Below are positions 1 to 64,000 of a stretch of DNA of 64,000 nucleotides, piece by piece. Under the pieces are notes generated by a model. That model ran no database searches. It was not told where the DNA came from and was given only the letters and a program-made list of their open reading frames with translations. Made by a program: the position numbers and the translations under genes. The stretch lies in contig RFHH01000164.1 in NCBI GenBank assembly GCA_003696075.1, positions 12,749 through 76,748 of the forward strand, written 5' to 3'. This DNA is from Acidobacteriota bacterium. Its GTDB lineage: Bacteria; Acidobacteriota; Polarisedimenticolia; J045. How positions within the stretch are numbered: the stretch's first letter is position 1; the number at the start of each line of letters is the position of its first letter.

Positions 1-387
1 GGACTCGTTGCCGCCGCCCACCGCCATGCCGTTCAGCCGGGCGATCGTCACCTTGCCGCTTTTCACGATGCTCTCGATGTAGCGGCTGAACAGGCTCATG
101 TACTTCCAGTAATCCCGCGGGCGCTGCGTGTAGACGGCGGCGTACTCCTTGACGTCGCCTCCGGTGCAGAAGGCCTTGTCTCCCGCTCCGGTGAACACGA
201 TCACCCCGACCTTGTCGTCGTGCGAGGCGTCGGTGAAGGCGGCCGTCAGCTCGCGAAGGGTGTTCGTCGTGTAGGCGTTGTACGCGTGCGGCCGGTTGAT
301 GGTGATCCTCGCCACCATGTCCCGCTTTTCGTAGAGGATATCCTTGAAGTCGAACTCTTCCGCCGGCTTCGAAGCAAAGTACTCCAT
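1..387 (-). CDS. Enoyl-CoA hydratase/isomerase (crotonase) family protein, MenB/BadI-like; N-terminal part only, gene continues off the window
   Basis: The reverse-strand translation MEYFASKPAEEFDFKDILYEKRDMVARITINRPHAYNAY...VIVFTGAGDKAFCTGGDVKEY...NGMAVGGGNE carries crotonase-fold oxyanion-hole motifs. An ATG at 385-387 is preceded by a GGAGGAGGG Shine-Dalgarno sequence. Confidence 0.8.
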   Translation of the reverse strand, partial: MEYFASKPAEEFDFKDILYEKRDMVARITINRPHAYNAYTTNTLRELTAAFTDASHDDKVGVIVFTGAGDKAFCTGGDVKEYAAVYTQRPRDYWKYMSLFSRYIESIVKSGKVTIARLNGMAVGGGNES

Positions 388-408
388 CGGTCGCCCTCCT
401 CCGATTTC

Positions 409-1626
409 TCAGTGCACGGTCACTCGGATCACCAGCGCCGCCGCGCTGTCGCCCGCGGCGCACCCCGTGAACAGGCCGTAACCCCCGCCCGCGCCCGCGA
501 GGTCCTCGATCAGCTCCATCAGGGCGCGCAGACCCGTCGGGCCCTGGGGGTGGCCCCAGATGAGCGAACATCCGTAGCGGTTCATCTTCTCCGGGTCGAT
601 CCCCAGCTCGCGCGCCAGGTAGACGTCGTTGACGGCGAACGGCACGTGGGTCGTCACGGCGGTGAGGTCCGCGACGTCGATGCCCGCCGCCTCGAGGGCC
701 TTCCGCGAGGCGGGAACGTTGGCCATCGGCATCAGCCCCTTGCCGACGCGGGCCTGCGCGAACGCGAGCACGCGGATCTCGATGGCGGGATCGCGGCTCA
801 GCTCCTTGGCAGCCTCCTTGCCGCAAATCAGCATCCCGGCGTTGCCGTCGGCGGGGTAGGTCTGGGTGCCGAAGGTGACCGTTCCTCCGGGAAGAACCGG
901 CTTCAGTTTCTGGAGCCCTTCTCGCGTGGTGGGATAGACCCCTTCGTCTCCCTCCACGGTCGCCACGACCTTCCGCCCGCGGGGATCCCTGACCTCGACG
1001 GGAAGGAGCATGTACCGGCGCTGGAAAGCGGCGCCGTCGGCGAGCGCCCGCTGATATTGCCGGTGGCGCAGCAGCGTGAGCTCCTCCTGTTCCTCGCGGC
1101 TGATGCCGGCCTCCTTCGCCACGTTCTCCGCGGTCTGGATCATCGAGTTCTTGGCGAAGGGGTCGTGACCGAAGCTGTCCAGGACCCAGTCCTCGTGCTC
1201 ACCCGTTCCGCCCGGACCGGCGGGGTTCGGGTAGTAGACGTGCGGGCCGTTGCTCGTGCGGTCGGCGGCCACCGCGAGAAAAACCTTCGACTGGCCGGTA
1301 GCGACCTCCTGGGCGCCCAGGGCGACGCAACGGGCGGACGTCGCGCAGGCCTGGTTGATCGTCGGTCCGGTGAGCGTCTCGAGACCGGCCAGGCCGGCGA
1401 GCCACGGTGCGCCGTAGAACGAATGGTGCGACGGGATCGTCAGCCCCAGACAGAGGCCGTCGATCCGCTTGCGGTCGATCTCTCGCTCCTCGAGCGCCCT
1501 GCGGGTCATCTCCGCGGCGAACGGAATCGGCGGCAGCGTGGCGAAGCTGCCCTGCCATTTGCAGAACGGCGTCGACCAGTAGCCGCCGTAGGGGATGTAG
1601 ACATTGTCGAATGCGGCCACTTTCAC
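409..1626 (-). CDS. Thiolase-family acyl-CoA C-acyltransferase
   Basis: The 405-aa ORF has thiolase hallmarks: an N-terminal nucleophile region (INQACATSARCV) and the C-terminal motifs GHPQGPTG and GCAAGD. Confidence 0.8.
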   Translation of the reverse strand: MKVAAFDNVYIPYGGYWSTPFCKWQGSFATLPPIPFAAEMTRRALEEREIDRKRIDGLCLGLTIPSHHSFYGAPWLAGLAGLETLTGPTINQACATSARCVALGAQEVATGQSKVFLAVAADRTSNGPHVYYPNPAGPGGTGEHEDWVLDSFGHDPFAKNSMIQTAENVAKEAGISREEQEELTLLRHRQYQRALADGAAFQRRYMLLPVEVRDPRGRKVVATVEGDEGVYPTTREGLQKLKPVLPGGTVTFGTQTYPADGNAGMLICGKEAAKELSRDPAIEIRVLAFAQARVGKGLMPMANVPASRKALEAAGIDVADLTAVTTHVPFAVNDVYLARELGIDPEKMNRYGCSLIWGHPQGPTGLRALMELIEDLAGAGGGYGLFTGCAAGDSAAALVIRVTVH

Positions 1627-1638
1627 CCTCCTCCTCGA

Positions 1639-2547
1639 TCACGTGCCCCGTTCCGCCTCCGCGGGGCGCAGCGCCGCGGGTCGGAACTGCTCGCTCATCT
1701 TTTCGATTTTCCGCCGCCCGTAGCGAACCGCCTGGATCTCCGCCGCGATCGCCAGGGCGATCTCCCCGGGCGTTCGCCCGCCGAGATCGAGCCCGATCGG
1801 CGCGTGGACGCGAGCCAGGCGGCGCCGGGCCTCCTCGCTCGTCGCGACCGCCCGGAAGAGCCGCGCGACCTTGGCCCGGCTCCCGATCATGCCCAGGTAG
1901 GCCCAGGGTCGCGGCAAGCAGGCGCGCAGGACCGCCTCGTCCTCGGTGTGCCCGTGTGTGACGATGACCGCGTAGGTCCGCTCGTCGAAGGGCAGTTCCG
2001 CGATCACTTCCTGGAACGGCCCCTCCCGCAGCTCCACCTCCGCGGGAAACCGGTCCCGCACCGCGAAGCCGGGCCGCGGATCGACCACCGTCACGCGGAA
2101 GCCCGCACCCGCGGCGATGGGGGCCAGCGCGCGGCCGATGTGACCGGCGCCGAAGATGAACAGCTTCGGGCGCGGGAGCGCCGGCTGGATGAAGAAGTCG
2201 GTCTTCCCGGTGCAGGCCTTGTCGAGGTTCTGTTCCGGGCCGCCGGAGAAATCGTAGTGGAGGAGCCGGGCCCTTCCGTCCCGCAGCGCCTCGAGGGCCT
2301 GTTCGATGACGAGCAGCTCCAGGCTCCCCCCGCCCACGGTGCCAACGATGCTGCCGTCGGCCCGGACGGCCATGGCGCCGCCCATGCCTCGCGGCGCCGA
2401 ACCTTCCGCGTCGACCACCGTGACGAGAGCGACCGGGCGGCCGGCGTCGGCGAGGCGCACGAACTCGCGGTAGGCGTCCAGTTCGACCTGCTCGCGACCG
2501 TCGGAGATCCGGCGGAGCGGATCGTGCGGATCAACTCGCCCGCGCAT
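1639..2547 (-). CDS. xdhC: XdhC/CoxI-family molybdenum-cofactor insertion accessory protein
   Basis: The motifs VALVTVVDAEGSAPRGMGGAMAV...GTVGGGSLE and the Rossmann-like stretch IFGAGHIGRALA are typical of XdhC. The start was chosen at MRGR; the track ORF extends to 2583. Confidence 0.75.
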   Translation of the reverse strand: MRGRVDPHDPLRRISDGREQVELDAYREFVRLADAGRPVALVTVVDAEGSAPRGMGGAMAVRADGSIVGTVGGGSLELLVIEQALEALRDGRARLLHYDFSGGPEQNLDKACTGKTDFFIQPALPRPKLFIFGAGHIGRALAPIAAGAGFRVTVVDPRPGFAVRDRFPAEVELREGPFQEVIAELPFDERTYAVIVTHGHTEDEAVLRACLPRPWAYLGMIGSRAKVARLFRAVATSEEARRRLARVHAPIGLDLGGRTPGEIALAIAAEIQAVRYGRRKIEKMSEQFRPAALRPAEAERGT

Positions 2548-3184
2548 CCGCCACCTCCCGGCCCTCCAGTGCCCGGCGGACATCCCCGGGACGGTTGAGG
2601 TTGTCCAGGACGGCCCGATCGAGGACCTCGAGCCGCACCGGTGTTCGGCCCCCCGACCGCATCAGCTCGCGCAGGTGTCCCCGGTCGGGGGCCGACGCGA
2701 GCCTCTCGAGCGTCGGGCGGCCCAGGACGACCGGGTGCCCGCCGCGCCCGCGGTAGACCGGCACCACGTCGGCACCGGGCCGCCGCCGCGCCGCACCGGC
2801 GAGGGCGGCGACCGTCTCCGTCGCCACCGCCGGGCAGTCCACCGGCCAGAGCACCAGCGCGAGCGGACGGGTAGCGTGGCCGGCCCGGGTCAGCGCCCAC
2901 CGAGCCGCGAGCCGCACGGAAGTGAAGCGGCCCCGGTCCGCGTGAGGGTTGACGAGGGGGAACCCGCCGGCGCGGAGAGCTTCGATGCGCACGGCCTCGG
3001 CGCCAGGAGCGACCACGACCGCCGGGCGGAGGATCCCCGCCGCGCGGAGCGTGTGCAGGATGGTCCCGAGGAAAGTTCCGCCGTTCCAGGCGACCAGCGG
3101 CTTCGGGACGCCCATGCGTGCCGAGTGGCCGGCGGCGGTGATCGCCGCAAGGACGAGGAGATCGCCGCCCGTGCGGGTTCGCAC
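2531..3184 (-). CDS. MobA/MocA-like molybdenum-cofactor nucleotidyltransferase, probable MCD-forming cytidylyltransferase
   Basis: LLVLAAITAAGHSARMGVPKPL is the N-terminal NTP-transferase motif of the MobA family. A GTG start at 3182-3184 lies 6 nt downstream of GGAGGA and directly after the TetR stop. The location next to XdhC suggests a MocA-type role. Confidence 0.6.
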   Translation of the reverse strand: MRTRTGGDLLVLAAITAAGHSARMGVPKPLVAWNGGTFLGTILHTLRAAGILRPAVVVAPGAEAVRIEALRAGGFPLVNPHADRGRFTSVRLAARWALTRAGHATRPLALVLWPVDCPAVATETVAALAGAARRRPGADVVPVYRGRGGHPVVLGRPTLERLASAPDRGHLRELMRSGGRTPVRLEVLDRAVLDNLNRPGDVRRALEGREVADARAS

Positions 3185-3186
3185 CG

Positions 3187-3831
3187 TCAGCTCCTCCCCC
3201 GCGCCACCGCGCGCACGCCGTGGAGCACGAGATCGACGACCTCGTCGGCAAGAGCGTCGACCGGGCCGTCCCGTTCGGGGTCGAACCACATGAAAATCCA
3301 GTTCAGGCTGCCGAAGACGAACAGCGTGGCGTGCCGGACGGCCCGGTCCGTTTCCGGGTTCCCGCCGTCACGCCCCATCAGCTCCGCGATCACGCCGGCC
3401 GCCAGGCGGTAGTACCGGCGCCGAACCGCCTCGATCTCGCGGTACGCCTCCTCGCTCAGCGACTCGAGCTCGAAGGTGCAGACCTTCAGTTCGTTGAAAT
3501 GCTCGACGAAGAAGCCGAGATGGCCCCTGACGAACCGGCGGAGCCGTTCCTCCGCTGTTCCGCCGCGGGCGAGTGCCTCCTGCTGCTGCTCCAGGAGCGA
3601 GGTGAACGTCCTCAACTGGATCTGGAACAGCAGATCCTCTTTGCTCTTGAAGTAGTAGTACATGCCGGCCAGGCTGTAGCCGGTGGCCCGCGCCACGTCG
3701 CGGATCGTCGTCTGGCTGAAGCCCTGCCGCGCCATCAGCTCGGCCGCGGCGGCGAGGAGGCGGTCGAGCTTCTGCTCCGTCCGCGACGGCTCCGCCTCGC
3801 CCTGTGGCGTCGGGCCCGCATCCTGGCTCAT
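3187..3831 (-). CDS. TetR/AcrR-family transcriptional regulator
   Basis: The N-terminal helix-turn-helix RLLAAAAELMARQGFSQTTIRDVARATGYSLAGMYYYF and the 214-aa size fit the TetR family. Confidence 0.85.
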   Translation of the reverse strand: MSQDAGPTPQGEAEPSRTEQKLDRLLAAAAELMARQGFSQTTIRDVARATGYSLAGMYYYFKSKEDLLFQIQLRTFTSLLEQQQEALARGGTAEERLRRFVRGHLGFFVEHFNELKVCTFELESLSEEAYREIEAVRRRYYRLAAGVIAELMGRDGGNPETDRAVRHATLFVFGSLNWIFMWFDPERDGPVDALADEVVDLVLHGVRAVARGRS

Positions 3832-3847
3832 GCCGCCCCCCCGGCCG

Positions 3848-6703
3848 TCATCGCTTCTTCTTCTCCAGCTCGGCCAGCCCGCGCAGGATCTTCTCCGGCG
3901 TGATCGGCAGCGACGTCACCCTCACACCGGTCGCGTCGTAGATGGCGTTGGCGATCGCGGGGATCACGGGTAGCAGGCATCCCTCCCCGATCTCCTTGGC
4001 GCCGAAGGGCCCGCGCGGCTCGTAGCTCTCCACCGCCTTCGTCATGATCTTCGGGGTCTCGCAGATCGTCGGGACCAGATAATCGTGAAGGGTGGGATTG
4101 ATCAGCTCGCCCCGCTCGTCGGCCAGCGTGTCCTCGAGAAGGGTCTCTCCGAGGCCCATGACGATGCCGCCCTCGACCTGGCCGTGGAACGTGACCGGGT
4201 TGATCACGGTACCGGCGTCGCTGAAGTCGGTGAAACGGTCCACCTGGACGTAACCCGTCTCGAGGTCGACCGTCACTTCCGCCACCGCGGTGGAGAAACT
4301 GTAGGCCGGCGAGGTGCCGACGGTCCCGCCCTTGAAATCCCCGCCGAGGTTCTTCGGCGGTTGGTAGTAGCCGGTGCCCACCACCGGTCCGCTCTGGGAG
4401 AAGGCGATCCGGGCCGCCTCGGCCCATTCCATGCCGACGTCGGGGTGCTCCGCGACGAAGATCCGCCCGTTTCTCGCCACCAGCGCCCCGGGGTCGCAGC
4501 CAAGCTTCCGGCCGGCCACCTGCAGCAGCTTCCGGCGGACCTCGGCTGCCGCCATGCGGACGGCATTGCCACCCATCAGCGTGACGCGGCTCGAGTACGA
4601 GCCGAGATCCGTGGGGCTCAGGACCGAATCGCAGTCCACCAGCCATACCCGGTCGTACGGGATCCCGAGCTCCTCGGCGGCGATCTGCGTCAGGATGGTG
4701 TCGCAACCCTGGCCGATCTCGGCGGCCGCGATGTGAAGCGAGACCCCCGTGCCGTCCTCGTGGACGCGAATCATCGCGTTCGAGTGGGGGAAATCGGAGC
4801 GGTAGATCGGATACCCGGCACCGGAGACGAAACCGCCGCAGCCGACGCCGATTCCCTTTCCGCGCGGCAGCTTGCCCTTCTTCTCCCGCCAGCCGCTCGC
4901 CTCCCTCGCCCGTTCGAGGGTCGCCTTGAACTCGCAGGAGGAGATATCGAGCGCGTTGCAGGTGCGCGTGTTCGGCTCCATCGCGTTGCGCAGCCGGATC
5001 TCGAAGGGATCGAGCCCGAGATCCTCCGCGATCATGTCGAGGAGGCACTCGAACGCGAACCTCGGCTGCGGAACGCCGTGCCCGCGCATGGCCCCACTCG
5101 CGGGCAAGTTCGTGTAGACGCGGAACCCGTCGTACTTGAAATTCGGGATCTTGTACAGCGTCGGCAGCATCGAGCCGGCGTAGTAGGCGGTGATCACCCC
5201 GAACGACGTGTAGGCCCCTCCGTCGAGGATGGTCCGCGACTGGACGGCGGTGATCGTGCCGTCCTTCTTGACGCCGACCTTGAGATCGACGATCTGCTTG
5301 TGGCGCCCGCGGAAGTGGAGGAACATCTCCCTCCGCGAGTACTTCATCATCACGGGCCGGCCGGTTCTCTTCGCCAGAATCGCGGCGCAGAAGTCGAGCG
5401 GTGTCGTCTCCGCCTTCCCTCCGAAGCCGCCGCCCACCGCCGGCTTGATCACCCGGATGTCGCCTTTCGGCACCCCGAGAACGCGGGAGAGCATGTGCTG
5501 CACGTAGTGCGGCACCTGCGTCGCCGACCAGAGCGTCAGCTTGGAGCCGTGGTGTTCCCAGCGGGCGAGCGCCGCGTGCGGCTCGATCGGCGCCTGGTAG
5601 GTGCGGTTCCCGACGAACCTCTCCTCCCGGATGTGGTCGGCCTCGGCGAAGCCGCGCTCCACGTCGCCGAAGTGCCACTCCACCCGCGTGTTGATGTTCC
5701 GCGCGAACCGGGGGTTCTCCGGGTGGATCAGCGGGGCGTCGGGCTCCATCGCCTTCTCGGCGTCGAACACCGCCGGGAGCTCCTCGTACTCCACCTCGAT
5801 CAGCTCGAGGGCCCTCTCGGCCGTCTCCTCGTCGACGGCCGCCACGGCGGCGACCTCGTCGCCGACGTAACGGACACGGTCCTTGGCCAGAACGTGCTCG
5901 TCGTACCTCGCCGGGCTCACGCCGTAGGTCACGTCGGGGACGTCCGCGCCGGTGATCACGTCGACCACGCCGGGGAGCTCCCGCGCCCGGCTCGTGTCGA
6001 TACGCTTGATCAATCCGTGCGGGATGGGGCTGCCCAGGATCTTCCCGTAGAGCATCCCGGGCAGCCGGAGATCCGCCGTGTACTTCGCCCGCCCGGTGAC
6101 CTTGTCCGGCGCGTCGTAGCGCGGCACGCCCCGGCTGACCACCTCCAGATCGCGCTCCTGGTCGCGTTCCCGATCGTCGAGGGGCGCGGTGTCGAGCGGT
6201 TCCTTCGCGAACGAGCGCCAGTCCCGAACGGCCCGGATGATGCGCTCGTACGTGCCGCACCGGCACAGGTTGCCCGCGAGCGCCTCCCGGATCTCCTCCT
6301 CGCTCGGGTCGGGATTCCGGTCGATCAAGGCCTTCGCGGCCATGATCATCCCCGGCGTGCAGAAACCGCACTGAAGCGCACCGTGCTTGACGAATGCCTT
6401 CTGCAACGGGTGGAGATCGCCGCCCCGCGACAGGCCCTCGATCGTCACGACCTCCGATCCCTCGGCATCGGCGGCGAGGACCAGGCAGGAGGCGACCGGA
6501 TCGCCGTTCATCAGGACGGTGCACGCCCCGCAGTCGCCCATGCCGCACCCGTCCTTCGTCCCGGTGAGACCCAGCTCCTCCCTCAGGAGCTGCTGGAGCG
6601 TGGTGTTGGGCTTCACCGCGAGCGTGTGCGGCTGTCCGTTGACCGTCAGCGAGACCATCACCCGCCCGGTCGCCTGGCCCCCGTCCGTCGGACGAACGCT
6701 CAT
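3848..6703 (-). CDS. Xanthine-dehydrogenase-family molybdoenzyme subunit with an N-terminal [2Fe-2S] domain fused to the molybdopterin-binding large domain
   Basis: After MSVRPTDGG the protein has plant-type and four-helix 2Fe-2S motifs ([11 protein letters not shown]; CGFCTPGM; CRCGTY), then continues without a stop into an aldehyde-oxidase/CoxL-like Mo domain. The ATG at 6701-6703 overlaps the upstream gene's stop (ATGA). The upstream part of the 1399-aa track ORF is run-on in another gene's region. Confidence 0.85.
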
Positions 6704-7578
6704 CGTCCCGCCTCCACCGCCCGAGCCGACGCCTCCTCCAGCGCCCTCCGGGTGAGCACCTCCACCAGCCGCCGCCGGAATTCCGCCGAGCCGCGCACGT
6801 CGCAGATCGGCCGCGCCTCCTCCGCGGCGGCCCGCGCCGCCTTGGCGAAGATCTCCGGGCCGGGCCGCCCTCCCTCGAGTTCGCGCGCGGCGGCGCGGGC
6901 GAGCAGCGGCGTCGGGGCGACCGCACCGAGGGCGATGCGCGCGCCCGCGATCGTTCCCGAGGAGATCACCAGGCGGACGGCCACCGACGCCACGGCGACC
7001 GCCGAGCCTCGCCGGAGACCGAACCGCTGGAAGGACGCCCCCGCGCCCGCCGGCTGGGGCGGTATCCGGATCTCGGCGAGGATCTCGCCTTGCCGGAGAG
7101 CGGTCTGCCGCGGCCCGGTGAACAGATCCTCGGCGGGGATCTCCCGCGAGCCCTCCGGCCCGGCGATCCGCACCGAGGCCTCGCCCACCAGGCAGGGCGG
7201 CGGCGTGTCGGCACACGGGACCGCGCCGCAGAAGTTGCCGCCGATCGTCGCCCGGCTCCGGATCTGCTCGCTGCCGAGAAGCGCGGCGGCTTCGGCGAGC
7301 ACCGGGAACTGTTCGCGGACCAGAGGTGAGCGCGCCACGTCCCGGATCGTCGTCAGCGCGCCGATGACGAGCGTCCCGCTCTCGACGCGGATTCCGCGCA
7401 GCTCGTCGAGACGCGCGAGGGAGATGACATCGCTCGGCACCGGCTCGCCGGGCTTGCGCCGGACGAGAAGTTCCGTGCCCCCCGCCAGAACACGCGCCCG
7501 GTCGCCGAGTTCGCGCGCGAGTCTGCAGGCCTCGGCGAGACTCTCCGGGCGGTGGTAGCGCTCGATCGGCAACCGCAT
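6700..7578 (-). CDS. FAD-binding medium subunit (CoxM/XdhB-like) of the molybdoenzyme
   Basis: MRLPIERYHRPESLAEACRLARELGDRARVLAGGTELL is the canonical FAD-binding N-terminus of CO-dehydrogenase / xanthine-dehydrogenase medium subunits. The start is at the internal Met of the track ORF, and the stop overlaps the next gene's ATG. Confidence 0.85.
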   Translation of the reverse strand: MRLPIERYHRPESLAEACRLARELGDRARVLAGGTELLVRRKPGEPVPSDVISLARLDELRGIRVESGTLVIGALTTIRDVARSPLVREQFPVLAEAAALLGSEQIRSRATIGGNFCGAVPCADTPPPCLVGEASVRIAGPEGSREIPAEDLFTGPRQTALRQGEILAEIRIPPQPAGAGASFQRFGLRRGSAVAVASVAVRLVISSGTIAGARIALGAVAPTPLLARAAARELEGGRPGPEIFAKAARAAAEEARPICDVRGSAEFRRRLVEVLTRRALEEASARAVEAGR

Positions 7579-7630
7579 GGCGCAGGCTCCCACCGGCCCC
7601 ACCGCGGGGCGGACGCGGCGAAGACTCGAA

Positions 7631-7640
7631 CGAACGTTCG
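7631..7640. promoter_or_regulatory. Perfect 10-bp palindrome CGAACGTTCG in the divergent intergenic region; candidate operator, possibly for the locus TetR
   Basis: The sequence equals its own reverse complement. It lies about 50 nt upstream of the FAD-subunit start and within a 190-bp divergent promoter region. Confidence 0.3.
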
Positions 7641-7700
7641 ACAGGATAGGCTTTCGAGTAACCGCCCGCAACAGGGCGGATCGTTGCGTCCGGGCGCGGG

Positions 7701-7729
7701 TTGACAGGGTTGGAACGGCGGGTTATCCA
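7701..7729 (+). promoter_or_regulatory. Sigma-70-like promoter candidate for the BNR gene (TTGACA, 17-nt spacer, TATCCA)
   Basis: A consensus -35 hexamer lies at 7701-7706 and a -10-like TATCCA at 7724-7729, about 38 nt upstream of the ATG at 7768. Confidence 0.35.
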
Positions 7730-7767
7730 GGGGCGGGGAACCGGGTGGAGTCGGCGGGAGACTCTCG

Positions 7768-9816
7768 ATGAAAAAGCTGTGGCCCTTGGCGGCCGGGCTT
7801 TTCGGCCTGGGGTCGGCCGCGGTGTCGGCGCAGACCTATGTGGACGAAGCGCGGACCGTCGCCATCGACGTTCGCCGCGGGGCGGACGAACTGGTGGACT
7901 ACGCCGCCCTCGTGCGGATCGGCCCCTGGGACGACCGCAACTACGACCTGACGCGAGCCGACCTCGCGCTCCTTCCCCCGAACGAGGCGGAGCTGCGCTC
8001 GCCCATCCCCGCCTTCTTCCGGGTGGGATTGCGCCGTGCGCTTCCATCCCTAAGGGGCGATCCGGCGGCGCGCTACCCGCTGAGCGCGTTCAACGCCTTC
8101 CGCCTCAGGTTCGGCGGCTACCTCGTCGACGGCCGGCTCTACACCGAAGCCCACCGGAAAGGCGGCCGTTACTACGTGGTTCTCGAAAAGCCCGCGGCCG
8201 CCGGGCCCACGGGATCCGGGAACGACTTCGTCTCGGGCGACGTCCGGGTGACCTCCCCGGAGGGAGCAGCGGAGTCGGCGATCGCCGTGGATCCCGCCGA
8301 CACCAACCGACTCGTGGCCGGGACCAACGGGCCGAACGGTGGGCAACGCATGCACTACTCGACGGACGGGGGGGCGAGCTGGACACAGGTGGAGCTGCCG
8401 CAAGGCGGAACCTGCTGTGACCCCACCGTCGAGTGGTCTTCGGACGGGCGGTACGCCTACACCGCTACGCTCGGCGGCTGCTTCTTTTTCTGCCGCTTGT
8501 GGTTCTACCGCTCGGACGACGGCGGACTCACCTGGAACGGCCTCGAGAACGTGACGCCGGGGAACCCGCGCCGGGAGATCAGCAACAACGCCGACCGGGA
8601 ATACCTCCACGTCGACCGGTCGGCAGCGTCGCCCTACAAGGACAGCATCTACCTCATGTATCACGAGGGAAACGTGATGCAGTTCGCCCGATCGACCGAT
8701 TTCGGGAACACCTGGTCCACGCTGTCCTTTTCGAACGCGTCGGCCGACCGGGGCATCGCAGGGGACATCGCCACCGACCGCGGGGGAACGATCTACTACG
8801 CCTGGCCCGCCTTCAACAGCCGGACGATCCGCCTCCGCGTGTCGCACGACGGCGGGGCGACTTTCGGACCGGTATCGGTCGTCGCCGACACCAATGCCTC
8901 GTTCTCCTACCCGCTACCGTCGCAGGAGAGCCGCGAGGTCGCCGTCTACCTGGCGATGGATGCCGATACCTCGAGCGGACCCTACACCGACTCGGTCTAC
9001 ATCGCCTGGCCGGACACCACGGCGCCGCCCTCCGGCGTTCCTGCCGACAACCACTCGCAGATCCACGTCGCGTACTCGCGGGACGGTGGCGCCACCTGGC
9101 ACGAGTCGATCCCTCACGAGACGGCCGACGTGCTCACGGTCGACCGGTGGCAGCCATTCCTCGCGGTGGGTCCCGACGGCACCGTGCACGTGATCTACAA
9201 CGACACCCGGATCGGGGACCGGACCAGCTCCGATGTCTTCTACAGCTACTCCACGGACGGGGCTCGGACATGGTCCGCCCCCCGGCGCGTCACGGGGGCG
9301 ACCTCCCCCAACATCGCGGACGGCTTCGAGTTCGGCGACTACTCCGGACTCGACATCGTGATGAACGACTTGATCGCCATCTTCACCGACAACCGGAACG
9401 AGGCGGGCGGCGGGGGGGACTCCATCGACGTCTACGCCTCCGGGATCGCGCCGGGAGGTGGGGGTGGCGGCGCCGGCCGGATACCCGGCGCGCGGGGTGT
9501 CTCCGGAGGCGCCCCGCTCACGGTCGCCCGGAGCGGTGGGGACCTCCAGCTCGACTGGTCGCCCGCCTGCGGCGCCGGTTCCGACTACGGCGTCTACGAG
9601 GGGGAACTCGGCCTTCCAGACAGCGCCGCCCCCGTGCAGTGCACGACGGGAGGCCAGACCTCGGCCACGATCACGCCCTCGATGGGACAGCGGTTCTACC
9701 TCGTCGTGGCCCAGTCCGGTGGCAATGAGGGTTCCTACGGGCGCCGGAGCGACGACACCGAACGCCCACCCGCCGCGAACGCCTGCCTGCCCCAGGCCAT
9801 CGGCACCTGCCCGTAG
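7768..9816 (+). CDS. Secreted BNR/Asp-box repeat protein (sialidase / glycosyl-hydrolase-like) with a C-terminal Cys-containing domain
   Basis: The protein has a signal peptide (MKKLWPLAAGLFGLGSAAVSA) and at least five Asp-box repeats: STDGGASW, SDDGGLTW, SHDGGATF, SRDGGATW and STDGARTW. The C-terminal 100 aa are homologous to the C-terminus of the M23 protein at 13923-15452. Confidence 0.8.
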   Translation: MKKLWPLAAGLFGLGSAAVSAQTYVDEARTVAIDVRRGADELVDYAALVRIGPWDDRNYDLTRADLALLPPNEAELRSPIPAFFRVGLRRALPSLRGDPAARYPLSAFNAFRLRFGGYLVDGRLYTEAHRKGGRYYVVLEKPAAAGPTGSGNDFVSGDVRVTSPEGAAESAIAVDPADTNRLVAGTNGPNGGQRMHYSTDGGASWTQVELPQGGTCCDPTVEWSSDGRYAYTATLGGCFFFCRLWFYRSDDGGLTWNGLENVTPGNPRREISNNADREYLHVDRSAASPYKDSIYLMYHEGNVMQFARSTDFGNTWSTLSFSNASADRGIAGDIATDRGGTIYYAWPAFNSRTIRLRVSHDGGATFGPVSVVADTNASFSYPLPSQESREVAVYLAMDADTSSGPYTDSVYIAWPDTTAPPSGVPADNHSQIHVAYSRDGGATWHESIPHETADVLTVDRWQPFLAVGPDGTVHVIYNDTRIGDRTSSDVFYSYSTDGARTWSAPRRVTGATSPNIADGFEFGDYSGLDIVMNDLIAIFTDNRNEAGGGGDSIDVYASGIAPGGGGGGAGRIPGARGVSGGAPLTVARSGGDLQLDWSPACGAGSDYGVYEGELGLPDSAAPVQCTTGGQTSATITPSMGQRFYLVVAQSGGNEGSYGRRSDDTERPPAANACLPQAIGTCP

Positions 9817-10542
9817 GCCGCCCCGGCGCCGAAGTCGATTCGCAGAGCGATTCCCCCGGGAAGCGGCTCCCACCGCCACCGGAGCCGGGCCGGCGGCGGC
9901 CGCGGCGTGAAGTGGCTGACCTTCCGCCGGGCGTGCGCCTCGCACAGCGCCCGGCCCGCGCCGAGGCCGGCCATCATCCCGAGGAAGGCATCGGGCGCCC
10001 AATGTTTGTCCTGATCGATTCGCTGGTAGGCCGTGAGCGCTGCCCCGGCGTAGAGCAGGCCGAGCGTGCCGCGGCGAATGGCGCGATGGGCGCGGCCTTC
10101 ACCGGCGCGGGGCAGCAGGTATTGGCACCGGAGCGGCCACACGAGCGAAGCCGCGAGCGCGGCGTCTCCGGAGACCCCGTGGCCACCGGCGCGCAGGAAG
10201 CGGATCGCCTCCCCCCTCTCGGGCCTCTCCGTTGCGAGGACGAGTTGGCCGGCACCGGCCAGCATCTGTGAGAGCGCCGCCGACTCCAGCAGAAGCGTTG
10301 CCGTTTCCCGTTCGCGGTCCTCATGGGTTGCGAGCGACGCGGCCCAGGCGGCAGCGGCGCCGAGCGGGGCGACCGCACCTTTTCCCAGCGTCCTCACGTC
10401 AGTCAGAAAGCGCGTGAGTCCCGGGCTCGCGTGATCGCGCGCGAAAGACCGGATCCCGTCACGGGCGAGGTACAGCGCGCCGGTGCCGGCGGCGATCCAC
10501 AGCCAGCGCCGCCGCCGCGCGCGGCCGGGGTGAATCAGCATC
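9735..10542 (-). CDS. Putative PAP2-superfamily (phosphatidic acid phosphatase type 2-like) membrane protein
   Basis: Only the C-terminal 268 aa of the 657-aa track ORF look protein-like. Loose PAP2 motifs are present (RAGGHGVSGD; YQRIDQDKHWAPD). The upstream part is Arg/Pro/Gly junk. The 3' end overlaps the BNR gene by about 80 nt. Confidence 0.4.
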
Positions 10543-11660
10543 GAGGCCAGATCGCGCGCGTCGGCGCGCACCGCCCGGAGTCCGTGCGACGCGTCCGTTC
10601 GCATGGGCGGCGCGTCCGAAAGTCCCGGGAGCGACGCGGCGAGCGCGGCGATCGACGTGGCCACGGCTCGCCCGACGCCGGCGAACGACGGGCGGGGAGG
10701 CGGGCCCCACCGCCGACACGGCCCCTCGGCCCCGCTCCAGCTTGGTGGCGGGCCGCCGATGGCGCCTTTCCGCGTCCCGGCCATCTCGACGATTCCGGCC
10801 GGCGTCTCGCCGCCTCTCCCGCGTGCCGGCGGGCCGATCGTACAGCGAGTCGGCAGCGGAGGCGCCATGCCGGGGACTCCCCCCGGCCGCGTGCGCAACC
10901 CGGCTGCGCCATCGGCGGGCACGCGCACCCGATGATGAGGCGGGTGGTTCAGCGACCACAGCGGATGGCCCCGCCGCTTCCGACACTTCTTCGGCGACAC
11001 CGTGGCCGGCGGCACCCGCGGGCGCCGCCGGATCACGCGGGAACGGACTGGGAGGCCGCTGCTCGAGGAGGGGCGGCCGCGGAAGCCGCCTTCAGGGGCC
11101 GGGCCCATCGGCCGTCGATCCGGCGGACCGCATCGACCGGGGGTGGCAGGGGCGCCGCCCGCCTCGAGGACACTCCGGGTTGCCCCCAAGCGGTCCCACC
11201 GGCCCGCGCGCCGTCGGCCTCGCCTCGGGACGCGCCCGCCGGGAACCGCCCGCGAAGGCGGCAGGAAGGCCGGACGCCCACGGAAGGGATCGAACGTCAG
11301 GCGGAGAGGGCTCGTCCGAGCCCGGCACCCCCTCGTCCAACACGTTGAAACGCGGGTGGTTCGCCGAGTCGAACGTTTGCCGGATGGATCGGCGCGCGGT
11401 GCCGCCGCACACTGCGCGTGGTACCGGACCCTTGAGTCAGGCGGGTGTGGGCCCGTCGGGTTTCGCCCTCGACTCAGCCAGTACCGGCATGCTGCGCTCC
11501 CCAACGTGCCACTGCCCTGGCTCGCGGCTGGCTCGCCCGGGGGGAAGCGGGACGGAGGAGAAGCCTCCGGCCGCTCCGACGGATCGCAGCTCCGGTCGCC
11601 GACGGGCGCCGCACCCGCCGTCGTTCCTTTCCCCTCCTCTGCAACCCTCCCGGAACGAAT

Positions 11661-11683
11661 GACCCGCCCCCCGGGGGCGGGTC
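11661..11683. terminator. Perfect GC-rich hairpin (9-bp stem GACCCGCCC/GGGCGGGTC), candidate terminator downstream of the LuxR gene
   Basis: An inverted repeat lies about 22 nt past the stop of the minus-strand LuxR gene. The U-tract is weak. Confidence 0.3.
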
Positions 11684-11704
11684 CGTCTGTTCGGGAGGGA
11701 TGCC

Positions 11705-12313
11705 TCATCCCCTTCGCTTCCCCTCCCTGCGCTCCGCGGCGCCCGTGCCGGTGGGCGCGGGCGACCGGTCACCGCCCGGCGCCCCCGCTCCTTCGGTGCG
11801 GACCGGAAGGAGGTCCTCGAGGAAGAAGGCCGACAGCTCGGACCGCCCGCTGAGCCCCGCCTTGAGATAGAGGGAGCGGGCTTGCTGGCGCACGGTCCGC
11901 TCGCTCGTGTCGCGCAGGGCCGCGATCTCCTTGTGACTCAACCCCTTGAGAAGGAGCAGCCCGATCTCCATCTCGGCGGGCGTGAGCTTCCAGCGCCGGA
12001 ACTGCCGCTCGATCGCCTCGCCGAGCCCGCGGAGAATCTCCCGGCTCTCCTCGCGCCACCTCCTGGCCTCTTCCCGCGCTGCGTCGAGATCCCGCTCCAG
12101 CAGCCGGGCGGCCTCCCGGGCATCGTCGAGTCGCCGCCAGATCAGCCCGAAGCCGAAGGCGGCCGAAACCATCAGGACCGCCTCCATGAGGACGTGCCAC
12201 TTCGTGACCACCCCCACATACTCCGTCAGCAGGTCGATGGTCACGAGGATGCCGATCAACGCGAAGATCCCGAGGAGGACCGCCGAGGTCCGCCGGTCGC
12301 CGGGTTCAGCCAT
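11705..12313 (-). CDS. Membrane-anchored LuxR-family (HTH) transcriptional regulator
   Basis: Two N-terminal hydrophobic helices (AVLLGIFALIGILVTIDLL; AVLMVSAAFGFGLIW) are followed by a LuxR-type helix-turn-helix (LTPAEMEIGLLLLKGLSHKEIAALRDTSERTVRQQARSLYLK). Confidence 0.8.
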   Translation of the reverse strand: MAEPGDRRTSAVLLGIFALIGILVTIDLLTEYVGVVTKWHVLMEAVLMVSAAFGFGLIWRRLDDAREAARLLERDLDAAREEARRWREESREILRGLGEAIERQFRRWKLTPAEMEIGLLLLKGLSHKEIAALRDTSERTVRQQARSLYLKAGLSGRSELSAFFLEDLLPVRTEGAGAPGGDRSPAPTGTGAAERREGKRRG

Positions 12314-12468
12314 GCCTCGATCGCCCCTTCGCGGCCCTCGTCCCGCGGATGCCGGCCGGGACCCGCCTCCCGTCGCCGCCGCCCGCCCCGCCCGGGGCCC
12401 GCGGGGTCAGGCTAGAACGCGGTCCCGGCGGGCGGCAAGCGCTCCGGGTGTCACACGGAATCGTGCCC

Positions 12469-13014
12469 ATGGCGACCAAGCGAACGGAGCTGGACGGGTG
12501 GACACCGATGCACTCTGACGCGCTGGCCGAGAGGTTGGAGGAACTCCACCCCGACAGCTTCGGCTGGGCCCTGAGCGTTTGCGGCGGGGATCCCGACCTC
12601 GCCGAGGAGGCGCTGCAGATGGCATACCTCAAGATCATCGAAGGCCGCGCGCGCTTCCACGGCCGGTCCAGCCTGAAGACGTGGCTGTTCGCGGTGATCC
12701 GCCACACGGCGCTGGACCTCCTCAGGCGGCGGGGCCGCGAGGCGGCCCGCCTGCGGCCGGTGGCCGCGGAGGCCCCGGGCCGCGGCGACCCGGAAGAGCA
12801 CGCCCTCGCCCGCGAGCGCTCCGATGCGATCCGGCGCGGTCTCGACCGGCTTTCCGACCGGCAGCGCGCCATCCTGCATCTGGTCTTCTACCAGGGGCTC
12901 ACCCTGGACGACGCGGCGCAGGTGCTGGGCATCTCCCCCGGCGCGGCACGCGTGCACTACGCGCGGGCCAAGGCTCGCCTCGCCGACCTGATTCCCTGCG
13001 AGGTGGCACGATGA
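12469..13014 (+). CDS. ECF (sigma-70 family) RNA polymerase sigma factor
   Basis: Region-2 and region-4 motifs are present (LQMAYLKI...TWLFAVIRHTALDLLRRR; LSDRQRAILHLVFYQGLTLDDAAQVLGISPGAARVHYARAK). The ATG at 12469 is an internal Met of the track ORF. Confidence 0.85.
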   Translation: MATKRTELDGWTPMHSDALAERLEELHPDSFGWALSVCGGDPDLAEEALQMAYLKIIEGRARFHGRSSLKTWLFAVIRHTALDLLRRRGREAARLRPVAAEAPGRGDPEEHALARERSDAIRRGLDRLSDRQRAILHLVFYQGLTLDDAAQVLGISPGAARVHYARAKARLADLIPCEVAR

Positions 13015-13400
13015 GCGGACGGGATCTCGAGCGTGAGCTGGAACGCTACTTCGCCGCCGAGCGCGCGGCCGTCCGGGCGCAGGCCCCCCCCTTCTCCCGC
13101 GTGTGGGGCGAGGCGCGAAGGGCGGCGGCGGGTCGGAAGACGTGGAGGGTCGCCGCGGCCCTCGGAGCCCTGGCAGCCGCCGCCGCGGGCTTGGCGATCC
13201 TCGTGACCGGCACGCGGCCGCCCATCGAGGAAGAAGTCGTGCAGCGGGCCCGCCGGCTGTCCGAGTGGGAGGCGCCCACCGACGAGATCTGGAACCTCGG
13301 GAATCTTGCATCTCTCCCCGGGGTTCCCGACCTGAACCTGAGCACGCTGACGTTCGAGCAAACCGCACCGGAGCCGTCGGCGTCGGACGGCGACGCATGA
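13011..13400 (+). CDS. Putative anti-sigma factor (single-pass membrane protein)
   Basis: An ATGA overlap with the sigma-factor stop, and the 129-aa protein has one transmembrane helix (VAAALGALAAAAAGLAILV). This is the typical partner arrangement for an ECF sigma factor. Confidence 0.6.
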   Translation: MSGRDLERELERYFAAERAAVRAQAPPFSRVWGEARRAAAGRKTWRVAAALGALAAAAAGLAILVTGTRPPIEEEVVQRARRLSEWEAPTDEIWNLGNLASLPGVPDLNLSTLTFEQTAPEPSASDGDA

Positions 13401-13444
13401 CCGGGCTCCGGCCCACCCTTCCCCAAGGAAAGGAGGCACGTACG

Positions 13445-13915
13445 ATGAAGCGAACGCTCCTCGTCCTCACCGCCGCGCTGGCGCTGTCCGCGCCGGTGTT
13501 CGCCTTCCCGGGAGGCCCCGGACCGCACGGCGGCCCGCACGGGATGATGGGACCGCACGGTCCCGGAATCGAGCGGTTCCTGTTCCCTCCCGAGATGGTG
13601 CTCCAGAACCAGATCGCGCTCGGCCTGACCGACGAGCAGCTCGAGGCGATCAAGAAGATGATCAACGAGACCCACTCCCAGGTGCTCGACTATCAGACCG
13701 AACTCCAGCGGCTCAGCGAGCAGCTCCGGGGGATCCTCGATTCCCCGACGGTCGACGAAGCCGCAGCGCTCGAGACGGCGGGCCGGGCGATGCAGCTCGA
13801 GTCCGAGGTGAAAAAGGCGCATCTGTCGCTGGCCATCAGGATCAAGAATCTCCTGACGCCCGAGCAGCAGGAGAAGCTGCGCGCGATGCGGAAGCCGCCG
13901 CACCCGGAGCGGTAG
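13445..13915 (+). CDS. Periplasmic Spy/CpxP-like (LTxxQ-motif) stress protein
   Basis: The gene has a strong Shine-Dalgarno sequence (AAGGAAAGGAGG) and a signal peptide (MKRTLLVLTAALALSAPVFA), and the protein contains the motifs LTDEQLEAIKKM and LLTPEQQEKLRAM. Confidence 0.7.
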   Translation: MKRTLLVLTAALALSAPVFAFPGGPGPHGGPHGMMGPHGPGIERFLFPPEMVLQNQIALGLTDEQLEAIKKMINETHSQVLDYQTELQRLSEQLRGILDSPTVDEAAALETAGRAMQLESEVKKAHLSLAIRIKNLLTPEQQEKLRAMRKPPHPER

Positions 13916-13922
13916 GATCCCG

Positions 13923-15452
13923 GTGACGGTCCGTTCCGGTTCCGGACTGCTGTTCGCCGCGGCGGTCCTCTTGGGGCCGGCGGCCGCCCTCCCCGCGGCC
14001 GCCGGCCCGTCTTCGTTCCGCCTTCTCTGCGGGCGCCCGCCGGACGGCCACAGCGGGGGCAGCGACGGGCCGGCCGCTCCGCTCGAACCGCTCGACCCGG
14101 CGGAGAGGACGCGGTTCGAGGAACGGGTCCGGAGAAACGTCGCGCGCCTGCGCGCCGAGGGACGCCTCGAGGCGGCGTCGGCCGGCCAACCGGTCCTCTT
14201 CTCCTGGCCGCTGGCGCTCGCCCGCGGACTCTCCGACCCCGGCTACCACGGCGTTTCGGGGTTCGTGGACCACGATCCGTCTTTCCCCGATGCCCTGTTG
14301 GACTACGAATGCGGAGACAGGACCTACGACACCGCGGGCGGCTACAACCACCGCGGGACCGATTACTTTCCGTCTCCGCACGGCTGGTACAAGATGGAGC
14401 ACGAGCATGTGCTCGTGGTTGCAGCGGCGGACGGCCAGATCGTCGTCCGCGAGGACGGCCACGAGGACCACAACTGCCAGGGAGGCGGCACCTGGAACGC
14501 GATCGTGCTCCGCCATGCGGACGGCAGCGAGAGCTGGTACGGACACCTGAAGAAGGGGTCTCTCACGCCAAAGCAGGTCGGGGGTACGGTCGCGGAGGGG
14601 GAGTATCTGGGGGTCATCGGCAGTTCGGGCAACTCCAGCGGTCCTCACCTCCACTTCGAGGTCCACGATTCGACCGGGAAGGTCGTCGATCCTTACTCAG
14701 GTCCCTGCAACAACGCGCCATCGCGCTGGCAGGACCAGCGCCCGTACGACGACTCGGCACTCAACAAGATCACCACTGGTGATGCCGCGCCGGAAAAGCC
14801 GCCGTGCCCGGGCGTCGAGAACCCCCACGCCCGGGCGACGTTCCCCATCCCGGCGACCATCTACTTCACCGCCTACTACCGGGATCAGCTCGCGGGGCAG
14901 GTCTCCCACTACACCATCCGCCGTCCCGACGGCAGCGTCTTCGCCGAGTGGGATCACAGCAGCCCCGCCCCTCACCTCGCGTCCTCTCACTGGACCTGGT
15001 TCTGGCATATCGGCACCGACGAGCCCGCGGGACGCTGGCGCTTCGAGGTGACCTATCTCGGGAGGACGCTCGCGCGCGAGTTCGTCCGCGGTAGCCCTGT
15101 CGCGAGCGGCCGTGTCCCCCAATTCCCGGTCCAGGGAGCGCTGCTGGAGGTTTCGCGCGCCGCCGGCGGCCGGCTGAGACTGACCTGGGGACCCTCCTGC
15201 GTCGCCTCCGACGACGACTTCGCCGTCTATGAGGGCCGGCTTGGCGATTTCCAAAGCCACCGGCCGGTCCTGTGCAGCACGGGCGGTCAGCGGAGCGCCT
15301 CGATCACTCCCGCCCTCGGGTCGACCTACTACCTCGTCGCTCCCCGCAACGCCGAACGGGAGGGGTCGCTGGGAGTCACCGGGGATGAGACACCGCGCGC
15401 GGAGGGGGCCGGCCGTTGCCTGCCGCGCGACGTGATTGCGTGTCCCTATTGA
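13923..15452 (+). CDS. Secreted M23-family (LytM-like) metallopeptidase with a C-terminal Cys-containing domain
   Basis: The gene starts with GTG and encodes a signal peptide. M23 motifs are present (HRGTDYF...; GVIGSSGNSSGPHLHFEVHD). The C-terminal 105 aa are homologous to the C-terminus of the BNR protein. Confidence 0.8.
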   Translation: MTVRSGSGLLFAAAVLLGPAAALPAAAGPSSFRLLCGRPPDGHSGGSDGPAAPLEPLDPAERTRFEERVRRNVARLRAEGRLEAASAGQPVLFSWPLALARGLSDPGYHGVSGFVDHDPSFPDALLDYECGDRTYDTAGGYNHRGTDYFPSPHGWYKMEHEHVLVVAAADGQIVVREDGHEDHNCQGGGTWNAIVLRHADGSESWYGHLKKGSLTPKQVGGTVAEGEYLGVIGSSGNSSGPHLHFEVHDSTGKVVDPYSGPCNNAPSRWQDQRPYDDSALNKITTGDAAPEKPPCPGVENPHARATFPIPATIYFTAYYRDQLAGQVSHYTIRRPDGSVFAEWDHSSPAPHLASSHWTWFWHIGTDEPAGRWRFEVTYLGRTLAREFVRGSPVASGRVPQFPVQGALLEVSRAAGGRLRLTWGPSCVASDDDFAVYEGRLGDFQSHRPVLCSTGGQRSASITPALGSTYYLVAPRNAEREGSLGVTGDETPRAEGAGRCLPRDVIACPY

Positions 15453-15500
15453 AGACCGGGGGTGCGGGAGCCGGGTGATCCCGGCTCCCGCGCCCGATCG

Positions 15501-17711
15501 TCAGCGGTGGGAGGTGAAGCTGACGACGTCCACCGGGCCGAAGCGGTCGCCCGGCGACAGCGGCTCGGAGCAGGAGGTGTGGATGCGCACCTCGCCGAGC
15601 ACCTCTCCGGTCGCCGCAATGCTCACCCGGAACACGAGATCGCCGGGCAGGCGCTTCTTGTGCTTCTTCTCGCGCTTGCGCTTCTCCGGCTTGTTCGCGC
15701 TCTCGGGCTTCGGCGGCACGTCGTAGTAGTGGACCGTGACCTGGTCCCCGATCATCACGTTGGGCTGCTCGAGGATCACCCGTCCCTTCTTGTCGAGCAC
15801 CGTGATCTGCACGCCGTCGGTGAACAGCGCGTCACCCTCGCAGACCACCTTGCCGTTCTGGTCCTGTGTCATCGTGGTGCAGGGCTCGCCGGTGTAGGCA
15901 ACGGTGATGTCCTCGAGCCCGTCCTCGCAGAACTGCCCCTCGAGCGCATCGTCCTCGTCCGGCACGACGGGCGGCGGCAGGAAGGTCTGCGTGACGGTCC
16001 CCGTCGCCTGGCAGTCCGCCGAGCCGTCGGCCACCGCGTCGTAGGTCTGGGTCTTCCAGGTCGTCGCCGTGTGGGTGAGGACCGCCTGCTCGCCGGGAGC
16101 GAGATTGCTGATGCGTCCCACCTCGCCGAACAGGTCGTCGGTCACCACCACCTCGCCGGAATCGGCGGTGCCGTTGTTCGTCACCGTGTAGGTCAGCGTG
16201 GTCGTCGTCTCGAGCGTCGACGTCGTGCCGGACATGGAGGTGAAGCCGACGAGCAGGAAGCTGCCGAACTGGTCGCCGAGGACCAGCTCGTCGTCGCACT
16301 CGGTCTTCGCCTCGACCGTCTCCAGCAGCTCGCCGGTATCCGGATCGATCACCCGCCACTCGACCTTGCCCAGCCGGTCGAGACCGGCCTCGGCGGCGTT
16401 GAAGGTGAGGAGGTCACCCAGCATGACGTTCGAGCGGGTGCCGATCAGGGCACCGTTCTTCTGGTAGAGCTCGACGGTGACCGGCTCCCGGAACTGTGCG
16501 TTGCCGCTGCACTTCGCATCGAACGCCTGCTGGTGCTCGCTGGCGATGCAACCCTGGCCGGTGTACTCGACGCGGACCTCCTGGAGCGGGCCGTCGCAGT
16601 CGACGACCGGCGGCGCCGGAACCTCGAGCGGATCGACCGACATGTCCATCGCGAGCTCGCAGGTTCCCGTGGTCGGCGTGCCGGTGCCGCACGCGCGGTC
16701 GTACTCGAGCGTGGCCGCGAACGTCACGAAGTTCTGGGCGAACTCGTTGGTCCGCATCTTCGGCAGCATCTCGTGCTGGAAGCAGGCGTGGGTGCTGCCC
16801 TGGGTCAGCGGCACATTGGCGGAAAAGATGCCGATCTGCATTCCCCGGAAGCCGAACTGGCTGTTCGTGAACTTGTTCGCCTCGAGAAGCTGGGTGGTGC
16901 CCAGCAGCGAGGCCGGCGGGGTCGTGGAGGTCGTCGTGAACCAGGTCTGCTCCGGCGAGCCGTAGGCGATCCGGGTCGTGCCCGGCACCGGGTGGACGTC
17001 CTCCATGACCCCGCCCGCGGCGATGCTGAGGATTCCGACCTGATCGCAAGCGAGCGGCTGGAAGTCGAAGCAGATCACCTCGCTGTGAGTCTGGTCCTGG
17101 TAACCGGGCATCCGGTAGTAGCGATCGTAGTTCGAGATGTCCGCCCCCTCGAGCGCGATCACCTCCCGGTCCCCGACTCCTGCGGGCACCTGGTAGGCGA
17201 CCACCATCGCCACACCGTACTGCTGGCGGTAGATGCGGAGCAGAGTGGTCGGATCGCGTTCGTTGAAGTTGCTGATGACGAAGACGTTCACGCCCTGCTG
17301 GAACGCATACACCGGCACGTCCGCCTTCATGACGACCTCACCGGCGGTGTTCGTCTCGTCGGCGAAGACGGTGTAGCGCCGGCCGACCTCGTAGCCGTAC
17401 AGATCCTCCGGCTGCACGAGCGCCCCCCCGGAAAGGGTGACCGCCGGATCGACGGCCCCGGTCTCCCGGGTACTCCCGGCCCAGTACAGCCAGGCGGCGA
17501 GCGGCTCGCCGGGCACGTTGATCTCGAAGACGTGATCCCCTTCCTGCGTGCCGACCCCCGAGACCGCGACGTGGACCTCCCCGCCCGCGAGACGGTAGAA
17601 CTCGGTCAGGGGAGTGTCGAAGGAGCCGGACGGCGGCGGCACGGTGGCGAACGCCGCCGGACCCACGGTCAGGGCCAGCGCGACGGTACCGGCAAATATG
17701 CGATGACGCAT
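15501..17711 (-). CDS. Large secreted repeat protein with a DUF11-like domain
   Basis: The Met at 17709-17711 is preceded by GGAGGGAGG and followed by a signal peptide (MRHRIFAGTVALALTVGPAAFA). A DUF11-like motif (TLTYTVTNNGTADSGEVVVTDDL) and internal YTG..C repeats are present. The C-terminus has a Lys-rich patch (KPEKRKREKKHKKR). Confidence 0.75.
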   Translation of the reverse strand: MRHRIFAGTVALALTVGPAAFATVPPPSGSFDTPLTEFYRLAGGEVHVAVSGVGTQEGDHVFEINVPGEPLAAWLYWAGSTRETGAVDPAVTLSGGALVQPEDLYGYEVGRRYTVFADETNTAGEVVMKADVPVYAFQQGVNVFVISNFNERDPTTLLRIYRQQYGVAMVVAYQVPAGVGDREVIALEGADISNYDRYYRMPGYQDQTHSEVICFDFQPLACDQVGILSIAAGGVMEDVHPVPGTTRIAYGSPEQTWFTTTSTTPPASLLGTTQLLEANKFTNSQFGFRGMQIGIFSANVPLTQGSTHACFQHEMLPKMRTNEFAQNFVTFAATLEYDRACGTGTPTTGTCELAMDMSVDPLEVPAPPVVDCDGPLQEVRVEYTGQGCIASEHQQAFDAKCSGNAQFREPVTVELYQKNGALIGTRSNVMLGDLLTFNAAEAGLDRLGKVEWRVIDPDTGELLETVEAKTECDDELVLGDQFGSFLLVGFTSMSGTTSTLETTTTLTYTVTNNGTADSGEVVVTDDLFGEVGRISNLAPGEQAVLTHTATTWKTQTYDAVADGSADCQATGTVTQTFLPPPVVPDEDDALEGQFCEDGLEDITVAYTGEPCTTMTQDQNGKVVCEGDALFTDGVQITVLDKKGRVILEQPNVMIGDQVTVHYYDVPPKPESANKPEKRKREKKHKKRLPGDLVFRVSIAATGEVLGEVRIHTSCSEPLSPGDRFGPVDVVSFTSHR

Positions 17712-18034
17712 CAACCCTCCTCCCTCCGGCGGGGATGGCGTGGATGCGCAAGCATCTCGCGCCGCCCGCGGGTGGCGGCTTGAGCCCGACTCCACCTTCC
17801 CGGGAAAAGCCCCTCCGAACGGGCTAGGTACCCCGTCGGCAGCAGAATGCAACAGGAATTTCCCGCCCGGCGGAGGGCGGTCCGGCCGGGCGGTCCCCGG
17901 CCGGAGCGCGGCGAAAGAATCCGGACTATCTCGGACCCGGGAGGCCGCGATACAATGGGCGCCGCGAAGGGGAAGGCCCGAACGGCAGACATGGGCGCTT
18001 CCCGCGAGGACGCCCCTACTAAAGGAGAAGGATC

Positions 18035-18436
18035 GTGAGACATCTCATCGCCCTGTGCGGCGCCCTGTTGGTGGTCGCTGCCGCGGCCTGCAGCGGGCAG
18101 AAGTCGGAGCCGGAAGCGCAGGCGCCTGCCGCCATGGAGCAGCCCGCCGAGTCCGCGGCCCCGGCGGCCGCGACCGAGGCGCCGGCCCTCGAGGTCGGGC
18201 AGGCCCTGTCGATCGAAGGCACGATGGGCTGCGGCCACTGCACGTTCCACAAGACCGACGACTGCGCCGCGGCCGTCCAGACCGCCGACGGCCGGGTCTT
18301 CATTCTCGATGTCGGCGAGGACCACGAGCTGTTCACGTCGCGAACCGACGGGAAGGCGGTGAGGATCGAGGGGACGGTGGTCGACGCCGGTGATCCGCCC
18401 CATCTCACCGTCACGAACTACTCCATCGGGTCCTGA
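18035..18436 (+). CDS. Small lipoprotein with a CGHC motif
   Basis: The gene starts with GTG after AAAGGAGAAGG. The protein has a lipobox (LLVVAAAAC), an Ala/Pro-rich linker, and the motifs GCGHCTF and DDC. Confidence 0.65.
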   Translation: MRHLIALCGALLVVAAAACSGQKSEPEAQAPAAMEQPAESAAPAAATEAPALEVGQALSIEGTMGCGHCTFHKTDDCAAAVQTADGRVFILDVGEDHELFTSRTDGKAVRIEGTVVDAGDPPHLTVTNYSIGS

Positions 18437-18564
18437 GGTTCCGGGCGGCGGCCGGAGCGCCTCCGGCCGCCCGACCGGCCCGCCGGGCGCGATTGCCGGA
18501 CGGGAACCGCCCCCCTAGATTCGACCCTGCCGTAAGAGAGGTTCTCCGCTCGGCAGAGGGCCCG

Positions 18565-19491
18565 ATGCCGGTCGATTCGACGACGGAGCAGGAACGCGTC
18601 CTCGGCGGTAGCCCGCTCGAGTACGAGGGCCGGACGTTCGACGAATGGTTCCGGCTGATCTGCGTACCCGAGCTGGTGCCGAGGGCGCGATCGGTCCGGA
18701 TCTTGCTGCGGGATCCGCGCTCGCGGCTGAGGCGACCGCGGCCGCTTTCCTGGGAAGTCTGCCACGAGATCCTCGCCTATCGGGAGTACTCCGGGCGGCG
18801 GTACTCCGTGCGGCGACTGATCCGAATGTCGAACGACCGGTACCGCCGTCTCGCAGCCCTCTGGCCCGGCGAGGCCCCCACCCGCGAGGAGCTGGACGCC
18901 TTCTACGAGCGGAGCGCCGAGGTGCTCCCCTGGGGGCACGGCGTGTTCCTTTTCGATCACGACGTCGAAGGCCGACGCCGCTGCTGGATGCGGCGCGTCG
19001 TGCTGCTGCGGGAACTCCAGCGCCGCGGCGCTCGCAGCCTGCTCGACTTCGGCGCCGGGGGTGGTCACACGAGCCTGCTAGCGCTGGCGCTCGGCTTTCG
19101 GCGCGTCGTGCACCACGAGTACCCTGTTTTCCACGACTACGTTCTGTGGAGAGCGCACCGGCTCGCGGCCCCGGCCGGAGGCCGCTTCGAGGTGTCGAGC
19201 GCGCGGCGCGCCCTCGAGTTGGCCGAGCCGGTCGACGCAGCCTGCTGTCTCGACGTGGCCGAGCACGTCGCGGACCCCGAGCGGATGCTGGACGAGATCG
19301 CGCGCGCCCTCCGGCCGGGCGGGCTCCTCGTCTGGGTCGCCTGCTTCGAGCCGAGCATCGCGTGTCACCTGCACTTCCACCTGCGCGGCTGCGAGGAGGA
19401 TCTGCTCGACCGCCACGGCTTCGAGAGAATCGGCGATTTGCCGGTGCGCTACCTGGGCCACACCGGGCTCTACCGGCGCCGGCGCGCCTGA
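18565..19491 (+). CDS. Class I SAM-dependent methyltransferase
   Basis: Motif I (LLDFGAGGGHTS) and the post-motif ALRPGGLLVW are present. The start was chosen at MPVD; the track ORF begins at 18493. Confidence 0.7.
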   Translation: MPVDSTTEQERVLGGSPLEYEGRTFDEWFRLICVPELVPRARSVRILLRDPRSRLRRPRPLSWEVCHEILAYREYSGRRYSVRRLIRMSNDRYRRLAALWPGEAPTREELDAFYERSAEVLPWGHGVFLFDHDVEGRRRCWMRRVVLLRELQRRGARSLLDFGAGGGHTSLLALALGFRRVVHHEYPVFHDYVLWRAHRLAAPAGGRFEVSSARRALELAEPVDAACCLDVAEHVADPERMLDEIARALRPGGLLVWVACFEPSIACHLHFHLRGCEEDLLDRHGFERIGDLPVRYLGHTGLYRRRRA

Positions 19492-19507
19492 GGGCGTCTC
19501 CCGGAAT

Positions 19508-20482
19508 TCAGGCCGGCGCGCCGCCGTCCGCCTCGGCGACGGCCCGGGCCGCCCCTTTGAGAGCCAGGGTCCCGTCCAGCACCACACGGACCGGCACGCG
19601 CTCGAGCAACTCCCGGTAGCGTCCCTTGTCCCGGAAGGCCTGAAGGAACGGGCCGGAGCGGAGCCGCTCGAGGATGGCCGGCGCGATGCCCCCGGCGACG
19701 TAGACGCCACCCCGCGCGAGCGCCTTCAGCGCGAGGTTCCCCGCCTCCGCACCGTAGATGGAACAGAACCGGTCCAGAGCCGCGACCGCCGCGGGGCAGG
19801 CGCCGCTGAGTCCGGCGCGGCTGATCGCGGCGGCGCGGTCCTCGCCTTCCCGGAAGGGGATGGGGGAAACCGAACGCCTTTCGGTTTCGAACGCGTAGAG
19901 GTCGACCAGCCCGGGCCCGGAAACGATCCTCTCGTAGGAAACGTGCCCGTGGCGCTTCCTGAGAAACCGCCAGAGCTCGACCTCTTCCTCGTCCCGAGGG
20001 CCGAAGTCGGTGTGGCCACCCTCCGAGGCGCAGGGGAACCACCGCCCGCCGTGCCGCAGGATCAGCGCTTCGCCGAGTCCCGTGCCGGCCGCGATCACCG
20101 CGCGGTTTCCCTCCGCCGGCTCCCCCTCCTGGAGCGTGGCCAGATCTTCGGGGGCGGCGAGGAGCACGCCGTGCGCCGCCGCCTCGAGGTCGTTGACCAG
20201 CACCACGCGGCACCCGAGCTTTCGCTGGAGCTCGTCGGCGTCGACGACCCACGGGAGATTCGTCGTTCGGACGCGGCGTCCGGTGACCGGACCGGGGATT
20301 CCGAATCCGGCGGCTTCCACCGCCCCGCTCCAGCCCTCCAGATAGCGCTCCACGAGGCGAGCCAGGCCCGCCGCGGGATCGGAGGGGAAGACCTTCGTGC
20401 CGTGCAGGCGGAATCGGCCGCCGACGCGCTCCGCCAGGGCCAGGCGCGTGTGGGTTCCGCCGACGTCGCCGCAGAGGATCAT
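19508..20482 (-). CDS. glk: Glucokinase (Glk family)
   Basis: MILCGDVGGTHTRLAL is the Glk N-terminal ATP motif. The ATGA overlap with the pabC stop confirms this start. Confidence 0.8.
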   Translation of the reverse strand: MILCGDVGGTHTRLALAERVGGRFRLHGTKVFPSDPAAGLARLVERYLEGWSGAVEAAGFGIPGPVTGRRVRTTNLPWVVDADELQRKLGCRVVLVNDLEAAAHGVLLAAPEDLATLQEGEPAEGNRAVIAAGTGLGEALILRHGGRWFPCASEGGHTDFGPRDEEEVELWRFLRKRHGHVSYERIVSGPGLVDLYAFETERRSVSPIPFREGEDRAAAISRAGLSGACPAAVAALDRFCSIYGAEAGNLALKALARGGVYVAGGIAPAILERLRSGPFLQAFRDKGRYRELLERVPVRVVLDGTLALKGAARAVAEADGGAPA

Positions 20483-21306
20483 TGACCGAGTTCTTCCCGC
20501 ACTCTCCGCCGGTAGGCGCGCGAGAGTGCCCGCGTGACCGGACCCGGACGGCCGATCTCGCGTTGGCCGATCTTCGCCACGGGAACGATCTCCATCATCG
20601 AGCTGGTGACGAACACCTCGTCCGACGCGACCAGCCGGCGCAATGACAACGGACGTTCCACGATCGCGAGACCCTCCCCGGCGGCGAGGTCGAGAACGAC
20701 GCGCCGGGTCACGCCGGGCAGGATACCGGATGCGGGCGGCGTGAGAAGCGCACCTCTGCGCACCGCGAACAGGTTCGAGCGCGTTCCCTCGAGCACGTGA
20801 CCGGAGGGAGAGAGAAGGATCGCGTCGATGGCCCCCGCCCGCTCCGCCTGGCGGCGCGCCAGCATCAGCTCGTGATAGCTGAGGCTCTTGTGGCCGGCGA
20901 GGGGGGCTCGCGGATCGCGGCGCCACGGCGCCACCTCCAGGCGGGCACCCTCCCGGTAGACACGCCGCGGCGGCAGGCGACAGGGTTCCGCGCTCACCAG
21001 CACACGCCCGCCGCCCGTGCAGACGATCCGGACCCGCGCCTCCCGGAGCCCGTTGCGCCGGAGCAGGCCGGCGACGACCGGCTCCAGCGCCGGAATCTCG
21101 ACCTCGAGGCCGATCGCCGCCGCCGAGCGGCGGAGCCGGTCGACGTGATCGGCCAGCCGGAAGCAGCGGCCTTTGTACGCCCGCACCGTTTCGAAAAGAC
21201 CGACGCCCCGGCGAACCGCCGGATCGTCCACCGGGATCCGAGCCCGATCCCGGCGGAGATACCGCCCGTCGAGCCAGACGACCGGCTTCCGGTCCCTCGC
21301 CGTCAT
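20479..21306 (-). CDS. pabC: Class IV aminotransferase-fold protein, probable aminodeoxychorismate lyase
   Basis: The motifs VGLFETVRAY...EGTRSNLF...PGVTR indicate the BCAT/PabC fold. The gene is translationally coupled (ATGA) to the upstream pabB-like gene. Confidence 0.7.
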   Translation of the reverse strand: MTARDRKPVVWLDGRYLRRDRARIPVDDPAVRRGVGLFETVRAYKGRCFRLADHVDRLRRSAAAIGLEVEIPALEPVVAGLLRRNGLREARVRIVCTGGGRVLVSAEPCRLPPRRVYREGARLEVAPWRRDPRAPLAGHKSLSYHELMLARRQAERAGAIDAILLSPSGHVLEGTRSNLFAVRRGALLTPPASGILPGVTRRVVLDLAAGEGLAIVERPLSLRRLVASDEVFVTSSMMEIVPVAKIGQREIGRPGPVTRALSRAYRRRVREELGQ

Positions 21307-22652
21307 CGCAGCTCGAGCCCCAGCGCGGCGGCCATCCCCCGCGACTTGACCAGCGTCTCCTCGTACTCCGCCTCGGGGCGGGAGTCCCAGACGATCCCCC
21401 CGCCCACCTGAAACGTCGCCACTCCGCCCTGCCAGAGAATCGTCCGGATCGCGATGCTCGTCACCATCTCGCCGGCCGGGGTCAGGTAGCCGATCGCGCC
21501 GGTGAACAGCGCCCGCCGTGTCGGCTCCAACTCGTCGAGCACGGCCATCGCCCGCAGTTTCGGGGCCCCCGTGACCGACCCGCCGGGAAAGGCGGCCTCG
21601 ACCAGATCGAGCGCGTCCCTTCCCCGCGCCAGCCTCCCTTCCACCGTGGCGACGAGGTGAAGGACGTGGGGGTGTTTTTCGAGTTCGCGCAGTCGGGTGA
21701 CGCGCACGCTCCCCGGCTCGCAGACGCGGCCGAGGTCGTTCCGCTCGAGATCGACGATCATCGTGAGCTCGGCCGCATCCTTGGCGCTGCCGAGCAGCTC
21801 CCGTTGCAGCCGCGCGTCCTCCTCGGATGTGTGACCCCGGGGACGCGTGCCCTTGATCGGCCTCGTGCGCACGGAGGATCCGCGGACCTCGAGAAACAGC
21901 TCCGGCGACGACGAGATCACCGCCCGCTCGCCGAAGCGGAGGTAGGCGGCGTAGGGGGCCGGGCTGACCGCCCGCAGGCGCCGGTAGAGTTCCAGCGGCG
22001 GGGCGTCCCATCGCGCGGCGAACCGCTGCGACAGGTTGGCCTGATAGATCTCGCCCCGAGCGATGAGACGCCGCACCTCCTCCACCGCCGCAAGGTAGCG
22101 CCGCCGGTCGAAGTTCCTCTCCGGCAGAGCGGGAGGCGGTCCCCCGAACGCGGCCATCTCGCCGGACCTGTCGAGCGCGGGCGGCTGCGGCCGGCCCGCT
22201 CGAACCTCGACGAACCTTCGCTCCACGGGAATCCAGCGGATCCACCGGTCGTAAGCCGCGAAGAGGAGATCGGGGAAGTCCTGATCGCGGACGGCCCTTT
22301 GCGGGGGAAGCCGTTCGAGTTCCCACGCGAGGTCGTAGCCGAAGAATCCGACGAGGAGGGCCTCGCGGTGCCCGCGCGCGGCGCAGTCCAAGAGCAAGCG
22401 GCGCAACGCCTCCAGAGGCGGCAGCTCCACCTCGCTCGCGGCGCCGCGGCTCCACAGCCGCACCCTTCCCTGCCGCGCCTCGAGCACCGCGAAGGGGGAG
22501 GCGCCCATCAGGACGCGCCCCGGTGCCGCGCCCGCCGTTTCGAGGAGGAAGGGGAGAGGCAGCCGTTCGAGGCCGGCGAACCGGTCCAGGATCTCCTTTC
22601 TCGGAGCGGCCGCGACGCGGGTTCGGAGCGCTCGGGGCATGGGGCGGTGCAT
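21303..22652 (-). CDS. pabB: Chorismate-utilising enzyme, aminodeoxychorismate / anthranilate synthase component I
   Basis: The C-terminal chorismate-binding domain motifs are present (IKGTRPRG; MIVDLERNDLGRV; FPGGSVTGAPKLRAM; GAIGY). The start was chosen at MHRPMPRAL. Confidence 0.8.
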   Translation of the reverse strand: MHRPMPRALRTRVAAAPRKEILDRFAGLERLPLPFLLETAGAAPGRVLMGASPFAVLEARQGRVRLWSRGAASEVELPPLEALRRLLLDCAARGHREALLVGFFGYDLAWELERLPPQRAVRDQDFPDLLFAAYDRWIRWIPVERRFVEVRAGRPQPPALDRSGEMAAFGGPPPALPERNFDRRRYLAAVEEVRRLIARGEIYQANLSQRFAARWDAPPLELYRRLRAVSPAPYAAYLRFGERAVISSSPELFLEVRGSSVRTRPIKGTRPRGHTSEEDARLQRELLGSAKDAAELTMIVDLERNDLGRVCEPGSVRVTRLRELEKHPHVLHLVATVEGRLARGRDALDLVEAAFPGGSVTGAPKLRAMAVLDELEPTRRALFTGAIGYLTPAGEMVTSIAIRTILWQGGVATFQVGGGIVWDSRPEAEYEETLVKSRGMAAALGLELR

Positions 22653-22728
22653 TATAGGTGCGAGCGCCGAGTCTCCGGCGGGCCGCGTTGCCCCCCCTGC
22701 CCGGCGCGGCCATCTTGACCGGAGAGAC

Positions 22729-23997
22729 ATGACCAGCGGATCCGAGAGCGCCGAAGCCCGCCCGTCCCGCGGAGACGGACCGGACCGGTCGCGGCCGCGC
22801 GTGCTGGTGCTCGACGAGGAGCCGCCCGTCCCGCCCCACACGGGGAAGAAGATCCGCACGCTGGCGCTGTTGTCCCGCCTGGCGGACAGGTACGAGATCG
22901 ACTTGCTCGTTCACGGGCGAGGCGTTTCGCCGGATCAAATCGAGGCGATGCGCCGGATCGGCGTGGCGCTCCACCTCGCTCCCGGCGGGCTGCCGCCGAA
23001 GCGCGGGCCGGCCTTCGTGGCGCGGGTCGCGCTCAGCCTCGCGTCGCCCTATCCCTACAGCGTCTCCAGCCATCACCGGCCCGGCTACCGCCGCGCGCTC
23101 CGTTCGATGCTCCGGCGGAACCGCTACGACGTGTTGCACTGCGAGTGGACACCGTACGCGCGCTACCTCGTGGACCGGCTGCCGCAGGCCGTCGTCTCGG
23201 CTCACAACGTGGAGTGCGAGGTGTGGCGGCGCTTGTCCAGAAGCGAACGCTTCCCTCTCCGGCGGTGGCTGTTCGCGCTGCAGGCGAAGAGGATGGAGAA
23301 CTTCGAGCGGGCGGTCTTCGCGCGGGCCGGCTGGGCGACAGCGGTGTCCGAGCGCGACGCCGGCACTCTCCGTTCTTTCGGCTGCCGGCGCGTGACCGTG
23401 GTTCCCAACGGCGTCGATCTCGACTACTTCCAGCCTCAGGGACCGCCGCCGGCGGGCCGCGACCTCGTCTTCACCGGCTCGCTCGATTGGCGGCCGAACC
23501 AGGAAGCGGTGGAGTGGTTCGTGCGGGAGGTCTTCCCGCGCCTGCGCACGCTGGGCTGCCGCTTTTCGATCGTCGGCCGCCGGCCGCCGCCCGAACTGGA
23601 TCGTCTCGCGCGCGCCTCGGGCGGCGCGATCGAGCTCGCCGCGGACGTGCCCGACATCAGGCCTTACGTCCGCCGGGCCGCCGCCTACGTCGTCCCGCTC
23701 CTCTCGGGGGGCGGCTCGCGGCTCAAGATCCTCGAGGCGATGGCCATGGAGCGCCCCGTGATCTCGACCCCGGTCGGCGCCGAAGGTCCCGACCTGGCGC
23801 CGGGGCGGCACTACCTCGCGGCGGCCGACGCCGCCGGGTTCGCGGCCGCGGTGGAGCGCGTGCTGGTCGACCGGGAGCTCGCCCTTCGCCTGGCGGCCGA
23901 GGGCCGGAGGTTCGTCACGGCGCACCACGGATGGGACTCGATCGCCGGCCGCCTCGCCTCGGTCTGGGAGGAGGCCGCGGGGGCCCCTGGAGGGTGA
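22729..23997 (+). CDS. GT4-family glycosyltransferase
   Basis: The E-X7-E region (RLKILEAMAMERPVISTPVGAEG) and the glycosyl-transferase N-terminal region are present. The start was chosen at MTSGSES. Confidence 0.8.
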   Translation: MTSGSESAEARPSRGDGPDRSRPRVLVLDEEPPVPPHTGKKIRTLALLSRLADRYEIDLLVHGRGVSPDQIEAMRRIGVALHLAPGGLPPKRGPAFVARVALSLASPYPYSVSSHHRPGYRRALRSMLRRNRYDVLHCEWTPYARYLVDRLPQAVVSAHNVECEVWRRLSRSERFPLRRWLFALQAKRMENFERAVFARAGWATAVSERDAGTLRSFGCRRVTVVPNGVDLDYFQPQGPPPAGRDLVFTGSLDWRPNQEAVEWFVREVFPRLRTLGCRFSIVGRRPPPELDRLARASGGAIELAADVPDIRPYVRRAAAYVVPLLSGGGSRLKILEAMAMERPVISTPVGAEGPDLAPGRHYLAAADAAGFAAAVERVLVDRELALRLAAEGRRFVTAHHGWDSIAGRLASVWEEAAGAPGG

Positions 23998-24019
23998 GGC
24001 CCGCCGGCCGGAACGGCTT

Positions 24020-25165
24020 TCAGCGCGGCGACACCTGGCCGAGGAGTGCGGCGATGTGCTCGCGATAGCGGCGCGCCACCCGGCTCGCCTCGAACTCCGC
24101 GGCCTTTTCTCTCGCCGCGTCCCCGAACCGCCCGCGCAGCTCCGGCTCGGCGACGAGCCGCCGCCAGGCAGCAGCCAAGGCCTCCGGATCGCCGGCCGGG
24201 ACGAGAAACCCGGTCGCTCCGTGCTCGACGAGTTCCGGGTTTCCTCCGGTATCGGTGGCCACCACCGGCAGGCCGGCCGCCATGTACTCGAGGATCGTGT
24301 TCGACAGGCCCTCCGTGTCGGAGGTGAGCGTTCCGATCTGCCACGTCGCCATGAGGCTCCGGCTGTCCTCGCGCTGTCCCCGGAAAGCGACGCGGCCGGC
24401 GATCCCCAGCTCGCGGGCGAGCCGCTCCAGCCGGACGCGCTCCGGCCCGTCGCCGACCACTTCGAACCGCGCCTCTTCCGGTCCGAGACGCCTCGCGGCT
24501 TCGAGGAAGATGTCGACGCGCTTCACCGGCCGCAGGTTGGCCGCGATCCCGATCGTCACCGGCGAGCCCGCCGCGGGCGCGGCCCGGGGAACGCCGTCGA
24601 TCTCGACGAGGTTGGGCAAGTAGGCGACGGGAGGGGCCCACGCCGGCGCCTCGCCGGCGAGGATCTCGGCGGCCCGGCGGCTGTTGCACAGGATCTCGGT
24701 GGCGTGGCGGCTCACCCGCCACCGGGCTCGCAGGAACCACGGCGGCTCGGTGGCCCCGAAGTTTCTCTGCGCGAAGATTCGGACCGGAACGGCGGCTTCA
24801 CGCGCCGCCTTGAGCCCGACCCACCGCCCCATCGGAAAGAACGCGATGAGTGCGTCGGGGCGGAGGTCCCGAAGCCAGCTCGCGATCCGGCGCTGCGCGA
24901 GGGGGTAGAGGTAGCGCTTGAGGGAGACGCCCAGCACGACGCTCCCTTCCGGAAGTTGCAGCCTCGGGGAAGGCGCCCGCATGAGCGCCAGCACGGGCGC
25001 GACGCCCCACCGGGGTAGATGCCGGCAGAGGAGCAGCACCTGGCGTTCCGTCCCGGCCGTCCACCCGCAGATCTCGTCGATCAGCAGGACGAGCACGATG
25101 CGGCCGGGCCTACCGGGCCGCGCGCCGGCGGCGGTCGCGCCGCGAGTGGGTCGGACGTCGATCAT
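24020..25165 (-). CDS. GT4-family glycosyltransferase
   Basis: The motif SDTEGLSNTILEYMAAGLPVVATDTGGNPELVEHGATGFLV is characteristic of GT4. The start at MIDV overlaps (ATGA) the upstream gene's stop. Confidence 0.8.
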   Translation of the reverse strand: MIDVRPTRGATAAGARPGRPGRIVLVLLIDEICGWTAGTERQVLLLCRHLPRWGVAPVLALMRAPSPRLQLPEGSVVLGVSLKRYLYPLAQRRIASWLRDLRPDALIAFFPMGRWVGLKAAREAAVPVRIFAQRNFGATEPPWFLRARWRVSRHATEILCNSRRAAEILAGEAPAWAPPVAYLPNLVEIDGVPRAAPAAGSPVTIGIAANLRPVKRVDIFLEAARRLGPEEARFEVVGDGPERVRLERLARELGIAGRVAFRGQREDSRSLMATWQIGTLTSDTEGLSNTILEYMAAGLPVVATDTGGNPELVEHGATGFLVPAGDPEALAAAWRRLVAEPELRGRFGDAAREKAAEFEASRVARRYREHIAALLGQVSPR

Positions 25166-26094
25166 CGCCTCGCGGGAATCAGCCGCACGTTGTCGATCCA
25201 CAGGCTCGCCGGCGGCGACTCCGGAAGGATGAAAACTAGCGCATCCAGGCGGCCGAGGTCGAGATCCCTGCCCGAGGGCGTGCGGCGAAGCCGCGCGATC
25301 GGCAGGCGCACCGAGGAGCCCCCCACCGGAATCTCGATCGTCTCCTCGTGACGGGTCGCCGGGTTCGCGTAACCGCGACGGTCCGTCAGGCGTAAGCGGA
25401 GAGGAACGGTGTGCGGGCCGGGGTTCCACGCTTCGAAAGCGAGGCTTTCGGCCGAGCCCCAGTCTCCGGGCGGATCGTGGAGGACCAGGTAGGCCGGTCC
25501 CGGTCCCGCGCGGCGGATCTTCAGGCTGCTCCGGCCCTCTGCCGACCAGAGCGCCGAGAGAGAGGCCCGGCACCGGCCTCGCGCCATCCAGGCGTACAGT
25601 TCCGCCCGGCGCTCGAAGCGTCCCAGCAGCGGGACCTCCGCGTGGCGGAGCCGCTCCGATCGGAACAGCGCGGCGCCTTCCGCGACCGGGACGAGGGCCG
25701 CGGCGGCCGCGGCGGCCACCGCGAGGCGCGACGCCCCGCCGGCCATCCACAAGGCGGCGGCCACGGCCCCGACGATGTCATGGGCGACGTCCAGCAAAGA
25801 AGGGGTCCCCCAAGCGGTGAGCGCCTGGATCGCCTCGACGGCGATGCCGGCCGAAACGGCGGCGGCCGCGGCGCGGGCGGCCCGCCGCCGCCCCGACCCG
25901 GGCCCGAAACCGAGGAGGAGAACCAGCGCCGCCGCCCACGGGATGTGCGCCAGGTCGCGCATGAGGGCCAGCGCGGGAATCCTCGACGGGCCGAGGGGAT
26001 CCAGAATCGGGGCGAGTCCGAGCGCGGCTGCCGCTACGATGCGCGCGGGCCCGGTCCGCCGGCGTCCCGGCGCCGCCGCCAGGGGGCCGCTCAT
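25162..26094 (-). CDS. VanZ-like membrane protein with a C-terminal extracytoplasmic domain
   Basis: An N-terminal polytopic region resembling VanZ (DIVGAVAAALWMAGG) is followed by a soluble C-terminal domain of about 180 aa. Only the C-terminal 311 aa of the track ORF are protein-like. The start overlaps the upstream GT2 stop. Confidence 0.5.
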   Translation of the reverse strand: MSGPLAAAPGRRRTGPARIVAAAALGLAPILDPLGPSRIPALALMRDLAHIPWAAALVLLLGFGPGSGRRRAARAAAAAVSAGIAVEAIQALTAWGTPSLLDVAHDIVGAVAAALWMAGGASRLAVAAAAAAALVPVAEGAALFRSERLRHAEVPLLGRFERRAELYAWMARGRCRASLSALWSAEGRSSLKIRRAGPGPAYLVLHDPPGDWGSAESLAFEAWNPGPHTVPLRLRLTDRRGYANPATRHEETIEIPVGGSSVRLPIARLRRTPSGRDLDLGRLDALVFILPESPPASLWIDNVRLIPARR

Positions 26095-27140
26095 CGGGGT
26101 GGCGGAAGGTGGCCGCGCCTGAGGAGCGACCAGAGAAACCCGGTGCCGAGCCCGAAGTGGATCACCGGGAAGATCGCCGCGAAGTGGGGCCAGCGCCACC
26201 ACCCGTGCCGCCGGGCCAGGCGGGTCGACTCGATCAGCACGAGGAGTCCGTAGGCGGCTACGGGCACGGCCCACAGTGCCGCCGCGGGTAGGCCCCCGAG
26301 GAGGAAGGCGGGGCCGCTCAGGGTCCAGGCCACGAATCCCGGCAACGCCGCCTGCTCCCAAGTCAGACGGCGTGGGTGCTTGAGCAGGAACTTGCAGCGG
26401 CCGAACCCGTAGCGGAACATCTGCCGCCACAGCCCCGGAAGGTCCCGGCGCGCGTGGTAGAAGACGGTCAGGCGCGGGCTGATGTAGCAGCGCATCCCCG
26501 CCTCGTCGAGTCTCGTGTTGAACTCGACGTCCTCGCAGGCGTCGAAATCCTCGTCCAGGTAACCGATCTTCTCGAAGACCTCCCGCCGGTAGGCTGCGCC
26601 GACGCTCGCCGCGGGAACGAACCCCTCCGCGTCGCTGTAGATGAACGAACTCCGGCTGTGTCCCAGCCAGGAAGCCCTCGCCAAGGCGATCGATTCCGAC
26701 CAGCGGCTTCCGGGCACCGGGATCAGCGGCTGCGGCCGGCCGAGGCACTCCGCGCCGGTCCTCTCGAAGATCTCCGCCACGGTGCGGAGAAGATCACGTC
26801 CCGGAATCTCCACGTGCCCGTCGATGACGAGGGCGTAGTCTCCCCGCGCGTTCCGGAAACCGACGTTCCTTCCGGCGGAGCTGCGGATGCCCGGATTGTC
26901 GAGCAGGCGGACGCGCGTGTCGCGAGCGGCGACCGCCGCGACGACTCGACGGGTTCCGTCCGTGCTCCTTCCGTCGCACACCAGAATCTCGAAGCGGTCC
27001 TCCGGGTAGTCCTGCTCCAGGAGTCGCTCGAGGACCCTGCCGACCGTCGCCTCCTCGTTCCGCACCGGAACGACGACGGAAATGAAGGGCGGCCCGCTCC
27101 CCTGCCGCGAGGGACGGTCCCGTGGCACGCGCGCGCTCAT
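26091..27140 (-). CDS. GT2-family glycosyltransferase with a C-terminal transmembrane segment
   Basis: The motifs ISVVVPVRNEE...LVCDGRSTDGT...DGH are typical of the GT2 fold. The start at MSARVP overlaps the upstream GT4 stop. Confidence 0.8.
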   Translation of the reverse strand: MSARVPRDRPSRQGSGPPFISVVVPVRNEEATVGRVLERLLEQDYPEDRFEILVCDGRSTDGTRRVVAAVAARDTRVRLLDNPGIRSSAGRNVGFRNARGDYALVIDGHVEIPGRDLLRTVAEIFERTGAECLGRPQPLIPVPGSRWSESIALARASWLGHSRSSFIYSDAEGFVPAASVGAAYRREVFEKIGYLDEDFDACEDVEFNTRLDEAGMRCYISPRLTVFYHARRDLPGLWRQMFRYGFGRCKFLLKHPRRLTWEQAALPGFVAWTLSGPAFLLGGLPAAALWAVPVAAYGLLVLIESTRLARRHGWWRWPHFAAIFPVIHFGLGTGFLWSLLRRGHLPPPR

Positions 27141-28354
27141 CCGCCGCCCGACAGCCGCTCGGCAGCGCGCGCGACGGCGGCGTGGCCGGCGGCCCGAGGA
27201 GCGAGGGCGTCGTAGATGGCGGCGAGGGCCCTGGTCTGCCGCTCCGGATCGAACTCGCGCGACAGACGTTCCCGGGCGCGTTCCGCGCGCCGCTGCGCCT
27301 CCGCCGGCGATCGCAGGGCCTGCTCGATCGCCCCCGCGAGCGCCTCCGGATCGTCGGGGGGGACCGTCCACCCGGTTTCCCCGTCCACGACCGCTTCGGG
27401 GACCCCCCCGACCTCGGTGGCCACCACCGGGGTTCCCACGCGGAACGCCTCCAGGATCACGTTCGGCAGCCCCTCGCTTCGGGAGGGATTCACCAGCAGG
27501 TCGGCACCCGCGATCCAGCGGGGAAGCTCGTGTCGGAACCCGGCGAGCCGAACCGAGTCGGCGAGCCGCTCGCGCCGAATGAGCCGCTCCAGGCGGCGGC
27601 GCCGCGCCCCTTCCCCGAGAATCGCCGCGAGGACCGGCCTTCCCCGTTCCCGCAGGTGCGCGACGGCGCGAACCAACACGTCCTGTCCCTTCTCGGGGCT
27701 CAGCCGTCCCGCGGCGATCAACACCGGCCGCGGATCTCCTTCCCATCCCAGCGCTCGCCGCACGTCGATCGGGGCACCGAAGCCGTCTTCCCGGACGTCG
27801 GCGTTTCGGACCACGCAGATGCGCTCCGCCCGTACGCCGATCCGCAACGCCAGCCGCCGCATCGCCTCCGATACCGCCACGACCCGGTCCGCCCGCCGGA
27901 GCGACCAGCGGTAGGCGCGCTCGTACAACCTCACCTTGAGATTCTCGCCGGTGAGGCCGCGGAGGAAGGCGATGCGCGGTATCCCGACCTTCGCCGCCGC
28001 GAGGTGCCCGTAGATGTCCGCCTTGTAGCCGTGGGTCGCGAGGACCTCGACGCGCATCTCGCTCAGGAAACGGGCCAACTGGCGCGCATTGTCGGGGCTG
28101 AACGGCGAGGCGGTATCGACGAGGAACGCCGGCCGCCCGCGTTCTCGGGCCCTTTCGACGATCTCGACCGCCGGCCGGCCCTCCCTGAACGAGCCGATCA
28201 CCGCCTCCCAGCCGTAGCGGCCGAGACGCGCGGCGTGCCCCAGGATCTGCCTCTCCGGACCGCCGAAGAAATTGCTGGCGATCAGGTGCGCGACGCGCCT
28301 CCGCGCAGGAGGGGTCTGTGGGCCGGGGCGCGCGGGCGAACGACGTCGCGTCAT
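27137..28354 (-). CDS. GT4-family glycosyltransferase
   Basis: The motif SRSEGLPNVILEAFRVGTPVVATEVGGVPEAVVDGETGWTV is characteristic of GT4. The start was chosen at MTRRRS. Confidence 0.8.
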   Translation of the reverse strand: MTRRRSPARPGPQTPPARRRVAHLIASNFFGGPERQILGHAARLGRYGWEAVIGSFREGRPAVEIVERARERGRPAFLVDTASPFSPDNARQLARFLSEMRVEVLATHGYKADIYGHLAAAKVGIPRIAFLRGLTGENLKVRLYERAYRWSLRRADRVVAVSEAMRRLALRIGVRAERICVVRNADVREDGFGAPIDVRRALGWEGDPRPVLIAAGRLSPEKGQDVLVRAVAHLRERGRPVLAAILGEGARRRRLERLIRRERLADSVRLAGFRHELPRWIAGADLLVNPSRSEGLPNVILEAFRVGTPVVATEVGGVPEAVVDGETGWTVPPDDPEALAGAIEQALRSPAEAQRRAERARERLSREFDPERQTRALAAIYDALAPRAAGHAAVARAAERLSGGG

Positions 28355-29343
28355 GGCGCCGCCGTCCCCGCTGCGGCCCAGCCGGGAACGAGGGCGTTCC
28401 CTCGGACGCTGTACACGGCGAGGTGGCGGCTCTCGGGAGAGGCGAGCCACTCGCCGATCGGCATCGCTCTCAGCACCGAGAGCAGAGCATCCAGCCTTGT
28501 CTCCATGCGGGAGAGATTACGGTAGTGGCGCACGCGCGTCACCGGCCCGACGGGCAACCGCGGCTGCCCCGGATCGAGTTCCCACGGGTGAAGGTAGAGG
28601 ACGGCGGGTCGCCGGTGCGCCCGGGTCATTCGCCGCAGGCCCCATCGGACGAGGACGAACGGGAGATGCCGCCAGTAGGCGCCCCCGGCGAGAGGAATCC
28701 GCAGCCTCCCCACGCGCAGGGTCGCGGGCGGCAGCTCGAGCAGGTCTCCCCCCGGCGTCAGGGCCACGAACGGCTCGGTGGGGGCCGCGGGAAGGCGGCA
28801 CCGGCGATAGACCGGAAAGATGCTGGAATCGTAGCGGAAGCCGTGCGCGGCGAGAACCTCCAGAGCCCAGAGGTTTTCCTTCCCGATCGAGAAGGACGGC
28901 GCGCGGTAGCCGGCCGGCCTCGCGCCGCAAGCCGATCCGATCGCTTCCACCGCGAGGGCGGTGTCCTCCGCGAACCGTTCCGGATCGAGGGAATCGACCC
29001 GCCGGTGGTGGTAGGAGTGGCACGCGATTTCGTGACCGGCCTCGGCGATTTCGCGCACGAGATCGGGGTAGCGGTCGGCGATCCACCCCAGGACGAACCA
29101 TGTGGCCCGCGCTTCGTGGCGCGCCAGGATTTCCAGGAGCTTGCGGACGTTGCGCGCCACCCGGGCCGGATACCACTCCCAGTCATCGCGCTGGACGATG
29201 GACCGGAACGCCTCGACCTGGAAGTAGTCCTCGAGATCGATCGAGAGAAGAGCCGGCGCGGCCGCGTTGCCGTCCAGGACTCCCGCCGGCCGGGGCCGCC
29301 CGCTGTCCCGCGACGCCTGCAGACCAGCCGGGTCGAGCTCCAC
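28351..29343 (-). CDS. Polysaccharide deacetylase, XrtA/PEP-CTERM-locus-associated subfamily (DUF3473-like)
   Basis: The motifs LLSIDLEDYFQVEAF...ATWFVLGWIADRYPDLVREIAEAGHEIACHSYHHRRV define this deacetylase subfamily. A GTG start at 29341-29343 lies 6 nt after GGAGG. Confidence 0.75.
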   Translation of the reverse strand: MELDPAGLQASRDSGRPRPAGVLDGNAAAPALLSIDLEDYFQVEAFRSIVQRDDWEWYPARVARNVRKLLEILARHEARATWFVLGWIADRYPDLVREIAEAGHEIACHSYHHRRVDSLDPERFAEDTALAVEAIGSACGARPAGYRAPSFSIGKENLWALEVLAAHGFRYDSSIFPVYRRCRLPAAPTEPFVALTPGGDLLELPPATLRVGRLRIPLAGGAYWRHLPFVLVRWGLRRMTRAHRRPAVLYLHPWELDPGQPRLPVGPVTRVRHYRNLSRMETRLDALLSVLRAMPIGEWLASPESRHLAVYSVRGNALVPGWAAAGTAAP

Positions 29344-29512
29344 GACTCGCCTCCATGTTTCGCGGGATCCCGGGCGCCGGCGCGGCGGCGCCGTCGCCGC
29401 TGGGGCTATATATATGTGCCGATGATCCGGATCAACGCTCGTCCCGAACGGCCTCGCCCCGTCGCGCCAGCGGCGCGATGTCTCTAGGCTCTCCCCGGAA
29501 CGCCCACCGCCG

Positions 29513-30622
29513 ATGGAAGCGTTCGCCCTGGAGACCCTCGAGAGCGTCGGGTCTCTCCGCGCCGAGTGGGACGACCTGCTCGCACGCTGTCCCGGCTCGC
29601 CGCTGTTTCGGACCCCCGAGTGGGTGCTCACCTGGTACGAGGTCCTGGCGGACCGCTTCCGACCGCTGGTCCTCGCCTTCCGCGAGTCCGGGCGGCTGAT
29701 CGGGCTCCTCCCGCTGGCACGGCGCCGGGACGGCCGGAGGATCGAATTCGCGGGGGAGGCGCTCGCCTCCGGCGACCACCTCGGTCTCGTCGCGAGAGCG
29801 GAGGAGCTGGATCGACTCTGGGACGCGGCGGCGGGCCTCCTCGAGCCGGAGCTCCGGCGGGCGCGCGTCCTCAGGCTGGCGATGCTCGATCGCGGACCCG
29901 AGGTGGAGGCCGCACGTCGAGCGGCGGACCGGCGCGGCTGGACCGTCGTCGCCTCCGCCGGCATCGAGGCGCCCGTGGCGCGGCTTCCCTCCGATCCGGA
30001 AGACCTCCTCCGCCGGCTCCGAAAGAAGCGGCGGGCCGACGTGAGACGGCGCCGGCGGGATCTCGAACAGCGGGAAGGCGCCGCCTTTTCCACGATCACC
30101 GGCGCCGAGGACGTCGGCACGGGCCTGGAGATCCTGTTCGCGCTTCATGCGGCCCGCTGGCGGAGCCGTGGCAGCGAAGGGACGCTCGGCGACCCTGTCA
30201 AGCGCCGCTTCCTCGGCACCTTCTGCCGGTCGGCCGCGGAACGTGGATGGCTGCGCCTCCACGTGTGCCGCGCGCGCGGGAGACCGATCGGCGCTCTGCT
30301 CGCCTTTCACCGCGACGGCACCGCGAGCTATCTGCAATCGGGCTGGGATCCGGAGTTCCGCCGCTACGGAGTGGGAGAACTGCTCGTGCTCTTCGGCATG
30401 GAGGAGGCGGTCCGCGAGGGCCTGCGGTGGTTCGACTTCCTGCGCGGCGACGAGCCGTACAAGGCGCGCTGGTCCACCGAGACCCGCACGCTGGTCACGC
30501 TGGAAGCCGCGTGCCGCCTCCCCGGGCGGGCCGAACTCCGCCTGCGCGCGCTCGCCTCCGGCCTCCGGCGCCGCCTGCGTGCCCGACTCGCGGGTGACCG
30601 CCGCGCGGAGGGCGGCCGGTGA
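29513..30622 (+). CDS. FemAB-family / CelD-like (Acetyltransf_6) acyltransferase, PEP-CTERM-system-associated type
   Basis: The GNAT-like C-terminal region (FLGTFCRSAAERGWLRLHVCRARGRPIGALLAFHRDGTASYLQSGWDPEFRRYGVGELL) is typical of FemAB-related exopolysaccharide proteins. Confidence 0.7.
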   Translation: MEAFALETLESVGSLRAEWDDLLARCPGSPLFRTPEWVLTWYEVLADRFRPLVLAFRESGRLIGLLPLARRRDGRRIEFAGEALASGDHLGLVARAEELDRLWDAAAGLLEPELRRARVLRLAMLDRGPEVEAARRAADRRGWTVVASAGIEAPVARLPSDPEDLLRRLRKKRRADVRRRRRDLEQREGAAFSTITGAEDVGTGLEILFALHAARWRSRGSEGTLGDPVKRRFLGTFCRSAAERGWLRLHVCRARGRPIGALLAFHRDGTASYLQSGWDPEFRRYGVGELLVLFGMEEAVREGLRWFDFLRGDEPYKARWSTETRTLVTLEAACRLPGRAELRLRALASGLRRRLRARLAGDRRAEGGR

Positions 30623-31626
30623 GCTCGCTCGGACGCTCAGCCACGGCGCGTCTGCTCCGCCACGCCTTCTGGTGGCTGCGCGTCGCCCTCGGTGCCCGGA
30701 GGGCCCGTCAGGAGGGCGCGCTGCGGATCCTCACCTACCACGGGGTCGTCGCCGACGCCGCGGCGGCGGAGCCGCTGGTGCCGCCTTACTACGTCACGGA
30801 ACGGCAGCTCGCCCGGCAGTTGCGGGCCCTGCGCCGCTGGGCTCGGTTCGCCTCGGCCGAAGAGCTCCGGTTCGACGCGCGGGAGGGCCTCGTCTGGGAC
30901 CCGGACGGACTGAGCGTGCTCGTCACGTTCGACGATGGGGCGCGGAACGTCGTCGAACTCGCGCAACCGGTCCTCGACTCCTGCGGCGTCCACGCGGTGC
31001 TGTTCGTGACCACGGGTCACATCGGAACGGACCGCCCGTTCCCGGCGGACGCTCTCCGCGCTCTCCGCCTCCTCGGCGCACCGGGGAGGAGCGGCGCGGC
31101 GGCGAGCGATCCGTGCCTCCGCGAGCTGCTGGAGCGGCCGGCGGCTTGGAAGGAGTTGCCCTCCGCCCGGTACCGGGAGCGGTTGCAGCGGGCGTGGGAA
31201 GAGCTTCCGCCGGAGGAACGCTCGCGCGTGCTGCGCCTCCTCGGCCCCGCCCACTGGGACGAACTCCTCGCCTTCGCCGCCGCGGGGCACACGTTGGGGG
31301 CGCACACCGCCCACCATGCCATCCTGTCGCGGGAACCCTTGGAGACGATGCAGCGGGAGATCGAGGATTCGTTCGCCGAGCTTCGATCGCGAGGCGTGAC
31401 GGGTCGAATTCCGTTCGCCTACCCCAACGGCTCCCGCGGCGACTACACGGACGATTGCATCGCGGTTCTCCGTGCCTTGGATGCCGCCTGGGCGGCCACC
31501 ACCGTCCCCGGCCCCAACCGATCCGGTAGCCCGCGCTTCGAGCTCAGGAGGAACCCGGTGGCGATGGGCTATCCGCTGAGCCGCCTCCGCGCCGAGCTGC
31601 TCGGACTCGCGGACGGGTGGGAATGA
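30619..31626 (+). CDS. Polysaccharide deacetylase (NodB-homology domain)
   Basis: The motifs LTYHGV...VLVTFDDGARN...AHTAHH are present. The GTG start overlaps the upstream stop (GTGA). Confidence 0.75.
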   Translation: MSSLGRSATARLLRHAFWWLRVALGARRARQEGALRILTYHGVVADAAAAEPLVPPYYVTERQLARQLRALRRWARFASAEELRFDAREGLVWDPDGLSVLVTFDDGARNVVELAQPVLDSCGVHAVLFVTTGHIGTDRPFPADALRALRLLGAPGRSGAAASDPCLRELLERPAAWKELPSARYRERLQRAWEELPPEERSRVLRLLGPAHWDELLAFAAAGHTLGAHTAHHAILSREPLETMQREIEDSFAELRSRGVTGRIPFAYPNGSRGDYTDDCIAVLRALDAAWAATTVPGPNRSGSPRFELRRNPVAMGYPLSRLRAELLGLADGWE

Positions 31627-33007
31627 GGTGCCGCGAGCGGGCCGCCGTGTCCCCGGCATCGCGGGCCAGTTCCGCGCCGGCACCCAGGAAGGCCCCCAAC
31701 CAGAACCAGTTGTACTCGTACAGGTTGTGGCCGGGAACTCCGAACAGGAGCATCAAGAGGAAACTCGCTCCCGCGGCGTCGACCAGCTCCGCGAGCCGCT
31801 CTGCCGGATCGCCTCGCGCGCTCCGCGCGGCGCGCCGCAGCCTGTGCCGGGCACGGCCCCACGTTCCCAGACAGGCGGCGCAGAACGCCGCGAACCCGAC
31901 GAGGCCGACCAGGCCGGTTTCCCCGAGCAGCTGGCCCGGAAGGTTGTGGGGCTGCAAGCCGACCACCTCGAAGGACAGCCGGCCGAGATAGAGATGGCTG
32001 ATGGTGAAGCAGTTCGGCCCGACCCCGGCGAGCGGCCGCATCTTGAACAGCGCCCACCCTTTGAGCAGCCCGATCCGCCGGCCTTCGGCCGACTCGTGGG
32101 CCGACTTGTTCAACTCAGGATCGAGGAGCGTCTGGTAGCGCTCGACGATGGGATCGGGAATCCAGATGACGAGAACCAGCGCCGCCGCGCCGAGGGCCAG
32201 GGCCGCGCGCCACCTCCGCCGGGACGACCAGAAGGCGGCAAGCGCCCAGGCGGCGAGCCCGATCAGCCCCGCCCGCGAACCGGTCAGCACGACGACCGCC
32301 ACCGACTGGACCGCGGCCGCGGCCAGGACCCACCGGAGCCAGCGCCGCTGCTCGGTCCGCCACAGGGCGAGAAGGAAGGGCATCACGAGGACGGTCTTCG
32401 CCGCGAAGGTGTTCGGATCGCCGTAGGTGGTCTCGATGCCGATCAGCCGCCAGATCCCCATGCGGTAGACGCCGCGCCCGTGCATCGCGTATTCCCAGAG
32501 CGCCTTCGACTGGTAGAGGGCCATCCAGCCCACCCAGCACAGGGCGAGCCCCCGCATGTCGGCGGGCCGCCGGATCGCCCCCCACATCGCCAGCGCGAAC
32601 AGCGCCGTCTTCGCCGTCTGCGACGTGGTCGCCCAGCTCCTCCCGGGCTCGAGGGCCAGCGCCGTGGCGACCAGCAACGCCGCGAGGAAACCGGCGGCCG
32701 CCCAGGGAATCGATCCCCGCCGCCAGCGCCACTCGCGCCCGACGAAGACGCGCGCGAGAACGACGAGCGCGACCACCTTCTCGAAGGGAATCGCCTGAAG
32801 CGAAGGGACGAGGCTCTCCCACGGGCGGATGAGGAACACGCCCATGTACAGGGCGAGCCAGGGAACGGCCGCGTTGACCGGCCCGTCGCCGCCGCCGAGG
32901 AGCGTGCGGAGCCAGCCCGCGGTGCGGCGCCGCCCCGGGCGCGTTCCCGGCTCCCGGCGGGGGTCCGTCTCGAAGGAGCGGACCGCCATCGCGTCAGTGC
33001 GTCGCAT
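31544..33007 (-). CDS. O-antigen ligase / Wzy-like polysaccharide polymerase family membrane protein
   Basis: The protein is polytopic, with a Wzy_C-like region (LTGSRAGLIGLAAWALAAF...). The start is ambiguous between 32989 and 33007. The 3' end overlaps the convergent deacetylase by about 80 nt. Confidence 0.6.
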   Translation of the reverse strand: MRRTDAMAVRSFETDPRREPGTRPGRRRTAGWLRTLLGGGDGPVNAAVPWLALYMGVFLIRPWESLVPSLQAIPFEKVVALVVLARVFVGREWRWRRGSIPWAAAGFLAALLVATALALEPGRSWATTSQTAKTALFALAMWGAIRRPADMRGLALCWVGWMALYQSKALWEYAMHGRGVYRMGIWRLIGIETTYGDPNTFAAKTVLVMPFLLALWRTEQRRWLRWVLAAAAVQSVAVVVLTGSRAGLIGLAAWALAAFWSSRRRWRAALALGAAALVLVIWIPDPIVERYQTLLDPELNKSAHESAEGRRIGLLKGWALFKMRPLAGVGPNCFTISHLYLGRLSFEVVGLQPHNLPGQLLGETGLVGLVGFAAFCAACLGTWGRARHRLRRAARSARGDPAERLAELVDAAGASFLLMLLFGVPGHNLYEYNWFWLGAFLGAGAELARDAGDTAARSRHLIPTRPRVRAARRGGGSADSPSPPGSS

Positions 33008-33225
33008 CCGCCGGTCGCCGGCCCTGGCACCGTGCGACCCGGACCGGATGTCCGCCCCCCGTGGGTCCGATCGTGGAACGCCTGTCCATCGTGGCATTAC
33101 TACCTTCGGCAAGCCGTTCGCGCCAGAGACGGCTCGGAAGCGCGTGCCGGGCGGAGGATGTGGTGGATAATCCGCAGCGCCCGCCAGACCGCCGGTGGCC
33201 GGCGGCCGCGGGGCATGGACCCTCG

Positions 33226-34143
33226 ATGAACGAGATCGACGTCGTCATCCCGGCCCACAACGCAGAGCCTTTCCTGGCGGAAGCGGTGCGATCGGCTCTC
33301 CGGCAGACTCTCGCTCCGAAACGGGTGATCGTCGTGGATGACGGATCGACCGACCGCACCGCGGAGGTCGCCGCATCGTTCGGCGAGCGCGTGATCCTGG
33401 TCCGGCACGAGAGGTGCCGAGGGCTGCCGGCAGCCCGCAACTCGGGCATCCGCGCCGGTGATGCGCCGCTGGTGGCGCTGCTCGACGCCGATGACGCCTG
33501 GCTCGAACGGCACCTGGAGAGGGCCGCTGCCGAGTTCGCCCGGCATCCCCACATCGGCCTCTGCTACGCGCAGGTCGTCGACTGCGACGAGAACCTGCGG
33601 CCGATTTCGACCCGGAAATTCCGCCGCCGCGAAGCCGAGGACGTGTTCGATGAGCTCTACATGAGCGCGTTTCCGATCCCCCCGAGCGCGGCGGTCCTCC
33701 GGCGGGAGGCCCTCGAACGCTGCGGGATGTTCGACGAGCGGCTGCTCAAAGCGCAGGACTTCGAATGCTGGCTGCGGATCGCCATGCTCTATCCGATCTC
33801 CTGCATCGACGAACCGCTCTGCCTGAGGCGGAACCACGCCCGGTCGATCACGCAGGGAAGCGATCCGGAGCGGGTGCTCCACTACGACGCGCTCTGCTTC
33901 AAGGCCTGCGAGGAAGCCGCAGCCCGGCTCGGACGGCGGCTCCCCATCCCGGCGGAGCGCCGGATCGTCATCGGCCGCCGGCGCCGGATGCGCGAGGCCC
34001 TCGCCGGAGGCGACCTCGAGGCGGCTCGGGTCTTCCGCGAGACTCTCCGGCGGGAAGGCGCGCTCCGCGCGGCCGACCGGGTCCGGTTCGCGGCGGGAGC
34101 GGCCCTCGTGCTCGCCCGGCGGGCCGTGCGCCGGTTTCGCTGA
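33226..34143 (+). CDS. GT2-family glycosyltransferase
   Basis: The motifs IDVVIPAHNAEPFL...VIVVDDGSTDRT...LLDADD indicate GT2. Confidence 0.8.
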   Translation: MNEIDVVIPAHNAEPFLAEAVRSALRQTLAPKRVIVVDDGSTDRTAEVAASFGERVILVRHERCRGLPAARNSGIRAGDAPLVALLDADDAWLERHLERAAAEFARHPHIGLCYAQVVDCDENLRPISTRKFRRREAEDVFDELYMSAFPIPPSAAVLRREALERCGMFDERLLKAQDFECWLRIAMLYPISCIDEPLCLRRNHARSITQGSDPERVLHYDALCFKACEEAAARLGRRLPIPAERRIVIGRRRRMREALAGGDLEAARVFRETLRREGALRAADRVRFAAGAALVLARRAVRRFR

Positions 34144-34495
34144 GAGCTCCGGAACACACGGGGTTACGCTCTCGTCCCGCCGGTTACGATCCTGCCACCC
34201 GACGGCGGCCTGCCTCGGGGCACCGCCGCGCAGGCGACGACCGACCATCGAACCTCGAAACGAAACCCCGCCGGTGCCGCCGGTCGACCCGCACCTCGAT
34301 CCGGGTCCCGCGGACGTGCCGCCTCGCCCGCGGACTCGCGCTCGTAGCCCGCGCCCTCGCCGATGACTCCGGGATCGCCGCGATTGGCCTGCGGAAGGCG
34401 GTTGGCAGTAGTTTTGCTTAATCGGATAGGATCCGGCGCCGGACCGGGTGGGCGGACCCCTGGATTCCGGCGACCGAACGGCGAGGACCGAGAGG

Positions 34496-36712
34496 GTGAA
34501 TCGGACGAGGATCGAGTCCTTCCGGCGCGCGTTGCGTCTCGATCGCCGGCGGTTCCTGGCCGGCACCGCCGTCACGATCGCGGCGGCGATCGCACCCGTG
34601 GCGGGTCAGACGCCGGTGAGCGGGCCGGCGGTCCTCGACCAGCCCGGCGAAACCTACGTCGTCACCGCCGATTTCACCGCCCCGGGCACGGCGTTCGTCA
34701 TCGCGGCCGACGACATCACCCTCGACCTCAACGGCCACACCGTCGTGTTCGGCGACGCTCCCGTGGTCCGCGTCCCGAACGCGGGCTTCGAGCAAGGCAG
34801 CGGCGCGACGCCGGCCGAGTGGGACCTGAGCGCGGCCCCGGGAGCGCGGCGCACCGCCCGCCAGTGGTACTGGGAGAACTGGGAACTCCATGTGGACATG
34901 ACGGCGTCGTCCGTCCAGACGCTGCGGTCGGCGCCGGTCACCCTGCCGGGCGACCAGACCTACATCGCCTTCGGTTGGGTCCGCGGAACGAGCAGCGACA
35001 GCGCCACGCTCCGGGTGCGGCGCACGTCGGACGGGGCCGTCGTCGCGGAGAGCAGCCGCACCGGCATCAACAGGGGCTTCGCCCTCGAGGCGCGCTTCAA
35101 ACCTGCGGCGGCGACCGAGGTCTACGTGGAGCTGGAACTGCACGGCTCGTCGGAGATGTGGTGCGACGAGATCGACATCAAGCCGGCGTTCCAGTACGGG
35201 GTGGCCAGCTACGATTGGCAGGATCCCGACCTGTTCCCCGACCTGCCGCCGGGCCAGGTGAAGCACGGAGCGAGACTCACGATCAAGAACGGCGTGCTGC
35301 GGCAGGGCCGCGCTCAGGCCGTCCGCTCGGCGGCGGTGAAGTCCAAGGGGCCCGACCTGACCATCACGGGTGTGACCCTCGAGACGAACTCCATCAACTC
35401 GAACACGCTCGATTACTACTGGGGCGGCGGACTCACGATCGAAAACTCCACGATCACCGCGACATCGCTCGGGGTGTTCAACCGCATGTCGCCGGTGGCC
35501 CTCGTGAACGCCACCCGCACCAAGGGCGACGTCGTTATCCGCAACAGCACGATCGAGGGCGGCGCCCAGCAGGGAATCGCGCTCTACCGCCGGTATGCGG
35601 AGAGCGGCTCCGGGTCGCGGATCTTGATCGAAAACAACACGATCAAGAACCACGAGAAAGTGACCAACGGGTACGGGATCGGGATGACGGGATGCCGGAA
35701 CTTCACCATTCGCAACAACGTCATCGCCCCCGTCTTCGGCAGAGGCCTCCTGATCGACACGGCCGGCACCGACGGTACCAACAGCGACGGTGAGATCTAC
35801 GGCAACACGATCAGCGTCAAGGAGAAAGCCAATCACGAGTTCGGCCCCGAGTCGCTGCAGGTGGCCGGCATCCGGCTGCGGACCTACCCGCCGAAGGGCA
35901 ACTTCCGGATCCACATCCACGACAACGAGATCACCGCGTACACGGACGAATCGCTCGTCTCCCAGGCCAACGGCATCACCGCGACGCTGCGGTCCTCCGG
36001 GGAGGACGTGGTCATCGAGAACAACGTCATCCGCTCCCAGGTGGTCGGCGCCGGCCGGACCGGACAGGCGTTGCTGTTCGAGGAGACGCTGGCCGTTTCG
36101 AACACCGTGGCCCGCAACAATGTTCTCGAGGGCAATCACACGATCGTCCGGTTCGGGGACTTCGACGGCAAGTCGACCAGCGGAATCCTCCTCGACGGCA
36201 ACACTCTCCGCCGCGGAACCCCTGCGCGAGCGGACTTCCGGAGCGTGCGCATCGGTTACTGGAACGGCACCGAGAGCGGCCTGGAGCTGCGCGACACGTC
36301 CTACGAATCGGGCGCCGACGTCGACGACATGGAGTTCATCGGCTCCGGAACCAAGGACGTGACCGTGAGCTGGTATCTGACCGTGAGGGTGACCGATGGG
36401 AGCGGAGCGCCCCTCGGCGGGGCCCAGGTGACGGTCACGGACGCCAGCGGCGGCACGACCACCGGAACGACCGGCTCCGACGGGACCTGGACCACGGCTC
36501 TTCCGGAATACCGGCGGGCCGGGGCCTCCGGCGCCGACCGAACCGAGTACAATCCTTACACCGTCACGGTCCGGTACGGCTCGGCATCGTCGACGCAGAA
36601 CGTGACTCTCGACCGCAGTCAAGCCGTCGATTTCGTCTTCGAAGACACCGGAGGCAACGCGCCTCCCAGCCCCGTGCGCAATAACCGGCGAGGGGACGTC
36701 GAGACGCCCTGA
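34496..36712 (+). CDS. Tat-secreted right-handed parallel beta-helix repeat protein (candidate polysaccharide lyase, hydrolase or epimerase)
   Basis: A twin-arginine signal (LDRRRFLAGTAVTIAAAIAPVAG) is followed by many PbH1-type repeats (ENNTIKNH, RNNVIAP, ENNVIRS, RNNVLEGN). The start is GTG at 34496, or alternatively 34448. Confidence 0.7.
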   Translation: MNRTRIESFRRALRLDRRRFLAGTAVTIAAAIAPVAGQTPVSGPAVLDQPGETYVVTADFTAPGTAFVIAADDITLDLNGHTVVFGDAPVVRVPNAGFEQGSGATPAEWDLSAAPGARRTARQWYWENWELHVDMTASSVQTLRSAPVTLPGDQTYIAFGWVRGTSSDSATLRVRRTSDGAVVAESSRTGINRGFALEARFKPAAATEVYVELELHGSSEMWCDEIDIKPAFQYGVASYDWQDPDLFPDLPPGQVKHGARLTIKNGVLRQGRAQAVRSAAVKSKGPDLTITGVTLETNSINSNTLDYYWGGGLTIENSTITATSLGVFNRMSPVALVNATRTKGDVVIRNSTIEGGAQQGIALYRRYAESGSGSRILIENNTIKNHEKVTNGYGIGMTGCRNFTIRNNVIAPVFGRGLLIDTAGTDGTNSDGEIYGNTISVKEKANHEFGPESLQVAGIRLRTYPPKGNFRIHIHDNEITAYTDESLVSQANGITATLRSSGEDVVIENNVIRSQVVGAGRTGQALLFEETLAVSNTVARNNVLEGNHTIVRFGDFDGKSTSGILLDGNTLRRGTPARADFRSVRIGYWNGTESGLELRDTSYESGADVDDMEFIGSGTKDVTVSWYLTVRVTDGSGAPLGGAQVTVTDASGGTTTGTTGSDGTWTTALPEYRRAGASGADRTEYNPYTVTVRYGSASSTQNVTLDRSQAVDFVFEDTGGNAPPSPVRNNRRGDVETP

Positions 36713-36876
36713 CGGGTGCCACGCGTCCGGGGAAACACCGCCGGTCGCACCGTTGGTTCACGAGGCGCGAGGCACTATGCTTGCCGTGCGGAACGGCGCC
36801 GGGTGAGCTCCGGCCGCGGGGCGCGGGAGCTCCGCGCCGGCCGGCGGAGGCGCGCGCGCCACGTCCTGGCGGACGA

Positions 36877-38259
36877 ATGACGACTCCTCAGCCGAAAGGC
36901 CGCATCGCCGCCGCCGTGGTCAGGGGAATCGTCGCCCCCCTGTGGGCGCGTTGGGAATCCTCGCCGTACCTCCGGGTGGCCCGCGAACTGGCCGGTCGCG
37001 AAGCGGAGGGCCTGGAATCCCGGCTCGCGCGGCAGTGGGAGCGGTTGAGGGAGATCGTCGCCCACGCCTACCGGGAAACCCCGTTCTATCGCCGCCGCTT
37101 CGACGAGATCGGCTTCGCCCCCGAGGACCTGCGGGAGTGGGACGACCTGCGCCGGCTCCCGGTGCTCCGCAAGTCGGACATCCAGCGTTCCGCGGCGGAG
37201 CTGCGGGCCAGGACCATCCCCGACGAGCGTACCGAGCCGAGGAAGACCTCGGGCTCGACCGGCTCGCCGCTCCGGTTGGTGGTCGACATCCCCTCGTCGC
37301 AGTGGAAACGGGGCGTGACCCTCTATCGGGACGGCTGGACCGGGTGGCGCCTCGGGGAGTGGCGTGCGGCGCTGTGGGGCAATCCCGAACATCTGGCCCA
37401 TTGGCGCGGGCGTCTTCGCAACCGCCTGCTCGAGAGGATGATCTTTCTCGACACTCTCAAGATGGACTCCGCCGAGGTCGCTGCCTTCGCTTCCCGCGTG
37501 CGAAAGATCGCTCCGACGCTCCTCTTCGGACACGCCCACAGCCTGTACCTGCTGGCGCGCGAATGGCGGAACGCGGGCTGGCCGACCTTCCGCCCGCGAG
37601 CCGTCCTCAGCACCGCCATGGTTCTCCACGAACACGAGCGGCGGCTCATCGGTGAGGTCTTCGAGTGCCCCGTCTTCGACCGCTACGGCTGTGAGGAGGT
37701 CAGCCTGATCGCGAGCGAATGCGAGGCCCACAGCGGCTTGCACGTGAACACCGACACCCTGGTCGTGGAGGTCGTCGACGCCGACGGGCGGCCGGCGGGG
37801 CCCGGCGTTCCCGGGAGGGTCCTCGTGACCGACCTGACCAATCGCGCCATGCCGGTGATCCGGTACGAAGTCGGGGACATGGCGGTCCCGGCGGCAGGAT
37901 CTTGCCCCTGCGGCCGGAGCTATCCGCTCCTCTCCCGCATCGCTGGCCGCGTGGCCGACTACCTTGTCACGCCCGAAGGCGAACTGATCTCCGGGATCTC
38001 CCTCACGGAGAACTTCGCCAACATGGTGCCCGGGATCGAGCAGATGCAGATCGTGCAAGACCGGCGGGATCACCTCCGGATCCGGGTGGTCCCGGCGCCG
38101 TCGTTCGGCGAAGGGTCGGTCTCGACGATCGCCGAGTTGGTGCGGCGGCGGTTCGGAGATCGCATGCGTTTCGACCTCGAGAAGGTCGGACGGATCGCGC
38201 CCACCCCCGGCGGCAAGTATCGCTTCACCATCCGGGAGATTCCTCTCGACGATGCCTGA
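36877..38259 (+). CDS. Phenylacetate-CoA ligase-like (CapK / F390-synthetase-like) adenylate-forming enzyme
   Basis: The motifs RKTSGSTGSPL (AMP-binding P-loop), RYEVGD and PGGKYRF are characteristic of the PaaK/CapK family. Confidence 0.75.
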   Translation: MTTPQPKGRIAAAVVRGIVAPLWARWESSPYLRVARELAGREAEGLESRLARQWERLREIVAHAYRETPFYRRRFDEIGFAPEDLREWDDLRRLPVLRKSDIQRSAAELRARTIPDERTEPRKTSGSTGSPLRLVVDIPSSQWKRGVTLYRDGWTGWRLGEWRAALWGNPEHLAHWRGRLRNRLLERMIFLDTLKMDSAEVAAFASRVRKIAPTLLFGHAHSLYLLAREWRNAGWPTFRPRAVLSTAMVLHEHERRLIGEVFECPVFDRYGCEEVSLIASECEAHSGLHVNTDTLVVEVVDADGRPAGPGVPGRVLVTDLTNRAMPVIRYEVGDMAVPAAGSCPCGRSYPLLSRIAGRVADYLVTPEGELISGISLTENFANMVPGIEQMQIVQDRRDHLRIRVVPAPSFGEGSVSTIAELVRRRFGDRMRFDLEKVGRIAPTPGGKYRFTIREIPLDDA

Positions 38260-39787
38260 TCGGCCCGCGGCGCCGCGCGCGCCCTCGGAAAACTCCCCGG
38301 GACCCTCCCGGGCCGCCCGCGAGACGGCCACGATCGCGCGGCACGCCGCCGTGTACGGCCTGGCGAACGTTCTCAACCGCGCCGTGGCCTTTCTGATGCT
38401 ACCCGTCTACACGCGGTTCCTGACGCCGGCCGACTACGGCACCCTCGAGATCCTCTACCTGCTGACGGCCGTGCTGGCGATCCTGCTGGGGATCGGGGTC
38501 GGCGACGTCGTGATCCGCTTCTACGTCGAGGGACGATCCGAGCGGGAGAGATTCCATACGGTGGCGACGGTGTTCTGCGGCCTGGCCCTCGTCAGCGCCG
38601 CACCGATCGGAGCCGCCGCCGCGGGAAGCCCGGCGCTGGCCCGGGCGATCCTCGACGACGCCGGCAAGTCCGGACTGGTCCTCCTCGCCCTCGGCGGGCT
38701 CTACTTCGATCTCCTGCTCGCCGTGTGGCTGAGCTACCTGCGCGCCTCCCAGAGGAGCGTCGCGCTGTTGACGGTGGCATCGGCGCGGCTCGGGCTGAAC
38801 GTCGTCCTCAACGTCTGGCTTCTCGTCTCGGGGTGGAAGGTCGCCGCGATCCTCACCTCGACACTCGCCACCAACATCGTTCTGGTAGCGGTGCTCTCGG
38901 CGATCTTCTTCCTGCGGTGGGGGTTGACGCCACACTGGCGGCTCGTGCCGCAGATGCTTCGCTTCGGGCTTCCGCTGATACCCTCCAACCTCGCCTCGTA
39001 CATTCTCGTCGCCGCGGATCGCTACCTTTTGAAGGAATTCCGCTCCTTCGCGGATGCCGGTCTCTATGCGCTGGGCTACAAGCTCGGAAGCGTCATCCAC
39101 GAGTTCGTCACGGTCCCCTTCCGGCAGATCTGGGCGCCGCGGCGGCTGGACAACTGGGGACCCGAGGCCGAGGGCCTCTACGGCCGGATCTTCTCCTACT
39201 TCACCGCGCTCCTCGCCTGGGCCGCCCTCGCCGCATCCGTTCTGGCGACCGACGTGGTGCGGCTCGCAGCCAGCGATCCCGCATACTGGCCGGCGGCCCG
39301 GGTGGTGCCGCTGGTGGCCTGCGCCCACGTGCTGATGGGCCTTTACTACCACTTCGACATCAACGTTCTGGCCCGGCGCCGGACCGAGTACCTCATGCTG
39401 GTGAACGGCGCGAGCGCCGTGTTCAACATCGGGGCCAACCTCTTTCTGATTCCGCGCTATGGGGCCATGGGGGCGGCGGGGGCCACCGTGGCCACCTATG
39501 CGGTCCGATCCGGCCTCGTCTTTTTCATCTCGCGCGCGCTCGGCCCGCTGTCGTTCTCCTGGCTGCGCTTCGCCCACCTCGCGGCCTCCGCAACGGCGGT
39601 GTGGTGGGTCGCCGAGCGGATGATTCGGGGCCACGGAATCGGCTCGGTGGCGCTTCGCCTCCTCGCCGTCGCCTCGCTCCCCCTTTTGCTGGCGGCGACC
39701 GGTTACGTGCGGGCCGGAGATGCGAAACGCGCGCTGGCGCTGTGGCGCGCGCGGCGGGCCGCCCCCGCGGGGTCCGGGGAGGGCTGA
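38252..39787 (+). CDS. Wzx-like polysaccharide flippase (MOP superfamily)
   Basis: The 511-aa polytopic protein has the N-terminal motif ATIARHAAVYGLANVLNRAVAFLMLPVYTRFLTPADYG and the C-terminal FLIPRYGAMGAAGATV. The gene overlaps the upstream stop by 8 nt. Confidence 0.75.
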   Translation: MPDRPAAPRAPSENSPGPSRAARETATIARHAAVYGLANVLNRAVAFLMLPVYTRFLTPADYGTLEILYLLTAVLAILLGIGVGDVVIRFYVEGRSERERFHTVATVFCGLALVSAAPIGAAAAGSPALARAILDDAGKSGLVLLALGGLYFDLLLAVWLSYLRASQRSVALLTVASARLGLNVVLNVWLLVSGWKVAAILTSTLATNIVLVAVLSAIFFLRWGLTPHWRLVPQMLRFGLPLIPSNLASYILVAADRYLLKEFRSFADAGLYALGYKLGSVIHEFVTVPFRQIWAPRRLDNWGPEAEGLYGRIFSYFTALLAWAALAASVLATDVVRLAASDPAYWPAARVVPLVACAHVLMGLYYHFDINVLARRRTEYLMLVNGASAVFNIGANLFLIPRYGAMGAAGATVATYAVRSGLVFFISRALGPLSFSWLRFAHLAASATAVWWVAERMIRGHGIGSVALRLLAVASLPLLLAATGYVRAGDAKRALALWRARRAAPAGSGEG

Positions 39788-39865
39788 TCCGGCGGCCCTT
39801 GCCCGCCCTCCCGCCGCTGCCGAATATTGCCGGGGGGGCCGCGGCCCGATTCCGGAGGGTGGGCG

Positions 39866-41029
39866 TTGTCGAAGGGGCCGGCGTCACCGAGACCGGACGT
39901 GATCCTGCTGGCCGGGACGCGCCCGGAAGTGATCAAGCTCGCTCCGGTGCTGTGGTCGCTGCGGCGGCTGTCTCGCTCCGTTCGAGCCTCCTTCGTCCTC
40001 ACCGGCCAGCATCACGACCTCGTCGCCCCCCTGCTCGGGCCGCTCGGGATCACCCCGGAAGCGGACCTCGGGGTCATGACGGAGGGCCAGCGGCCCACCG
40101 AGGTGCTGTCCGCGATCCTGGCCGGCCTGGCCCCCCTGCTCCGGAGCCGCCGCCCCTCGCTCCTCGTCGTGCAGGGAGACACCACCTCGGCCTTCGCCGG
40201 CGCGGTGGCCGGCTACTACGAGAGGATCCCGGTGGCCCATGTCGAGGCGGGGCTGCGGTCGGGGAACGACGACCACCCGTTCCCGGAGGAGATGCAGCGT
40301 TCCCTCATCACGCGGCTGGCGACGATTCACTTCGCTCCGACCGCCGGGAACGCCGAGAGGCTCGTCGCGGAGGGGGTGCCGCGCGAGGCGGTGCTGGTCA
40401 CCGGCAATCCGGTCGTCTCCGCGCTCGACGCGGTGCTCGAGCGCTTTCCACCGTCGCCGGCGGTCCAGGACCTGGTCGCGGAGGCGGAGGGGCGCAAACT
40501 CCTTCTCGTCACCACCCACCGGCGGGAGAGCTTCGGCCGCGTGATGCGGGAGCGACTGGCCTGCCTGCGGGAGTTCGTGGACCGGCACCCGGACGTCGTC
40601 CTGATCCTGCCGGTGCACCCGAACCCCGAGGTCCGGCGCGCGGTGCGGGAAGCGCTAGCCGGAGCCCCGCGGTGCCGGACCATCGATCCGGTGCCGTATC
40701 CCGATTTCCTGCACCTCGCGAGGCACGCCTGGCTCATCGTCAGCGACTCGGGAGGGATCCAGGAAGAGGCGCCGTCGTTGGGCGTGCCTCTCCTGGTGAT
40801 CCGGGAACACACGGAAAGACCGGAAGCCGTCAGCAGCGGTCACGCGAGGCTCATCGGCGGCGGCACCGAGCCGCTGCGCCGGGCGCTGGAGTCGGCCCAT
40901 GCGGAAGGCTGGCGGCCGGAGCCGGCGCCGGGGGCGAATCCCTTCGGCCGGCCGGACAGCGCCGAGGCGATCGCCCGTGCTATCGTCCGGTTCCTCGAAA
41001 CGGGAACCCTCGGGGAAGCGGGGCGATGA
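39866..41029 (+). CDS. wecB: UDP-N-acetylglucosamine 2-epimerase (non-hydrolysing)
   Basis: The motifs LAGTRPEVIKLAPV, VQGDTTS and HVEAGLRS are present. A TTG start at 39866 lies 6 nt after GGAGGG; the track ORF starts at 39827. Confidence 0.8.
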   Translation: MSKGPASPRPDVILLAGTRPEVIKLAPVLWSLRRLSRSVRASFVLTGQHHDLVAPLLGPLGITPEADLGVMTEGQRPTEVLSAILAGLAPLLRSRRPSLLVVQGDTTSAFAGAVAGYYERIPVAHVEAGLRSGNDDHPFPEEMQRSLITRLATIHFAPTAGNAERLVAEGVPREAVLVTGNPVVSALDAVLERFPPSPAVQDLVAEAEGRKLLLVTTHRRESFGRVMRERLACLREFVDRHPDVVLILPVHPNPEVRRAVREALAGAPRCRTIDPVPYPDFLHLARHAWLIVSDSGGIQEEAPSLGVPLLVIREHTERPEAVSSGHARLIGGGTEPLRRALESAHAEGWRPEPAPGANPFGRPDSAEAIARAIVRFLETGTLGEAGR

Positions 41030-42801
41030 AGGGAAGCGCGGTGGACGGTGGCGGTGGAGGCGCGGACGTCCTCCTCACGGTGGCCGTCGAGGAGTACTTC
41101 CAGGTCCAGGCCCTGCGCGCTTACATCCCGGCCAGCCGGTGGGATCGCTTCGAGTCGCGCGTCCGGCGCAACACCGAGAGAACCCTCGAACTCCTCGAAT
41201 CGGTGGGTGCCACGGCGACGTTTTTCGTCTCGGGATGGATCGCGGAGCGGCATCCGGCCGTCGTCCGCGAGGTCGCGGAGGCAGGCCACGAGGTAGCGTG
41301 CCTCGGGTACGATCACCGTCCCCTGCGGGAATTCGACGCCGCAGGCTTCCGCGCCGACGTCCGGAAGGGGAAGGCCGCCGTCGAGCAGGCGTCCGGTCGG
41401 GAGGCCATCGGCTACCGAATCCCCCACGGTTGGTTCGGCCCTGCGGACCTCTGGGCGCTCGACATCCTCGCCGAGGAGGGATTCCTCTACGACTCCAGCC
41501 TGTGCCCGGCGTTCAGGCGGTTCGCGGACGAGCCCTGGCGGCGCTTCATCCACGCCATCGAGCGGGGAGAAAGGCGCCTGATCGAGGTCCCGCCCGGAAC
41601 GGTCCGGCTCGCCGGCTTGGACTGGCCGATCGCCGGGGGCAACTACCTGCGCCAACTGCCGCGCGCCTGGCTGCGCTTCGGGATGGCCGCCTGGCGGCGT
41701 TCCACGACACAGCCCTTCGTGATGTACTTCCATGTCTGGGACCTCGACCCCGACCAGCCGCGCATCACCGCCGCGGGCTGGCTGCCCCGCCTGCGCCAGT
41801 ACCGGAACCTGCACCGCATGCGGGACTTTCTGCAACGGCACCTGGAAGGCGCCACGGCCACGAGCATCGCGGAGCACCTGCGCATGGCCGCCGGACGCCG
41901 CACCTTCGCCGAGCCCGCGGCCAGGCCGGCGGCCCGGCCCGCCGCGGCGGCGCGGGAAGAACGCCCGGCCGAGCGGGTCACGGTGGTGGTGCCCTGCTAC
42001 AACGAGGAGGCGGTCCTCCCTTACCTCGCCCAGACCCTCGCCAGCGTTCGGAAGGCCTACCGCGGCCGGTACCGGTTGTCCTTCGTCTTCGTCGACGACG
42101 CCAGCACCGATCGCACCTGGGAGGTTCTGCAGTCGCTCTTCGGCGGGAGCGACGACTGCCGGCTCCTCCGGCACGACACCAACCGCGGCGTCGCGGCCGC
42201 GGTGCTCACCGGGTTGCGCAACGCGGACACCGAACTGGTCGTGTCGATCGATTGCGACTGCAGTTACGATCCGCACGAGATCGGGCGCCTTCTCGATCGC
42301 CTGCGCCCCGGCGTGGCCCTGGTCACCGCCTCCCCGTATCACCTCCTGGGCGAAGTGCGGAACGTCCCGGGCTGGCGGCTCTTCCTGTCGCGGTCGCTGT
42401 CGCGCCTGTACCGGGCGCTGTTCCGGCAGAAACTGCACACCTACACCAGCTGTTTCAGGGCCTACAGGAGGTCGCTGGTCCTTCCGCTGGAACTCGAGCG
42501 GGGGGACTTCATGGGCATGACCGAGATGTTGGTGCGTCTCGATCTGCGGGGCGCCCGACTCGCCGAGGTGCCGGCGGTCCTCGAAGCGCGCCTGCTGGGA
42601 CACTCGAAGCTGCGCGCGCTCCCGACGATCCTGCGCCATCTGGCGCTCCTGGCCCAGTTGGTCTGGTGGAAACTGACACGCCGCGCCGGCAAGGGACCCG
42701 CTCCCGGCGGCGAGGCCGAGGAGATTTCCTATGAGCGAAGCGAGCCCGCCCCCACGGGTGCTCCCGAGCGACCAGAACGCCAGCGGAAGGTCGTTCGGTG
42801 A
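41026..42801 (+). CDS. Fusion protein: XrtA-type polysaccharide deacetylase (DUF3473-like) N-terminal domain plus GT2 glycosyltransferase C-terminal domain
   Basis: The N-terminal domain (LLTVAVEEYFQVQALRAY...ATFFVSGWIAERHPAVVREVAEAGHEVACLGYDH) is paralogous to 28351-29343. The C-terminal domain (VTVVVPCYNEE...VFVDDASTDRT...SIDCDCSYDP) is DPM1-like GT2. ATGA overlaps wecB. Confidence 0.75.
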   Translation: MKGSAVDGGGGGADVLLTVAVEEYFQVQALRAYIPASRWDRFESRVRRNTERTLELLESVGATATFFVSGWIAERHPAVVREVAEAGHEVACLGYDHRPLREFDAAGFRADVRKGKAAVEQASGREAIGYRIPHGWFGPADLWALDILAEEGFLYDSSLCPAFRRFADEPWRRFIHAIERGERRLIEVPPGTVRLAGLDWPIAGGNYLRQLPRAWLRFGMAAWRRSTTQPFVMYFHVWDLDPDQPRITAAGWLPRLRQYRNLHRMRDFLQRHLEGATATSIAEHLRMAAGRRTFAEPAARPAARPAAAAREERPAERVTVVVPCYNEEAVLPYLAQTLASVRKAYRGRYRLSFVFVDDASTDRTWEVLQSLFGGSDDCRLLRHDTNRGVAAAVLTGLRNADTELVVSIDCDCSYDPHEIGRLLDRLRPGVALVTASPYHLLGEVRNVPGWRLFLSRSLSRLYRALFRQKLHTYTSCFRAYRRSLVLPLELERGDFMGMTEMLVRLDLRGARLAEVPAVLEARLLGHSKLRALPTILRHLALLAQLVWWKLTRRAGKGPAPGGEAEEISYERSEPAPTGAPERPERQRKVVR

Positions 42802-43954
42802 GGAGGAGAGGAAAGCGCTCGCCGAGGTGCTGGCGGCCGGAACCCTGATCTCCACCAAGGGGTCGGTGGTCAAAGAGTTCGAGTCGGAATTCGCCGCCTG
42901 GCTCGGCGTCCGGCACGCCGTGGCCTGCTCCTCGGGCACCGCGGCGGTGCACACGGCGCTGGCCGCGCTCGATCTGGAACCGGGTGACGAGGTGATCACC
43001 ACCCCGATCACCGACATGGGCGCGTTGACTCCGATCCTCTACCAAGGGCTGATCCCGGTTTTCGCCGACGTCGATCCGAGCACCGGGCTTCTCGATCCCG
43101 CCAGCGTGGAGGACCGGATCGGCCCGCGCACCCGGGCGGTGATCGCCACCCATCTGTTCGGGCATCCCGGCTCGGCGGAACCCCTGGCCCGCGTCGCCGC
43201 CGATCGCGGCCTCGCCCTGATCGAGGACTGCGCCCAGGCCTACGGAGCGAGCACGCGGGGACGGAAGGTGGGCACCTTCGGGGCCCTCGCCTGCTTCAGC
43301 CTCCAGCAGGGGAAGCACATCACGTGCGGCGAAGGGGGCCTGGTCGTGACCGGCGACGACAGGCTCGCCCGCCGGTGCCGCCTGTTCGTGAACAAGGCGT
43401 GGCCCTACGGAGAGCCGGATCCCGACCACGAGTTCCTCGCGCCCAACTACCGCATGACGGAGCTTCAGGGAGCAGTGGCGCTGGCGCAGCTACGGAAGCT
43501 CGACCGCCTGCTCGACGCGCGCACCGAGACCGCCGAGGCGTTCTGCCGGAGCGCCCGCAATCTCCGGGGGGTGGCCGCACCGGTCCTCGGGCCGGAAGAC
43601 CGGCACGCCTACTGGCGCATCCCGCTCACCGTTTCCGGGGACGCGACGCGGCGCTCTCTGAAGGAGGTCGCGCGGGACCTGCAACGGGCGGGCATCGCGG
43701 CGAGCGCCGGCTACACGGGGCGGCCGGCGTTCGCCTGCCGTCTGTTTCGCGAGCAGGCGACTTTCGGCCGCAGCCGCTATCCCTTCACCCTGGCCCGACC
43801 GGAGGCGGTCGACTACCGCCCGGAGCGCTTTCCCGGCACCATGGAGTTCATCCGGCGCGTCCTCGTGATCGGTTGGAACGAGCGCATGGACCACGAGGAC
43901 ACCCGGTATGTCCTCGAGCGCCTGGAGGAGGCGCTCGGCCAGGGGGGCCGATGA
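42731..43954 (+). CDS. DegT/DnrJ/EryC1/StrS-family sugar aminotransferase (WbpE-like)
   Basis: The PLP-fold motifs CSSGTAAVHTALAAL, DMGAL and FSLQQGKHITCGEGG are present. The 5' end overlaps the previous gene by 70 nt; the true start may be the GTG at 42758. Confidence 0.75.
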   Translation: MSEASPPPRVLPSDQNASGRSFGEEERKALAEVLAAGTLISTKGSVVKEFESEFAAWLGVRHAVACSSGTAAVHTALAALDLEPGDEVITTPITDMGALTPILYQGLIPVFADVDPSTGLLDPASVEDRIGPRTRAVIATHLFGHPGSAEPLARVAADRGLALIEDCAQAYGASTRGRKVGTFGALACFSLQQGKHITCGEGGLVVTGDDRLARRCRLFVNKAWPYGEPDPDHEFLAPNYRMTELQGAVALAQLRKLDRLLDARTETAEAFCRSARNLRGVAAPVLGPEDRHAYWRIPLTVSGDATRRSLKEVARDLQRAGIAASAGYTGRPAFACRLFREQATFGRSRYPFTLARPEAVDYRPERFPGTMEFIRRVLVIGWNERMDHEDTRYVLERLEEALGQGGR

Positions 43955-44991
43955 CGGGCCGGGCGTCCGATCCACTGCGCCTCGCATTGATCGGCGCGGG
44001 GCGGATCGGTTCGGCGTACGCCGCGGCGGCTGCGGGCCTGAGGGAAGTGCGCCTCGTGGCGGTCGCCGACGTCGATCCCAGGCGAGCGGCGGCGGTGGCG
44101 GACATCTGCGGGGCGGAGCCGCGATCCGACTGGCGCGACGCGCTGGGGTCCGGGGCGGAAGCGGTGCTCATCTGCACGCCCCCCTGCTGGCATGCCGAGC
44201 AGGCGATGGCCGCAGCGGAACGAGGGCTGCATGTCCTGTGCGAAAAGCCTCTCGCGCTGAACGTTCGCGAGGCCATGGAGATGATCGACACCGCGCGCCG
44301 GCGCGGTGTTCTGCTCACCATGGCCTCGAAGTTCCGCTACGTCGACGACATTCCGAAAGCCAGGGCGCTGATCGACAGCGGTGAGATCGGTGACGTGGTG
44401 CTGCTCGAGAACTCCTTCACCTCGCGCCTCGACCTCACCGGCCGCTGGAACGCCGATCCCGCGATCAGCGGTGGTGGTGTCCTCATCGACAACGGAACCC
44501 ACTCGGTGGACATCGTCCGGTGCCTGCTGGGACCGATCGAAGCCGTCCGCGCGGTCGTGATCTCCCTCACCGCCCCCGGCGGGGTGGAGGACACGGTGCA
44601 CATGTTCGCGCGGTGCGCCGCCGGCCCGATGGCGAGCGTCCACTTGTCGTGGCGATTCGACCGGCGCTCCCGGTCGTATCTCGACATCTACGGTTCCGCA
44701 GGGGTCGTGCGCGTCGGCTGGCGCGGCTCCTGGTACCGCCGGGACAGGGACGAGAAGTGGATCCGGTTCGGCCGTGGCTACGACAAGATCCGCGCGCTGC
44801 GGAAGCAGCTCGCGGGATTCGCTCGCGCCGTGCGCGGCCGGGAACCGCTGGCCGTCTCGGACCAGGACGCCCTCGCTTCGGTCGAGGTGATCGCCGCCGC
44901 CTACCGCGCCGTCCGGTCGGGTGGCTGGGAAGCGGTCGGGAGCCAGGGAGCGACGGTCTCGGCCGCTCCTTCCCCGGAATCGGGCCGATGA
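43951..44991 (+). CDS. Gfo/Idh/MocA-family NAD(P)-dependent sugar oxidoreductase (WbpB-like)
   Basis: A Rossmann N-terminus (LRLALIGAGRIGSAYA) and the motif EKPLAL are present. ATGA overlap. Confidence 0.75.
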   Translation: MTGRASDPLRLALIGAGRIGSAYAAAAAGLREVRLVAVADVDPRRAAAVADICGAEPRSDWRDALGSGAEAVLICTPPCWHAEQAMAAAERGLHVLCEKPLALNVREAMEMIDTARRRGVLLTMASKFRYVDDIPKARALIDSGEIGDVVLLENSFTSRLDLTGRWNADPAISGGGVLIDNGTHSVDIVRCLLGPIEAVRAVVISLTAPGGVEDTVHMFARCAAGPMASVHLSWRFDRRSRSYLDIYGSAGVVRVGWRGSWYRRDRDEKWIRFGRGYDKIRALRKQLAGFARAVRGREPLAVSDQDALASVEVIAAAYRAVRSGGWEAVGSQGATVSAAPSPESGR

Positions 44992-45608
44992 GCGTCTTCA
45001 TCCATCCCACCGCGATCGTCGAGGACGGCGTGGAAATCGGCGACGGCACCTCCGTGTGGAGCCATGTTCACGTGCGGGGGCCGAGCCGGATCGGGCGGGA
45101 ATGCATCATCGGGGAAAAGAGCTACATCGCTTACGGTGTCGAGATCGGCGACCGGGTGAAGATCAACGCGTTCGTCTACATCTGCACGGCCGTCACGATC
45201 GAATCCGGAGTCATGGTCAGCGCCGGGACCATCTTCACCAACGACCGGAACCCGCGGGCCGCCACCCCGGATCTTTCCCGGTTGCTCCCTTCGGAACCGA
45301 ACGAGGAGACGCTGCCGACCCGCGTGCGCGCCGGCGCCACCATCGGCGCCGGCGCGGTCATCGGCTGCGGTCTGGAGATCGGCGAGTTCGCGATGGTCGG
45401 TATGGGCTCTGTGGTGACGAAGAGCGTGGCCCCCCACTCGCTGGTCTTTGGAAACCCCGCGCGCCCGGCCGGCCTGGTCTGCGCCTGCGGCAAGGTGCTG
45501 GTGCGCTTTCCCCGGCCGGGGGAAGCGGGCGCGCCGGAACAGCTTCGCTGCGGCGCCTGCGGCCGCCGGTACGCTTTCGACGGAAGCGGGCTGCGCGGGA
45601 TCGGATGA
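44988..45608 (+). CDS. Hexapeptide-repeat (left-handed beta-helix) N-acetyltransferase (WbpD-like) with a C-terminal 4-Cys zinc-ribbon-like tail
   Basis: Hexapeptide repeats (IHPTAIVEDGVEIGDGTSVW...) are followed by the tail CACGKVLVRF...CGACGRRY. ATGA overlap. Confidence 0.75.
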   Translation: MSVFIHPTAIVEDGVEIGDGTSVWSHVHVRGPSRIGRECIIGEKSYIAYGVEIGDRVKINAFVYICTAVTIESGVMVSAGTIFTNDRNPRAATPDLSRLLPSEPNEETLPTRVRAGATIGAGAVIGCGLEIGEFAMVGMGSVVTKSVAPHSLVFGNPARPAGLVCACGKVLVRFPRPGEAGAPEQLRCGACGRRYAFDGSGLRGIG

Positions 45609-46939
45609 GCGGAGCGGAACGGAGCCCGGCCGTGCCCGCCGGCGGCACGGCGGTCGTGGGGGGCGGCATGCTCGGCATCGGGGCCGCTCTCCTGCTCGCG
45701 GAGGCGGGGCGCCGCGTCACCCTGTTCGAGCGCGCCGACTGCCTGGGCGGCCTTGCCGCCGCCTGGTCGCTCGGACCCGTCCGGTGGGACAGGCACTACC
45801 ACGTGATCCTCGAATCGGACGAAGAGACGCTCGGACTCCTGGAGAAGCTCGACCTGGCCGGTCGGGTGGTCTGGAGCCGTCCGGGAACGGGCTGCTTCGC
45901 CGGGGGGCGCCTCTTCCCGGTCACCTCCGCCGCCGACATGCTGCGCCTTCCGGCGCTCGGCCTCGTCGACAAGTTCCGTTTGGGGCTGACCGTGCTCCGG
46001 GCCGCGCACGGCGGACGCCGTGGCCTCGACGAGATGACGGCGGAGCGCTGGCTGGTGCGTTGGTCGGGCAAGCGCGCCTACACGGCGTTCTGGAAGCCGC
46101 TTCTCGTGGCCAAGCTCGGGGCCTCGCATGGCCGAGCCTCCGCCGCGTTCATCCAGGCCACGATCCGGCGCCTGTACACCGCCCGCCGCGGCGCTTCGAA
46201 GCGCGAGAGGTTCGGTTACGTGCGCGGGGGCTACGCGGTGGTGCTCGACCGGGCCGAGCGGGCGCTTCGAGACCGCGGCTGCACGCTGCGGCTCGGCGCC
46301 GGCGTGAGCAGCATCGTCCGCGAGGGTTCGCGCGTCGCGGTGGCCGTGGGGGATCGCGTCGACCTCTTCGACGACGTGATCCTCACCCTGCCCCCTCCCA
46401 TCGCCGCCCGGCTGTGCCCGCAGCTCGACCACGACACCCGGAAGAAGCTGGAGTCGATCGAGTACATCGGGGTGATCTGTGCTTCTCTGCTGCTGGACCG
46501 CGCGCTGAGCGGTTACTACGTCACCAACGTGCTCGACGAGGGGCTGCCGTTCACCGCCGTCATCGAGATGACCGCCTGCGTGGATCCGGGCGACCTCCGA
46601 GGCCGCCACCTGATCTACCTCCCCCGCTACGCGCCATGGGACGATCCGTTCTGGGACCTGGACGACTCCGCCATCCGGGAAAGCCTGCTCGCGGGGCTCG
46701 AGCGGGTGCACCCCGGGCTGGGAGGTGCGCGCATCGAGGCCTTCCGCGTCTCGCGGCAGCGCTTCGTGTTGCCGCTCCCCGCCCCGGGCCTCGCCCGGCG
46801 CGTTCCCGGCATCGAGCCGGCGATCCCGGGGATCTGGATGCTGAGCTCCGCGCAGATCCGCGACGGAACGCCGAACGTGAACGACACCCTCCGCCTGGCG
46901 CGCCAGGGCGTGGCGGCCCTGCTCGGGGCAGTCTCGTGA
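45605..46939 (+). CDS. FAD/NAD(P)-binding oxidoreductase (amine-oxidase / PPO-like fold)
   Basis: An N-terminal dinucleotide-binding motif (AVVGGGMLGIGAALLLAEAGRRVTLFER) is present. ATGA overlap. Confidence 0.65.
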   Translation: MSGAERSPAVPAGGTAVVGGGMLGIGAALLLAEAGRRVTLFERADCLGGLAAAWSLGPVRWDRHYHVILESDEETLGLLEKLDLAGRVVWSRPGTGCFAGGRLFPVTSAADMLRLPALGLVDKFRLGLTVLRAAHGGRRGLDEMTAERWLVRWSGKRAYTAFWKPLLVAKLGASHGRASAAFIQATIRRLYTARRGASKRERFGYVRGGYAVVLDRAERALRDRGCTLRLGAGVSSIVREGSRVAVAVGDRVDLFDDVILTLPPPIAARLCPQLDHDTRKKLESIEYIGVICASLLLDRALSGYYVTNVLDEGLPFTAVIEMTACVDPGDLRGRHLIYLPRYAPWDDPFWDLDDSAIRESLLAGLERVHPGLGGARIEAFRVSRQRFVLPLPAPGLARRVPGIEPAIPGIWMLSSAQIRDGTPNVNDTLRLARQGVAALLGAVS

Positions 46940-46953
46940 AGGAGGGGCAGGCC

Positions 46954-47946
46954 GTGACCGCGCGGGCGAACCGGATGCCGGCGACCTTGTCGCTGGACCT
47001 CGACAACGAGTGGTCCTACCTCCGCGTCCGCGGCGATGCCCGATGGCGCTCGCATCCGTCCTACATTCCGCGGCTGATCGACCTCGTTCTGCCGATCCTC
47101 GACCGGCTGAACGTTTCGATCACGTTCTTTGTCGTGGGCCGGGACGCGGAGATCGACGCCCACCGGGCAGCGCTCGAGGAGGTGGCGCGCCGCGGACACG
47201 AGATCGGGAATCACTCGCACGAGCACGAGCCTTGGCTCCACCTCTACGCCGAGAAGGATCTCGCGGCGGAGATCGAGCGGTCCACGGCGGCGCTTCGAAA
47301 CGCCACGGGGCGCAGCCCGGTGGGCTTCCGGGGCCCCGGCTTCAGCGTCAGCCCCGCCGTGCTCCATGTCCTGTCGCGGGCCGGCTACGTCTACGACGCC
47401 TCGACGCTACCGACCTTCATCGGCCCGCTGGCGCGACTGTACTACCTGCGGACGGCGCCGGTCGCAGGGGAGGAGCGGGCCAAGCGCGCCCGGCTCTTCG
47501 GGCGATTCTCCGACGGATGGCGGCCCCTGCGGCCCTACCGGTGGCGGCTCGGGCCCCGGACGATCCTCGAGTTGCCGGTCACCACGGTGCCGCTGCTCCG
47601 CATCCCCTTCCACGTGAGCTATCTGCTTTTCCTGGCGCGGCGGTCTCACCTCGTGGCGACCCTCTACTTCCGCTTCGCGCTCCGTCTCTGCCGCATCCGA
47701 CGGGTCTCCCCCTCACTGCTGCTCCATCCCCTGGATTTCCTCGGAGGCGACGAGGTGCCCTCGCTCCGCTTTTTCCCCGCGATGGACCTGCCCGGCGACC
47801 GGAAACGGCAGTGGGTCTCGGCCTGGCTCGACGCCTACGTCCGCGACTTCGATGTGCTGCCCCTTGGCCGGTTCGCCGAAGAGCTCTCCGGGGCCGAGCT
47901 GCCGGAGTTTCCGCCCGGCTCAACCGCCTCGCCGCCGATCTCGTAG
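46954..47946 (+). CDS. Polysaccharide deacetylase (NodB-homology domain)
   Basis: The motifs LSLDLDNEW...ITFFVVGRD...GHEIGNHSHEHE are present. A GTG at 46954 follows AAGGAGGGG; the alternative GTG at 46936 overlaps the upstream stop. Confidence 0.7.
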   Translation: MTARANRMPATLSLDLDNEWSYLRVRGDARWRSHPSYIPRLIDLVLPILDRLNVSITFFVVGRDAEIDAHRAALEEVARRGHEIGNHSHEHEPWLHLYAEKDLAAEIERSTAALRNATGRSPVGFRGPGFSVSPAVLHVLSRAGYVYDASTLPTFIGPLARLYYLRTAPVAGEERAKRARLFGRFSDGWRPLRPYRWRLGPRTILELPVTTVPLLRIPFHVSYLLFLARRSHLVATLYFRFALRLCRIRRVSPSLLLHPLDFLGGDEVPSLRFFPAMDLPGDRKRQWVSAWLDAYVRDFDVLPLGRFAEELSGAELPEFPPGSTASPPIS

Positions 47947-49413
47947 ACGCACCACTCGCCGAACGCCGCGAGTTTCCGCAGCGGCAGCTCCGCGTCGATG
48001 ACGACGTGCGTGGCACCGTACCGGCGCGCCGCCTCGCGCACCGCGCCGGCGGTCAGCCGCCGGTAGCGCTCGGCCAGTTCCTCCTCTCCGGTTCCGCGAC
48101 CCACGGGCCCGAGCAGCAGATCGCAGCGCTCGCGCCATTCCCGGAACGAGGTGTAGGGGTGATAGACGCGGCTGGCCACGATGGCGCGCCGCGAGACGGA
48201 CCAGTTGCCCCGGAACCAGGGCGGCGCCACCAGAACCGCGTCCTCCGGAAGGCGGTCGCGGCACCAGCCCAGGGCCCGTTCGAGATCGGTCGGCGCCCGG
48301 AACCAGCTCGTCAGAGCCGGTCTGGCGGCGTCGGCGAGCCCGAACAGAGGACTGGGCACAGCGGCGAGCGCGGCGATCAGGAACGCTCTGAGGGCCATGC
48401 CCGCCTGCCGCCATCCCCCCTCCGCCGCCCATGCGCAGGCCCCGAGGAAGAAGAACAGCGGCGTCAGCAGGGGGAAGAGGCGGAACGGAAAGGTGGCCAG
48501 GAAGCGGTCGAAGCCCGCGACCCGGGCGACGCACCCCGCGGCAAAGACGGACGCGGCGGCCGCTTGCCACACGGTGGCGGCGCGCCAGAGGGGGCGCTCC
48601 CACAGTTGCGATCGGGCGACGAGGACGTTCACCGCGAACAGCACGCCGAGGAGGACGAGGCGCCTCACCGGCCAGGTCGCCGGGTCGAGGTGCTCGGGCA
48701 TCTTGACGAGCGCCATGTAGCGCCACTCCTCCGCCGACGTCACCCCCCCGGGCGCGAGAAGCAGCGGGAGGATCCCGACGGCAGCCGGGACGGCGAACAG
48801 CGCCGCCGCCGCTGCGGCGCGGCGGGCGGACGGGGGCCGCCGCAGCGCCGGTAGGAGGGTGATCGCCCCCCATCCTCCCACCGAGGGATGAAGGGCGGTG
48901 GCGAGGCCCGCCCACAGCCCGGCCTTCTCCACGGCGCTCCGGCTCACCGCCCGGAGCGACAAGAAAAGGGCCGCGTAAGCGAACGTCTTCGCCTCGAAGG
49001 TCTTGAGCATCCAGCTCCGGGCCACGATCGACTGGCCCGAGCCGAGCCACAGCGCCAGGGCAAGAGCGGCCAGCGGCGCGGTGAGCCCAGCCTCGCGCGC
49101 GACGACGAGGAGGACCGCGAGTCCGCCAATCCATCCGGCGAGACGCCCCATCGCGCCGAAGGTCTCGATGTCGAACGGGATGCTCAGCGGACCGGCGATG
49201 TGATTGAACAACCAGTGCTCGGGTGCCGGCTGGCGGAGCGTCCAGTCGTTCGCGAGGAAGTCCGGGTGCCCGAGGCGGTAGAGCCGGATCAGGTAGAAGT
49301 TCTCGTTACCCCACGGGACCGCGCCTCCGTGCTGGAGGCCGGTCAGGACGAGAAGGACGGCGAGCGCGGCCATCCAATGGTGCCGGCGTCCCGGCGTGCG
49401 CTTGTCGTCCATG
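47835..49413 (-). CDS. Polytopic membrane protein, possible GT-C-fold glycosyltransferase / polymerase
   Basis: The ATG at 49411-49413 follows GGAGGGAGGG. The protein has many transmembrane helices and a C-terminal soluble domain. The 3' end overlaps the convergent deacetylase by about 110 nt. Confidence 0.5.
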
Positions 49414-49444
49414 CCCTCCCTCCGCTTCGCGGCGTTCCGGCCCG

Positions 49445-50629
49445 TCAACCGCGCGCCGCACTCCGCGGCCTCCAGAACTCCCTCCCGAGAACGAGATCGC
49501 GATGCCGGCGCAGCACGTGGGCCATCCAGTCTACGTCCTCGTCGCGCAGATCCTGGTGCACGGGAAGCTCGACCACCGTCCGGCGCCACAGGTCCACCTG
49601 AGCGAAACGGCCCGGGGGGCAGGCCGGGTGATGGCGAGACCAGAACGAGATCGTCTCGATGCCGGCCTCGGCCAGGCGCGCCCGCAGCGCCGCCCGGTCG
49701 CGCGCGAGCACCGGGTAGGAGAGCGGGCAGGTCCCCTCGCCGAGCGGGGCGAGCGGACTGGGGGCCGCCTCGCCGGCCAGCTCGTGCAGCCGGAGGAAAT
49801 TTCGCCGCCGGCGGCTCACGATCTCCGCCCGGCGGGCGGCACGCGCCAGCCGCGCCACCCACGGGGAGACGCCGAGATCGAGCATCTCAGGATCGAGCTC
49901 CTCGGTGTCGACCCCGACCACCTCCGCTCTTCCGAGGCGCTTGAGCAGGCGGGCCGTGCGGGTGGCCAGGTCGGCGGCTCCCCGCCGGAGCCTCCCCCCG
50001 CCGAGCCGCGCGGCGTCGAGCAGGCGATGCAGCGTGAACGCGGCGGTGGAGAGTCGATCGGGCCTGCGGGCCGGCCCGGGAGGGGCGTCGCCGCCGCGGT
50101 TCCAGCGGAGCATCCCCCCGTGCGGGACCGGAAGCGTCTTGTAGAGGCAGAAAATCGCGAAGTCGCCGAAGGAGCCGAGCGGCCGCCCCCCCTCCTCGCC
50201 GTAAAGCGACAGCGCGCAGTCCTCGATCAGCGGGACACCCGCCTCGTCGCACAGGCGCCGGATCTCGGCGATCGGCTGCGGACGTCCCAGGTAGTGGGTG
50301 ACATACACCGCGGCGGGCCCTGCCGCGATCCGCCGGTGGAGCTCCTCGGGATCGGCGCGCAGGTCGGGACGAATGGGATAGAAGTCGAAGCGAACGCCCA
50401 GAACCCTGAGAACCTCGACCTCGATGCCGTGATGATAGGCCGGCATGAGAACCGTGCTGCCCGGACCGAGGCCCAACGCGCGCGCCCCTGCCCACAGCGC
50501 GTTGCGGGCCATGTAGTAGAAGCGCGATCGAGGATCGTCGAACGGCGGATCCGGAGCAGCCGGCTCCCTGGGGAGAACGTCGCCTGGGCGCAGCACCGGG
50601 TCGAACGTCACGTAGCGCGGCTTCGCCAT
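49445..50629 (-). CDS. DegT/DnrJ/EryC1-like PLP-dependent aminotransferase-fold protein
   Basis: The motifs MPAYHHGIEVEV and IEDCALSLYG are present. The start was chosen at MAKPRYVTF. Confidence 0.6.
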   Translation of the reverse strand: MAKPRYVTFDPVLRPGDVLPREPAAPDPPFDDPRSRFYYMARNALWAGARALGLGPGSTVLMPAYHHGIEVEVLRVLGVRFDFYPIRPDLRADPEELHRRIAAGPAAVYVTHYLGRPQPIAEIRRLCDEAGVPLIEDCALSLYGEEGGRPLGSFGDFAIFCLYKTLPVPHGGMLRWNRGGDAPPGPARRPDRLSTAAFTLHRLLDAARLGGGRLRRGAADLATRTARLLKRLGRAEVVGVDTEELDPEMLDLGVSPWVARLARAARRAEIVSRRRRNFLRLHELAGEAAPSPLAPLGEGTCPLSYPVLARDRAALRARLAEAGIETISFWSRHHPACPPGRFAQVDLWRRTVVELPVHQDLRDEDVDWMAHVLRRHRDLVLGREFWRPRSAARG

Positions 50630-51750
50630 CTCGCCGTCCAACGCTTGAGCCGCGGCACCGCGCCGAACTTCACCGCCTCGTGGAGCCGGCCCGCCGCCGT
50701 CGGAAGATAGAGGTACACCCAATAGACATCCCGGAGGGCCGGACGCCATTCCTGCTTGGCGGGCGTGACGTCGCCGAGAAAGTCGAACTCGCTCAGCCCT
50801 CTCCGGAAGGCGTCCCGGAGCAGTTCCTGCCACAGCAGCTGGCCCGGAGAATACCGCGCCATCTCCGGCGCGTACCCGATCTTCAGGCAGTACTCGCGGC
50901 CTTCGACTTCCAGGTTGAGATTGAACGCGATGCGGCGGCCCCCGGCGGTGAGGAAGCTGAGCCGCAGCCATCCGAGTTCGGCGGCGCGCGCGCACCACTC
51001 GGCGTAGAACGACGCCAGCTCCGGCCGGCAGCGGATCGCGCTGCCGCGGCGCCCCTTCCAGCCGGCCGCCTCGATCTCGAGAGCGTCGCCGAGAGCGCCC
51101 GCCAGCCGCTCTCCTCCCGTGACCGTTTCCACGGCGACTTCACCTTCCCGCTTCTCGAGGTTCCGGCGGCGCCGCCGAAGGTTGGCGCGGAACTTGGTGC
51201 GAAGACCCGCCTCGTAGGCCTCCCAGTCCCCTTCGATCCGGACGTAGGGAGACGGTACGGCCTTCCAGAGCCGGAACCGGCCGCCCGCCGCCTGCCAGCC
51301 CTCCAGCCAGGGGCGCAGACTCCGCGCGTCTCCCGGGACGAGCTCGAGGACGGCGGCGTCGCCGCGGTGGCGCAGCCACCGGAACAACGCCTCTCCGGCC
51401 TCCCCTGCGCGTTTCGGATCCACGAGCGGGGTGAACCGGTACGAGTGGTGGTTCGTCAGGGAGCGCCACAAGCGGGCGCGCGCCAGGCGCGCCGCGCCCG
51501 GGGGAACCACCAGCGGAAGGCCGAGCGCCGGCTCTCCGGCCGCGCGCAGCAGGAGCACCGCCGTGCGTCCTTCCGGTCCGAAGTGTTTCCAGAAGATCGA
51601 GACCCAGGAATGGCTGGCGAACGGATCGGCTGCGCCCACCGCGCGCCGTAACGCCTCCCATTCGGCCGCGCAGGCGTCGAAACGGCCGCGGTCCGCGATC
51701 GGCTCGACCTCGCAGTTCGCCGCGGCCGCCCGGCCCGCGGGCTCCGGCAT
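50608..51750 (-). CDS. FemAB-family / CelD-like (Acetyltransf_6) acyltransferase, second copy
   Basis: The protein is paralogous in architecture to 29513-30622 (ELGWLRLSFLTAGGRRIAFNLNLEVEGREYCLKIGYAPEMARYSPGQLL). Confidence 0.65.
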   Translation of the reverse strand: MPEPAGRAAAANCEVEPIADRGRFDACAAEWEALRRAVGAADPFASHSWVSIFWKHFGPEGRTAVLLLRAAGEPALGLPLVVPPGAARLARARLWRSLTNHHSYRFTPLVDPKRAGEAGEALFRWLRHRGDAAVLELVPGDARSLRPWLEGWQAAGGRFRLWKAVPSPYVRIEGDWEAYEAGLRTKFRANLRRRRRNLEKREGEVAVETVTGGERLAGALGDALEIEAAGWKGRRGSAIRCRPELASFYAEWCARAAELGWLRLSFLTAGGRRIAFNLNLEVEGREYCLKIGYAPEMARYSPGQLLWQELLRDAFRRGLSEFDFLGDVTPAKQEWRPALRDVYWVYLYLPTAAGRLHEAVKFGAVPRLKRWTARWRSRAT

Positions 51751-51832
51751 GATGTCCGCTCCCCTCGGCTCCGGCGCGCGCCGCACGCGCGTCGCGATCG
51801 CGCCCCGGGTTCCATAGTAACTTAGGCGCCAC

Positions 51833-53587
51833 GTGAGAGAAGACGAGCGCCACCGCCGGCCGACCGCGCCGCCGCCCGCCGGGGCCGGTTCCGCCTCCGC
51901 CCTCGCGGCGCGCGCGCTGCCGCCGCTGATCCTGTTGCTCGGACTGGCCCTTCACGGCATCGGGGTGCTCCAGCCGCTCGACCAGCCGCACTGGCGAACG
52001 ATCGACGACGCGGCGATCGCCCGGAACTTCGCCCGGGAGGGGCTCGACCCGGCGTTCCCGCGGGTCGACTGGCGGGGAGAGGGACCGGGCTTCGTCGAGA
52101 TGGAGTTCCCGTTCCTTCCGTGGGCGCTGGGCGTCGCGCACCGTGTCGCGGGCGTGCCGCTCCGGTGGGGACGCCTGCTGGCCTTTCTCGCCACGTGCGC
52201 GGCTGCCCTGATCTTCGACGCGCTGGCACGGCGGCGCCTGCCGCCGGCGGGCCGCGCGGTGGCGTTGGCCGCCTTCGTCCTCAATCCCACCCTCGCCGGC
52301 GTGTCGAACGAGATCCAGCCGGACGCGCTGATGCTCGCGCTGGCGCTCGGCGCCATCCTGAGCTTCGAGGCGTGGCTGTCGGCCCGGAGCGGCCGGCTGT
52401 GGCCGGCGTCGCTCCTCGCCGCTCTGGCCGTGCTGGCGAAGGCGCCGGCCGCTCTGATCCTGCCGGTCGTCGCCGTCCGCTCGCTCCGCCACCAGGGAGG
52501 GTGGCGCAAAGGCTTGTCGGGCGCCGCTCGCGTGAGCCTGGCCGCCGCGCTTCCCGCGGCCGTCTGGTACGGCCACGCCCACGGACTCTGGCTCCGTTAT
52601 GGGAACTCGCTCGGCTTGAGCGACGAGTCTCACTGGATCGGTGTCGACATGCTCGGGCATCCCGGCTTCTTGGCCGACATCGCGAAGCTCGAGTTCGCCG
52701 CGGTGATCCTGCCCGGCGGCGCGCTCCTCCTCCTGCTGGCGATCGCCGCCCGGTGGCGGGGCCGCGGATGCGACCTGGAGGTGGCCTGGCTCGGCGCGGC
52801 CTACCTGTTCTACCTCGCAGCAGGACGGACCACCGGGGACGCCTGGGCAGCCTACTACCACCTCGCCAGCCTCCCTCCGACAGCGCTCATGGTCGGTGCC
52901 GCCGCCCAGTTCCTCCTGGAGGCGGGGCGCGGGCGCGCTCTCCTTTTCGCCGCCCCGGCCGCCGCGATCGGAGGGGCGGCGTGGGGCCTCGCGCGCTCCG
53001 CCGACTCCGGCCTTTCTCCGCCGGCGCTCGTCTCGGCGGCCGCCGCCGGGGCCGCGGCGGGTGCGCTCGCCGCGGCGTTCCTCCTGCTCCCGGGGCGCGC
53101 GTCCGGTTCGCGCCGCACGGTGCTCGCGGCCCTCGGAGCCCTGGCTGCGACGGTCCTGGTTCTCGACGGGGCGAGGCGGAGCTGGTGGCACGACCGCCCG
53201 CGGCCTCCCCACGCTCTCCACGAGTGCGCACGATCCTTCGCGCCGCTCCTCGATGGCGCCCGCCGGATCGTCGCCAGCGGCGGCGACTGCCGCGACCCCA
53301 CGGGACGCCCGGTCGCCTACCACAAGCCCTACATGTTCTTCTGGACCGGGACCACGGGCTTTTCCGTCTGCCGCCAGGAGCTGGGATCGGTCGACGTGTC
53401 GAGGTTCCTCGCGGCGGGAGCCCGCTGGATGATCGTCGAGGTGCAGGACCTCGACGCCGCTCCTGGCGGGTGGCGGCTCGTCGAGCGTCACCGCGTGCGC
53501 GCGCGGTGCCCGGAGGCCTTCCTGATCGACCTGAGCGAGGAGCCGGTCACGCCGGCGAACGGAGCGAGTGGCGGGCGAGGAGGGTGA
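51833..53587 (+). CDS. GT-C-fold membrane glycosyltransferase (ArnT/PMT-like, GT39/GT83-like)
   Basis: The polytopic N-terminal half has the loop-1 motif FAREGLDPAFPRVDW typical of ArnT/PMT families. The start is GTG. Confidence 0.6.
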   Translation: MREDERHRRPTAPPPAGAGSASALAARALPPLILLLGLALHGIGVLQPLDQPHWRTIDDAAIARNFAREGLDPAFPRVDWRGEGPGFVEMEFPFLPWALGVAHRVAGVPLRWGRLLAFLATCAAALIFDALARRRLPPAGRAVALAAFVLNPTLAGVSNEIQPDALMLALALGAILSFEAWLSARSGRLWPASLLAALAVLAKAPAALILPVVAVRSLRHQGGWRKGLSGAARVSLAAALPAAVWYGHAHGLWLRYGNSLGLSDESHWIGVDMLGHPGFLADIAKLEFAAVILPGGALLLLLAIAARWRGRGCDLEVAWLGAAYLFYLAAGRTTGDAWAAYYHLASLPPTALMVGAAAQFLLEAGRGRALLFAAPAAAIGGAAWGLARSADSGLSPPALVSAAAAGAAAGALAAAFLLLPGRASGSRRTVLAALGALAATVLVLDGARRSWWHDRPRPPHALHECARSFAPLLDGARRIVASGGDCRDPTGRPVAYHKPYMFFWTGTTGFSVCRQELGSVDVSRFLAAGARWMIVEVQDLDAAPGGWRLVERHRVRARCPEAFLIDLSEEPVTPANGASGGRGG

Positions 53588-54740
53588 GCGCCTTCTCCCG
53601 CGACCGCCGCGGAAGGAGCAGCAGGAGCCGGGTCAGCAGGAGCACGGCCGTCGCCTTGGGGGCGAGCCAGCGGGAAGCGGGTGCGCCGGCCTTCAGGCGT
53701 GCGTATCGCAGCGAGAGCAGCGCCTCGTGCAGCACGCCCCGCCAGCGGAACGGGCCGGGCCACAGGAGTGCGCGCGCGAGGCAGGACTCGGCCCAGAACG
53801 GGCGCTCGACGCGCCCGAGAGCCGAGCGCAGGCAGGTCAGGCGCCTCGCCAGCCGCGCCGGCCGGGCCCGCACCGGCGCGCCGGTGCCGGGGCAGGCAGG
53901 GGCGATCCAGGGCCAGAGTTCCCGGGCGTAGCAGAGGGCGAGGTGGAAGTGCCTCCCCGCGCCGGAAGCCTCCGCGAACTCGGCCGCGCGTTCCAGCGTT
54001 CCGTCATCGGCGACCCGGCGCGCGAGACGGGCCACGTCACCCAGGTCGCGCAGCGTGACCGTGCCCGATGCGAGCGCGTGCCAGCTGAGGTACGCCAGCT
54101 CGTGGGCGGGATCGGGACGCAGGATGGAACCCAGCCTCCCGCCGGCGGGGCGGGCCTCGTTCCACCATGCGCCCATGTCGAACGAGACCGGATCGGTGCG
54201 AGGCGAGAGGTCCCAATGGAGCTCGACGACGGCGGCCGGTTTTCCCGGGCCCCGACTCCACGTCTCGTGATAGCGCTCGATTTCGGGATAGACGCTGGCG
54301 CGCCGGGTGTAACCCAGGCCGGCCATCGCCGTGCGCGCCGTCTCGAGTCCCTCCCGGTCGACCAGGATGTCGATGTCCTCGCACTCCCTCAGCGAGGGGT
54401 CCGCATAGAGGCTCTCGGCCAGAGCGACACCCTTGAGCGGCATGGCGCGCACGCCGCGCTGCGCCAGCAGGTCGAGCACTTCCCCTGCGAGGAGGAGCTG
54501 GGCGGCGTCGCGGGCCCGGAACTGCGCGTGGAGCGCCGCCGCCTCGGGATCGTCCCCGCGGCGCGCGCGCCACCAGGCGTAGAGGGGCAGCAGGCGATGG
54601 AGACGGGCCGTCTCGACCGCGCCACGAGGTTCCCGTCCGGCGGCCGGCCGCTCCGGGCGGAGGTCGGCCAGCGCCAAGTCCGCGAGCCATGCGAGAGGCT
54701 CCGGCAGGCCGGGCCTCACCGCTGCGATCGGCTCTTTCAT
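53547..54740 (-). CDS. Uncharacterised nucleotidyltransferase-family protein (PF14907 / NTP_transf_5-like)
   Basis: The nucleotidyltransferase core MPLKGVALAESLYADPSLRECEDIDILVD is present. The gene lies immediately downstream of lanA in the same orientation. The start was chosen at MKEPIAA. Confidence 0.6.
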   Translation of the reverse strand: MKEPIAAVRPGLPEPLAWLADLALADLRPERPAAGREPRGAVETARLHRLLPLYAWWRARRGDDPEAAALHAQFRARDAAQLLLAGEVLDLLAQRGVRAMPLKGVALAESLYADPSLRECEDIDILVDREGLETARTAMAGLGYTRRASVYPEIERYHETWSRGPGKPAAVVELHWDLSPRTDPVSFDMGAWWNEARPAGGRLGSILRPDPAHELAYLSWHALASGTVTLRDLGDVARLARRVADDGTLERAAEFAEASGAGRHFHLALCYARELWPWIAPACPGTGAPVRARPARLARRLTCLRSALGRVERPFWAESCLARALLWPGPFRWRGVLHEALLSLRYARLKAGAPASRWLAPKATAVLLLTRLLLLLPRRSREKALTLLARHSLRSPA

Positions 54741-54976
54741 CGGCGGCCGCCGGCCGCCTCGTGCCTCCGGGTCGGTTCGCGCACGTCGCTCCCCTCGTCC
54801 GGGCCCCCGCCGGCGGAGATATCGGATTATCGCCGAACCGCCCGGACAGCGGGTCGCCTCGGTCGATCGCCCGCTCCCCGGCGGGCGATCGAGGCCGTGG
54901 AGACCGGGGGCGGCCGAGCAGAAAAAGAGCAGAGTTCCCGATCGGAAGCCGGCCGGCCTCGTCCCGGAGAGCGAAC

Positions 54977-54998
54977 GGGCCGGGGAGATCCCCGGCCC
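54977..54998 (-). terminator. Perfect 9-bp GC stem-loop (GGGCCGGGG-AGAT-CCCCGGCCC) about 25 nt downstream of the lanA stop; candidate attenuator or transcript-stabilising hairpin
   Basis: An inverted repeat is read directly in the sequence. There is no canonical U-tract, so partial termination or read-through into the nucleotidyltransferase gene is possible. Confidence 0.3.
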
Positions 54999-55021
54999 GC
55001 CGCGGAAGAGGAAGCTGCCGG

Positions 55022-55216
55022 TCACAAGGTGATCGTGGGGCAATCGATGAAGGTGTGCGGGCACCAATTGGCCTGGGTGAAGCAGTAGATCTGCACCGTC
55101 CTTTTCTGCGCACCTCCGACGCGGGAGAGGTCCTCGCGCGTCAGGCGGCGGACGGTCTCGCGGTCGAGCGTGAGCCTCGGCTCGTCCCGCACGTCGTCGT
55201 TGCGTTCATGGTTCAT
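55022..55216 (-). CDS. lanA: Class I lanthipeptide precursor peptide (64 aa)
   Basis: The ATG at 55214-55216 is preceded by GGAGGA. The translation is MNHERNDDVRDEPRLTLDRETVRRLTREDLSRVGG|AQKRTVQIYCFTQANWCPHTFIDCPTITL. The leader has an FxLD-like box (LTLD) and a double-Gly cleavage site. The core has 3 Cys and 5 Thr. The gene sits next to the lanT/lanB/lanC genes. Confidence 0.8.
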   Translation of the reverse strand: MNHERNDDVRDEPRLTLDRETVRRLTREDLSRVGGAQKRTVQIYCFTQANWCPHTFIDCPTITL

Positions 55217-55401
55217 GGTCGGGTCCTCCAGGGCTCCCCGGAGCGTTCGCCCCGGGGGCCTCCACCCGGTTAGCACCGCGGCCGGGCGCATTTCACGCGA
55301 GGTTCTCCCGGCGAGACGGGCTTCCGGCGCCGCGGTCGCGCCCGGGTTTTGTCGTGGCACCGGGTTCATCGACTCGCCGGCCCTCGGATCCGCCCCTCGC
55401 C

Positions 55402-57690
55402 TCACGAACGCGCGGTCGCCGGACTCATCTGCGCGGCGACGAGGCGCGGGTAGATCCTCCCGTGCGCGAGCAGCTCGGCGTGCGTTCCGGTCTCCGCGAT
55501 CCGCCCGCGCTCGAGGACGACGATCCGGTCGGCATCGGCGACCGTGCTCAGCCGGTGGGCGATGACGATCTGCGTGACCCTCATCGATCTCAGGCGGTCG
55601 ACGACCGCGCGCTCGCCGAGCGCGTCGAGTTCGCTCGTCGCCTCGTCGAGGACGACGAGCGCCGGGCGGCGCGCGAAGACGCGGGCCAGCGCGAGCCGCT
55701 GGCGCTGCCCTCCGGAGAGCGACCGGCCGCCGTCCGGGAGCACGGTGTCGTAGCCGAGCGGCAGCGCGGCGATCTCCTCGTGGATCCCGGCGAGGCGAGC
55801 CGCCTCCACGATCCGCTCGCGCGTGCAGCGCGGATCGCCGAGCGAGACGTTGGCCGCCACCGAGGCGGCGAAGACGTAGGGGCGCTGGGGAACGATCCCC
55901 ATGCGCTGGCGGAGCGCGCCGGGGTCGAACGCTCTGCGGGGAACGCCGTCGTAGAGGATCTCGCCCTCCACGGGGTCCAGCAGACCGACGACGAGCCGGG
56001 CCAGCGTCGTCTTCCCGGCACCGGAGCGCCCGACGATCGCCACTCGCTCCCCGGGCCGGATCGCCAGGGAAACATCCCGGAGAACCCACGGCTCTCGCTC
56101 CCCGTAGCGGAAGGAAACCCGGCGGAGTTCCACGCCGCCCCGCAGCACGGGCGGCGCCGCAGACGGCGCCGGGCTCGAGTCGGCGGGAGTTTCGAGCACT
56201 TCGGCGATCCGCTCGGTGTGGCTGCGCAACCGCGCCAAGGAGAGACCGGTCGCGAGCATCCCGGCCAGCGGGGCGAGAAAGCCTCCCGCCAGCATCGACA
56301 GCGCCAGCATCGTCCCGACGGAGAGCCGTCCGTCGAGGACGGCCACGCCTGCCCCTCCGAGGACGGCCGCCGGCGCCGCCTGGCGAACGAGCAGCCCTGC
56401 GGCCTCGACCCAGGATTCCAGGCGGCCGCGCGCGAGCGCGGCGTTCAGCTCCTCGGCGTAGCGCTGCGCCCAGCTCCGGACGGCCTCACTCTCCGCGCCG
56501 AGCGCCTTGAGCGTTTCCATCCCCGCGAGCATCTCCACGAGCTCCCCCTGCTCCCGGGCGCGGCTTTCGAGTTCCGACGCGGCCAGTTCCCGCTCGCGCC
56601 GGCGCGACGCCGCGAGGAGCACCGCCTGCGCCGCCCCGGCCGAGAGCGCGATCGCCCCCGCGGGCGGCCAGATCCAGGCGAGCGCCGCCAGGTGGACCGC
56701 GGCGAACAGGGCGTCGAGCAGGCCGGAGAGGACGGCGCCGGTCAGCGCATCCCGCACGACGCGATTGCTCGCGAGGCGGGTGAGCAGGTCTCCCGAAGAG
56801 TGGGCCAGAAAGAAGGCGTACGGGAGGCGGGCCAGGTGCTCGACGAACGCGGTCGACAGCCGTTCCTCGAGGAGCGTGCGCAGGGCGACCAGCGCGCGCC
56901 CGCGGGCCAGCGTCGCCAGCGCCGATCCCGCGGCGACGCCCAGCAATCCCGCGACGAAGGCGACGAGGACGGCGCTCTTCGCCCCCGGCGCGATCCTGTC
57001 GACGAGGCTCCCCGTCAGCAGCGGAACCGCGAGCGCACCGAGCTGGACGGCGAGCGTGAGAGCGAGGCAGACCGCGACCCTCCCCTTGTGTCTCCAGAGG
57101 AGCGGGAGCAGCCAGTGACGCCGCCGAGACGAGGGAACGGCCGCCGGGCACGGGCGCGGCTCGAAGACCAGTGCCACCCCTGTGAACTCGCGGCGGAGGA
57201 GCTCGCGCGAGACCTTCCGCCGGCCGAACGAGGGATCGACGACGACGGCGCCGCGCCGGGTGGCCCGCTCGAAGACGACGAAGTGGTCGAATCCCCAGTG
57301 CAGGATCGACCCCGGGGGGAGGAAGCGAAGATCGCCCAGCGACAGCCGGAGGCCGCGGCCCGACAGGCCCCAGCGTTCCGCCGCGTCCACGATGTCGCGC
57401 GCCGTCGCGCCGCCCGCGCTCCGGCCCAGAGCGGCCCGCACGGTGCCAAGAGGGACGCGGCGCCCGTGCGCGGCGAGGACCATCGCCAGGCAGGCGGCGG
57501 CGCAGTCCGACTCCGAAAAGCCGGCGACGAAGGGGATCCGGCGGCGGCGGAAACGGCGCACCCGGACCGGCTCGCCGTAGCGTCCGCGCCGCGCGTGGTG
57601 GCGCAGCGCCTCCGCGCGGAACAGGGCCCGGCGGCCCGCTCTCGTCCCGTTTCCCCCGGCGCGGGCGCCCGTCTCCGGTCCGGTGCTCAT
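55402..57690 (-). CDS. lanT: Peptidase-C39-domain ABC transporter (bacteriocin / lanthipeptide processing exporter)
   Basis: An N-terminal C39 domain with catalytic Cys (FSESDCAAACLAMVLA) is followed by six transmembrane helices and an ABC ATPase with Walker A (GRSGAGKTT), signature (LSGGQRQR) and Walker B (LVVLDEATS) motifs. ATGA overlap with the lanB stop. Confidence 0.9.
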   Translation of the reverse strand: MSTGPETGARAGGNGTRAGRRALFRAEALRHHARRGRYGEPVRVRRFRRRRIPFVAGFSESDCAAACLAMVLAAHGRRVPLGTVRAALGRSAGGATARDIVDAAERWGLSGRGLRLSLGDLRFLPPGSILHWGFDHFVVFERATRRGAVVVDPSFGRRKVSRELLRREFTGVALVFEPRPCPAAVPSSRRRHWLLPLLWRHKGRVAVCLALTLAVQLGALAVPLLTGSLVDRIAPGAKSAVLVAFVAGLLGVAAGSALATLARGRALVALRTLLEERLSTAFVEHLARLPYAFFLAHSSGDLLTRLASNRVVRDALTGAVLSGLLDALFAAVHLAALAWIWPPAGAIALSAGAAQAVLLAASRRRERELAASELESRAREQGELVEMLAGMETLKALGAESEAVRSWAQRYAEELNAALARGRLESWVEAAGLLVRQAAPAAVLGGAGVAVLDGRLSVGTMLALSMLAGGFLAPLAGMLATGLSLARLRSHTERIAEVLETPADSSPAPSAAPPVLRGGVELRRVSFRYGEREPWVLRDVSLAIRPGERVAIVGRSGAGKTTLARLVVGLLDPVEGEILYDGVPRRAFDPGALRQRMGIVPQRPYVFAASVAANVSLGDPRCTRERIVEAARLAGIHEEIAALPLGYDTVLPDGGRSLSGGQRQRLALARVFARRPALVVLDEATSELDALGERAVVDRLRSMRVTQIVIAHRLSTVADADRIVVLERGRIAETGTHAELLAHGRIYPRLVAAQMSPATARS

Positions 57691-60600
57691 CGCGCCATGG
57701 CCCGGGGGGCGGTGGCCGGCGCGCGCGCGGCGCGGGAGGTCTCGATCCGCCCCAGGAAGTCGCCCACGACCAGCTCGCAGGCGCGGTGGAGGTCCCGCAT
57801 GATCCGGTTCACGGCCATGTGGGCGAGGCTCGCGGCGATCTCGGCGACCGAGCACGACAGGCGGCGCGAGCGCTCGAGAGAGCGCAACTCGAGCCCGAGC
57901 CGGCGGGCCGCCTCGTCGCGGCGCTCGAGGATGGCGAGCATCCCCGCCTCCCAGTCCTCCACCGCCTCGCCGGCGAGGAGCCGTTCGAGCCGTCCCCTCT
58001 CCTCGCGCAGCCTGGAAGCGAGCGCGCGGCGCAGTGCGGCGGCGTCCGGCAGGAAGCGCGCCGCCCCCTCGCGGATACCTCCGGCAAGGGCAGCCCGCGC
58101 TCCGGCTTCGAAGCCGAGTGCGGCCAGAAGGCGGCCGACCGACAGGAATGCCGCCAGCCAGCGCTCCGAGTCGCGGCCCGTTTCGCGGAGGATCTCCAGG
58201 AGATCGACCGCCGCGTCGCTGTCGGCACCGAAGAACCGCTCGACCCGCTCGATCGCCTCCGCTCCGCCGTAGCGCTCGATCTCGCGCCGGTAGGTGTCGA
58301 GCGCGACGCGCACGAGCCCGCCGTCCTCGAGCGCGCGGCGCGCCGGGCGGAGCAGCACCTCCTGCGCCTGTGCAACGTCCGGGCCGAGGGCGCGGACGCG
58401 CAGCCGGACGTGCGGATCGGGATCGGCGTACCGGACGAAAAACCAGCAGGCGGCGCTGCGCGAGGCGACCAGCGCGCGGGCCGCCGGGGCCATCTCCCGG
58501 AGGAGGAGATCCTCCGCCGAGGAGGGCCCGGCATAGAACTTCAACGTGATCCACTCGCTTCCCGGGGCGAAGCACCGGCGGGTGACCGCGGCGGGAGCGG
58601 GGCGCGGTGGCGCCGCGCGCGCGGGGCGGGGAGCGGAAAAGAACGGAACCACCGCCTCGACCGCGTAGGCGCCGTCCGGGCCCTGCCCGGGATAGCGGTC
58701 CGGCGGCGGGAACCACTCCCGCAGCTCGACGCGGCCGCGTGAGCGCGCGGTCCGCGCGAACAGCTCCGCCAGGAGGACGTTCTCGAAGTCGATGGGGAGT
58801 TCGTGATCGAACTCGGCGATCACCACCCGCCGGGGTAAGCCGCGCCGCTCGCGCCAGCTCCGCAGGCGGCGGATCAACGAGGCCCCGCGCTGATCCGCCC
58901 ACGCCTCCCAGTCGTCCCGCGCCACGGTCCAGCGGGCGCGCGCGAGCACGACGCCGCGCCACACGACCCGCGGGAGCCACCGCGCCGAGCCGACGGGGCC
59001 CCAGTCCCAGGCGACACCCGGGAGGAGATCCTGCGCGGCCAGGGAGGTCAGGAACCGGTAGACCGGAAGCGCGTTCGGCGCCACGTGATGGGCGCTCGAC
59101 AGGAGCGGAACGACCTCCCGCCCGTGCCGCCGCGAGTGCAGCACGACCCTCCCCTCCTCCACGGAGACCAGGAGGTCGTCCAAGGGCAGGACTTGCGGCG
59201 AGCCGCCGCGGCCGGCGAGGCAGGGGATCTCGTAACGCCGGAGGGCCGGCCGCTCGAGGACGTTCCCGGCGCTGCCGCCAGGGTCGTGCACGACCTCGGC
59301 GAGAAGCACGCCCGGCCACAGCTCCTCCTCGCGCCTGGCCAGCTCGCCAAGGTGCCGTTCGAGCTCGCCGTCGAGCGCTGCGAAGCGGGCGAGCAGGCGC
59401 GCCCCCGTGGGACCGCTCGCGCCGCGGAACAGGATCGACGGAGCGCGGCCCGAGGGACGCGCGAAGGCGACGAGGGCCGCGAGCGAGGGCGGCAACGGCC
59501 GCGGCGCAGCGGCCTCCATCCGGGCGATCGTCCGCTCGTCGAGCTCGATTTCGGCGGCGCCCGACTCCCAGGCGCGGCGGGCGAGATCCAGCAGCGCCTC
59601 CTCGCGGGGACCCCAGGGCGCGCGGCGCGCGGCGCGGGAACCCGGCGCGATCGGCAGCTCGCCGATCCACCCGGCGGCTGCCGGACGCGGTCCGGCGAAG
59701 GCCTCGAGCAGGCCCGTCTCCGCGTCGAGGGCAGCCAGGAGGGGCACGCGCTCGCGGCCGTAGCGTTCGACGAAGGCGTCCCGGAACCGGTCGAGATCGG
59801 TGGGCGCGGGCTCGGGCGCCGTCCGGTGGAGCAGGCGGATCGCGCCGGCGATCCGGGAGATCGACTCCTCGCCGAGCCGGATCCGCGACCCGGTGCGATA
59901 GCTGTCGGCGCGCACGAAGCGGGCGTCTTCCGCGCCGCCGGAAAGGCTCCGGAGATCGGCCCGGAGCCGCTCGCACGCGGCGGGCAGCGAAACGAGCGGA
60001 GCGGCGTCGATGCGATCGAGAACGGAAAGCGTCCGCGCAAGCACCCTCCCCGCGTCGGAACCGGCCCCGGCGAGGCGAGCGGCGAGATCGCGCTGCGGAT
60101 CCCGTCCCGTGAAGCACGGGCGGGCCTCCGGCTGGAGCAGCTGGCAGTCGACCAGCTCGCGAACGAAGGCCTCCGCGGCCTTTCGCTCGTGGCCCTCGGC
60201 GACCAGCAGGTCCACCGCCTCCCCGAAGCTCAGCCCCCGGCGAGCGGCGGCGACGAGGCGATCCAGCGGCCCGCTCGGTCGGACCGCCACCTCCTCGGCG
60301 CCCGTCTCGGTGCCGGGGAGGCCCGGCCTCGCCGCGAACCGCCACTTGCCGGCCGCGCGGTAGAGCGTTTCGTTGGCGGTGAGGCGCTCCGCCTCCGGGC
60401 CTTTCGTTCCGCGCCGGAACCGGGCGAGCCATCGCGCCAGGAACGCGGAATCGAGGCGGGTGCGGCGCCGGATCGACTCCCGCGACCCGATCCGGAACTC
60501 GTCGCCCCCGCCGACGTGCGCGAGGGCGCAGGCGGAGAACAGGCCGAACGGGGTGGGCCGGCACGACATGCGGAGGAGGTAGGACAGGGCCGCTTCCTCG

Positions 60601-60902
60601 ACCCGCGCGCCGGAGCCGGGGTGGCCGCCCGCCCAGAGATCGAAGCGTCGCGCCAGATCGGGCGAGGCGATCCAGATCGCGGCCCGCACCGAGGGATCGC
60701 GCCACCGCTCGCGGACGAAATCCCGCATCCGCTCGCGATCCCTCTCCGCCGCGGGGATCAGGTCGCCGCCGGACGCGGAGGGTGCGGCGAGGCCCTCGAA
60801 GACGGGCCGGACGGCGGATCCCGGAAAGAGGGGGATCCGCGCCAGGGCGAATCCGGCGGGCGTCAAGGGCACGGTGGCGTTCCCGCGGCGTTTCATCGCC
60901 AT
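57687..60902 (-). CDS. lanB: Lanthipeptide dehydratase (class I LanB, full length with C-terminal elimination domain)
   Basis: The N-terminal region (FALARIPLFP...) matches the Lant_dehydr_N family. The C-terminal SpaB_C / thiopeptide-type domain carries WFFVRYADPDPHVRLRV. At about 1071 aa it is a typical LanB size. Its start overlaps the lanC stop. Confidence 0.9.
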   Translation of the reverse strand: MAMKRRGNATVPLTPAGFALARIPLFPGSAVRPVFEGLAAPSASGGDLIPAAERDRERMRDFVRERWRDPSVRAAIWIASPDLARRFDLWAGGHPGSGARVEEAALSYLLRMSCRPTPFGLFSACALAHVGGGDEFRIGSRESIRRRTRLDSAFLARWLARFRRGTKGPEAERLTANETLYRAAGKWRFAARPGLPGTETGAEEVAVRPSGPLDRLVAAARRGLSFGEAVDLLVAEGHERKAAEAFVRELVDCQLLQPEARPCFTGRDPQRDLAARLAGAGSDAGRVLARTLSVLDRIDAAPLVSLPAACERLRADLRSLSGGAEDARFVRADSYRTGSRIRLGEESISRIAGAIRLLHRTAPEPAPTDLDRFRDAFVERYGRERVPLLAALDAETGLLEAFAGPRPAAAGWIGELPIAPGSRAARRAPWGPREEALLDLARRAWESGAAEIELDERTIARMEAAAPRPLPPSLAALVAFARPSGRAPSILFRGASGPTGARLLARFAALDGELERHLGELARREEELWPGVLLAEVVHDPGGSAGNVLERPALRRYEIPCLAGRGGSPQVLPLDDLLVSVEEGRVVLHSRRHGREVVPLLSSAHHVAPNALPVYRFLTSLAAQDLLPGVAWDWGPVGSARWLPRVVWRGVVLARARWTVARDDWEAWADQRGASLIRRLRSWRERRGLPRRVVIAEFDHELPIDFENVLLAELFARTARSRGRVELREWFPPPDRYPGQGPDGAYAVEAVVPFFSAPRPARAAPPRPAPAAVTRRCFAPGSEWITLKFYAGPSSAEDLLLREMAPAARALVASRSAACWFFVRYADPDPHVRLRVRALGPDVAQAQEVLLRPARRALEDGGLVRVALDTYRREIERYGGAEAIERVERFFGADSDAAVDLLEILRETGRDSERWLAAFLSVGRLLAALGFEAGARAALAGGIREGAARFLPDAAALRRALASRLREERGRLERLLAGEAVEDWEAGMLAILERRDEAARRLGLELRSLERSRRLSCSVAEIAASLAHMAVNRIMRDLHRACELVVGDFLGRIETSRAARAPATAPRAMAR

Positions 60903-62156
60903 CCTCCCACCTCGGGCGCGGAGAGCAGGAGCACGCGGTCCCAGGCCGGCGGTTCCGGTCCCAGTGCCTCGAGGAGCACGAGGCCGACACCCGCGGCCCC
61001 GATCAGGAAGCAGCGCCGCTCCCCCGGCGTCGGGGCCCGCCCCGGCGCCGGGCCCGGGACGGGCTCCAGCCCGGCGATCCCGCCGACGTCCGGCCGGTGG
61101 AAATCGACCGCCCGGCGCAGCCACCGGCGGGCGGCGCGGAGCAGAGCGGGGACACGCAGGGCGCGGCCGAGGCGGCCGCACAGGTGGGCCACGCCGGCCG
61201 CTCCGTGGCAGAGGCTGGCGTCGGCCACGCCCGCGAGCTTCGGCGGGAGAAAGCCGGCCCGCAGCGCGAGGGCCCGCGCCCGGGCGCACCAGCGCCGATC
61301 GCCCGTGACCCGAGACGCCATGGCCATCGCGGACGCGACGCCGAGATCGCCGTAGCACCACCCCAGCCGCGAGCGCGCGGGGCGACCGGCTGCACGGCCG
61401 GTCATCGCCGGGAACCGGAGCGCCCCCCCGCGACGCTGCATCCGCCAGGTCCAACGGAGCGCCCCGGAGATCACGGACCGCAGCTCCTCGTCGTCACCGG
61501 GGCCGGCCGCTGCCGCGCGCGCGAGGAAGGCGGCGACGCCGGGGACGCCGTGCGCCAGGCCGAGGTTGTACTCGTAGTCACCGAAAGGTGTGGCCCAGCG
61601 GACGCCGGACCCGTCGCGCTCGGCGCGGCGCACGATCCGCCGCACCGCCTCCTCGAGCGCCCGGCCGGCCTCGCGATTCCCGCCGCGCTCGAGCGCTGCG
61701 ACACCGTAGCCGGCGAGACCGTACATCAGCTCGACCGGCGCCGTATCGCCGGCCCGGCGGCACAGCCCGCCGATGAGAGCGTCGGCGGGCCGCACCGCGC
61801 GCTCGAAGGCCAGGGGAAGCAGGCCTTCGCGCGCGAGGTGGGCCGCGACCCAGACCGGGCCGAGGAGCCCGCCGAAGAGCGCCGCGCTCGAGCAGCGGCG
61901 CGGCGCGGCGGCCAGCGCCGCGGAGAGCCGGAGCGCGGCGGCGCGCGACCAGCGCTCCGAGCCGAACGAACGCCCGGCGTAGGCGAGGAAGAGCGCGACG
62001 CCGGCGGTGCCGGTGGCGAGGGTGGGGTCGTGTGCGTCCTCTTCATCGCCCGCCAGCGTCTCGGCGATGGCCTCGACCGAGGCCCGCGCGCGGCGGCCGA
62101 GCTGCCGGTCCACCGGAAGGAAGGCCGCGCGGGCGCGATCCTGGACAGCGGCTGCC
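60893..62156 (-). CDS. lanC: Lanthionine synthetase C-like cyclase
   Basis: The three zinc-ligand motifs of LanC are present: GLAHGVPG, WCYGDLG and LCHGAAG. The start was chosen at MAAAVQ; the track ORF extends to 62299. Confidence 0.85.
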
Positions 62157-62291
62157 ATCGGCTCCGGCTCCCGTACCGATGGCACCGCGGCGGCTCTCTT
62201 TTCACGGCGCGGCGAGCGGATGCCGGAGTAGGATGTGGCCAGCGCCGCCGGCCGCGCCGCGGTCCGGCGTGCGGCGGGAGAAGGCGAGCCG

Positions 62292-62555
62292 ATGGGCAAG
62301 AAGAAGGGCTACGGGCGGGTCATATGGCCCGGCTTTTCGTACAAGCCGGCACCCCGCCATCTCGTGAAGGTCGGCCGGAACGATCCCTGCCCCTGCGGGT
62401 CCGGCCGCAAGTACAAGGAGTGCCACGAAAGCGAAGGGGACGCGTTCCTGGAGCGGCTGGCGCTCGAGGAGCAGAAGCGCCGGATCCGGGAGCGGCGGGA
62501 GCAGCTCAAGCGGGAGGGCGTTCCCTGGTACAAGCGCCTGTTCCTCCGGCGCTGA
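62292..62555 (+). CDS. Small SEC-C-motif (zinc-binding) protein
   Basis: The gene has a GGAGAAGG Shine-Dalgarno sequence, and the motif [16 protein letters not shown] is the SEC-C metal-binding signature. Confidence 0.65.
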
Positions 62556-62696
62556 GCCGCTCGCGGAAGCGGTCGGGGCCCCGATCCGAAAACTGGCGAA
62601 CCATAACGAACAAGGAGCCAGCTCAAGTCGCGGCCCCTCCGGCCGAGGAGTCCGGCAGGGCGGGTGCGCGCCGCCGGTCGGGCCGAGGGAGCCGGC

Positions 62697-64000
62697 ATGC
62701 AGCTCAGCAGCACGGAAAAGGCGCTCTACGTCAAGCTCGTCTATTACGGGCCCGGGCTGTCCGGCAAGACGACCAACCTCGAGACGCTCCACCGCCTGAC
62801 CGATCCCGACGCGAAGCAGCCGATGGTCTCGCTCAAGACCAGCGGCGACCGGACCCTGTTCTTCGACCTTCTTCCGTTCGACCTGGGCAAGCTGTACGGG
62901 ATGGATGTCCGGCTGAAGCTGTACACGGTGCCGGGGCAGATCCACTACGACACCACGCGAAAGCAGGTGCTCGCCGGGGCGGACGGCGTCGTCTTCGTAG
63001 CGGACTCGGCGCCCGATCGACGGGACGCCAACAAGAACATGATCCGCTACCTGAAGAACAACCTGCAGTCCAACGGACTCGATCCCGAGACGATTCCTCT
63101 CGTCTTCCAGTGGAACAAGCGCGATCTTCCCGACGCGATGCCGGTCGAGCAGATGAACGCCGAGCTCAACTGGCGCGGCGTTCCAGCCCTGGAGGCGATC
63201 GCGACCCGCGGGGACGGGGTGATCGAGACGTTCAAAGAGATCACGGTGCTGACCCTCGAGGAGATCGCGTCACGCAGCGGCAGCGTGCTCGCCGGCCCGG
63301 TCGGATCGATCCGGGCGAAGGTGGAACAGGCGTTCGCGCGCTTCGCCCCGGCGGCCGCGGCGGCGCCCGCGAAGGCCGGCCGGACGCGGGCCGCGCCCCC
63401 GGCCGGGACGGGCTACGTCCACGAGGCTCCCCTCGAAACGGCCGCGCCGAACGCCGACAGCTCCTCCGAGCTGGACGAGCTCCTCAAGCAGGCGGTCGAA
63501 GCGAACCTGAAGATGTCGGAGAAGCTGGTCGCCGGACCGGATCGCGACGTCTTGCTCGCGAGGGCGCGGCGCGAGCGCAAGGCCCTGGCGCGGCTGGTGC
63601 AGATCGCCGGCGTCTCTCGCGAGCCGATCGCCCTGTACAAGCTCGCTCTTTCGTCGGCGCTCGCCGGTCTCGATCTTTCCGTCGGCTCGGCGCTGCTCAA
63701 CGCGGGCCCGGGCCAGCCGCTCAAGGAGATCGCCGTGAGCGGCCGGGACGCCGACCCGCTGAACAGCGTGCTCTCACCCGGCATCGGCTCCGTCGCCAGC
63801 GGCCTGCTCGAGCGCGGCCAGCCGCTGCTCACCCACGACATCGAGGGGGAGCTGATGTTCGGGCAGTCGCACGAGGCGGTGGCCGGGCTCCGCGCCGTCC
63901 TGAGCTGCCCGGTCGGGCGCTCGAAGGCCGGGCTCCTGCTCGCCTACGCCGGTCCCCGCGACCGCGACCTCGAGCCGGACGACCTCGAGTTCCTCGGCCT
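62697..64000 (+). CDS. MglA-like Ras-family small GTPase with a long C-terminal GAF-like extension; 3' end off the window
   Basis: The N-terminal 190 aa align residue-for-residue with MglA (LVYYGPGLSGKTTNL; LYTVPGQ; QWNKRDL). The ORF continues for more than 240 aa, with a GAF-like region (LLERGQPLLTHDIEGELMFG...), to the window edge. It is absent from the ORF track because no stop codon falls inside the window. Confidence 0.7.
   Translation, partial: MQLSSTEKALYVKLVYYGPGLSGKTTNLETLHRLTDPDAKQPMVSLKTSGDRTLFFDLLPFDLGKLYGMDVRLKLYTVPGQIHYDTTRKQVLAGADGVVFVADSAPDRRDANKNMIRYLKNNLQSNGLDPETIPLVFQWNKRDLPDAMPVEQMNAELNWRGVPALEAIATRGDGVIETFKEITVLTLEEIASRSGSVLAGPVGSIRAKVEQAFARFAPAAAAAPAKAGRTRAAPPAGTGYVHEAPLETAAPNADSSSELDELLKQAVEANLKMSEKLVAGPDRDVLLARARRERKALARLVQIAGVSREPIALYKLALSSALAGLDLSVGSALLNAGPGQPLKEIAVSGRDADPLNSVLSPGIGSVASGLLERGQPLLTHDIEGELMFGQSHEAVAGLRAVLSCPVGRSKAGLLLAYAGPRDRDLEPDDLEFLG

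What the first reader, a model, noticed from the sequence alone, without database searches (positions are those of the whole stretch)
1..7640. Mo-hydroxylase operon with a fused FeS-Mo subunit, MCD-cofactor accessory genes, thiolase and a BadI/MenB-type crotonase: candidate (hetero)aromatic acyl-CoA catabolic module
The 2Fe-2S domain is fused in-frame to the Mo large subunit, a Mop-like architecture, yet a separate FAD subunit is retained and translationally coupled (ATGA). XdhC and a MobA/MocA-like nucleotidyltransferase imply a dinucleotide (probably MCD) cofactor. Co-operonic thiolase, BadI/MenB-like crotonase and a TetR regulator suggest the substrate is an aromatic or heterocyclic acyl-CoA, for example 4-hydroxybenzoyl-CoA, furoyl-CoA or nicotinate-type, rather than a purine. 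A perfect palindrome CGAACGTTCG at 7631-7640 in the divergent promoter is a plausible TetR operator.
Basis: partly seen in the sequence, partly recalled or inferred. Interest (0 to 1): 0.5.

Follow-up and report, generated by a model that had tools for sequence, protein, structure and literature searches.

The report
Fused, loop-less 4-hydroxybenzoyl-CoA-reductase-like molybdenum operon
An Acidobacteria operon encodes a molybdenum enzyme related to, but distinct from, the 4-hydroxybenzoyl-CoA reductase of anaerobic aromatic breakdown: its iron-sulfur and molybdenum subunits are fused, the ferredoxin-accepting [4Fe-4S] loop is missing, and a conserved repressor site precedes it. It is a real, widespread, untested variant of a known enzyme type.

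Summary
Seven tightly packed minus-strand genes occupy window 1-7578: FAD subunit, in-frame 2Fe-2S/Mo fusion (ATGA overlap), TetR, MocA-like transferase, XdhC, thiolase, and a crotonase cut by the window edge.

The fusion is not an artefact: all 120 listed homologues (73-80% identical) share it. The Mo domain's best characterised match is Thauera 4-hydroxybenzoyl-CoA reductase alpha (HcrA, 1RM6), not xanthine or CO dehydrogenase. It is not an HcrA orthologue, though. Identity is 42%, the TIGR03194 score is 960 against about 1300 for true HcrA (cutoff 994.55), and it shares 4 of 110 HcrA signature positions. The FAD subunit lacks the roughly 38-residue loop carrying three of HcrB's four [4Fe-4S] cysteines.

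In seven related loci the gene pair sits with anaerobic benzoyl-CoA pathway genes, and in two it directly follows benzoyl-CoA reductase genes (bcrCBAD).

It recurs at these clusters' promoters in three phyla and matches the PaaR-type TetR consensus.

Most likely function: reductive dehydroxylation of 4-hydroxybenzoyl-CoA or a related aryl-CoA, without the usual ferredoxin entry point. Substrate and direction are inferred. It is a new variant of a known kind, of moderate interest.

The parts
7627..7640 (-). Candidate operator: 6-2-6 inverted repeat CGAACG-TT-CGTTCG.
   Evidence: The sequence is shown. The same motif (GAACG-NN-CGTTC) is found at the promoters of homologous clusters: L082 (two sites), L083, L085, L091 and L098 (two sites), with one-mismatch versions in L001 and L097. 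Only one unrelated hit occurs in 1.7 Mb of fetched loci. It matches the PaaR (TetR family) consensus CNAACGNNCGTTNG (PMC6651687). Protein binding was not tested.
7643..7648 (-). -10-like hexamer TATCCT immediately upstream of the operator (inferred promoter element).
   Evidence: The same TATCCTG(T/C) precedes the operator in L085 and L097. TATGCT or TAACAT, with a TTGACA 17 nt upstream, precedes it in L082. The strict sigma-70 consensus scan found nothing in 7500-7800, so this is inference only.
6700..7578 (-). FAD-binding medium subunit (292 aa), CoxM/CutM-like, lacking the [4Fe-4S] loop of HcrB.
   Evidence: Pfam FAD_binding_5 and CO_deh_flav_C. The best PDB match is CutM 1FFU_C at 182 bits; HcrB 1RM6_B gives only 90 bits, with a 38-residue register shift. 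The alignment shows a 38-column gap exactly where the L088 subunit carries the Cys-rich insert. HcrB Cys122/138/146/155 are mapped. TIGR03195 gives 124 bits against a cutoff of 404.55.
3848..6703 (-). Fused subunit (951 aa): two [2Fe-2S] domains at residues about 17-161, a linker of about 30 residues, then the Mo-pterin large-subunit domains at about 193-942. Its start overlaps the FAD gene's stop (ATGA).
   Evidence: Pfam Fer2, Fer2_2, Ald_Xan_dh_C, MoCoBD_1 and MoCoBD_2. TIGR03194 HcrA gives 960.3 bits against a cutoff of 994.55. 1RM6_A gives 590.8 bits over residues 193-941. An identical protein, P0001, is recorded from an Acidobacteria MAG, and all 120 listed homologues are fused. The FeS cysteine motifs (CGMGDCGAC...C, QCGFC, CRC), GGGFGGK, TQVPH, AMRGHG and the catalytic Glu in GAKEIGEG are visible in the translation.
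3187..3831 (-). TetR-family regulator (214 aa) inside the operon, of the acyl-CoA-responsive FadR/PfmR-like type.
   Evidence: Pfam TetR_N and TetR_C_24. The best NCBIfam hits are the SACE_7040 family and Bacillus FadR. The best PDB matches are 3VPR (80.7 bits) and B. subtilis FadR 1VI0/3WHB. It is 55% identical to the TetR at the same position in L083.
2531..3184 (-). MocA-like molybdenum-cofactor nucleotidyltransferase. The GTG start 3 nt after the TetR stop is inferred.
   Evidence: Pfam NTP_transf_3. NCBIfam: DVU_1551 family 102.8, MocA/YgfJ 69.8, MobA 27.0 bits, all below their cutoffs. L085 has the same gene order.
1639..2547 (-). XdhC-family Mo-cofactor insertion chaperone. The start is ATG 2547 or ATG 2583.
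   Evidence: Pfam XdhC_CoxI and XdhC_C. NF045664 'XdhC family aldehyde oxidoreductase maturation factor' gives 231 bits.
409..1626 (-). Thiolase (405 aa) with catalytic Cys/His/Cys motifs present. Probably part of the lower, beta-oxidation-like part of the pathway.
   Evidence: Pfam Thiolase_N and Thiolase_C. TIGR01930 gives 209 bits against a cutoff of 240.55. It is 69% identical to the thiolase at the same position in L083.
1..387 (-). N-terminal 129 aa of a crotonase of about 318 aa in the MenB/BadI/Oah subgroup, cut by the window edge.
   Evidence: Pfam ECH_1. TIGR03200 Oah 121, BadI 92, MenB 85-92 bits on the fragment. It is 82% identical to the full-length L083 orthologue, which scores Oah 190, BadI 187 and MenB 186, all far below their cutoffs.

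Best explanation
This is the start of an operon of the anaerobic benzoyl-CoA degradation regulon in an Acidobacteria bacterium. The operon is probably repressed by a TetR-family protein.

Enzyme. The first two genes encode a two-polypeptide xanthine-oxidase-family molybdenum enzyme: an FAD subunit, plus a fusion of the 2x[2Fe-2S] and Mo-pterin (probably MCD) subunits. MocA-like and XdhC proteins encoded in the same operon would mature the cofactor.

Proposed reaction. The enzyme most likely works like 4-hydroxybenzoyl-CoA reductase. It would bind a hydroxylated (or otherwise substituted) benzoyl-CoA and remove the substituent reductively, giving benzoyl-CoA. Benzoyl-CoA would then go through benzoyl-CoA reductase, hydratase, Had, a ring-opening crotonase, an SDR and a thiolase.

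Electron path. Electrons would run FAD -> [2Fe-2S] -> [2Fe-2S] -> Mo -> substrate. The FAD subunit lacks the [4Fe-4S] loop through which ferredoxin feeds the Thauera enzyme. The electron entry must therefore differ, for example NAD(P)H at the flavin as reported for UcdCFO.

Regulation. The in-operon TetR is proposed to bind the 14-bp operator just downstream of the -10 region and to be released by an aryl-CoA or acyl-CoA intermediate.

Shown: gene content, the fusion, absence of the loop, family placement, synteny, and operator conservation.

Inferred: substrate, direction of catalysis, electron donor, and which regulator binds the operator.
For: (1) Family placement. The best characterised relative of the Mo domain is HcrA: TIGR03194 960 bits against 601 for XdhA, and 1RM6_A 591 bits. 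The catalytic Glu (HcrA E726) and Tyr326 equivalents are conserved in the alignment.

(2) Context in seven homologous loci:
- Had equivalogs pass TIGR03201 in L085 (460), L097 (455) and L098 (430); the cutoff is 338.65.
- In L083, BcrC, B, A and D all pass their equivalog cutoffs directly upstream, co-oriented and behind the same operator.
- In L099, BcrB and BcrD pass, BcrA scores 542 against 578, the first HGD-D gene is cut by the locus edge and was not scored. A CoA ligase lies in the same gene string.
- L098 has a ferredoxin gene and 2-oxoacid:ferredoxin oxidoreductase genes.

(3) Synteny. The window's TetR, thiolase and crotonase are 55%, 69% and 82% identical to those following the Mo genes in L083.

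(4) Loop loss. It is shown in 9 of 9 FAD subunits of this family, against HcrB Cys122/138/146/155.

(5) Precedent. UcdCFO is a loop-less xanthine-oxidase-family dehydroxylase. NAD(P)H drove its activity in E. bolteae lysates and enhanced it in the heterologous host, where a strict NADH requirement could not be shown (PMC11760930).

(6) Cofactor. 4-HBCR carries MCD (PMC12771579), and the transferase here is MocA-like.

(7) Operator. It is conserved at the promoters of these clusters, including a ferredoxin/oxidoreductase operon in L098. It matches the PaaR consensus. The TetR belongs to the acyl-CoA-responsive group.
Against: - It is not an HcrA orthologue. Identity is 42%. It forms its own 50%-identity cluster and its own clade in a neighbour-joining tree.
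- True HcrA proteins score 1300-1340 on TIGR03194. This family scores 929-960, in the range (747-933) of other uncharacterised HcrA-like clades.
- It shares 4 of 110 HcrA-clade signature positions, no more than unrelated clades do.
- A loop-less CoxM-like flavoprotein is the normal state of hydroxylases that run in the oxidative direction.
- bcrCBAD lies within 10 kb in only two of seven related loci.
- The CoA ligase in L099 is not of the benzoate / 4-hydroxybenzoate ligase family.
- Another fused clade (P0242, L088) keeps the loop and sits beside benzoyl-CoA-reductase-type genes (two HGD-D and two BcrAD_BadFG genes) and 2-oxoacid:ferredoxin oxidoreductase genes. It is therefore a better candidate for a straightforward 4-HBCR.
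- No biochemical data exist for any member. I found no paper on this family.
Confidence: 0.5

Rival explanations
1. The enzyme runs in the usual oxidative direction of the family. It would be a water-dependent hydroxylase of an aromatic, heteroaromatic or alicyclic acyl-CoA, by analogy with 2-furoyl-CoA dehydrogenase HmfABC. Electrons would leave through the flavin to NAD+ or another acceptor, and the hydroxylated product would enter the neighbouring beta-oxidation-like enzymes.
For: - The FAD subunit is CutM/CoxM-like and lacks the [4Fe-4S] loop that defines the 'inverted' electron flow of 4-HBCR.
- The Mo domain fails the HcrA equivalog cutoff and the signature test.
- The core conserved partners are an SDR, a thiolase with a DUF35 protein, a hydratase and an alcohol dehydrogenase. 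They could process a hydroxylated ring.
- The closest outgroup (P0241, 60% identical) is not in an aromatic context.
Against: - The gene pair follows oxygen-sensitive, ATP-dependent benzoyl-CoA reductase genes in the same gene string in L083 and L099.
- It co-locates with Had equivalogs specific for the dearomatised benzoyl-CoA product.
- No known step of that pathway needs a Mo hydroxylation.
- UcdCFO shows that a loop-less enzyme of this family can work reductively.
- There are no hmfD/hmfE-like partners, although HmfA itself could not be compared.
Confidence: 0.27
2. It is a true functional 4-hydroxybenzoyl-CoA reductase orthologue. On this view it is simply HcrCAB with a different gene order and a fusion, still fed by ferredoxin, and nothing is mechanistically different.
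For: - NCBI and JGI name many members '4-hydroxybenzoyl-CoA reductase subunit alpha'.
- The TIGR03194 score is close to the cutoff.
- Ferredoxin and 2-oxoacid:ferredoxin oxidoreductase genes lie nearby in L098 and L083 and, in L098, share the operator.
Against: - Three of the four [4Fe-4S] ligands and the whole loop are absent in 9 of 9 family members.
- The beta and gamma models also fail: TIGR03195 gives 124 against 404.55, and TIGR03193 gives 180 against 257.8.
- There is a gap of about 340 bits to true HcrA on TIGR03194.
- Only 4 of 110 signature positions are shared.
Confidence: 0.15
3. It is an ordinary xanthine, aldehyde or CO dehydrogenase that merely lies next to fatty-acid beta-oxidation genes, or the fusion is an assembly artefact.
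For: Generic domain content. XdhA-type models score 590-600 bits.
Against: - All of those models are far below their cutoffs and below the HcrA score.
- The fusion and the neighbourhood are conserved across phyla and across independent assemblies.
- The frame is continuous.
Confidence: 0.03

Closest known systems
4-hydroxybenzoyl-CoA reductase HcrCAB of Thauera aromatica (PDB 1RM6/1SB3); HbaBCD of Rhodopseudomonas palustris
   Same: - Xanthine-oxidase-family Mo / 2x[2Fe-2S] / FAD enzyme.
- It is the best characterised match of the Mo domain.
- The catalytic Glu and Tyr326 equivalents are kept.
- MCD-type maturation genes are present.
- The genomic association is with the anaerobic benzoyl-CoA pathway.
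   Different: - Identity is only 42%. It forms a separate clade and falls below the equivalog cutoff.
- The gamma and alpha subunits are fused.
- The gene order is beta then gamma-alpha, instead of gamma, alpha, beta.
- The beta subunit lacks the 38-residue loop with Cys138/146/155, so there is no [4Fe-4S] cluster and no known ferredoxin entry point.
UcdCFO urolithin 9-dehydroxylase of Enterocloster (PMC11760930)
   Same: It is a xanthine-oxidase-family enzyme that removes a phenolic OH reductively. Its FAD subunit has no [4Fe-4S] loop. The proposed electron path runs from NAD(P)H through FAD and two [2Fe-2S] clusters to MCD.
   Different: It has three separate subunits. Its substrate is a free polyphenol, not a CoA thioester. 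It comes from a gut Firmicute. I made no direct sequence comparison here.
P0242-clade fused enzyme (locus L088), uncharacterised
   Same: It has the same FeS-Mo fusion (949 aa, 50% identical) and lies next to two HGD-D and two BcrAD_BadFG genes (benzoyl-CoA-reductase-type by Pfam only) and a MocA-like gene.
   Different: Its FAD subunit (328 aa) keeps the HcrB loop with all four cysteines. The gene order is gamma-alpha then beta. 2-oxoacid:ferredoxin oxidoreductase genes are adjacent.
Fused Mo/FeS subunit with a separate FAD subunit, as modelled by NCBIfam TIGR03313 and TIGR03312 (E. coli XdhD/YgfM type, from memory); Desulfovibrio gigas aldehyde oxidoreductase Mop
   Same: The FeS domains are fused in front of the Mo domain. 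In the TIGR03313/TIGR03312 type a separate FAD subunit is also present, so the architecture itself is not new (one search lists both models).
   Different: Scores are far below cutoffs: TIGR03313 459 against 1102, TIGR03312 58 against 241.5, Mop-type NF045668 530 against 1100. Mop has no FAD subunit. The substrates and genomic contexts are different.
2-furoyl-CoA dehydrogenase HmfABC (PMC3223595)
   Same: It is the only other known xanthine-oxidase-family enzyme acting on an aryl-CoA thioester, and it has a separate FAD subunit.
   Different: It works in the oxidative direction in an aerobic pathway, with hmfD (ligase) and hmfE (thioesterase) as conserved partners. Those partners are absent here. 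The sequence relationship could not be tested.
PaaR (TTHA0973) and related acyl-CoA-responsive TetR repressors of Thermus thermophilus; MbdR of Azoarcus
   Same: They are TetR-family repressors of aromatic acyl-CoA pathways. The window's operator CGAACGTTCGTTCG fits the PaaR consensus CNAACGNNCGTTNG at all ten specified positions. The TetR here carries the TetR_C_24 / FadR-like ligand domain.
   Different: Similarity to the solved TetR structures is modest (no more than 81 bits). The PaaR sequence itself was not compared. Binding and effector are untested. Some homologous clusters have the operator but no TetR gene within 10 kb.

Membership tests
Xanthine oxidase / Mo-hydroxylase family | Mo-pterin large-subunit domains (Ald_Xan_dh_C, MoCoBD_1, MoCoBD_2), two [2Fe-2S] domains, and an FAD_binding_5 flavoprotein | tested here: met
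   All Pfam domains score above their gathering cutoffs. The FeS cysteine motifs and the catalytic Glu are visible in the translation.
4-hydroxybenzoyl-CoA reductase (HcrCAB/HbaBCD) | Alpha subunit reaches the curated equivalog score (TIGR03194, 994.55 bits) | tested here: not met
   The window protein scores 960.3 and its L083 homologue 928.8. True HcrA proteins score 1302-1342, and other HcrA-like clades 747-933.
4-hydroxybenzoyl-CoA reductase (HcrCAB/HbaBCD) | Beta subunit carries the roughly 40-residue insertion binding a [4Fe-4S] cluster (Cys122, 138, 146, 155 in HcrB) | tested here: not met
   There is a 38-column gap. Only the Cys117 and Cys122 equivalents remain (GGNFCGAVPC|ADTPP). The same holds in 9 of 9 family members. 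TIGR03195 gives 124 against 404.55.
4-hydroxybenzoyl-CoA reductase (HcrCAB/HbaBCD) | Shares clade-specific residues of proven HcrA proteins | tested here: not met
   It shares 4 of 110 signature positions; unrelated clades share 3-13. Caveat: the HcrA set is a tight clade, so many of these positions may reflect lineage rather than function.
4-hydroxybenzoyl-CoA reductase (HcrCAB/HbaBCD) | Genomic association with the anaerobic benzoyl-CoA pathway | tested here: met
   bcrCBAD lies immediately upstream in L083 (all four subunits pass) and in L099 (BcrB and BcrD pass). Had equivalogs are present in L085, L097 and L098. The window itself shows only the thiolase and crotonase before it ends.
4-hydroxybenzoyl-CoA reductase (HcrCAB/HbaBCD) | Catalyses ferredoxin-dependent reductive dehydroxylation of 4-hydroxybenzoyl-CoA | not testable with these tools
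   This needs an enzyme assay.
Mop-type aldehyde oxidoreductase (D. gigas) | FeS-Mo fusion with no FAD subunit; NF045668 equivalog score | tested here: not met
   The fusion is present, but a translationally coupled FAD subunit is encoded. NF045668 gives 530 against 1100.
Xanthine dehydrogenase / aerobic CO dehydrogenase | Equivalog scores of the XdhA/PucD or CoxL models | tested here: not met
   XdhA 601 against 780, PucD 496 against 784, CoxL 357 against 991.
[quoted passage not shown] | Equivalog scores of TIGR03200, TIGR03210 and TIGR01929 | tested here: not met
   The full-length orthologues in L083 and L001 score 177-190 on all three models, against cutoffs of 343-468. The protein is in the same subgroup but is not an assignable member. 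The window copy is a 129-aa fragment.
PaaR/FadR-like acyl-CoA-responsive TetR repressors | TetR HTH plus TetR_C_24-type ligand domain, and a 14-bp CNAACG-NN-CGTTNG-type operator at the regulated promoter | tested here: met
   Domains. Operator match and conservation.
PaaR/FadR-like acyl-CoA-responsive TetR repressors | The protein binds the operator and is released by an acyl-CoA | not testable with these tools
   This needs EMSA or footprinting with candidate CoA esters.
MocA (Mo-cofactor cytidylyltransferase) | TIGR03310 equivalog score | tested here: not met
   69.8 against 186.45. It is still closer to MocA than to MobA (27.0), and closest to the DVU_1551 family (102.8 against 315). The MCD inference therefore rests on family analogy.

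The most novel reading that the evidence does not exclude
The loop-less fused enzyme is a distinct, widespread aryl-CoA-converting Mo enzyme of soil and sediment phyla (Acidobacteriota, Gemmatimonadota, Planctomycetota). It would do one of two things.

(a) It dehydroxylates 4-hydroxybenzoyl-CoA without ferredoxin. Electrons would come from NAD(P)H, or from the frequently co-located ApbA / HGD-D / ATP-dependent activase module.

(b) It carries out a reaction for which no enzyme is known. Examples, from my memory of the literature, are reductive dehydroxylation of 3-hydroxybenzoyl-CoA or reductive deamination of 4-aminobenzoyl-CoA.
Probability: 0.25. Interest if true: 0.7.

Novelty: new variant of a known kind. 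Interest (0 to 1): 0.45.

Why it matters
4-Hydroxybenzoyl-CoA reductase is the textbook case of a xanthine-oxidase-family enzyme running backwards. Its extra [4Fe-4S] cluster is taken as the device that makes this possible.

This family is large: a single search found 120 clusters at 73% identity or more, from several phyla common in soil and sediment. It sits in the same pathway but has lost that device and fused two subunits.

If it still dehydroxylates, the [4Fe-4S] loop is not essential, and the question of the electron donor becomes directly testable. If it does something else, metagenomic surveys that count these genes as 'hcrA' (as NCBI and JGI often annotate them) misjudge the potential for anaerobic degradation of phenolics.

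The conserved 14-bp operator gives a simple marker for finding the whole regulon.

Tried and rejected
- Looking up the window's own contig by exact protein failed. Both the window protein and P0001 are 'not on record', so the part of the operon beyond window position 1 could not be read.
- The single genome-contig scan was taken over by the generic FeS peptide FCTPGMIM. It returned only 32-45% relatives. At least one of these (L012) has adjacent genes rather than a fusion, so those loci were not used as evidence for fusion.
- The single metagenome scan with the FAD subunit gave 8 loci, of which 5 were 51-60% identical. Three of those five have an upstream coding stretch instead of the operator, recalling the aminotransferase context of the P0241 clade in L086 (my reading, not domain-checked).
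- Literature searches for a fused or loop-less Hcr, for PcmRST details, and for Acidobacteria or Gemmatimonadetes 4-HBCR found nothing specific. The 2004 structure paper is not in the library, and one guessed PMC id for a Mo-enzyme review was not held, so no published list of substrate-channel residues was available.
- HmfA could not be compared because no sequence or model was available. PcmR and HbaC were not placed in the tree.
- The strict sigma-70 scan found no promoter in 7500-7800.
- I first estimated about 50% identity to HcrA from the HMMER display. The proper column count gives 42%.
- I considered whether the operator occurs only where a TetR gene is present. This was rejected: L097 and L098 have the site without a nearby TetR gene.
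- Structure prediction was not run. It would not have given ligand contacts.
- The rest of the window (13.9-44 kb sampled) encodes a peptidase, an anthranilate-synthase-like protein, and glycosyltransferase and polysaccharide-synthesis genes. None relate to the finding.

Full report
**1. What is in the sequence**

The region is about 70% G+C, so raw ORF lists are full of spurious frames. Third-position GC analysis picks one frame per stretch, all on the minus strand from 7578 down to the window start. Translation and domain scans give seven genes:

| Gene | Coordinates (minus strand) | Size |
|---|---|---|
| FAD subunit | 7578..6700 | 292 aa |
| 2x[2Fe-2S] + Mo fusion | 6703..3848 | 951 aa |
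| TetR | 3831..3187 | 214 aa |
| MocA-like NTP transferase | about 3184..2531 | |
| XdhC | about 2547..1639 | |
| Thiolase | 1626..409 | 405 aa |
| Crotonase | 387..<1 | first 129 aa only |

The gaps between genes run from an overlap of about 17 nt to 21 nt. The FAD stop and the fusion start overlap as ATGA. The TetR gene therefore lies inside the operon. The divergent neighbour at 7768-9816 is a BNR/sialidase-like protein, and its hydrophobic N-terminus suggests secretion. The sampled remainder of the window (13.9-44 kb) is unrelated: peptidase, glycosyltransferase and polysaccharide genes.

**2. The fusion is real and common**

An identical protein (P0001) is on record from an Acidobacteria MAG, on a 78.8-kb contig. 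The 120 best database clusters are 73-80% identical and 922-977 aa long, and all carry FeS plus Mo domains. They come from Acidobacteriota, Gemmatimonadaceae, Planctomycetes and Eiseniibacteriota assemblies. Many are annotated '4-hydroxybenzoyl-CoA reductase subunit alpha'. In the library clustered at 50% identity, the window protein is itself the representative of its cluster.

**3. Family placement of the Mo domain**

The best curated model is TIGR03194 (HcrA): 960.3 bits against a cutoff of 994.55. XdhA models give about 600 bits and CoxL models about 360-380. The best solved structure is Thauera 4-HBCR alpha, 1RM6_A, at 591 bits.

It is nevertheless not an HcrA orthologue:
- Calibration shows that true HcrA proteins score 1302-1342 on TIGR03194. 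Several other uncharacterised HcrA-like clades score 747-933.
- Identity to 1RM6_A is 42% over 737 aligned columns.
- A neighbour-joining tree puts the window protein with P0241 (60%) and P0245 (51%), apart from the HcrA clade. Both clades lie inside one HcrA-like superclade. The tree is a simple distance tree without support values.
- There are 110 positions that are at least 95% conserved in the HcrA clade and rare elsewhere. This family shares 4 of them, no more than unrelated clades do. The HcrA set is a tight clade, so this shows non-membership rather than a different chemistry.

The general catalytic features are present: GGGFGGK, the Gln of TQVPH, and the Glu aligned with HcrA E726.

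**4. The FAD subunit lacks the [4Fe-4S] loop**

Its best structural relatives are CutM and CoxM. HcrB matches weakly, with a 38-residue register jump. The HcrB sequence around the cluster was recovered through an alignment. It shows Cys122, Cys138, Cys146 and Cys155, which I recall as the [4Fe-4S] ligands reported in the 2004 structure paper.

An alignment of six FAD subunits shows that the subunit of locus L088 keeps a 38-residue insert with all four cysteines. The window protein and its relatives go straight from GGNFCxAVPC to ADTPP, so three of the four ligands are gone. Translations from four further loci show the same, making 9 of 9 members. PMC11760930 confirms independently that this loop is the distinguishing feature of the Thauera beta subunit.

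**5. Genomic context elsewhere**

Seven loci carrying close homologues were read.

Recurrent partners are a FabG-like SDR, a thiolase (either the 403-aa type seen in the window or an SCP-x type with a DUF35 protein), a 252-260-aa hydratase, a MenB/BadI/Oah-like crotonase of about 320 aa, and a Zn-alcohol dehydrogenase. That dehydrogenase passes the Had equivalog cutoff in L085, L097 and L098 (430-460 bits against 338.65).

In L083 (Gemmatimonadaceae), BcrC, B, A and D all pass their equivalog cutoffs. They lie immediately upstream, co-oriented, with the operator in front of them. In L099, bcrCBAD-like genes, a CoA ligase, an ApbA protein, an HGD-D protein, an activase, the FAD subunit and the fusion form one gene string. 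There BcrB and BcrD pass, BcrA scores 542 against 578, and the first gene is cut by the locus edge.

The window's TetR, thiolase and crotonase are 55%, 69% and 82% identical to the genes following the Mo genes in L083. The window operon is therefore the same unit.

**6. The operator**

The 10-mer alone is weak: 15 of 100 shuffles contain it. The conserved element is 14 bp, CGAACG-NN-CGTTCG (window 7627-7640).

- It lies just downstream of a -10-like hexamer in the window, in L082 (two promoters), L083, L085, L091 and L098. One-mismatch versions occur in L001 and L097.
- In L091 and L098 the spacer is AT.
- In L098 a second site precedes a ferredoxin / 2-oxoacid:ferredoxin oxidoreductase operon.
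- In 1.7 Mb of fetched DNA, GAACG-NN-CGTTC occurs 9 times. Eight of these are at such promoters and one is in an unrelated locus (L038). My rough estimate of the chance expectation is about 1.6.
- The motif fits CNAACGNNCGTTNG, the operator of the TetR-family repressor PaaR of Thermus (PMC6651687).
- The TetR here has the FadR-like TetR_C_24 domain. Its closest solved relatives are 3VPR and B. subtilis FadR. From memory, 3VPR is Thermus PfmR, another phenylacetyl-CoA / acyl-CoA-responsive repressor.

That this particular TetR binds the site is inferred. Two loci have the site but no TetR gene within 10 kb.

**7. Mechanism**

The most economical reading is a 4-HBCR-like reductive dehydroxylase feeding benzoyl-CoA into the co-encoded pathway, with a different electron entry. 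UcdCFO shows that a loop-less enzyme of this family can dehydroxylate a phenol, with NAD(P)H proposed as the donor. 4-HBCR carries MCD, which is consistent with the MocA-like and XdhC genes.

The main rival is ordinary oxidative hydroxylation of some acyl-CoA. A CoxM-like flavoprotein and the failure of all HcrCAB membership tests favour it. The tight linkage to benzoyl-CoA reductase and Had argues against it.

The P0242 clade (L088) is fused but keeps the loop. It sits beside benzoyl-CoA-reductase-type genes and 2-oxoacid:ferredoxin oxidoreductase genes. This shows that fusion and loop loss are separate events, and that the window's family is the more derived one.

**8. Novelty**

The fused FeS-Mo plus separate FAD layout is known in general: NCBIfam pairs TIGR03313 with TIGR03312. 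Databases already label these genes as 4-HBCR-like. I found no paper describing this family, its loop loss or its operator.

It is best filed as a new variant of a known kind.

Noticed in passing
L001 17712-20823; L082 17757-20920; L083 17449-22639; L085 18148-21194; L099 6095-9108: A ketopantoate-reductase-like (ApbA) domain travels with these Mo clusters. It is usually fused to an HGD-D (2-hydroxyacyl-CoA dehydratase / benzoyl-CoA reductase superfamily) protein, and is followed by one or two BcrAD/BadFG ATPase 'activases' and sometimes a second HGD-D protein. In L083 and L099 it occurs alongside the bcrCBAD genes. The HGD-D parts score closer to HadB than to BcrB, and all are far below cutoffs. 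Its function is unknown. It could be an ATP-driven reductase or dehydratase, or conceivably an electron-delivery module.
   Followed up: partly
L098 1067-1078 and 9098-9109: The same operator core (GAACG-NN-CGTTC) precedes both the FAD/Mo operon and a ferredoxin plus 2-oxoacid:ferredoxin oxidoreductase operon about 8 kb away. This suggests one regulon that includes a low-potential electron-donor system.
   Followed up: partly
L088 10001-13833: A different fused FeS-Mo clade (P0242, 50% identical) is followed by a 328-aa FAD subunit that keeps all four HcrB [4Fe-4S] cysteines. It sits beside benzoyl-CoA-reductase-type genes (two HGD-D, two BcrAD_BadFG), a Zn-alcohol dehydrogenase and 2-oxoacid:ferredoxin oxidoreductase genes. 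It is probably a fused but otherwise conventional 4-HBCR.
   Followed up: partly
window 7216-7233 (FAD subunit residues about 116-121, GNFCGAVPC) and the same motif in L001, L082, L083, L085, L097-L099: Two cysteines aligning with HcrB Cys117 and Cys122 are conserved in every loop-less member, although the other three cluster ligands are gone. This may be a remnant of a loop-bearing ancestor.
   Followed up: no
L097 6630-8036: In a Planctomycetes MAG the MocA-like transferase and XdhC are fused into one 468-aa protein directly after the Mo gene.
   Followed up: no
window 7768-9816 (+): The divergent neighbour is a 682-aa BNR/Asp-box (sialidase-like beta-propeller) protein. Its hydrophobic N-terminus looks like a signal peptide, and it has a Gly-rich stretch near the C-terminus. 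It is unrelated to the operon.
   Followed up: no
window 9735-11708 (-): A long ORF with weak, ambiguous codon-position GC signal. The N-terminal two thirds are rich in Pro, Arg and Gly. Only the C-terminal third looks like a membrane protein. The true gene is probably much shorter than the ORF.
   Followed up: no
window 11705-12313 (-): A small protein with N-terminal hydrophobic segments and a C-terminal stretch that resembles a LuxR/GerE-type helix-turn-helix by eye. No domain scan was run.
   Followed up: no
window 21303-43954: An anthranilate-synthase-like chorismate-binding protein is followed by a polysaccharide biosynthesis region: several GT4 glycosyltransferases, a flippase, a UDP-GlcNAc 2-epimerase, a DegT aminotransferase and a beta-helix protein.
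   Followed up: no
L086 4523-12244: The closest outgroup (P0241, 60% identical) has a loop-less FAD subunit, XdhC, MocA-like, ThiS/ThiF and molybdate-transporter genes and two aminotransferases, but no aromatic-pathway genes. Close relatives of this family are therefore used in other contexts.
   Followed up: no

Follow-up and report, generated by a model that had tools for sequence, protein, structure and literature searches.

The proteins encoded at 7768-9816 and 13923-15452 of the window (the whole stretch of DNA that was analysed, 64,000 nucleotides) end in one and the same module of about 115 residues, which is a separate and so far unmodelled family inside the FN3 superfamily. It is made of a short lead-in, an FN3 sandwich of about 80 residues and a tail of about 25 residues that closes the protein with a C-x7-C-(P)-COOH end. 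The pattern shared by its members is far beyond chance. Its role would most likely be the localisation or retention of the exported proteins that carry it.

Two copies of the module in the window

The first gene product is identical to the public record RMG43926.1, named 'exo-alpha-sialidase', and the second is the M23 metallopeptidase RMG43932.1. Their features are the following.

7768-9816, plus strand: open reading frame of the 682-aa BNR/sialidase-like exported protein, with the module at its C-terminus
7768-7830, plus strand: predicted Sec signal peptide (MKKLWPLAAGLFGLGSAAVSA, then Q), placed by eye on the translation
8257-9294, plus strand: BNR/sialidase-like beta-propeller passenger, with Pfam matches covering residues ~164-509
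9472-9507, plus strand: module lead-in, A-G-R-I-P-G-A-R-G-V-S-G, after a Gly6 linker (family alignment)
9508-9741, plus strand: FN3-type beta-sandwich core (module residues 1-78), Cys codons 9568-9570 and 9640-9642
9742-9813, plus strand: family-specific C-terminal tail (module residues 79-102, ...ERP...C-LPQAIGT-C-P-stop), Cys at 9784-9786 and 9808-9810, stop codon 9814-9816
13923-15452, plus strand: gene of the 509-aa M23 metallopeptidase (open reading frame, Pfam), with the second copy of the module
14412-14693, plus strand: Peptidase_M23 catalytic domain, residues 164-257 (Pfam PF01551, 6.6e-17)
15102-15134, plus strand: module lead-in, A-S-G-R-V-P-Q-F-P-V-Q (family alignment and model)
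15135-15374, plus strand: FN3-type core, Cys at 15198-15200 and 15273-15275
15375-15449, plus strand: C-terminal tail (...PRAEGAGR-C-LPRDVIA-C-P-Y-stop), Cys at 15417-15419 and 15441-15443, stop codon 15450-15452

In the 682-aa protein, Pfam highlighted BNR_2 (2.6e-16) together with Sortilin-Vps10 and BNR repeats, and the alignments of the passenger with its orthologues stop at residue ~560. Both proteins carry a signal peptide predicted from their translations; that of the BNR protein displays a basic N-region, a hydrophobic core and A-x-A. The M23 gene starts 8 nt past a LTXXQ/Metal_resist gene with an ECF sigma factor gene upstream, and appears to be part of an ECF-sigma envelope-stress operon.

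By BLASTP, the two tails share 50/104 identities (48%, E 3e-29) and the remaining 568 and 393 residues of the BNR and M23 proteins display no similarity (best E 0.34). Since the likeness is limited to this segment, it was counted in favour of a module. These results are in agreement with the initial annotation, which had proposed a C-terminal domain common to two unrelated enzymes, and the four conserved Cys and the motifs that it quoted are present in both tails. It had described the open reading frames correctly, but the starts that it gave to the segment, 9480 and 15130, do not fall in the reading frame: the in-frame body covers 9508-9813 and 15135-15449, and the lead-in (AGRIPGA and SGRVPQF) extends it to 9472 and 15102. 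Exactly two copies were revealed in the 64 kb by tblastn and a six-frame HMM scan.

The predicted structure of the module is all-beta, a seven-stranded sandwich of FN3 topology, and all of its top 60 structural matches are FN3. The best ones include the CtXyl5A Fn3 modules of a Clostridium thermocellum cellulosomal enzyme (PDB 5g56) and 3mpc. The templates align to 73-77 of the 102 residues and every one of them leaves the C-terminal tail uncovered. At the sequence level, the relation was obtained through P0046, a protein with 11 'copies' that was considered as a tandem array of the module and is an ordinary Cys-free fn3 array. Its repeats score 2.9e-19 on Pfam PF00041 and served as a homology bridge, HHalign pairing them with columns 9-71 of the module at 94.5% probability (E 7.8e-8). 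Directly, four family members and both full proteins gave no match to Pfam fn3 (PF00041) even at E<=10, and the searches of Pfam, NCBIfam and PDB sequences with the module gave no matches, the single one to DUF5633 (E 0.2) being noise. The initial annotation had placed the segment in no named sorting-signal family; it falls in the FN3 superfamily and nevertheless keeps a lineage-specific C-terminal conservation.

Several features separate the module from its relatives. Typical fn3 repeats such as those of P0046 have no Cys whereas the module has four invariant ones, two of which should lie in the BC and C'E loops according to FN3 topology. Compared with 5g56 and 3mpc, it adds the conserved lead-in, modelled in the M23 copy with a pLDDT of ~80 and a beta-bridge, and the Cys-loop tail. 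In contrast with ordinary FN3, it hardly ever has another domain after it, ends at a fixed terminus and is restricted to one lineage.

Family, conservation and carriers of the module

An exhaustive HMMER search yielded 2,481 cluster representatives with E<=1e-3, of which 193 reach E<=1e-30. The first count is the looser one and is inflated, as its low-scoring part probably takes in ordinary tandem FN3 arrays such as the Cys-free P0046. The module is thus carried by at least ~190 protein clusters and not only by the two proteins of the window. A word-index protein search with the two query sequences had returned only two fragments, and the family was revealed by the exhaustive search. The carriers come almost all from Acidobacteriota subdivision 22/Polarisedimenticolia-like genomes, in line with the lineage restriction supposed in the initial annotation. 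A peptide pattern drawn from a 4-sequence alignment detected 6 loci in the MAG Bpl_9 and 3 in strain Mor1; as this pattern catches only 11.5% of the family members, copy numbers per genome are extrapolations, which suggest tens of copies. Literature searches returned no published description of the module.

The four Cys are effectively invariant across 247 aligned modules, about 30 positions are conserved above 90% in an alignment of 141 sequences, and R86, C93, Q96 and C101 are invariant or nearly so. Some of this conservation may just hold the tail onto the sandwich. In the lead-in, the family motif is A-G-x-[VI]-P-D-G (A 74%, G 98%, V/I 88% and P 75% in 177 sequences). The C-x7-C spacing is found in 222/252 members, and 200/252 (79%) have a single residue beyond the last Cys. 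The protein ends no more than 4 residues from the module in 142/152 cases, and the stop codon lies 0-4 codons past it in all 29 copies taken from the genome loci and the window. Pairwise identity reaches 53% between paralogues of one genome and 50% between copies of different genomes; as within-genome copies are no closer than the others, the conservation reflects long-standing purifying selection and not recent copying.

The pairing of the Cys was approached through natural Cys-loss variants: none occurs among the 247 aligned modules, the apparent 'CCC-' cases resulting from alignment trimming. As a topological guess, the putative disulfides would be C21-C45 and C93-C101, a body-to-tail pairing being equally possible. 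The D24/F37/H40 trio was considered as a metal site forming a universal functional core. It is more than 85% conserved in the wider family and retained in the M23 copy, whose core is nearer to the family consensus, but is missing from the whole subgroup of BNR orthologues, which rules out this role: a binding site built on the trio is not universal.

The 99 full-length carriers match 56 different Pfam families, among which FG-GAP, NHL, SBBP, sulfatase, Peptidase_S8, M23, M64, Laminin_G_3 and di-haem peroxidase, and this variety argues against a substrate-specific role. At least 47 of 81 full-length carriers have a signal peptide in a crude test. The place of the module was followed in 120 orthologues of the BNR passenger with the same end point: 68 carry the module, 10 carry nothing, and others carry a choice-of-anchor J (NF038128) or a DNRLRE (NF033679) domain in the same slot, one (P0335) ending in a tripartite signal of Cys, TM helix and KKK. 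Choice-of-anchor J and DNRLRE are unrelated in sequence to the module, and the alternative appendages include families annotated as surface-protein domains. As the slot is shared with known surface-protein appendages and is sometimes empty, the module is dispensable for the passenger.

Possible role of the module

The module is best understood as an unannotated FN3 offshoot, a swappable C-terminal accessory acting in localisation via a common partner, a reading whose probability, taken as a whole, we put a little short of even. Connected through flexible linkers to Sec-exported proteins of many unrelated kinds, the module would acquire its disulfides in the periplasm after export. Once folded, it would bind one shared partner, either a component of the cell envelope or matrix or a surface receptor, so that all the tagged proteins would be held at, or brought to, the same place, in the manner of dockerins and T9SS C-terminal domains, although the module is neither of these. 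The M23 peptidase and some other passengers could work in the periplasm, and a location at the surface is therefore not established. The neighbourhoods were searched for such a partner: no gene recurs beside the module across 27 loci, neither there nor in the window did a partner, a receptor or a processing enzyme come to light, and no cohesin-like scaffold gene was found. The type I dockerin is comparable to the proposed model, being likewise a conserved C-terminal module by which many enzymes bind one receptor, but is a Ca-binding helical EF-hand pair whereas the module is predicted to be all-beta.

Sediments and soils harbour in abundance the Acidobacteriota that carry the module; these are almost uncultured and thought to live off polymers degraded by secreted enzymes. 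A single conserved tag on a large share of their exported proteins offers a handle for exoproteome prediction and a starting point toward the partner that would anchor or sort them. As databases leave the module blank, the records that bear it are named only after the passenger, and the case for giving it a curated domain family of its own is clear. If the partner is a dedicated machinery, the finding would add a new system for sorting proteins in a major phylum; should the module be only a stabilising FN3 cap, a routine gap in domain annotation would be filled.

The stronger proposal, rather improbable in our opinion, is that the module is the address tag of an undescribed sorting or surface-attachment system of subdivision-22/Polarisedimenticolia-type Acidobacteriota. 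Recognition would proceed through the disulfide-stapled loops and the fixed C-terminus, with a possible processing at A-G-x-V-P-D-G. With tens of exoproteins served in each genome, the module would be an acidobacterial counterpart, in function, of the T9SS CTD or of the dockerin. We also regard as doubtful that the module is a cleavable cargo tag equivalent to the T9SS CTD, removed at this same motif after an outer-membrane translocon or an attachment enzyme of an undescribed machinery has recognised the folded module and transported or covalently attached the protein. In several features, the module resembles the T9SS CTD (Por_Secre_tail/TIGR04183): both are strictly C-terminal beta-sandwiches of ~100 aa, swappable, present in many copies per genome on unrelated exported cargos. 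The nearly invariant Gly (98%) and the V/I-P that precede the fold could form a processing site, and the free C-terminus is fixed at one residue past the last Cys in 79% of the members. However, the lead-in is modelled as a part of the fold and not as a free cleavage loop, and the module matches neither the Por_Secre_tail, TIGR04183 and type B models nor any other T9SS sorting domain of Pfam and NCBIfam. It has putative disulfide-forming Cys, no T9SS CTD structure appears among its FN3-only top 60 matches, and its pairwise conservation of ~50% is far above the level generally known for T9SS CTDs. No T9SS machinery gene (PorU, PorV, SprA and others) was found in the window or recurring in the 27 loci; to our knowledge, T9SS has not been described in Acidobacteriota.

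The suggestion of a carbohydrate-binding module, already made in the initial annotation, would have this FN3 variant bind an environmental polymer (polysaccharide or detrital matrix) and concentrate the attached enzyme on its substrate. The CtXyl5A Fn3 modules and 3mpc among the structural matches fit this function, as do the glycan-active passengers (BNR/sialidase-like, sulfatases, GH114-associated) and the conserved residues of the BC, C'E and FG loops, which constitute the usual binding face of FN3. We consider it quite unlikely, because the substrates of the other passengers have no chemistry in common (peptidoglycan for M23, proteins for subtilase and M64, and a di-haem peroxidase is among them) or the passengers are non-enzymes such as the FG-GAP and NHL propellers, and because the module is restricted to the very end of the protein, as CBMs and FN3 spacers normally are not. 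Furthermore, no CBM model matched, and a typical aromatic platform was not demonstrated.

A purely structural cap, a disulfide-stabilised FN3 domain that keeps proteases away from the C-terminus or helps the protein to fold and has no specific partner, seems distinctly unlikely. Bacterial FN3 modules in enzymes are often plain spacers or stabilisers, the four invariant Cys and the packed tail suggest a selection for stability, and 10/120 BNR orthologues have no appendage at all. However, a terminus fixed to the residue is more than a passive cap requires, nor does such a cap account for the ~30 near-invariant positions, many of them polar or charged (D26, E31, E74, R86, Q96), kept across long-diverged paralogues; moreover, its alternatives in the same slot include annotated surface-protein families.

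A classical tripartite sorting signal (PEP-CTERM/exosortase, LPXTG/sortase, MYXO-CTERM/myxosortase and relatives) is refuted by the architecture of the module, a folded 100-aa domain with a C-x-COOH end, and can practically be dismissed. According to one report, the known Cys-containing signals consist of a motif, a TM segment and an Arg cluster, and are cleaved by intramembrane proteases (10.1101/2023.06.07.544157). They are likewise C-terminal, lineage-specific and present by dozens per genome with an invariant Cys, but are of the TM-helix type whereas the module is a soluble domain. Its last 40 residues have a mean hydropathy maximum of 0.49 with a peak of 1.60 (Kyte-Doolittle, 15-aa window), there is no hydrophobic stretch and no basic cluster, and no sorting-signal model of Pfam or NCBIfam matches, in accordance with the initial annotation, which had left the segment outside the PEP-CTERM, LPXTG and T9SS types. 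No sortase or exosortase gene was found in the 64 kb window. Two observations would be compatible with such a signal, the tripartite end of P0335 and, in the window, an XrtA-system polysaccharide deacetylase above its curated cutoff, together with other, weak matches of PEP-CTERM-locus type; the genome may therefore possess an exosortase system.

A four-Cys C-terminal segment in two window proteins

Two genes of the window (G+C 71.7%), whose 78.8-kb source contig belongs to an Acidobacteriota MAG, code for proteins with BNR-like and M23 domains, as the initial annotation had described. A signal peptide of typical form, judged by eye from the translation, was present at the start of both proteins.

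7768-9816, + strand: BNR gene, 682 aa, BNR/sialidase-like repeats (RMG43926.1, 'exo-alpha-sialidase')
9508-9813, + strand: module body of the BNR copy, in frame; extended to 9472 by the lead-in AGRIPGA
13923-15452, + strand: M23 gene, 509 aa, Peptidase_M23 at residues 164-257 (RMG43932.1, 'M23 family metallopeptidase')
15135-15449, + strand: module body of the M23 copy, in frame; extended to 15102 by the lead-in SGRVPQF

The C-terminal segments of the two proteins were aligned with 50 identities over 104 positions (48%, E 3e-29) and no similarity was detected between their upstream parts of 568 and 393 residues (best E 0.34), in agreement with the shared four-Cys segment of about 45% identity proposed earlier. 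The coordinates first assigned to this module were in the right region but slightly out of frame. Only these two copies were detected in the window by tblastn and a six-frame HMM scan, and the tail carries no annotation in either database record.

The module segment gave zero matches to Pfam, NCBIfam or PDB-sequence models, even at permissive thresholds. When 1.84 billion cluster representatives were searched exhaustively with HMMER and a four-sequence profile, 2,481 proteins were recovered at E <= 1e-3, 1,554 at E <= 1e-10 and 193 at E <= 1e-30. One high-ranking hit, P0046, was rejected as a module carrier: it is a tandem fn3 array of the ordinary kind, devoid of Cys, whose score is summed from 11 weak repeats, and for this reason contamination is probable among the lower-ranking hits. 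We consider about 190 clusters as the safe minimum of the family size and 2,481 as its upper bound; occurrence in the two window proteins only is contradicted by the at least about 190 clusters found with HMMER. The carriers are named 'hypothetical protein' throughout in public databases, the module is left uncovered by the precomputed Pfam domains and no description of it was found in a literature search.

Fold, conserved residues and distribution

The AlphaFold2 model of the module, built from a 54-sequence alignment, has six to seven strands (pLDDT 88.3, pTM 0.81). The extended model including the lead-in reached a pLDDT of 89.6 (about 80 for the lead-in itself), with isolated beta-bridges in lead-in and tail. 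Templates covered 73-77 of 102 residues in the first model and 79-94 of 127 in the extended one, leaving the lead-in and a tail of about 25 residues without precedent in the structure library searched. The module profile matched the P0046 repeats over columns 9-71 (94.5% probability, E 7.8e-8) and these repeats are fn3 according to Pfam (2.9e-19); through this bridge, the module body is identified as a divergent FN3 domain, a member of the FN3 superfamily yet outside the curated Pfam fn3 family. The fold is thus that of a known domain, but the C-terminal conservation is lineage-restricted; what sets the family apart is its Cys, lead-in and tail.

Numbering from the start of the body, W17, C21, G32, C45, E74, G75, C93 and C101 are 100% conserved in 141 aligned modules, and L4, L15, S20, D24, D26, Y30, E31, G35, H40, T47, G49, P57, Y63, Y64, L65, V66, V67, P68, S76, G78 and R86 are conserved at >=90%. 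The four Cys are effectively invariant across 247 modules, the seeming exceptions being due to alignment trimming. About 10 residues upstream of the body, the lead-in reads [P/A]-A(74%)-G(98%)-x-[V/I](88%)-P(75%)-D-G. From standard FN3 topology and the strand boundaries of the AlphaFold2 model, C21 and C45 are predicted in the BC and C'E loops, respectively, at the pole that also bears the conserved FG loop E74-G-S-Y-G78. We infer the disulfide pairing C21-C45 and C93-C101; pairing of the body to the tail is a possible alternative.

The position of the module is fixed. The last two Cys are spaced by exactly seven residues in 222/252 members and followed by exactly one residue in 200 of the 252 (Pro in 118). 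The protein ends <=4 residues from the module in 142 of 152 proteins, and the stop codon lies 0-4 codons past it in all 29 copies from the window and 27 genome loci.

These 27 loci, obtained with a narrow peptide pattern run against one genome of each species, almost all come from Acidobacteriota, namely strain Mor1 (subdivision 22), Polarisedimenticolaceae, 'gp22' MAGs and unclassified MAGs of the phylum. Apart from these, one Gemmatimonadota-labelled contig and two loci in a Terriglobia-labelled MAG were recovered. The pattern catches only 11.5% of known family members, so that the six loci of MAG Bpl_9 and the three of Mor1 would extrapolate to some 50 and 25 copies per genome, values which are not counts. 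The copies are scattered, mostly one per 12 kb locus. Mean identity is 53% among within-genome paralogues and 50% between genomes, which indicates old copies kept at a conservation floor by selection. Two Mor1 copies about 1.2 Mb apart in CP011806.1 (L001 and L002, both at locus positions 6004-6306) are 100% identical in protein sequence within ORF segments of 783 and 878 aa, which points to recent duplication or gene conversion within this otherwise old paralogue family.

What is new here is a Cys-stapled FN3 family that has no curated model, is restricted to a lineage and keeps a fixed terminal position. The finding of the module is solid and should help annotation and the prediction of exoproteomes in a class about which little is known; the fold of the module is ordinary and its mechanism is a proposal.

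Passengers and possible role of the module

The 99 full-length carriers match 56 different Pfam families, including FG-GAP (the commonest), SBBP, NHL/teneurin-like and SGL propellers, sulfatases, Laminin_G_3, subtilases, M23 and M64 peptidases, PKD, di-haem peroxidase and arylsulfotransferase, and there is no substrate common to these passengers. In a swap test, the BNR/sialidase-like part of the window protein was used alone as query. In its best 120 orthologues, this passenger ends at a constant point (query residue about 560) and the sequel varies:

Sequel of the BNR passenger in its best 120 orthologues
68/120: module
about 20/120: Cys-rich extension of about 235 aa ending ...CCSNxCxGxxKTC
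about 12/120: choice-of-anchor J (NF038128, above cutoff) and terminal DGFESGxxSxW motif
10/120: nothing
several: DNRLRE domain (NF033679)
1/120: classical Cys, TM helix and KKK signal (P0335)

As an appendage, the module is therefore dispensable and exchangeable, and its slot also takes appendages of surface-protein type. We tentatively favour a localisation or retention module, the best-supported reading, at somewhat less than an even chance. Module-bearing proteins would be exported by Sec and oxidized in the periplasm, and one common partner would then be bound by the conserved loop face, the fixed C-terminus or both; this partner could be a receptor or a component of the envelope or matrix. 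Against this, the partner was not found and no recurrent gene was present among the neighbours at the 27 loci. The context of the M23 gene, which starts 8 nt past an LTXXQ/Metal_resist gene with an ECF sigma factor gene upstream, also counts against this reading, since it would fit a role in the periplasm better than one at the surface:

12349-13014, + strand: ECF sigma factor gene, upstream of the M23-module gene
about 13445-13915, + strand: LTXXQ/Metal_resist periplasmic protein gene

The unassigned stretch between these two genes could encode an anti-sigma factor, and the arrangement over 12349-15452 (+) resembles an envelope-stress operon, a setting that would point to the periplasm as the place of action of the M23-module protein.

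In action, the module would most resemble, by analogy, the T9SS CTD or dockerin, each of which is likewise one tag for many cargoes. It belongs to neither, since T9SS models do not match it and its fold is that of FN3, whereas dockerin is helical. A cleavable cargo tag of a so far undescribed machinery is an unlikely reading, and a polymer-binding, CBM-like module, set beside passengers of such diverse families, is slightly less probable again. That the module is an FN3 cap with a stabilising function only appears improbable. As stated initially, the segment fits no named sorting-signal family: Pfam and NCBIfam gave no match and no C-terminal hydrophobic segment was found in the family. A classical tripartite sorting signal, as defined in 10.1101/2023.06.07.544157, is excluded by this architecture and hardly deserves consideration.

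The BNR-subgroup module is a distinct subtype without D24, F37 and H40 (>85% conserved in the wider family), which retains D26, E74, R86, Q96 and all four Cys. The joint absence of the three residues in the BNR copy and its orthologue subgroup suggests that in the main family the trio makes up a single unit, structural or functional.

Several other features were observed in the BNR slot. The Cys-rich extension (P0266, P0270, P0272 and about 17 others) ends in a knottin-like ...C-x3-5-CCSN-x-C-x-G-x2-4-K-T-C-[RKQ], has no NCBIfam match and appears to be a second C-terminal module that lacks annotation. The very conserved terminal motif [IF]-[FA]-x-D-G-F-E-S-G-[DN]-x-S-x-W follows the choice-of-anchor J domain; it is carried by P0354, P0316, P0327, P0339, P0342, P0347, P0349, P0365 and others. 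In P0337, P0345 and P0348 it comes straight after the passenger, and it may be a short C-terminal signal by itself. P0315 has a divergent module variant (four Cys, EGSYG...ERP, end C-x8-C-D) behind a Cys-rich spacer, and P0312 has a different FN3-like segment at its end (...GYNVYRS...YYQVTAYNSVCGAEGPR), which suggests that these lineages have a broader range of C-terminal FN3 variants. In the precomputed annotations, PF26952.1 is present on all 120 orthologues, module-less ones included, and so belongs to the passenger and not to the module; it was not reported for the window BNR protein with the Pfam copy used, which seems older than the precomputed set.

Other loci in the window

3848-7578, - strand: CoxL/CoxS/CoxM-type molybdenum hydroxylase genes (xanthine dehydrogenase / CO dehydrogenase family)
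15501-17852, - strand: 783-aa exported protein, two DUF7467 (3.6e-38) and CARDB, convergent with the M23 gene
22801-51558: large exopolysaccharide biosynthesis locus
28351-29343: XrtA-system polysaccharide deacetylase (315.9 bits, NCBIfam cutoff 276.2)
41041-42801: second deacetylase copy, fused to GT2
55402-60902, - strand: probable RiPP gene cluster

The hydroxylase genes, with FAD_binding_5 and CO_deh_flav_C matches, adjoin the BNR gene upstream on the opposite strand. The exopolysaccharide locus contains several GT4 and GT2 glycosyltransferases, a FemAB-like GNAT, a Wzy_C/PEP_O_lig_1-like protein, an HfsF-like flippase, WecB, an aminotransferase and a NeuD-like acetyltransferase; no exosortase gene was found in the window. 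The probable RiPP cluster encodes a 1,071-aa dehydratase-like protein with the thiopeptide-type bacteriocin biosynthesis domain TIGR03891 (169 bits, cutoff 48), and the adjoining gene codes for a peptidase-containing ABC exporter resembling NHLP/bacteriocin exporters.

Follow-up and report, generated by a model that had tools for sequence, protein, structure and literature searches.

The ArnC/ArnD/ArnT pathway is well established. Precedents for de-acylation in the cytoplasm or at the lipid-linked stage are provided by this pathway (PMC12690121), by VimE and VimA in the Wbp/Vim pathway (PMC7468200), and by HfsH and HfsK in holdfast synthesis (PMC5362036). A literature search found no biochemical work on DUF3473, a domain that occurs in two proteins of the locus described here.

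The sequence examined (the window) is a 64-kb stretch from a metagenome-assembled genome (MAG) of an uncultured acidobacterium. Genes were called from codon statistics and then assigned by Pfam and NCBIfam profile searches, which reproduced the gene inventory of the original prediction. The locus is a polysaccharide-type biosynthesis cluster of about 31 kb, running from the start codon (ATG, 22729) of the leading GT4 gene to the stop of the PMT_2 gene (53587), with 25 genes of cell-surface polysaccharide type across 22729-54740. As predicted, GT4 and GT2 glycosyltransferases (three domains each by Pfam), Wzx (38252-39787) and Wzy-like (31544-33097) proteins, a CapK-like ligase of the PaaK family (36877-38259), two FemAB/CelD-like acyltransferases (PF13480, Acetyltransf_6; 29513-30622 and 50608-51786) and four CE4 deacetylases (28351-29343, 30619-31626, 46936-47946, and the N-terminus of a fusion protein) are present. 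The region is best explained as a composite locus for a cell-surface glycan rather than as an exosortase/EPS system complete in itself. With a probability of roughly 0.6, it directs the synthesis of a Wzx-dependent surface glycan with 2,3-diamino sugars, which are de-N-acetylated in the cytoplasm on lipid carriers and possibly re-acylated, in the manner of the Arn and Wbp/Vim pathways, with an Arn-like second module. The first module (22729-39787) comprises the following genes:

22729..23997, + strand: GT4 glycosyltransferase, stp1-like (Pfam Glyco_trans_1_4/Glyco_transf_4)
24020..25096, - strand: GT4 glycosyltransferase (Glycos_transf_1 115 bits; TIGR03088 127 bits, cut-off 409)
25162..26094, - strand: protein with a sub-threshold VanZ-like N-terminal motif (PF04892 14.6 bits, E 0.051, gathering score 30.1)
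26091..27065, - strand: GT2 glycosyltransferase (Pfam Glycos_transf_2 79 bits)
27137..28354, - strand: GT4 glycosyltransferase, stp2-like (Glycos_transf_1 133 bits; TIGR03088 137 bits, cut-off 409)
28351..29343, - strand: unfused CE4 deacetylase with DUF3473 (Pfam DUF3473, Polysacc_deac_1; TIGR03006 315.9 bits, cut-off 276.2)
29513..30622, + strand: PF13480 FemAB/CelD-like GNAT acyltransferase, VimA/HfsK-like class (Acetyltransf_6 120.6 bits)
30619..31626, + strand: CE4 polysaccharide deacetylase containing an insertion (Polysacc_deac_1 59.6 bits)
31544..33097, - strand: Wzy_C-family membrane protein (PF04932 66 bits; TIGR03097 89 bits, cut-off 188)
33226..34143, + strand: GT2 glycosyltransferase (Glycos_transf_2 117 bits)
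34496..36712, + strand: secreted right-handed beta-helix protein with a Tat-type signal (Beta_helix, NosD, CarboxypepD_reg)
36877..38259, + strand: PaaK/CapK-like adenylate-forming ligase (NCBIfam DVU_1553 family 153 bits, PaaK 105 bits, both below cut-off)
38252..39787, + strand: Wzx-type flippase (Polysacc_synt, Polysacc_synt_3; about 10 hydrophobic segments)

In this module, five glycosyltransferases would assemble the repeat unit of a heteroglycan, carried on polyprenyl, the Wzx flippase would move it across, and the Wzy_C-family protein (about 8 hydrophobic segments) would polymerise or ligate it. Polymerase, ligase, and O-oligosaccharyltransferase are candidate roles for the latter protein, and the final product may be an EPS, an O-antigen/LPS, or a protein-linked glycan. 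The CE4/DUF3473 deacetylase adjoins the FemAB-like GNAT and another CE4 protein, which has weak IcaB, PgaB, and HfsH matches (26-29 bits, NCBIfam). The module would be completed by the CapK-like ligase (33% identity to a CapK_C (PF27533) protein in neighbourhood L090, see below) and the Tat-secreted beta-helix enzyme, a candidate glycan lyase, hydrolase, or epimerase whose N-terminus reads RLDRRRFLAGTAVTIAAAIAPVAG. No chain-length, tyrosine-kinase, or Wza-type export gene (Wza/Wzc/Wzz), priming transferase (Bac_transf PGT), AsnB, or TIGR03015 ATPase was found in the 64 kb by tblastn and a six-frame search with profile HMMs built from related loci.

The original prediction had regarded the locus as carrying the hallmark set of XrtA/EpsH systems, in a window devoid of exosortase, EpsI, and PEP-CTERM proteins. 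The absence was confirmed: neither exosortase nor EpsI was detected in the 64 kb (related-locus HMMs against all six-frame ORFs; tblastn), and no PEP-CTERM tail occurs among the ORF C-termini scanned for the motif. The hallmark set held for a single protein, 28351-29343, a bona fide TIGR03006 member and the only one to pass an XrtA-specific model, which clusters with unfused homologues (median 242-246 bits, versus 196 for the fusion type); most of the remainder is below XrtA cut-offs or borne by the cassette described below. The second DUF3473 protein scores 259 bits with TIGR03006, short of the cut-off of 276. Membership of the FemAB-like proteins in TIGR03019 was rejected, as 29513..30622 reaches 43 bits where 260 are required (48 bits with the TIGR03019 cluster HMM) and 50608..51786 has no match (15 bits with the cluster HMM); they fall in unrelated subfamilies. 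The GT4 and Wzy_C proteins likewise fall short of their XrtA-family cut-offs. The best NCBIfam model for 22729..23997 is TIGR03087 (full length, 238 bits, cut-off 317), with 321 bits against the stp1-cluster HMM from related loci; 27137..28354 scores 311 bits against a related-locus GT4 cluster HMM, and the same 405-aa gene was called on Logan contig L001. Because the FemAB-like, GT4, Wzy_C, and second DUF3473 proteins all lie below XrtA cut-offs, most of the hallmark set lacks XrtA specificity. Two further family labels failed: PF04230 is absent from all called genes, and the VanZ-like assignment of 25162..26094 (start at 26094 or 25962) is sub-threshold, with no other match in Pfam or NCBIfam.

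The second module (39899-47946 and 51833-53587) is a cassette consisting of WecB, the second DUF3473 copy (in a fusion that the original prediction did not mention), a DegT / GFO-IDH-MocA / hexapeptide triad (42731-45608), an FAD enzyme, one further deacetylase, and a PMT_2 protein:

39899..41029, + strand: WecB/WbpI-family UDP-HexNAc 2-epimerase, first cassette gene, start uncertain (TIGR00236 339 bits, cut-off 210)
41026..42801, + strand: fusion of an N-terminal CE4/DUF3473 deacetylase and a C-terminal GT2 of polyprenyl-phosphate sugar synthase type (DUF3473, Polysacc_deac_1, Glycos_transf_2)
42731..43954, + strand: DegT-family sugar aminotransferase (PF01041 300 bits)
43951..44991, + strand: GFO/IDH/MocA sugar dehydrogenase, WbpB/WlbA-like, 3-dehydrogenase class (Pfam)
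44988..45608, + strand: left-handed beta-helix N-acetyltransferase, WlbB/WbpD-like (best solved match WlbB 3mqg, 9e-31)
45605..46939, + strand: FAD-dependent oxidoreductase, PPOX / phytoene-desaturase / amine-oxidase fold (PRK07233 392 bits, cut-off 252)
46936..47946, + strand: CE4 deacetylase, invariant cassette member in the ArnD-like slot, start uncertain (Polysacc_deac_1 75.7 bits)
51833..53587, + strand: GT39/ArnT-like GT-C membrane glycosyltransferase (PMT_2 26.9 bits, gathering score 26.1; about 10 hydrophobic segments)

The cassette is conserved, widespread, uncharacterised, and independent of exosortase. A search with the fusion (identical in sequence to NCBI RMG43952.1) gave 2438 matches at E<=1e-20; the best 120 of these share 48-56% identity and all have the deacetylase-GT2 architecture, with one triple fusion including DegT among them. 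In a small sample of 11 neighbourhoods picked for long contigs, the fusion-centred cassette was found in ten other genomes (L068 and L082-L090, with L082-L089 centred on the fusion homologue), and a shortened version, in which the GT2 is unfused, in the eleventh. The order fusion, then DegT-GFO-LbH or AsnB plus UDP-sugar dehydrogenase, then FAD oxidoreductase and CE4 is kept in seven of the eight fusion-centred contexts, the middle genes of L088 being decayed remnants. The WecB slot is also filled in L082 and L088. Identity across cassettes is 52-58% for the aminotransferase (L068, L082, L083, L089, L090), 60-78% for the acetyltransferase, and 45-56% for the FAD-adjacent CE4 (L082-L089 and L091). 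L083, L085, L086, L087, L089, and L090 have a PMT/PMT_2 GT-C inside the cassette or adjoining it, and GT2, FAD, CE4, and PMT_2 genes are consecutive in the cultured planctomycete Pseudobythopirellula maris Mal64. An exosortase is near the cassette in one of the ten fusion contexts; in L083, L086, and L087, the cassette stands alone amid housekeeping genes. The FAD oxidoreductase (AF2 model pLDDT 92.9) comes after the fusion or the GT2 in 10 of the 11 contexts, L088 retaining no more than a decayed remnant of it. Foldseek ranks PPOX, PDS, and MAO highest (TM 0.75-0.81) without discriminating among them, and the enzyme is an invariant member whose substrate and role the pathway model below does not explain.

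Further genes lie between the cassette CE4, which has a convergent overlap of about 110 nt with the gene that follows it, and the GT-C gene, and at the right border:

47835..49412, - strand: multi-pass membrane protein with DUF6798 (PF20604 27.2 bits; about 8 hydrophobic segments)
49445..50629, - strand: DegT-like PLP enzyme, partial match (PF01041 75 bits, profile positions 50-184 only)
50608..51786, - strand: second PF13480 FemAB/CelD-like acyltransferase (Acetyltransf_6 103 bits)
53547..54740, - strand: PF14907 nucleotidyltransferase-like protein (NTP_transf_5 136.6 bits)

The single-sequence AF2 model of 47835..49412 (pLDDT 39.7) is unusable, and hhalign found no relation of this protein to the PMT_2 protein. 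The predicted PF14907 protein exists but falls just beyond the limits given for the locus, as a border gene that could be assigned to either cluster.

For module 2, we infer the substrates, step order, and acceptor as follows. The WlbB/WbpD-like acetyltransferase, GFO dehydrogenase, and DegT aminotransferase predict a 2,3-diacetamido sugar; with the WecB-type epimerase, they would convert UDP-GlcNAc to UDP-2,3-diacetamido-2,3-dideoxy-hexose. The GT2 half of the fusion would attach this sugar to polyprenyl phosphate, and the DUF3473/CE4 half and/or the second CE4 would strip N-acetyl groups at the cytoplasmic face to leave free amines. After flipping, the GT39-type GT-C would hand the amino sugar to an acceptor in the periplasm. 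A possible role for the two FemAB-like GNATs is to attach an amino acid or acyl group to the freed amine again, similar to VimE and VimA. The diacetamido part of the 2,3-diacetamido-2,3-dideoxy-hexuronic acid originally proposed is retained, but its uronic acid part is unsupported, since this needs a UDP-sugar 6-dehydrogenase and none was found in the 64 kb (profile searches, six-frame HMM search, tblastn). Neither signal peptide nor TM segment was seen in four of four CE4 proteins, as judged by inspection and hydropathy rather than a dedicated predictor; de-N-acetylation is therefore placed in the cytoplasm and not after export. The proposed PNAG-like polymer finds no support, given this lack of signal peptides and of any PgaC/PgaB-type protein.

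The logic of module 2 resembles Arn, with an ArnC-like GT2, a CE4 in the ArnD-like slot, and an ArnT-like GT-C. The best solved matches of the GT2 domain are DPMS 5mlz (2e-21, the alignment extending through the interface helices), ArnC (~1e-12), and GtrB (2e-8). The runner-up solved matches of the acetyltransferase are other 3-amino-sugar N-acetyltransferases. PF13231 or PF02366 is present in all 22 homologues of the GT-C, each of which bears the name ArnT-like or GT39; the closest (41%) adjoins the fusion cassette in L090, amid a CapK-like gene, Wzx, GT4s, and a PGT. On the other hand, several observations count against the Arn-like reading. Hydropathy shows no TM helix in the GT2 domain. 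The top solved match of the aminotransferase is perosamine synthetase, a C4 enzyme (3e-56; WbpE 5e-35), and the WlbA matches of the dehydrogenase (3q2k, 3q2i, ~1e-24) barely exceed those to inositol dehydrogenase, with 109 bits, below cut-off, for the NCBIfam UDP-GlcNAc 3-dehydrogenase. The GT-C gene lies at a distance of four genes from the cassette, and comparison of the GT-C with the PMT_2 proteins from other cassettes detected no similarity; those proteins are also mutually unlike. Nor was a small flippase of the GtrA/ArnEF type for Und-P-sugars recognised.

The locus does not look like one for an exosortase-dependent, PNAG-like slime. A widespread, uncharacterised cassette accounts better for the majority of the features taken as exosortase hallmarks; its probable product is a diamino sugar, lipid-linked and partly de-acetylated, that is made within the cell.

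The 25 surface-glycan genes at 22729-54740 are bordered on the left by a glucokinase/PabC/PabB group (19508-22652) and on the right by a class I lanthipeptide cluster (from 55022). As an exopolysaccharide (EPS)-type locus this region is ordinary; embedded in it is a conserved, undescribed Arn-like cassette (39899-47946 and 51833-53587). Genes were called from codon-position statistics and a codon-usage score, and start codons were inspected; raw ORF lists were flooded by spurious frames because of the high G+C content of the window (~72%). Independent sequences back four of these calls: the NCBI entry 'MAG: Acidobacteria bacterium' has proteins identical to those encoded by 41026-42801 (RMG43952.1), 45605-46939, and 51833-53587, and the product of 29513-30622 has the same call on a Logan contig (run SRR7905022). 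Searches with Pfam and NCBIfam over the called genes bore out the gene list of the original prediction.

Families encoded by the locus (Pfam and NCBIfam)
Glycosyltransferases: three GT4 and three GT2 domains
Deacetylases: two DUF3473 plus CE4 and two further CE4 (four CE4 in total)
Acyltransferases: two PF13480 (FemAB/CelD-like) GNATs
Sugar triad: DegT / GFO-IDH-MocA / hexapeptide
Other genes: PaaK/CapK-like ligase, Wzx, Wzy_C protein, and WecB

In Pfam terms, the Wzx flippase (38252-39787) is a Polysacc_synt protein, and the Wzy_C protein (31544-33097) may be a polymerase or a ligase. The VanZ-like protein that had been listed has only a sub-threshold match (14.6 bits, E 0.05), and PF04230, another family named at the time, is absent from the locus. 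PF14907 (NTP_transf_5) is present, but just beyond the range first claimed: its gene, 53547-54740(-), overlaps the PMT_2 gene convergently by 41 nt, separates the glycan locus from the lanthipeptide cluster, and may serve either. Two other convergent overlaps, 46936-47946(+)/47835-49412(-) of ~110 nt and 30619-31626(+)/31544-33097(-) of ~80 nt, may be genuine or may reflect stops displaced outward by the few stop codons at high GC; the second is also present in the Logan gene calls. The DUF6798 membrane protein 47835-49412 gave a probability of 0.2 when compared by hhalign with the PMT_2 family alignment, and its single-sequence AlphaFold model was too poor to use (pLDDT 39.7). The stretch 34001-40000, which holds the beta-helix, CapK-like, and Wzx genes, is slightly low in G+C (0.69 versus 0.71-0.75 elsewhere); the G+C scan of the window gave no other compositional sign of a recently acquired island. 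Close relatives of the locus were absent among GTDB species representatives, and since the best identity to 28351-29343 was 51%, locus-wide synteny could not be traced.

Several features outside the glycan locus were also recorded.

Neighbouring features of the window
9735-11708, minus strand: ORF of 657 aa, codon statistics good, no Pfam family, adjoining a LuxR-type regulator
13011-13400, plus strand: no Pfam family
15501-17714, minus strand: DUF7467/CARDB surface protein, 737 aa
55022-55216, minus strand: candidate lanthipeptide precursor, 64 aa, with a GGAGGA ribosome-binding site upstream
55402-57690, minus strand: C39-peptidase ABC exporter
57687-60902, minus strand: LanB dehydratase (Lant_dehydr_N 427 bits, and Lant_dehydr_C)
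60893-62113, minus strand: LanC-like gene
62664-64000, plus strand: Arf/Ras-like small GTPase fused to a GAF domain, running past the window end

The lanthipeptide cluster thus occupies 55022-62113 on the minus strand, directly right of the glycan locus. The leader of its candidate precursor ends in a double glycine (...LSRVGG), and the core is AQKRTVQIYCFTQANWCPHTFIDCPTITL.

The central member of the Arn-like cassette is the product of 41026-42801(+), hereafter the fusion, in which a CE4/DUF3473 deacetylase is followed by a GT2 domain in a single reading frame (Pfam). The seven best solved-structure matches of the GT2 domain are DPMS, ArnC, and GtrB entries, all polyprenyl-phosphate glycosyltransferases: an archaeal Dol-P-Man synthase at 2e-21, with an alignment reaching into the interface helices, ArnC at ~1e-12 (three entries), and GtrB at 2e-8. 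Matches of the fusion to the NCBIfam models ArnC, DPhHxTase, and PpgS are all under cut-off. A homologue search yielded 2438 proteins at E<=1e-20, of which the best 120 are 48-56% identical and have the same domain set. In one protein listed among these best 120 (P0058, 986 aa), a DegT aminotransferase is fused in addition to CE4/DUF3473 and GT2; as a 'Rosetta stone', this triple fusion further ties the step that makes the sugar nucleotide to the one that loads the lipid.

Eight neighbourhoods centred on fusion homologues (L082-L089) were examined and labelled with Pfam, and two further loci with a fusion (L068 and L090) were compared. A FAD Amino_oxidase-like gene and a CE4 gene come after the fusion in seven of the eight neighbourhoods; in L088 only decayed remnants lie between the fusion and the CE4 gene. 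The sugar-nucleotide module, which stands between or after the core cassette genes, occurs in two variants. Variant A (DegT-GFO-LbH) is found in this window and in L082, L083, L089, and L090, and variant B, an AsnB-like amidotransferase with a UDP-sugar 6-dehydrogenase, in L085-L087 (e.g., 10001-19305 of L086); in L084 an amidotransferase is seen before the contig end. Variant B suggests a uronamide sugar instead of a diamino sugar. In L083, L085, L086, L087, L089, and L090 the cassette includes or adjoins a GT-C of the PMT or PMT_2 family, and in three of these loci (L083, L086, and L087) it stands alone amid housekeeping genes. A Sulfotransfer_3 gene comes after PMT_2 in L085 and L087; in L088 the gene before it is unannotated (546 aa). 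Core cassette genes are also found in a row in a cultured planctomycete, Pseudobythopirellula maris Mal64 (L091; SJPQ01000001.1, ~820-841 kb), with an unfused GT2 (32% identical to the C-terminal domain of the fusion), the FAD enzyme (45%), the CE4 (45%), and PMT_2.

In the window, the GT-C 51833-53587 passes the PMT_2 gathering score narrowly (26.9 versus 26.1 bits); each of its 22 homologues contains PMT_2 or PMT and bears the name ArnT-like or GT39. The closest homologue (41%) is in L090, its neighbours there being a fusion cassette together with genes for a priming transferase, GT4s, a CapK-like protein, and Wzx; overall, L090 is the closest analogue of the locus. Comparison by sequence detected no similarity among the PMT_2 proteins of different cassettes or between them and 51833-53587, and no meaningful match of the latter in the PDB. 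The FAD enzyme likewise had no match in the PDB by sequence; its model is excellent (pLDDT 92.9), with a fold common to PPOX, phytoene desaturase, and amine oxidases, which a fold search cannot separate. In addition, FAD homologues (35-39%) lie directly upstream of an unfused TIGR03006-type deacetylase in four loci from Terriglobia and Acidobacteriaceae MAGs, at ~8.2-10.9 kb in L002, L052, and L071 and at 1.2-4.0 kb in L008. As these deacetylases are unfused, the link between the FAD enzyme and the deacetylase is wider than the fusion subfamily. In L002, a DPMS-like GT2 with 40% identity to the C-terminal domain of the fusion is also encoded separately, a few genes upstream.

With regard to the sugar, the original prediction of a uronic acid made by a WbpB/WbpD/WbpE-like triad was borne out in part for the triad and is not supported for the acid. 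The acetyltransferase (44988-45608) is clear, with WlbB as its best solved match (9e-31), followed by other 3-amino-sugar N-acetyltransferases; the dehydrogenase (43951-44991) has WlbA as its best solved match only marginally; and the aminotransferase (42731-43954) is nearer perosamine synthetase than WbpE among solved structures. The adjoining epimerase (39899-41029) scores above the TIGR00236 cut-off. No 4,6-dehydratase was found in the window, and a WbpA-type 6-dehydrogenase was absent both from the called genes (no UDPG_MGDP_dh in Pfam) and from the whole 64 kb by tblastn with two cassette-linked UDP-sugar dehydrogenases. Because of these matches and these two absences, the product would most parsimoniously be a UDP-2,3-diacetamido-2,3-dideoxy-hexose and not its uronic acid, in the gluco configuration or, by way of the WecB-type epimerase, in manno. 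The UDP-ManNAc3NAcA pathway of P. aeruginosa O5 (Wbp) and Bordetella (Wlb) shares the WlbB and WlbA matches and an adjoining WecB/WbpI-family epimerase, but differs from the window in its 6-dehydrogenase and in its aminotransferase type.

Signal peptides and TM segments are lacking in all four CE4 proteins, and a Tat-type signal is found only in the beta-helix protein 34496-36712. Since one of the four is moreover fused to a cytoplasmic GT2, they would act on nucleotide- or lipid-linked intermediates rather than after export, which argues against de-acetylation in the style of PgaB/IcaB. ArnD, HfsH (with HfsK), and VimE (with VimA) are three known examples of action on such intermediates. ArnD is a de-acylase working on a lipid-linked sugar; its model matches the cassette CE4s with at best 18.9 bits. 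The same evidence bears on the product proposed at the outset, a PNAG-like homopolymer partly de-N-acetylated after export and thereby charge-tunable. It could appeal to the four CE4 deacetylases and to weak PgaC, PgaB, or IcaB matches of the GT2s and one CE4, but the scores are far under cut-off (PgaC, TIGR03937, 37-52 versus 422 bits; PgaB/IcaB 26-29 bits versus 322 and 248), PgaA/PgaD or IcaD are missing, and Wzx together with Wzy_C indicates a lipid-linked heteropolymer. This reading was rejected on the scores and the lack of signal peptides, and we regard it as very improbable.

We prefer a scheme in which a Wzx-dependent heteroglycan would be combined with an Arn-like branch delivering an Und-P-linked aminosugar; a Vim-like re-acylation of the de-acetylated sugar would also be possible. 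The modules of the ArnB/ArnC/ArnD/ArnT pathway have counterparts in the window: a DegT aminotransferase, N-acylation of a transient kind, a GT2 for loading undecaprenyl phosphate, a CE4-type enzyme that de-acylates the sugar on its lipid (the window's CE4s being candidates for this step), and a GT-C of the PMT_2 family by which the cationic sugar is moved in the periplasm. Unlike in Arn, the sugar of the window would come by a 3-dehydrogenase/acetyltransferase route and not by that of ArnA, the candidate de-acylase (a DUF3473 CE4) forms one protein with the GT2 and is accompanied by a second CE4, and the cassette includes an invariant FAD oxidoreductase; no ArnE/F-like flippase is seen, nor any other small Und-P-sugar flippase family (GtrA) among the called genes. 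Flm of Francisella, Lgm of Bordetella, and mycobacterial PpgS/Rv3779 are related systems of Und-P-aminosugar lipid A modification. The locus further contains a DegT-like/GNAT gene pair at 49445-51786.

Two further systems share part of its logic. The Wbp/Vim pathway makes the linking sugar of Porphyromonas gingivalis and Tannerella forsythia; in it, the Wbp product loses its 2-N-acetyl group to the CE4 VimE and receives Ser or Gly from VimA, a GNAT related to TIGR03019 (Veith et al. 2020, PMC7468200). By enzyme class, the window follows the same logic (a WbpB/E/D-type 2,3-diacetamido sugar, a CE4, a GNAT, and GT4s that install the sugar) and has every class except WbpA and WbpS; as these two are missing, a uronic acid or uronamide is not predicted for it. 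Differences are the fusion of one of the window's deacetylases to a polyprenyl-P sugar synthase with GT-C and FAD enzyme partners, and the lack of a T9SS or sortase in the window. It was also reported that vimA/vimE and wbp clusters occur in exosortase-less bacteria, and a link to XrtA loci was speculated upon (PMC7468200). In the Caulobacter holdfast (Hfs) system, the cytoplasmic CE4 HfsH deacetylates a lipid-linked oligomer, which the FemX-like GNAT HfsK modifies (PMC5362036, PMC8449245); the window resembles this Wzx/Wzy-type pathway in its CE4s and GNATs. HfsF is the only NCBIfam match of the window's Wzx, and one CE4 matches HfsH weakly. However, all Hfs matches are far under cut-off, the Hfa anchor and the HfsA/B/D export genes are absent, and the window has many more modification enzymes as well as the Und-P/GT-C cassette.

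What kind of glycan the Wzx-dependent branch makes is a separate question. No Bac_transf, Wzz, or Poly_export was found among the called genes (Pfam), HMM and tblastn searches for export and priming machinery were negative over the 64 kb, and Pfam showed no WecA-type PGT among the called genes. With neither Wza/Wzc/Wzz nor a priming transferase, the window is no less compatible with a glycan of O-antigen type or linked to protein than with an EPS. One alternative to a secreted EPS is an LPS cluster (O-antigen or core glycan) that carries an LPS-modification cassette; it would match these absences, which are typical of O-antigen clusters with unlinked WecA/Wzz and Lpt; 2,3-diacetamido sugars from WbpB/E/D-type enzymes are classical O-antigen/LPS components, WaaL ligases fall within the Wzy_C family, and Und-P-sugar plus GT-C systems (Arn, Gtr, and Flm) typically decorate LPS. 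We consider this possible yet doubtful, given that lipid A/core genes (lpx, waa, and kdt) are absent nearby among the called genes, that the best family matches tilt towards EPS-associated subfamilies, that a beta-helix enzyme secreted by Tat is more usual in EPS processing, and that the analogous loci L089 and L090 have a Bac_transf PGT and not a WecA-type one. Protein O-glycosylation, with a short Und-PP glycan flipped by Wzx and transferred by a PglL-like Wzy_C protein and/or PMT_2 enzymes, is improbable. PMT_2/GT39 is the protein O-mannosyltransferase family, chain-length and export genes are lacking in the window, and the best NCBIfam match of the Wzy_C protein is the 'putative O-glycosylation ligase' TIGR03097; that match is nevertheless under cut-off (89 versus 188 bits), six GT domains and many modification enzymes imply a complex repeat unit, and candidate acceptor proteins were not identified.

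The remaining question is the relation of the locus to exosortase systems, for which 80 loci around homologues of the deacetylase 28351-29343 were fetched, their ORFs clustered, and the common clusters named with NCBIfam. They comprised a tyrosine kinase (TIGR03018), the TIGR03007 chain-length determinant, the TIGR03027 export protein, the TIGR03013 priming transferase, the TIGR03015 ATPase, the TIGR03019 FemAB, the TIGR03087 GT, an AsnB-type amidotransferase, and an exosortase, the seed of which matches XrtA (TIGR03109), XrtD, and TIGR02602. Profile HMMs derived from the clusters were run against every six-frame ORF of the 64-kb window. Neither an XrtA/EpsH exosortase (TIGR02602/TIGR03109) nor EpsI, the XrtA-system amidotransferase (TIGR03108), was detected in the window by these HMMs or by tblastn (two exosortases were used as queries), and the HMMs also found none of the TIGR03007, TIGR03027, TIGR03018, TIGR03015, and TIGR03013 components. 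The tblastn searches of the window with exosortase, AsnB, Bac_transf, Wzz, and UDP-sugar dehydrogenase queries were all empty. A scan of all ORF C-termini of the window for PEP-CTERM substrates, by a pattern (PEP-like motif, hydrophobic helix, and basic tail) and not by the TIGR02595 HMM, gave no candidate. Since HMM, tblastn, and C-terminus scans were all negative, the whole 64 kb is without an exosortase, as had been observed from the sequence for exosortase, EpsI, and PEP-CTERM alike. The window is a fairly ordinary surface-glycan locus, with export, priming, and (if any) sorting genes elsewhere.

The marker families themselves are less telling than they had seemed. The deacetylase 28351-29343 is the sole protein above an XrtA-specific cut-off (TIGR03006, 315.9 versus 276.2 bits), and the fusion falls just under it (259.1 bits). 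The stp1-like GT4 22729-23997 has TIGR03087 as its best match (238 bits; cut-off 317), the stp2-like GT4s score 127 and 137 bits against TIGR03088 (27137-28354 the higher, with this family as its best NCBIfam match; cut-off 409), and the Wzy_C protein, as stated, stays under TIGR03097. Assignment of the two FemAB-like proteins to TIGR03019 (cut-off 260) did not hold: 29513-30622 reaches 43 bits and 50608-51786 has no match, with 48 and 15 bits, respectively, against the corresponding cluster HMM. Among the XrtA-associated matches, one deacetylase is therefore above its cut-off, and the FemAB-like proteins, GT4s, Wzy_C protein, and fusion are under theirs. In scores, 28351-29343 is closer to unfused homologues and the N-terminal domain of the fusion to fusion-type ones; the two DUF3473 copies of the locus belong to different subfamilies. 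Because the fusion subfamily is large and usually has no exosortase nearby (within 10 kb in only one of ten fusion contexts, L068), DUF3473 matches are weak evidence for an exosortase; the 'exosortase hallmarks' of the locus are weak markers. A literature search returned nothing on DUF3473 and nothing relevant on TIGR03006.

The interpretation originally offered has to be weighed against this background: the locus would be one half of an XrtA/PEP-CTERM system, assembling the glycan, with the exosortase, EpsI, substrates, and export genes encoded at other sites of the genome. Like XrtA/EpsH PEP-CTERM loci, the window has one true TIGR03006 deacetylase, which adjoins a FemAB-like gene, stp1/stp2-like GT4s, and a Wzy_C protein with TIGR03097 as its best match, and the order GT4, deacetylase, FemAB-like resembles the canonical one. 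Of the 80 loci, which surround TIGR03006 homologues, 15 have an exosortase within 10 kb and 18-33 have chain-length, export, kinase, ATPase, or PGT genes of the XrtA type; in L068 the fusion and an exosortase lie within ~1.4 kb of one another. On the other hand, none of the system-defining genes occurs in the 64 kb, and, unlike XrtA/EpsH loci, the window also lacks a TIGR03019 protein; no exosortase is near nine of the ten fusion contexts, three of which stand alone amid housekeeping genes. It was also reported that EpsH alone is specific and that the deacetylase, GT, chain-length, and sugar-transferase families occur in PEP-CTERM-negative genomes as well (Haft et al. 2006, PMC1569441). We consider such a half-system unlikely. 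The original observation is thus confirmed, and its interpretation is partly supported.

In a broader reading, the cassette would be an undescribed, phylogenetically widespread Arn-like pathway and, by extension, the DUF3473 deacetylases of XrtA systems would generally act on polyprenyl-linked sugars. We hold it tentatively, at a probability of roughly 0.3. The members of the pathway would be a DPMS/ArnC-like GT2 (often fused to DUF3473), the FAD oxidoreductase, a CE4, and a GT39-type GT-C, served interchangeably by a Wbp-like triad or by AsnB plus a UDP-sugar dehydrogenase, and the product would be a free-amine diamino or uronamide sugar installed on envelope glycans. By analogy with Wbp/Vim, the exposed amine would be amino-acylated and would then become the acceptor for sortase-type protein attachment. 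If this reading is true, the long-unidentified exosortase acceptor would be named. Thousands of DUF3473 proteins carry the names 'XrtA system polysaccharide deacetylase' or 'PEP-CTERM system associated', and the fusion is the first concrete hint as to their substrate, a lipid-linked N-acetyl sugar. The cassette points to an uncharacterised route for cationic or amino-acylated envelope sugars in Acidobacteriota, Gemmatimonadota, Planctomycetota, and others, with a bearing on the surface charge and adhesion of soil bacteria, on antimicrobial-peptide resistance, and on the structure to which proteins are joined by exosortases.
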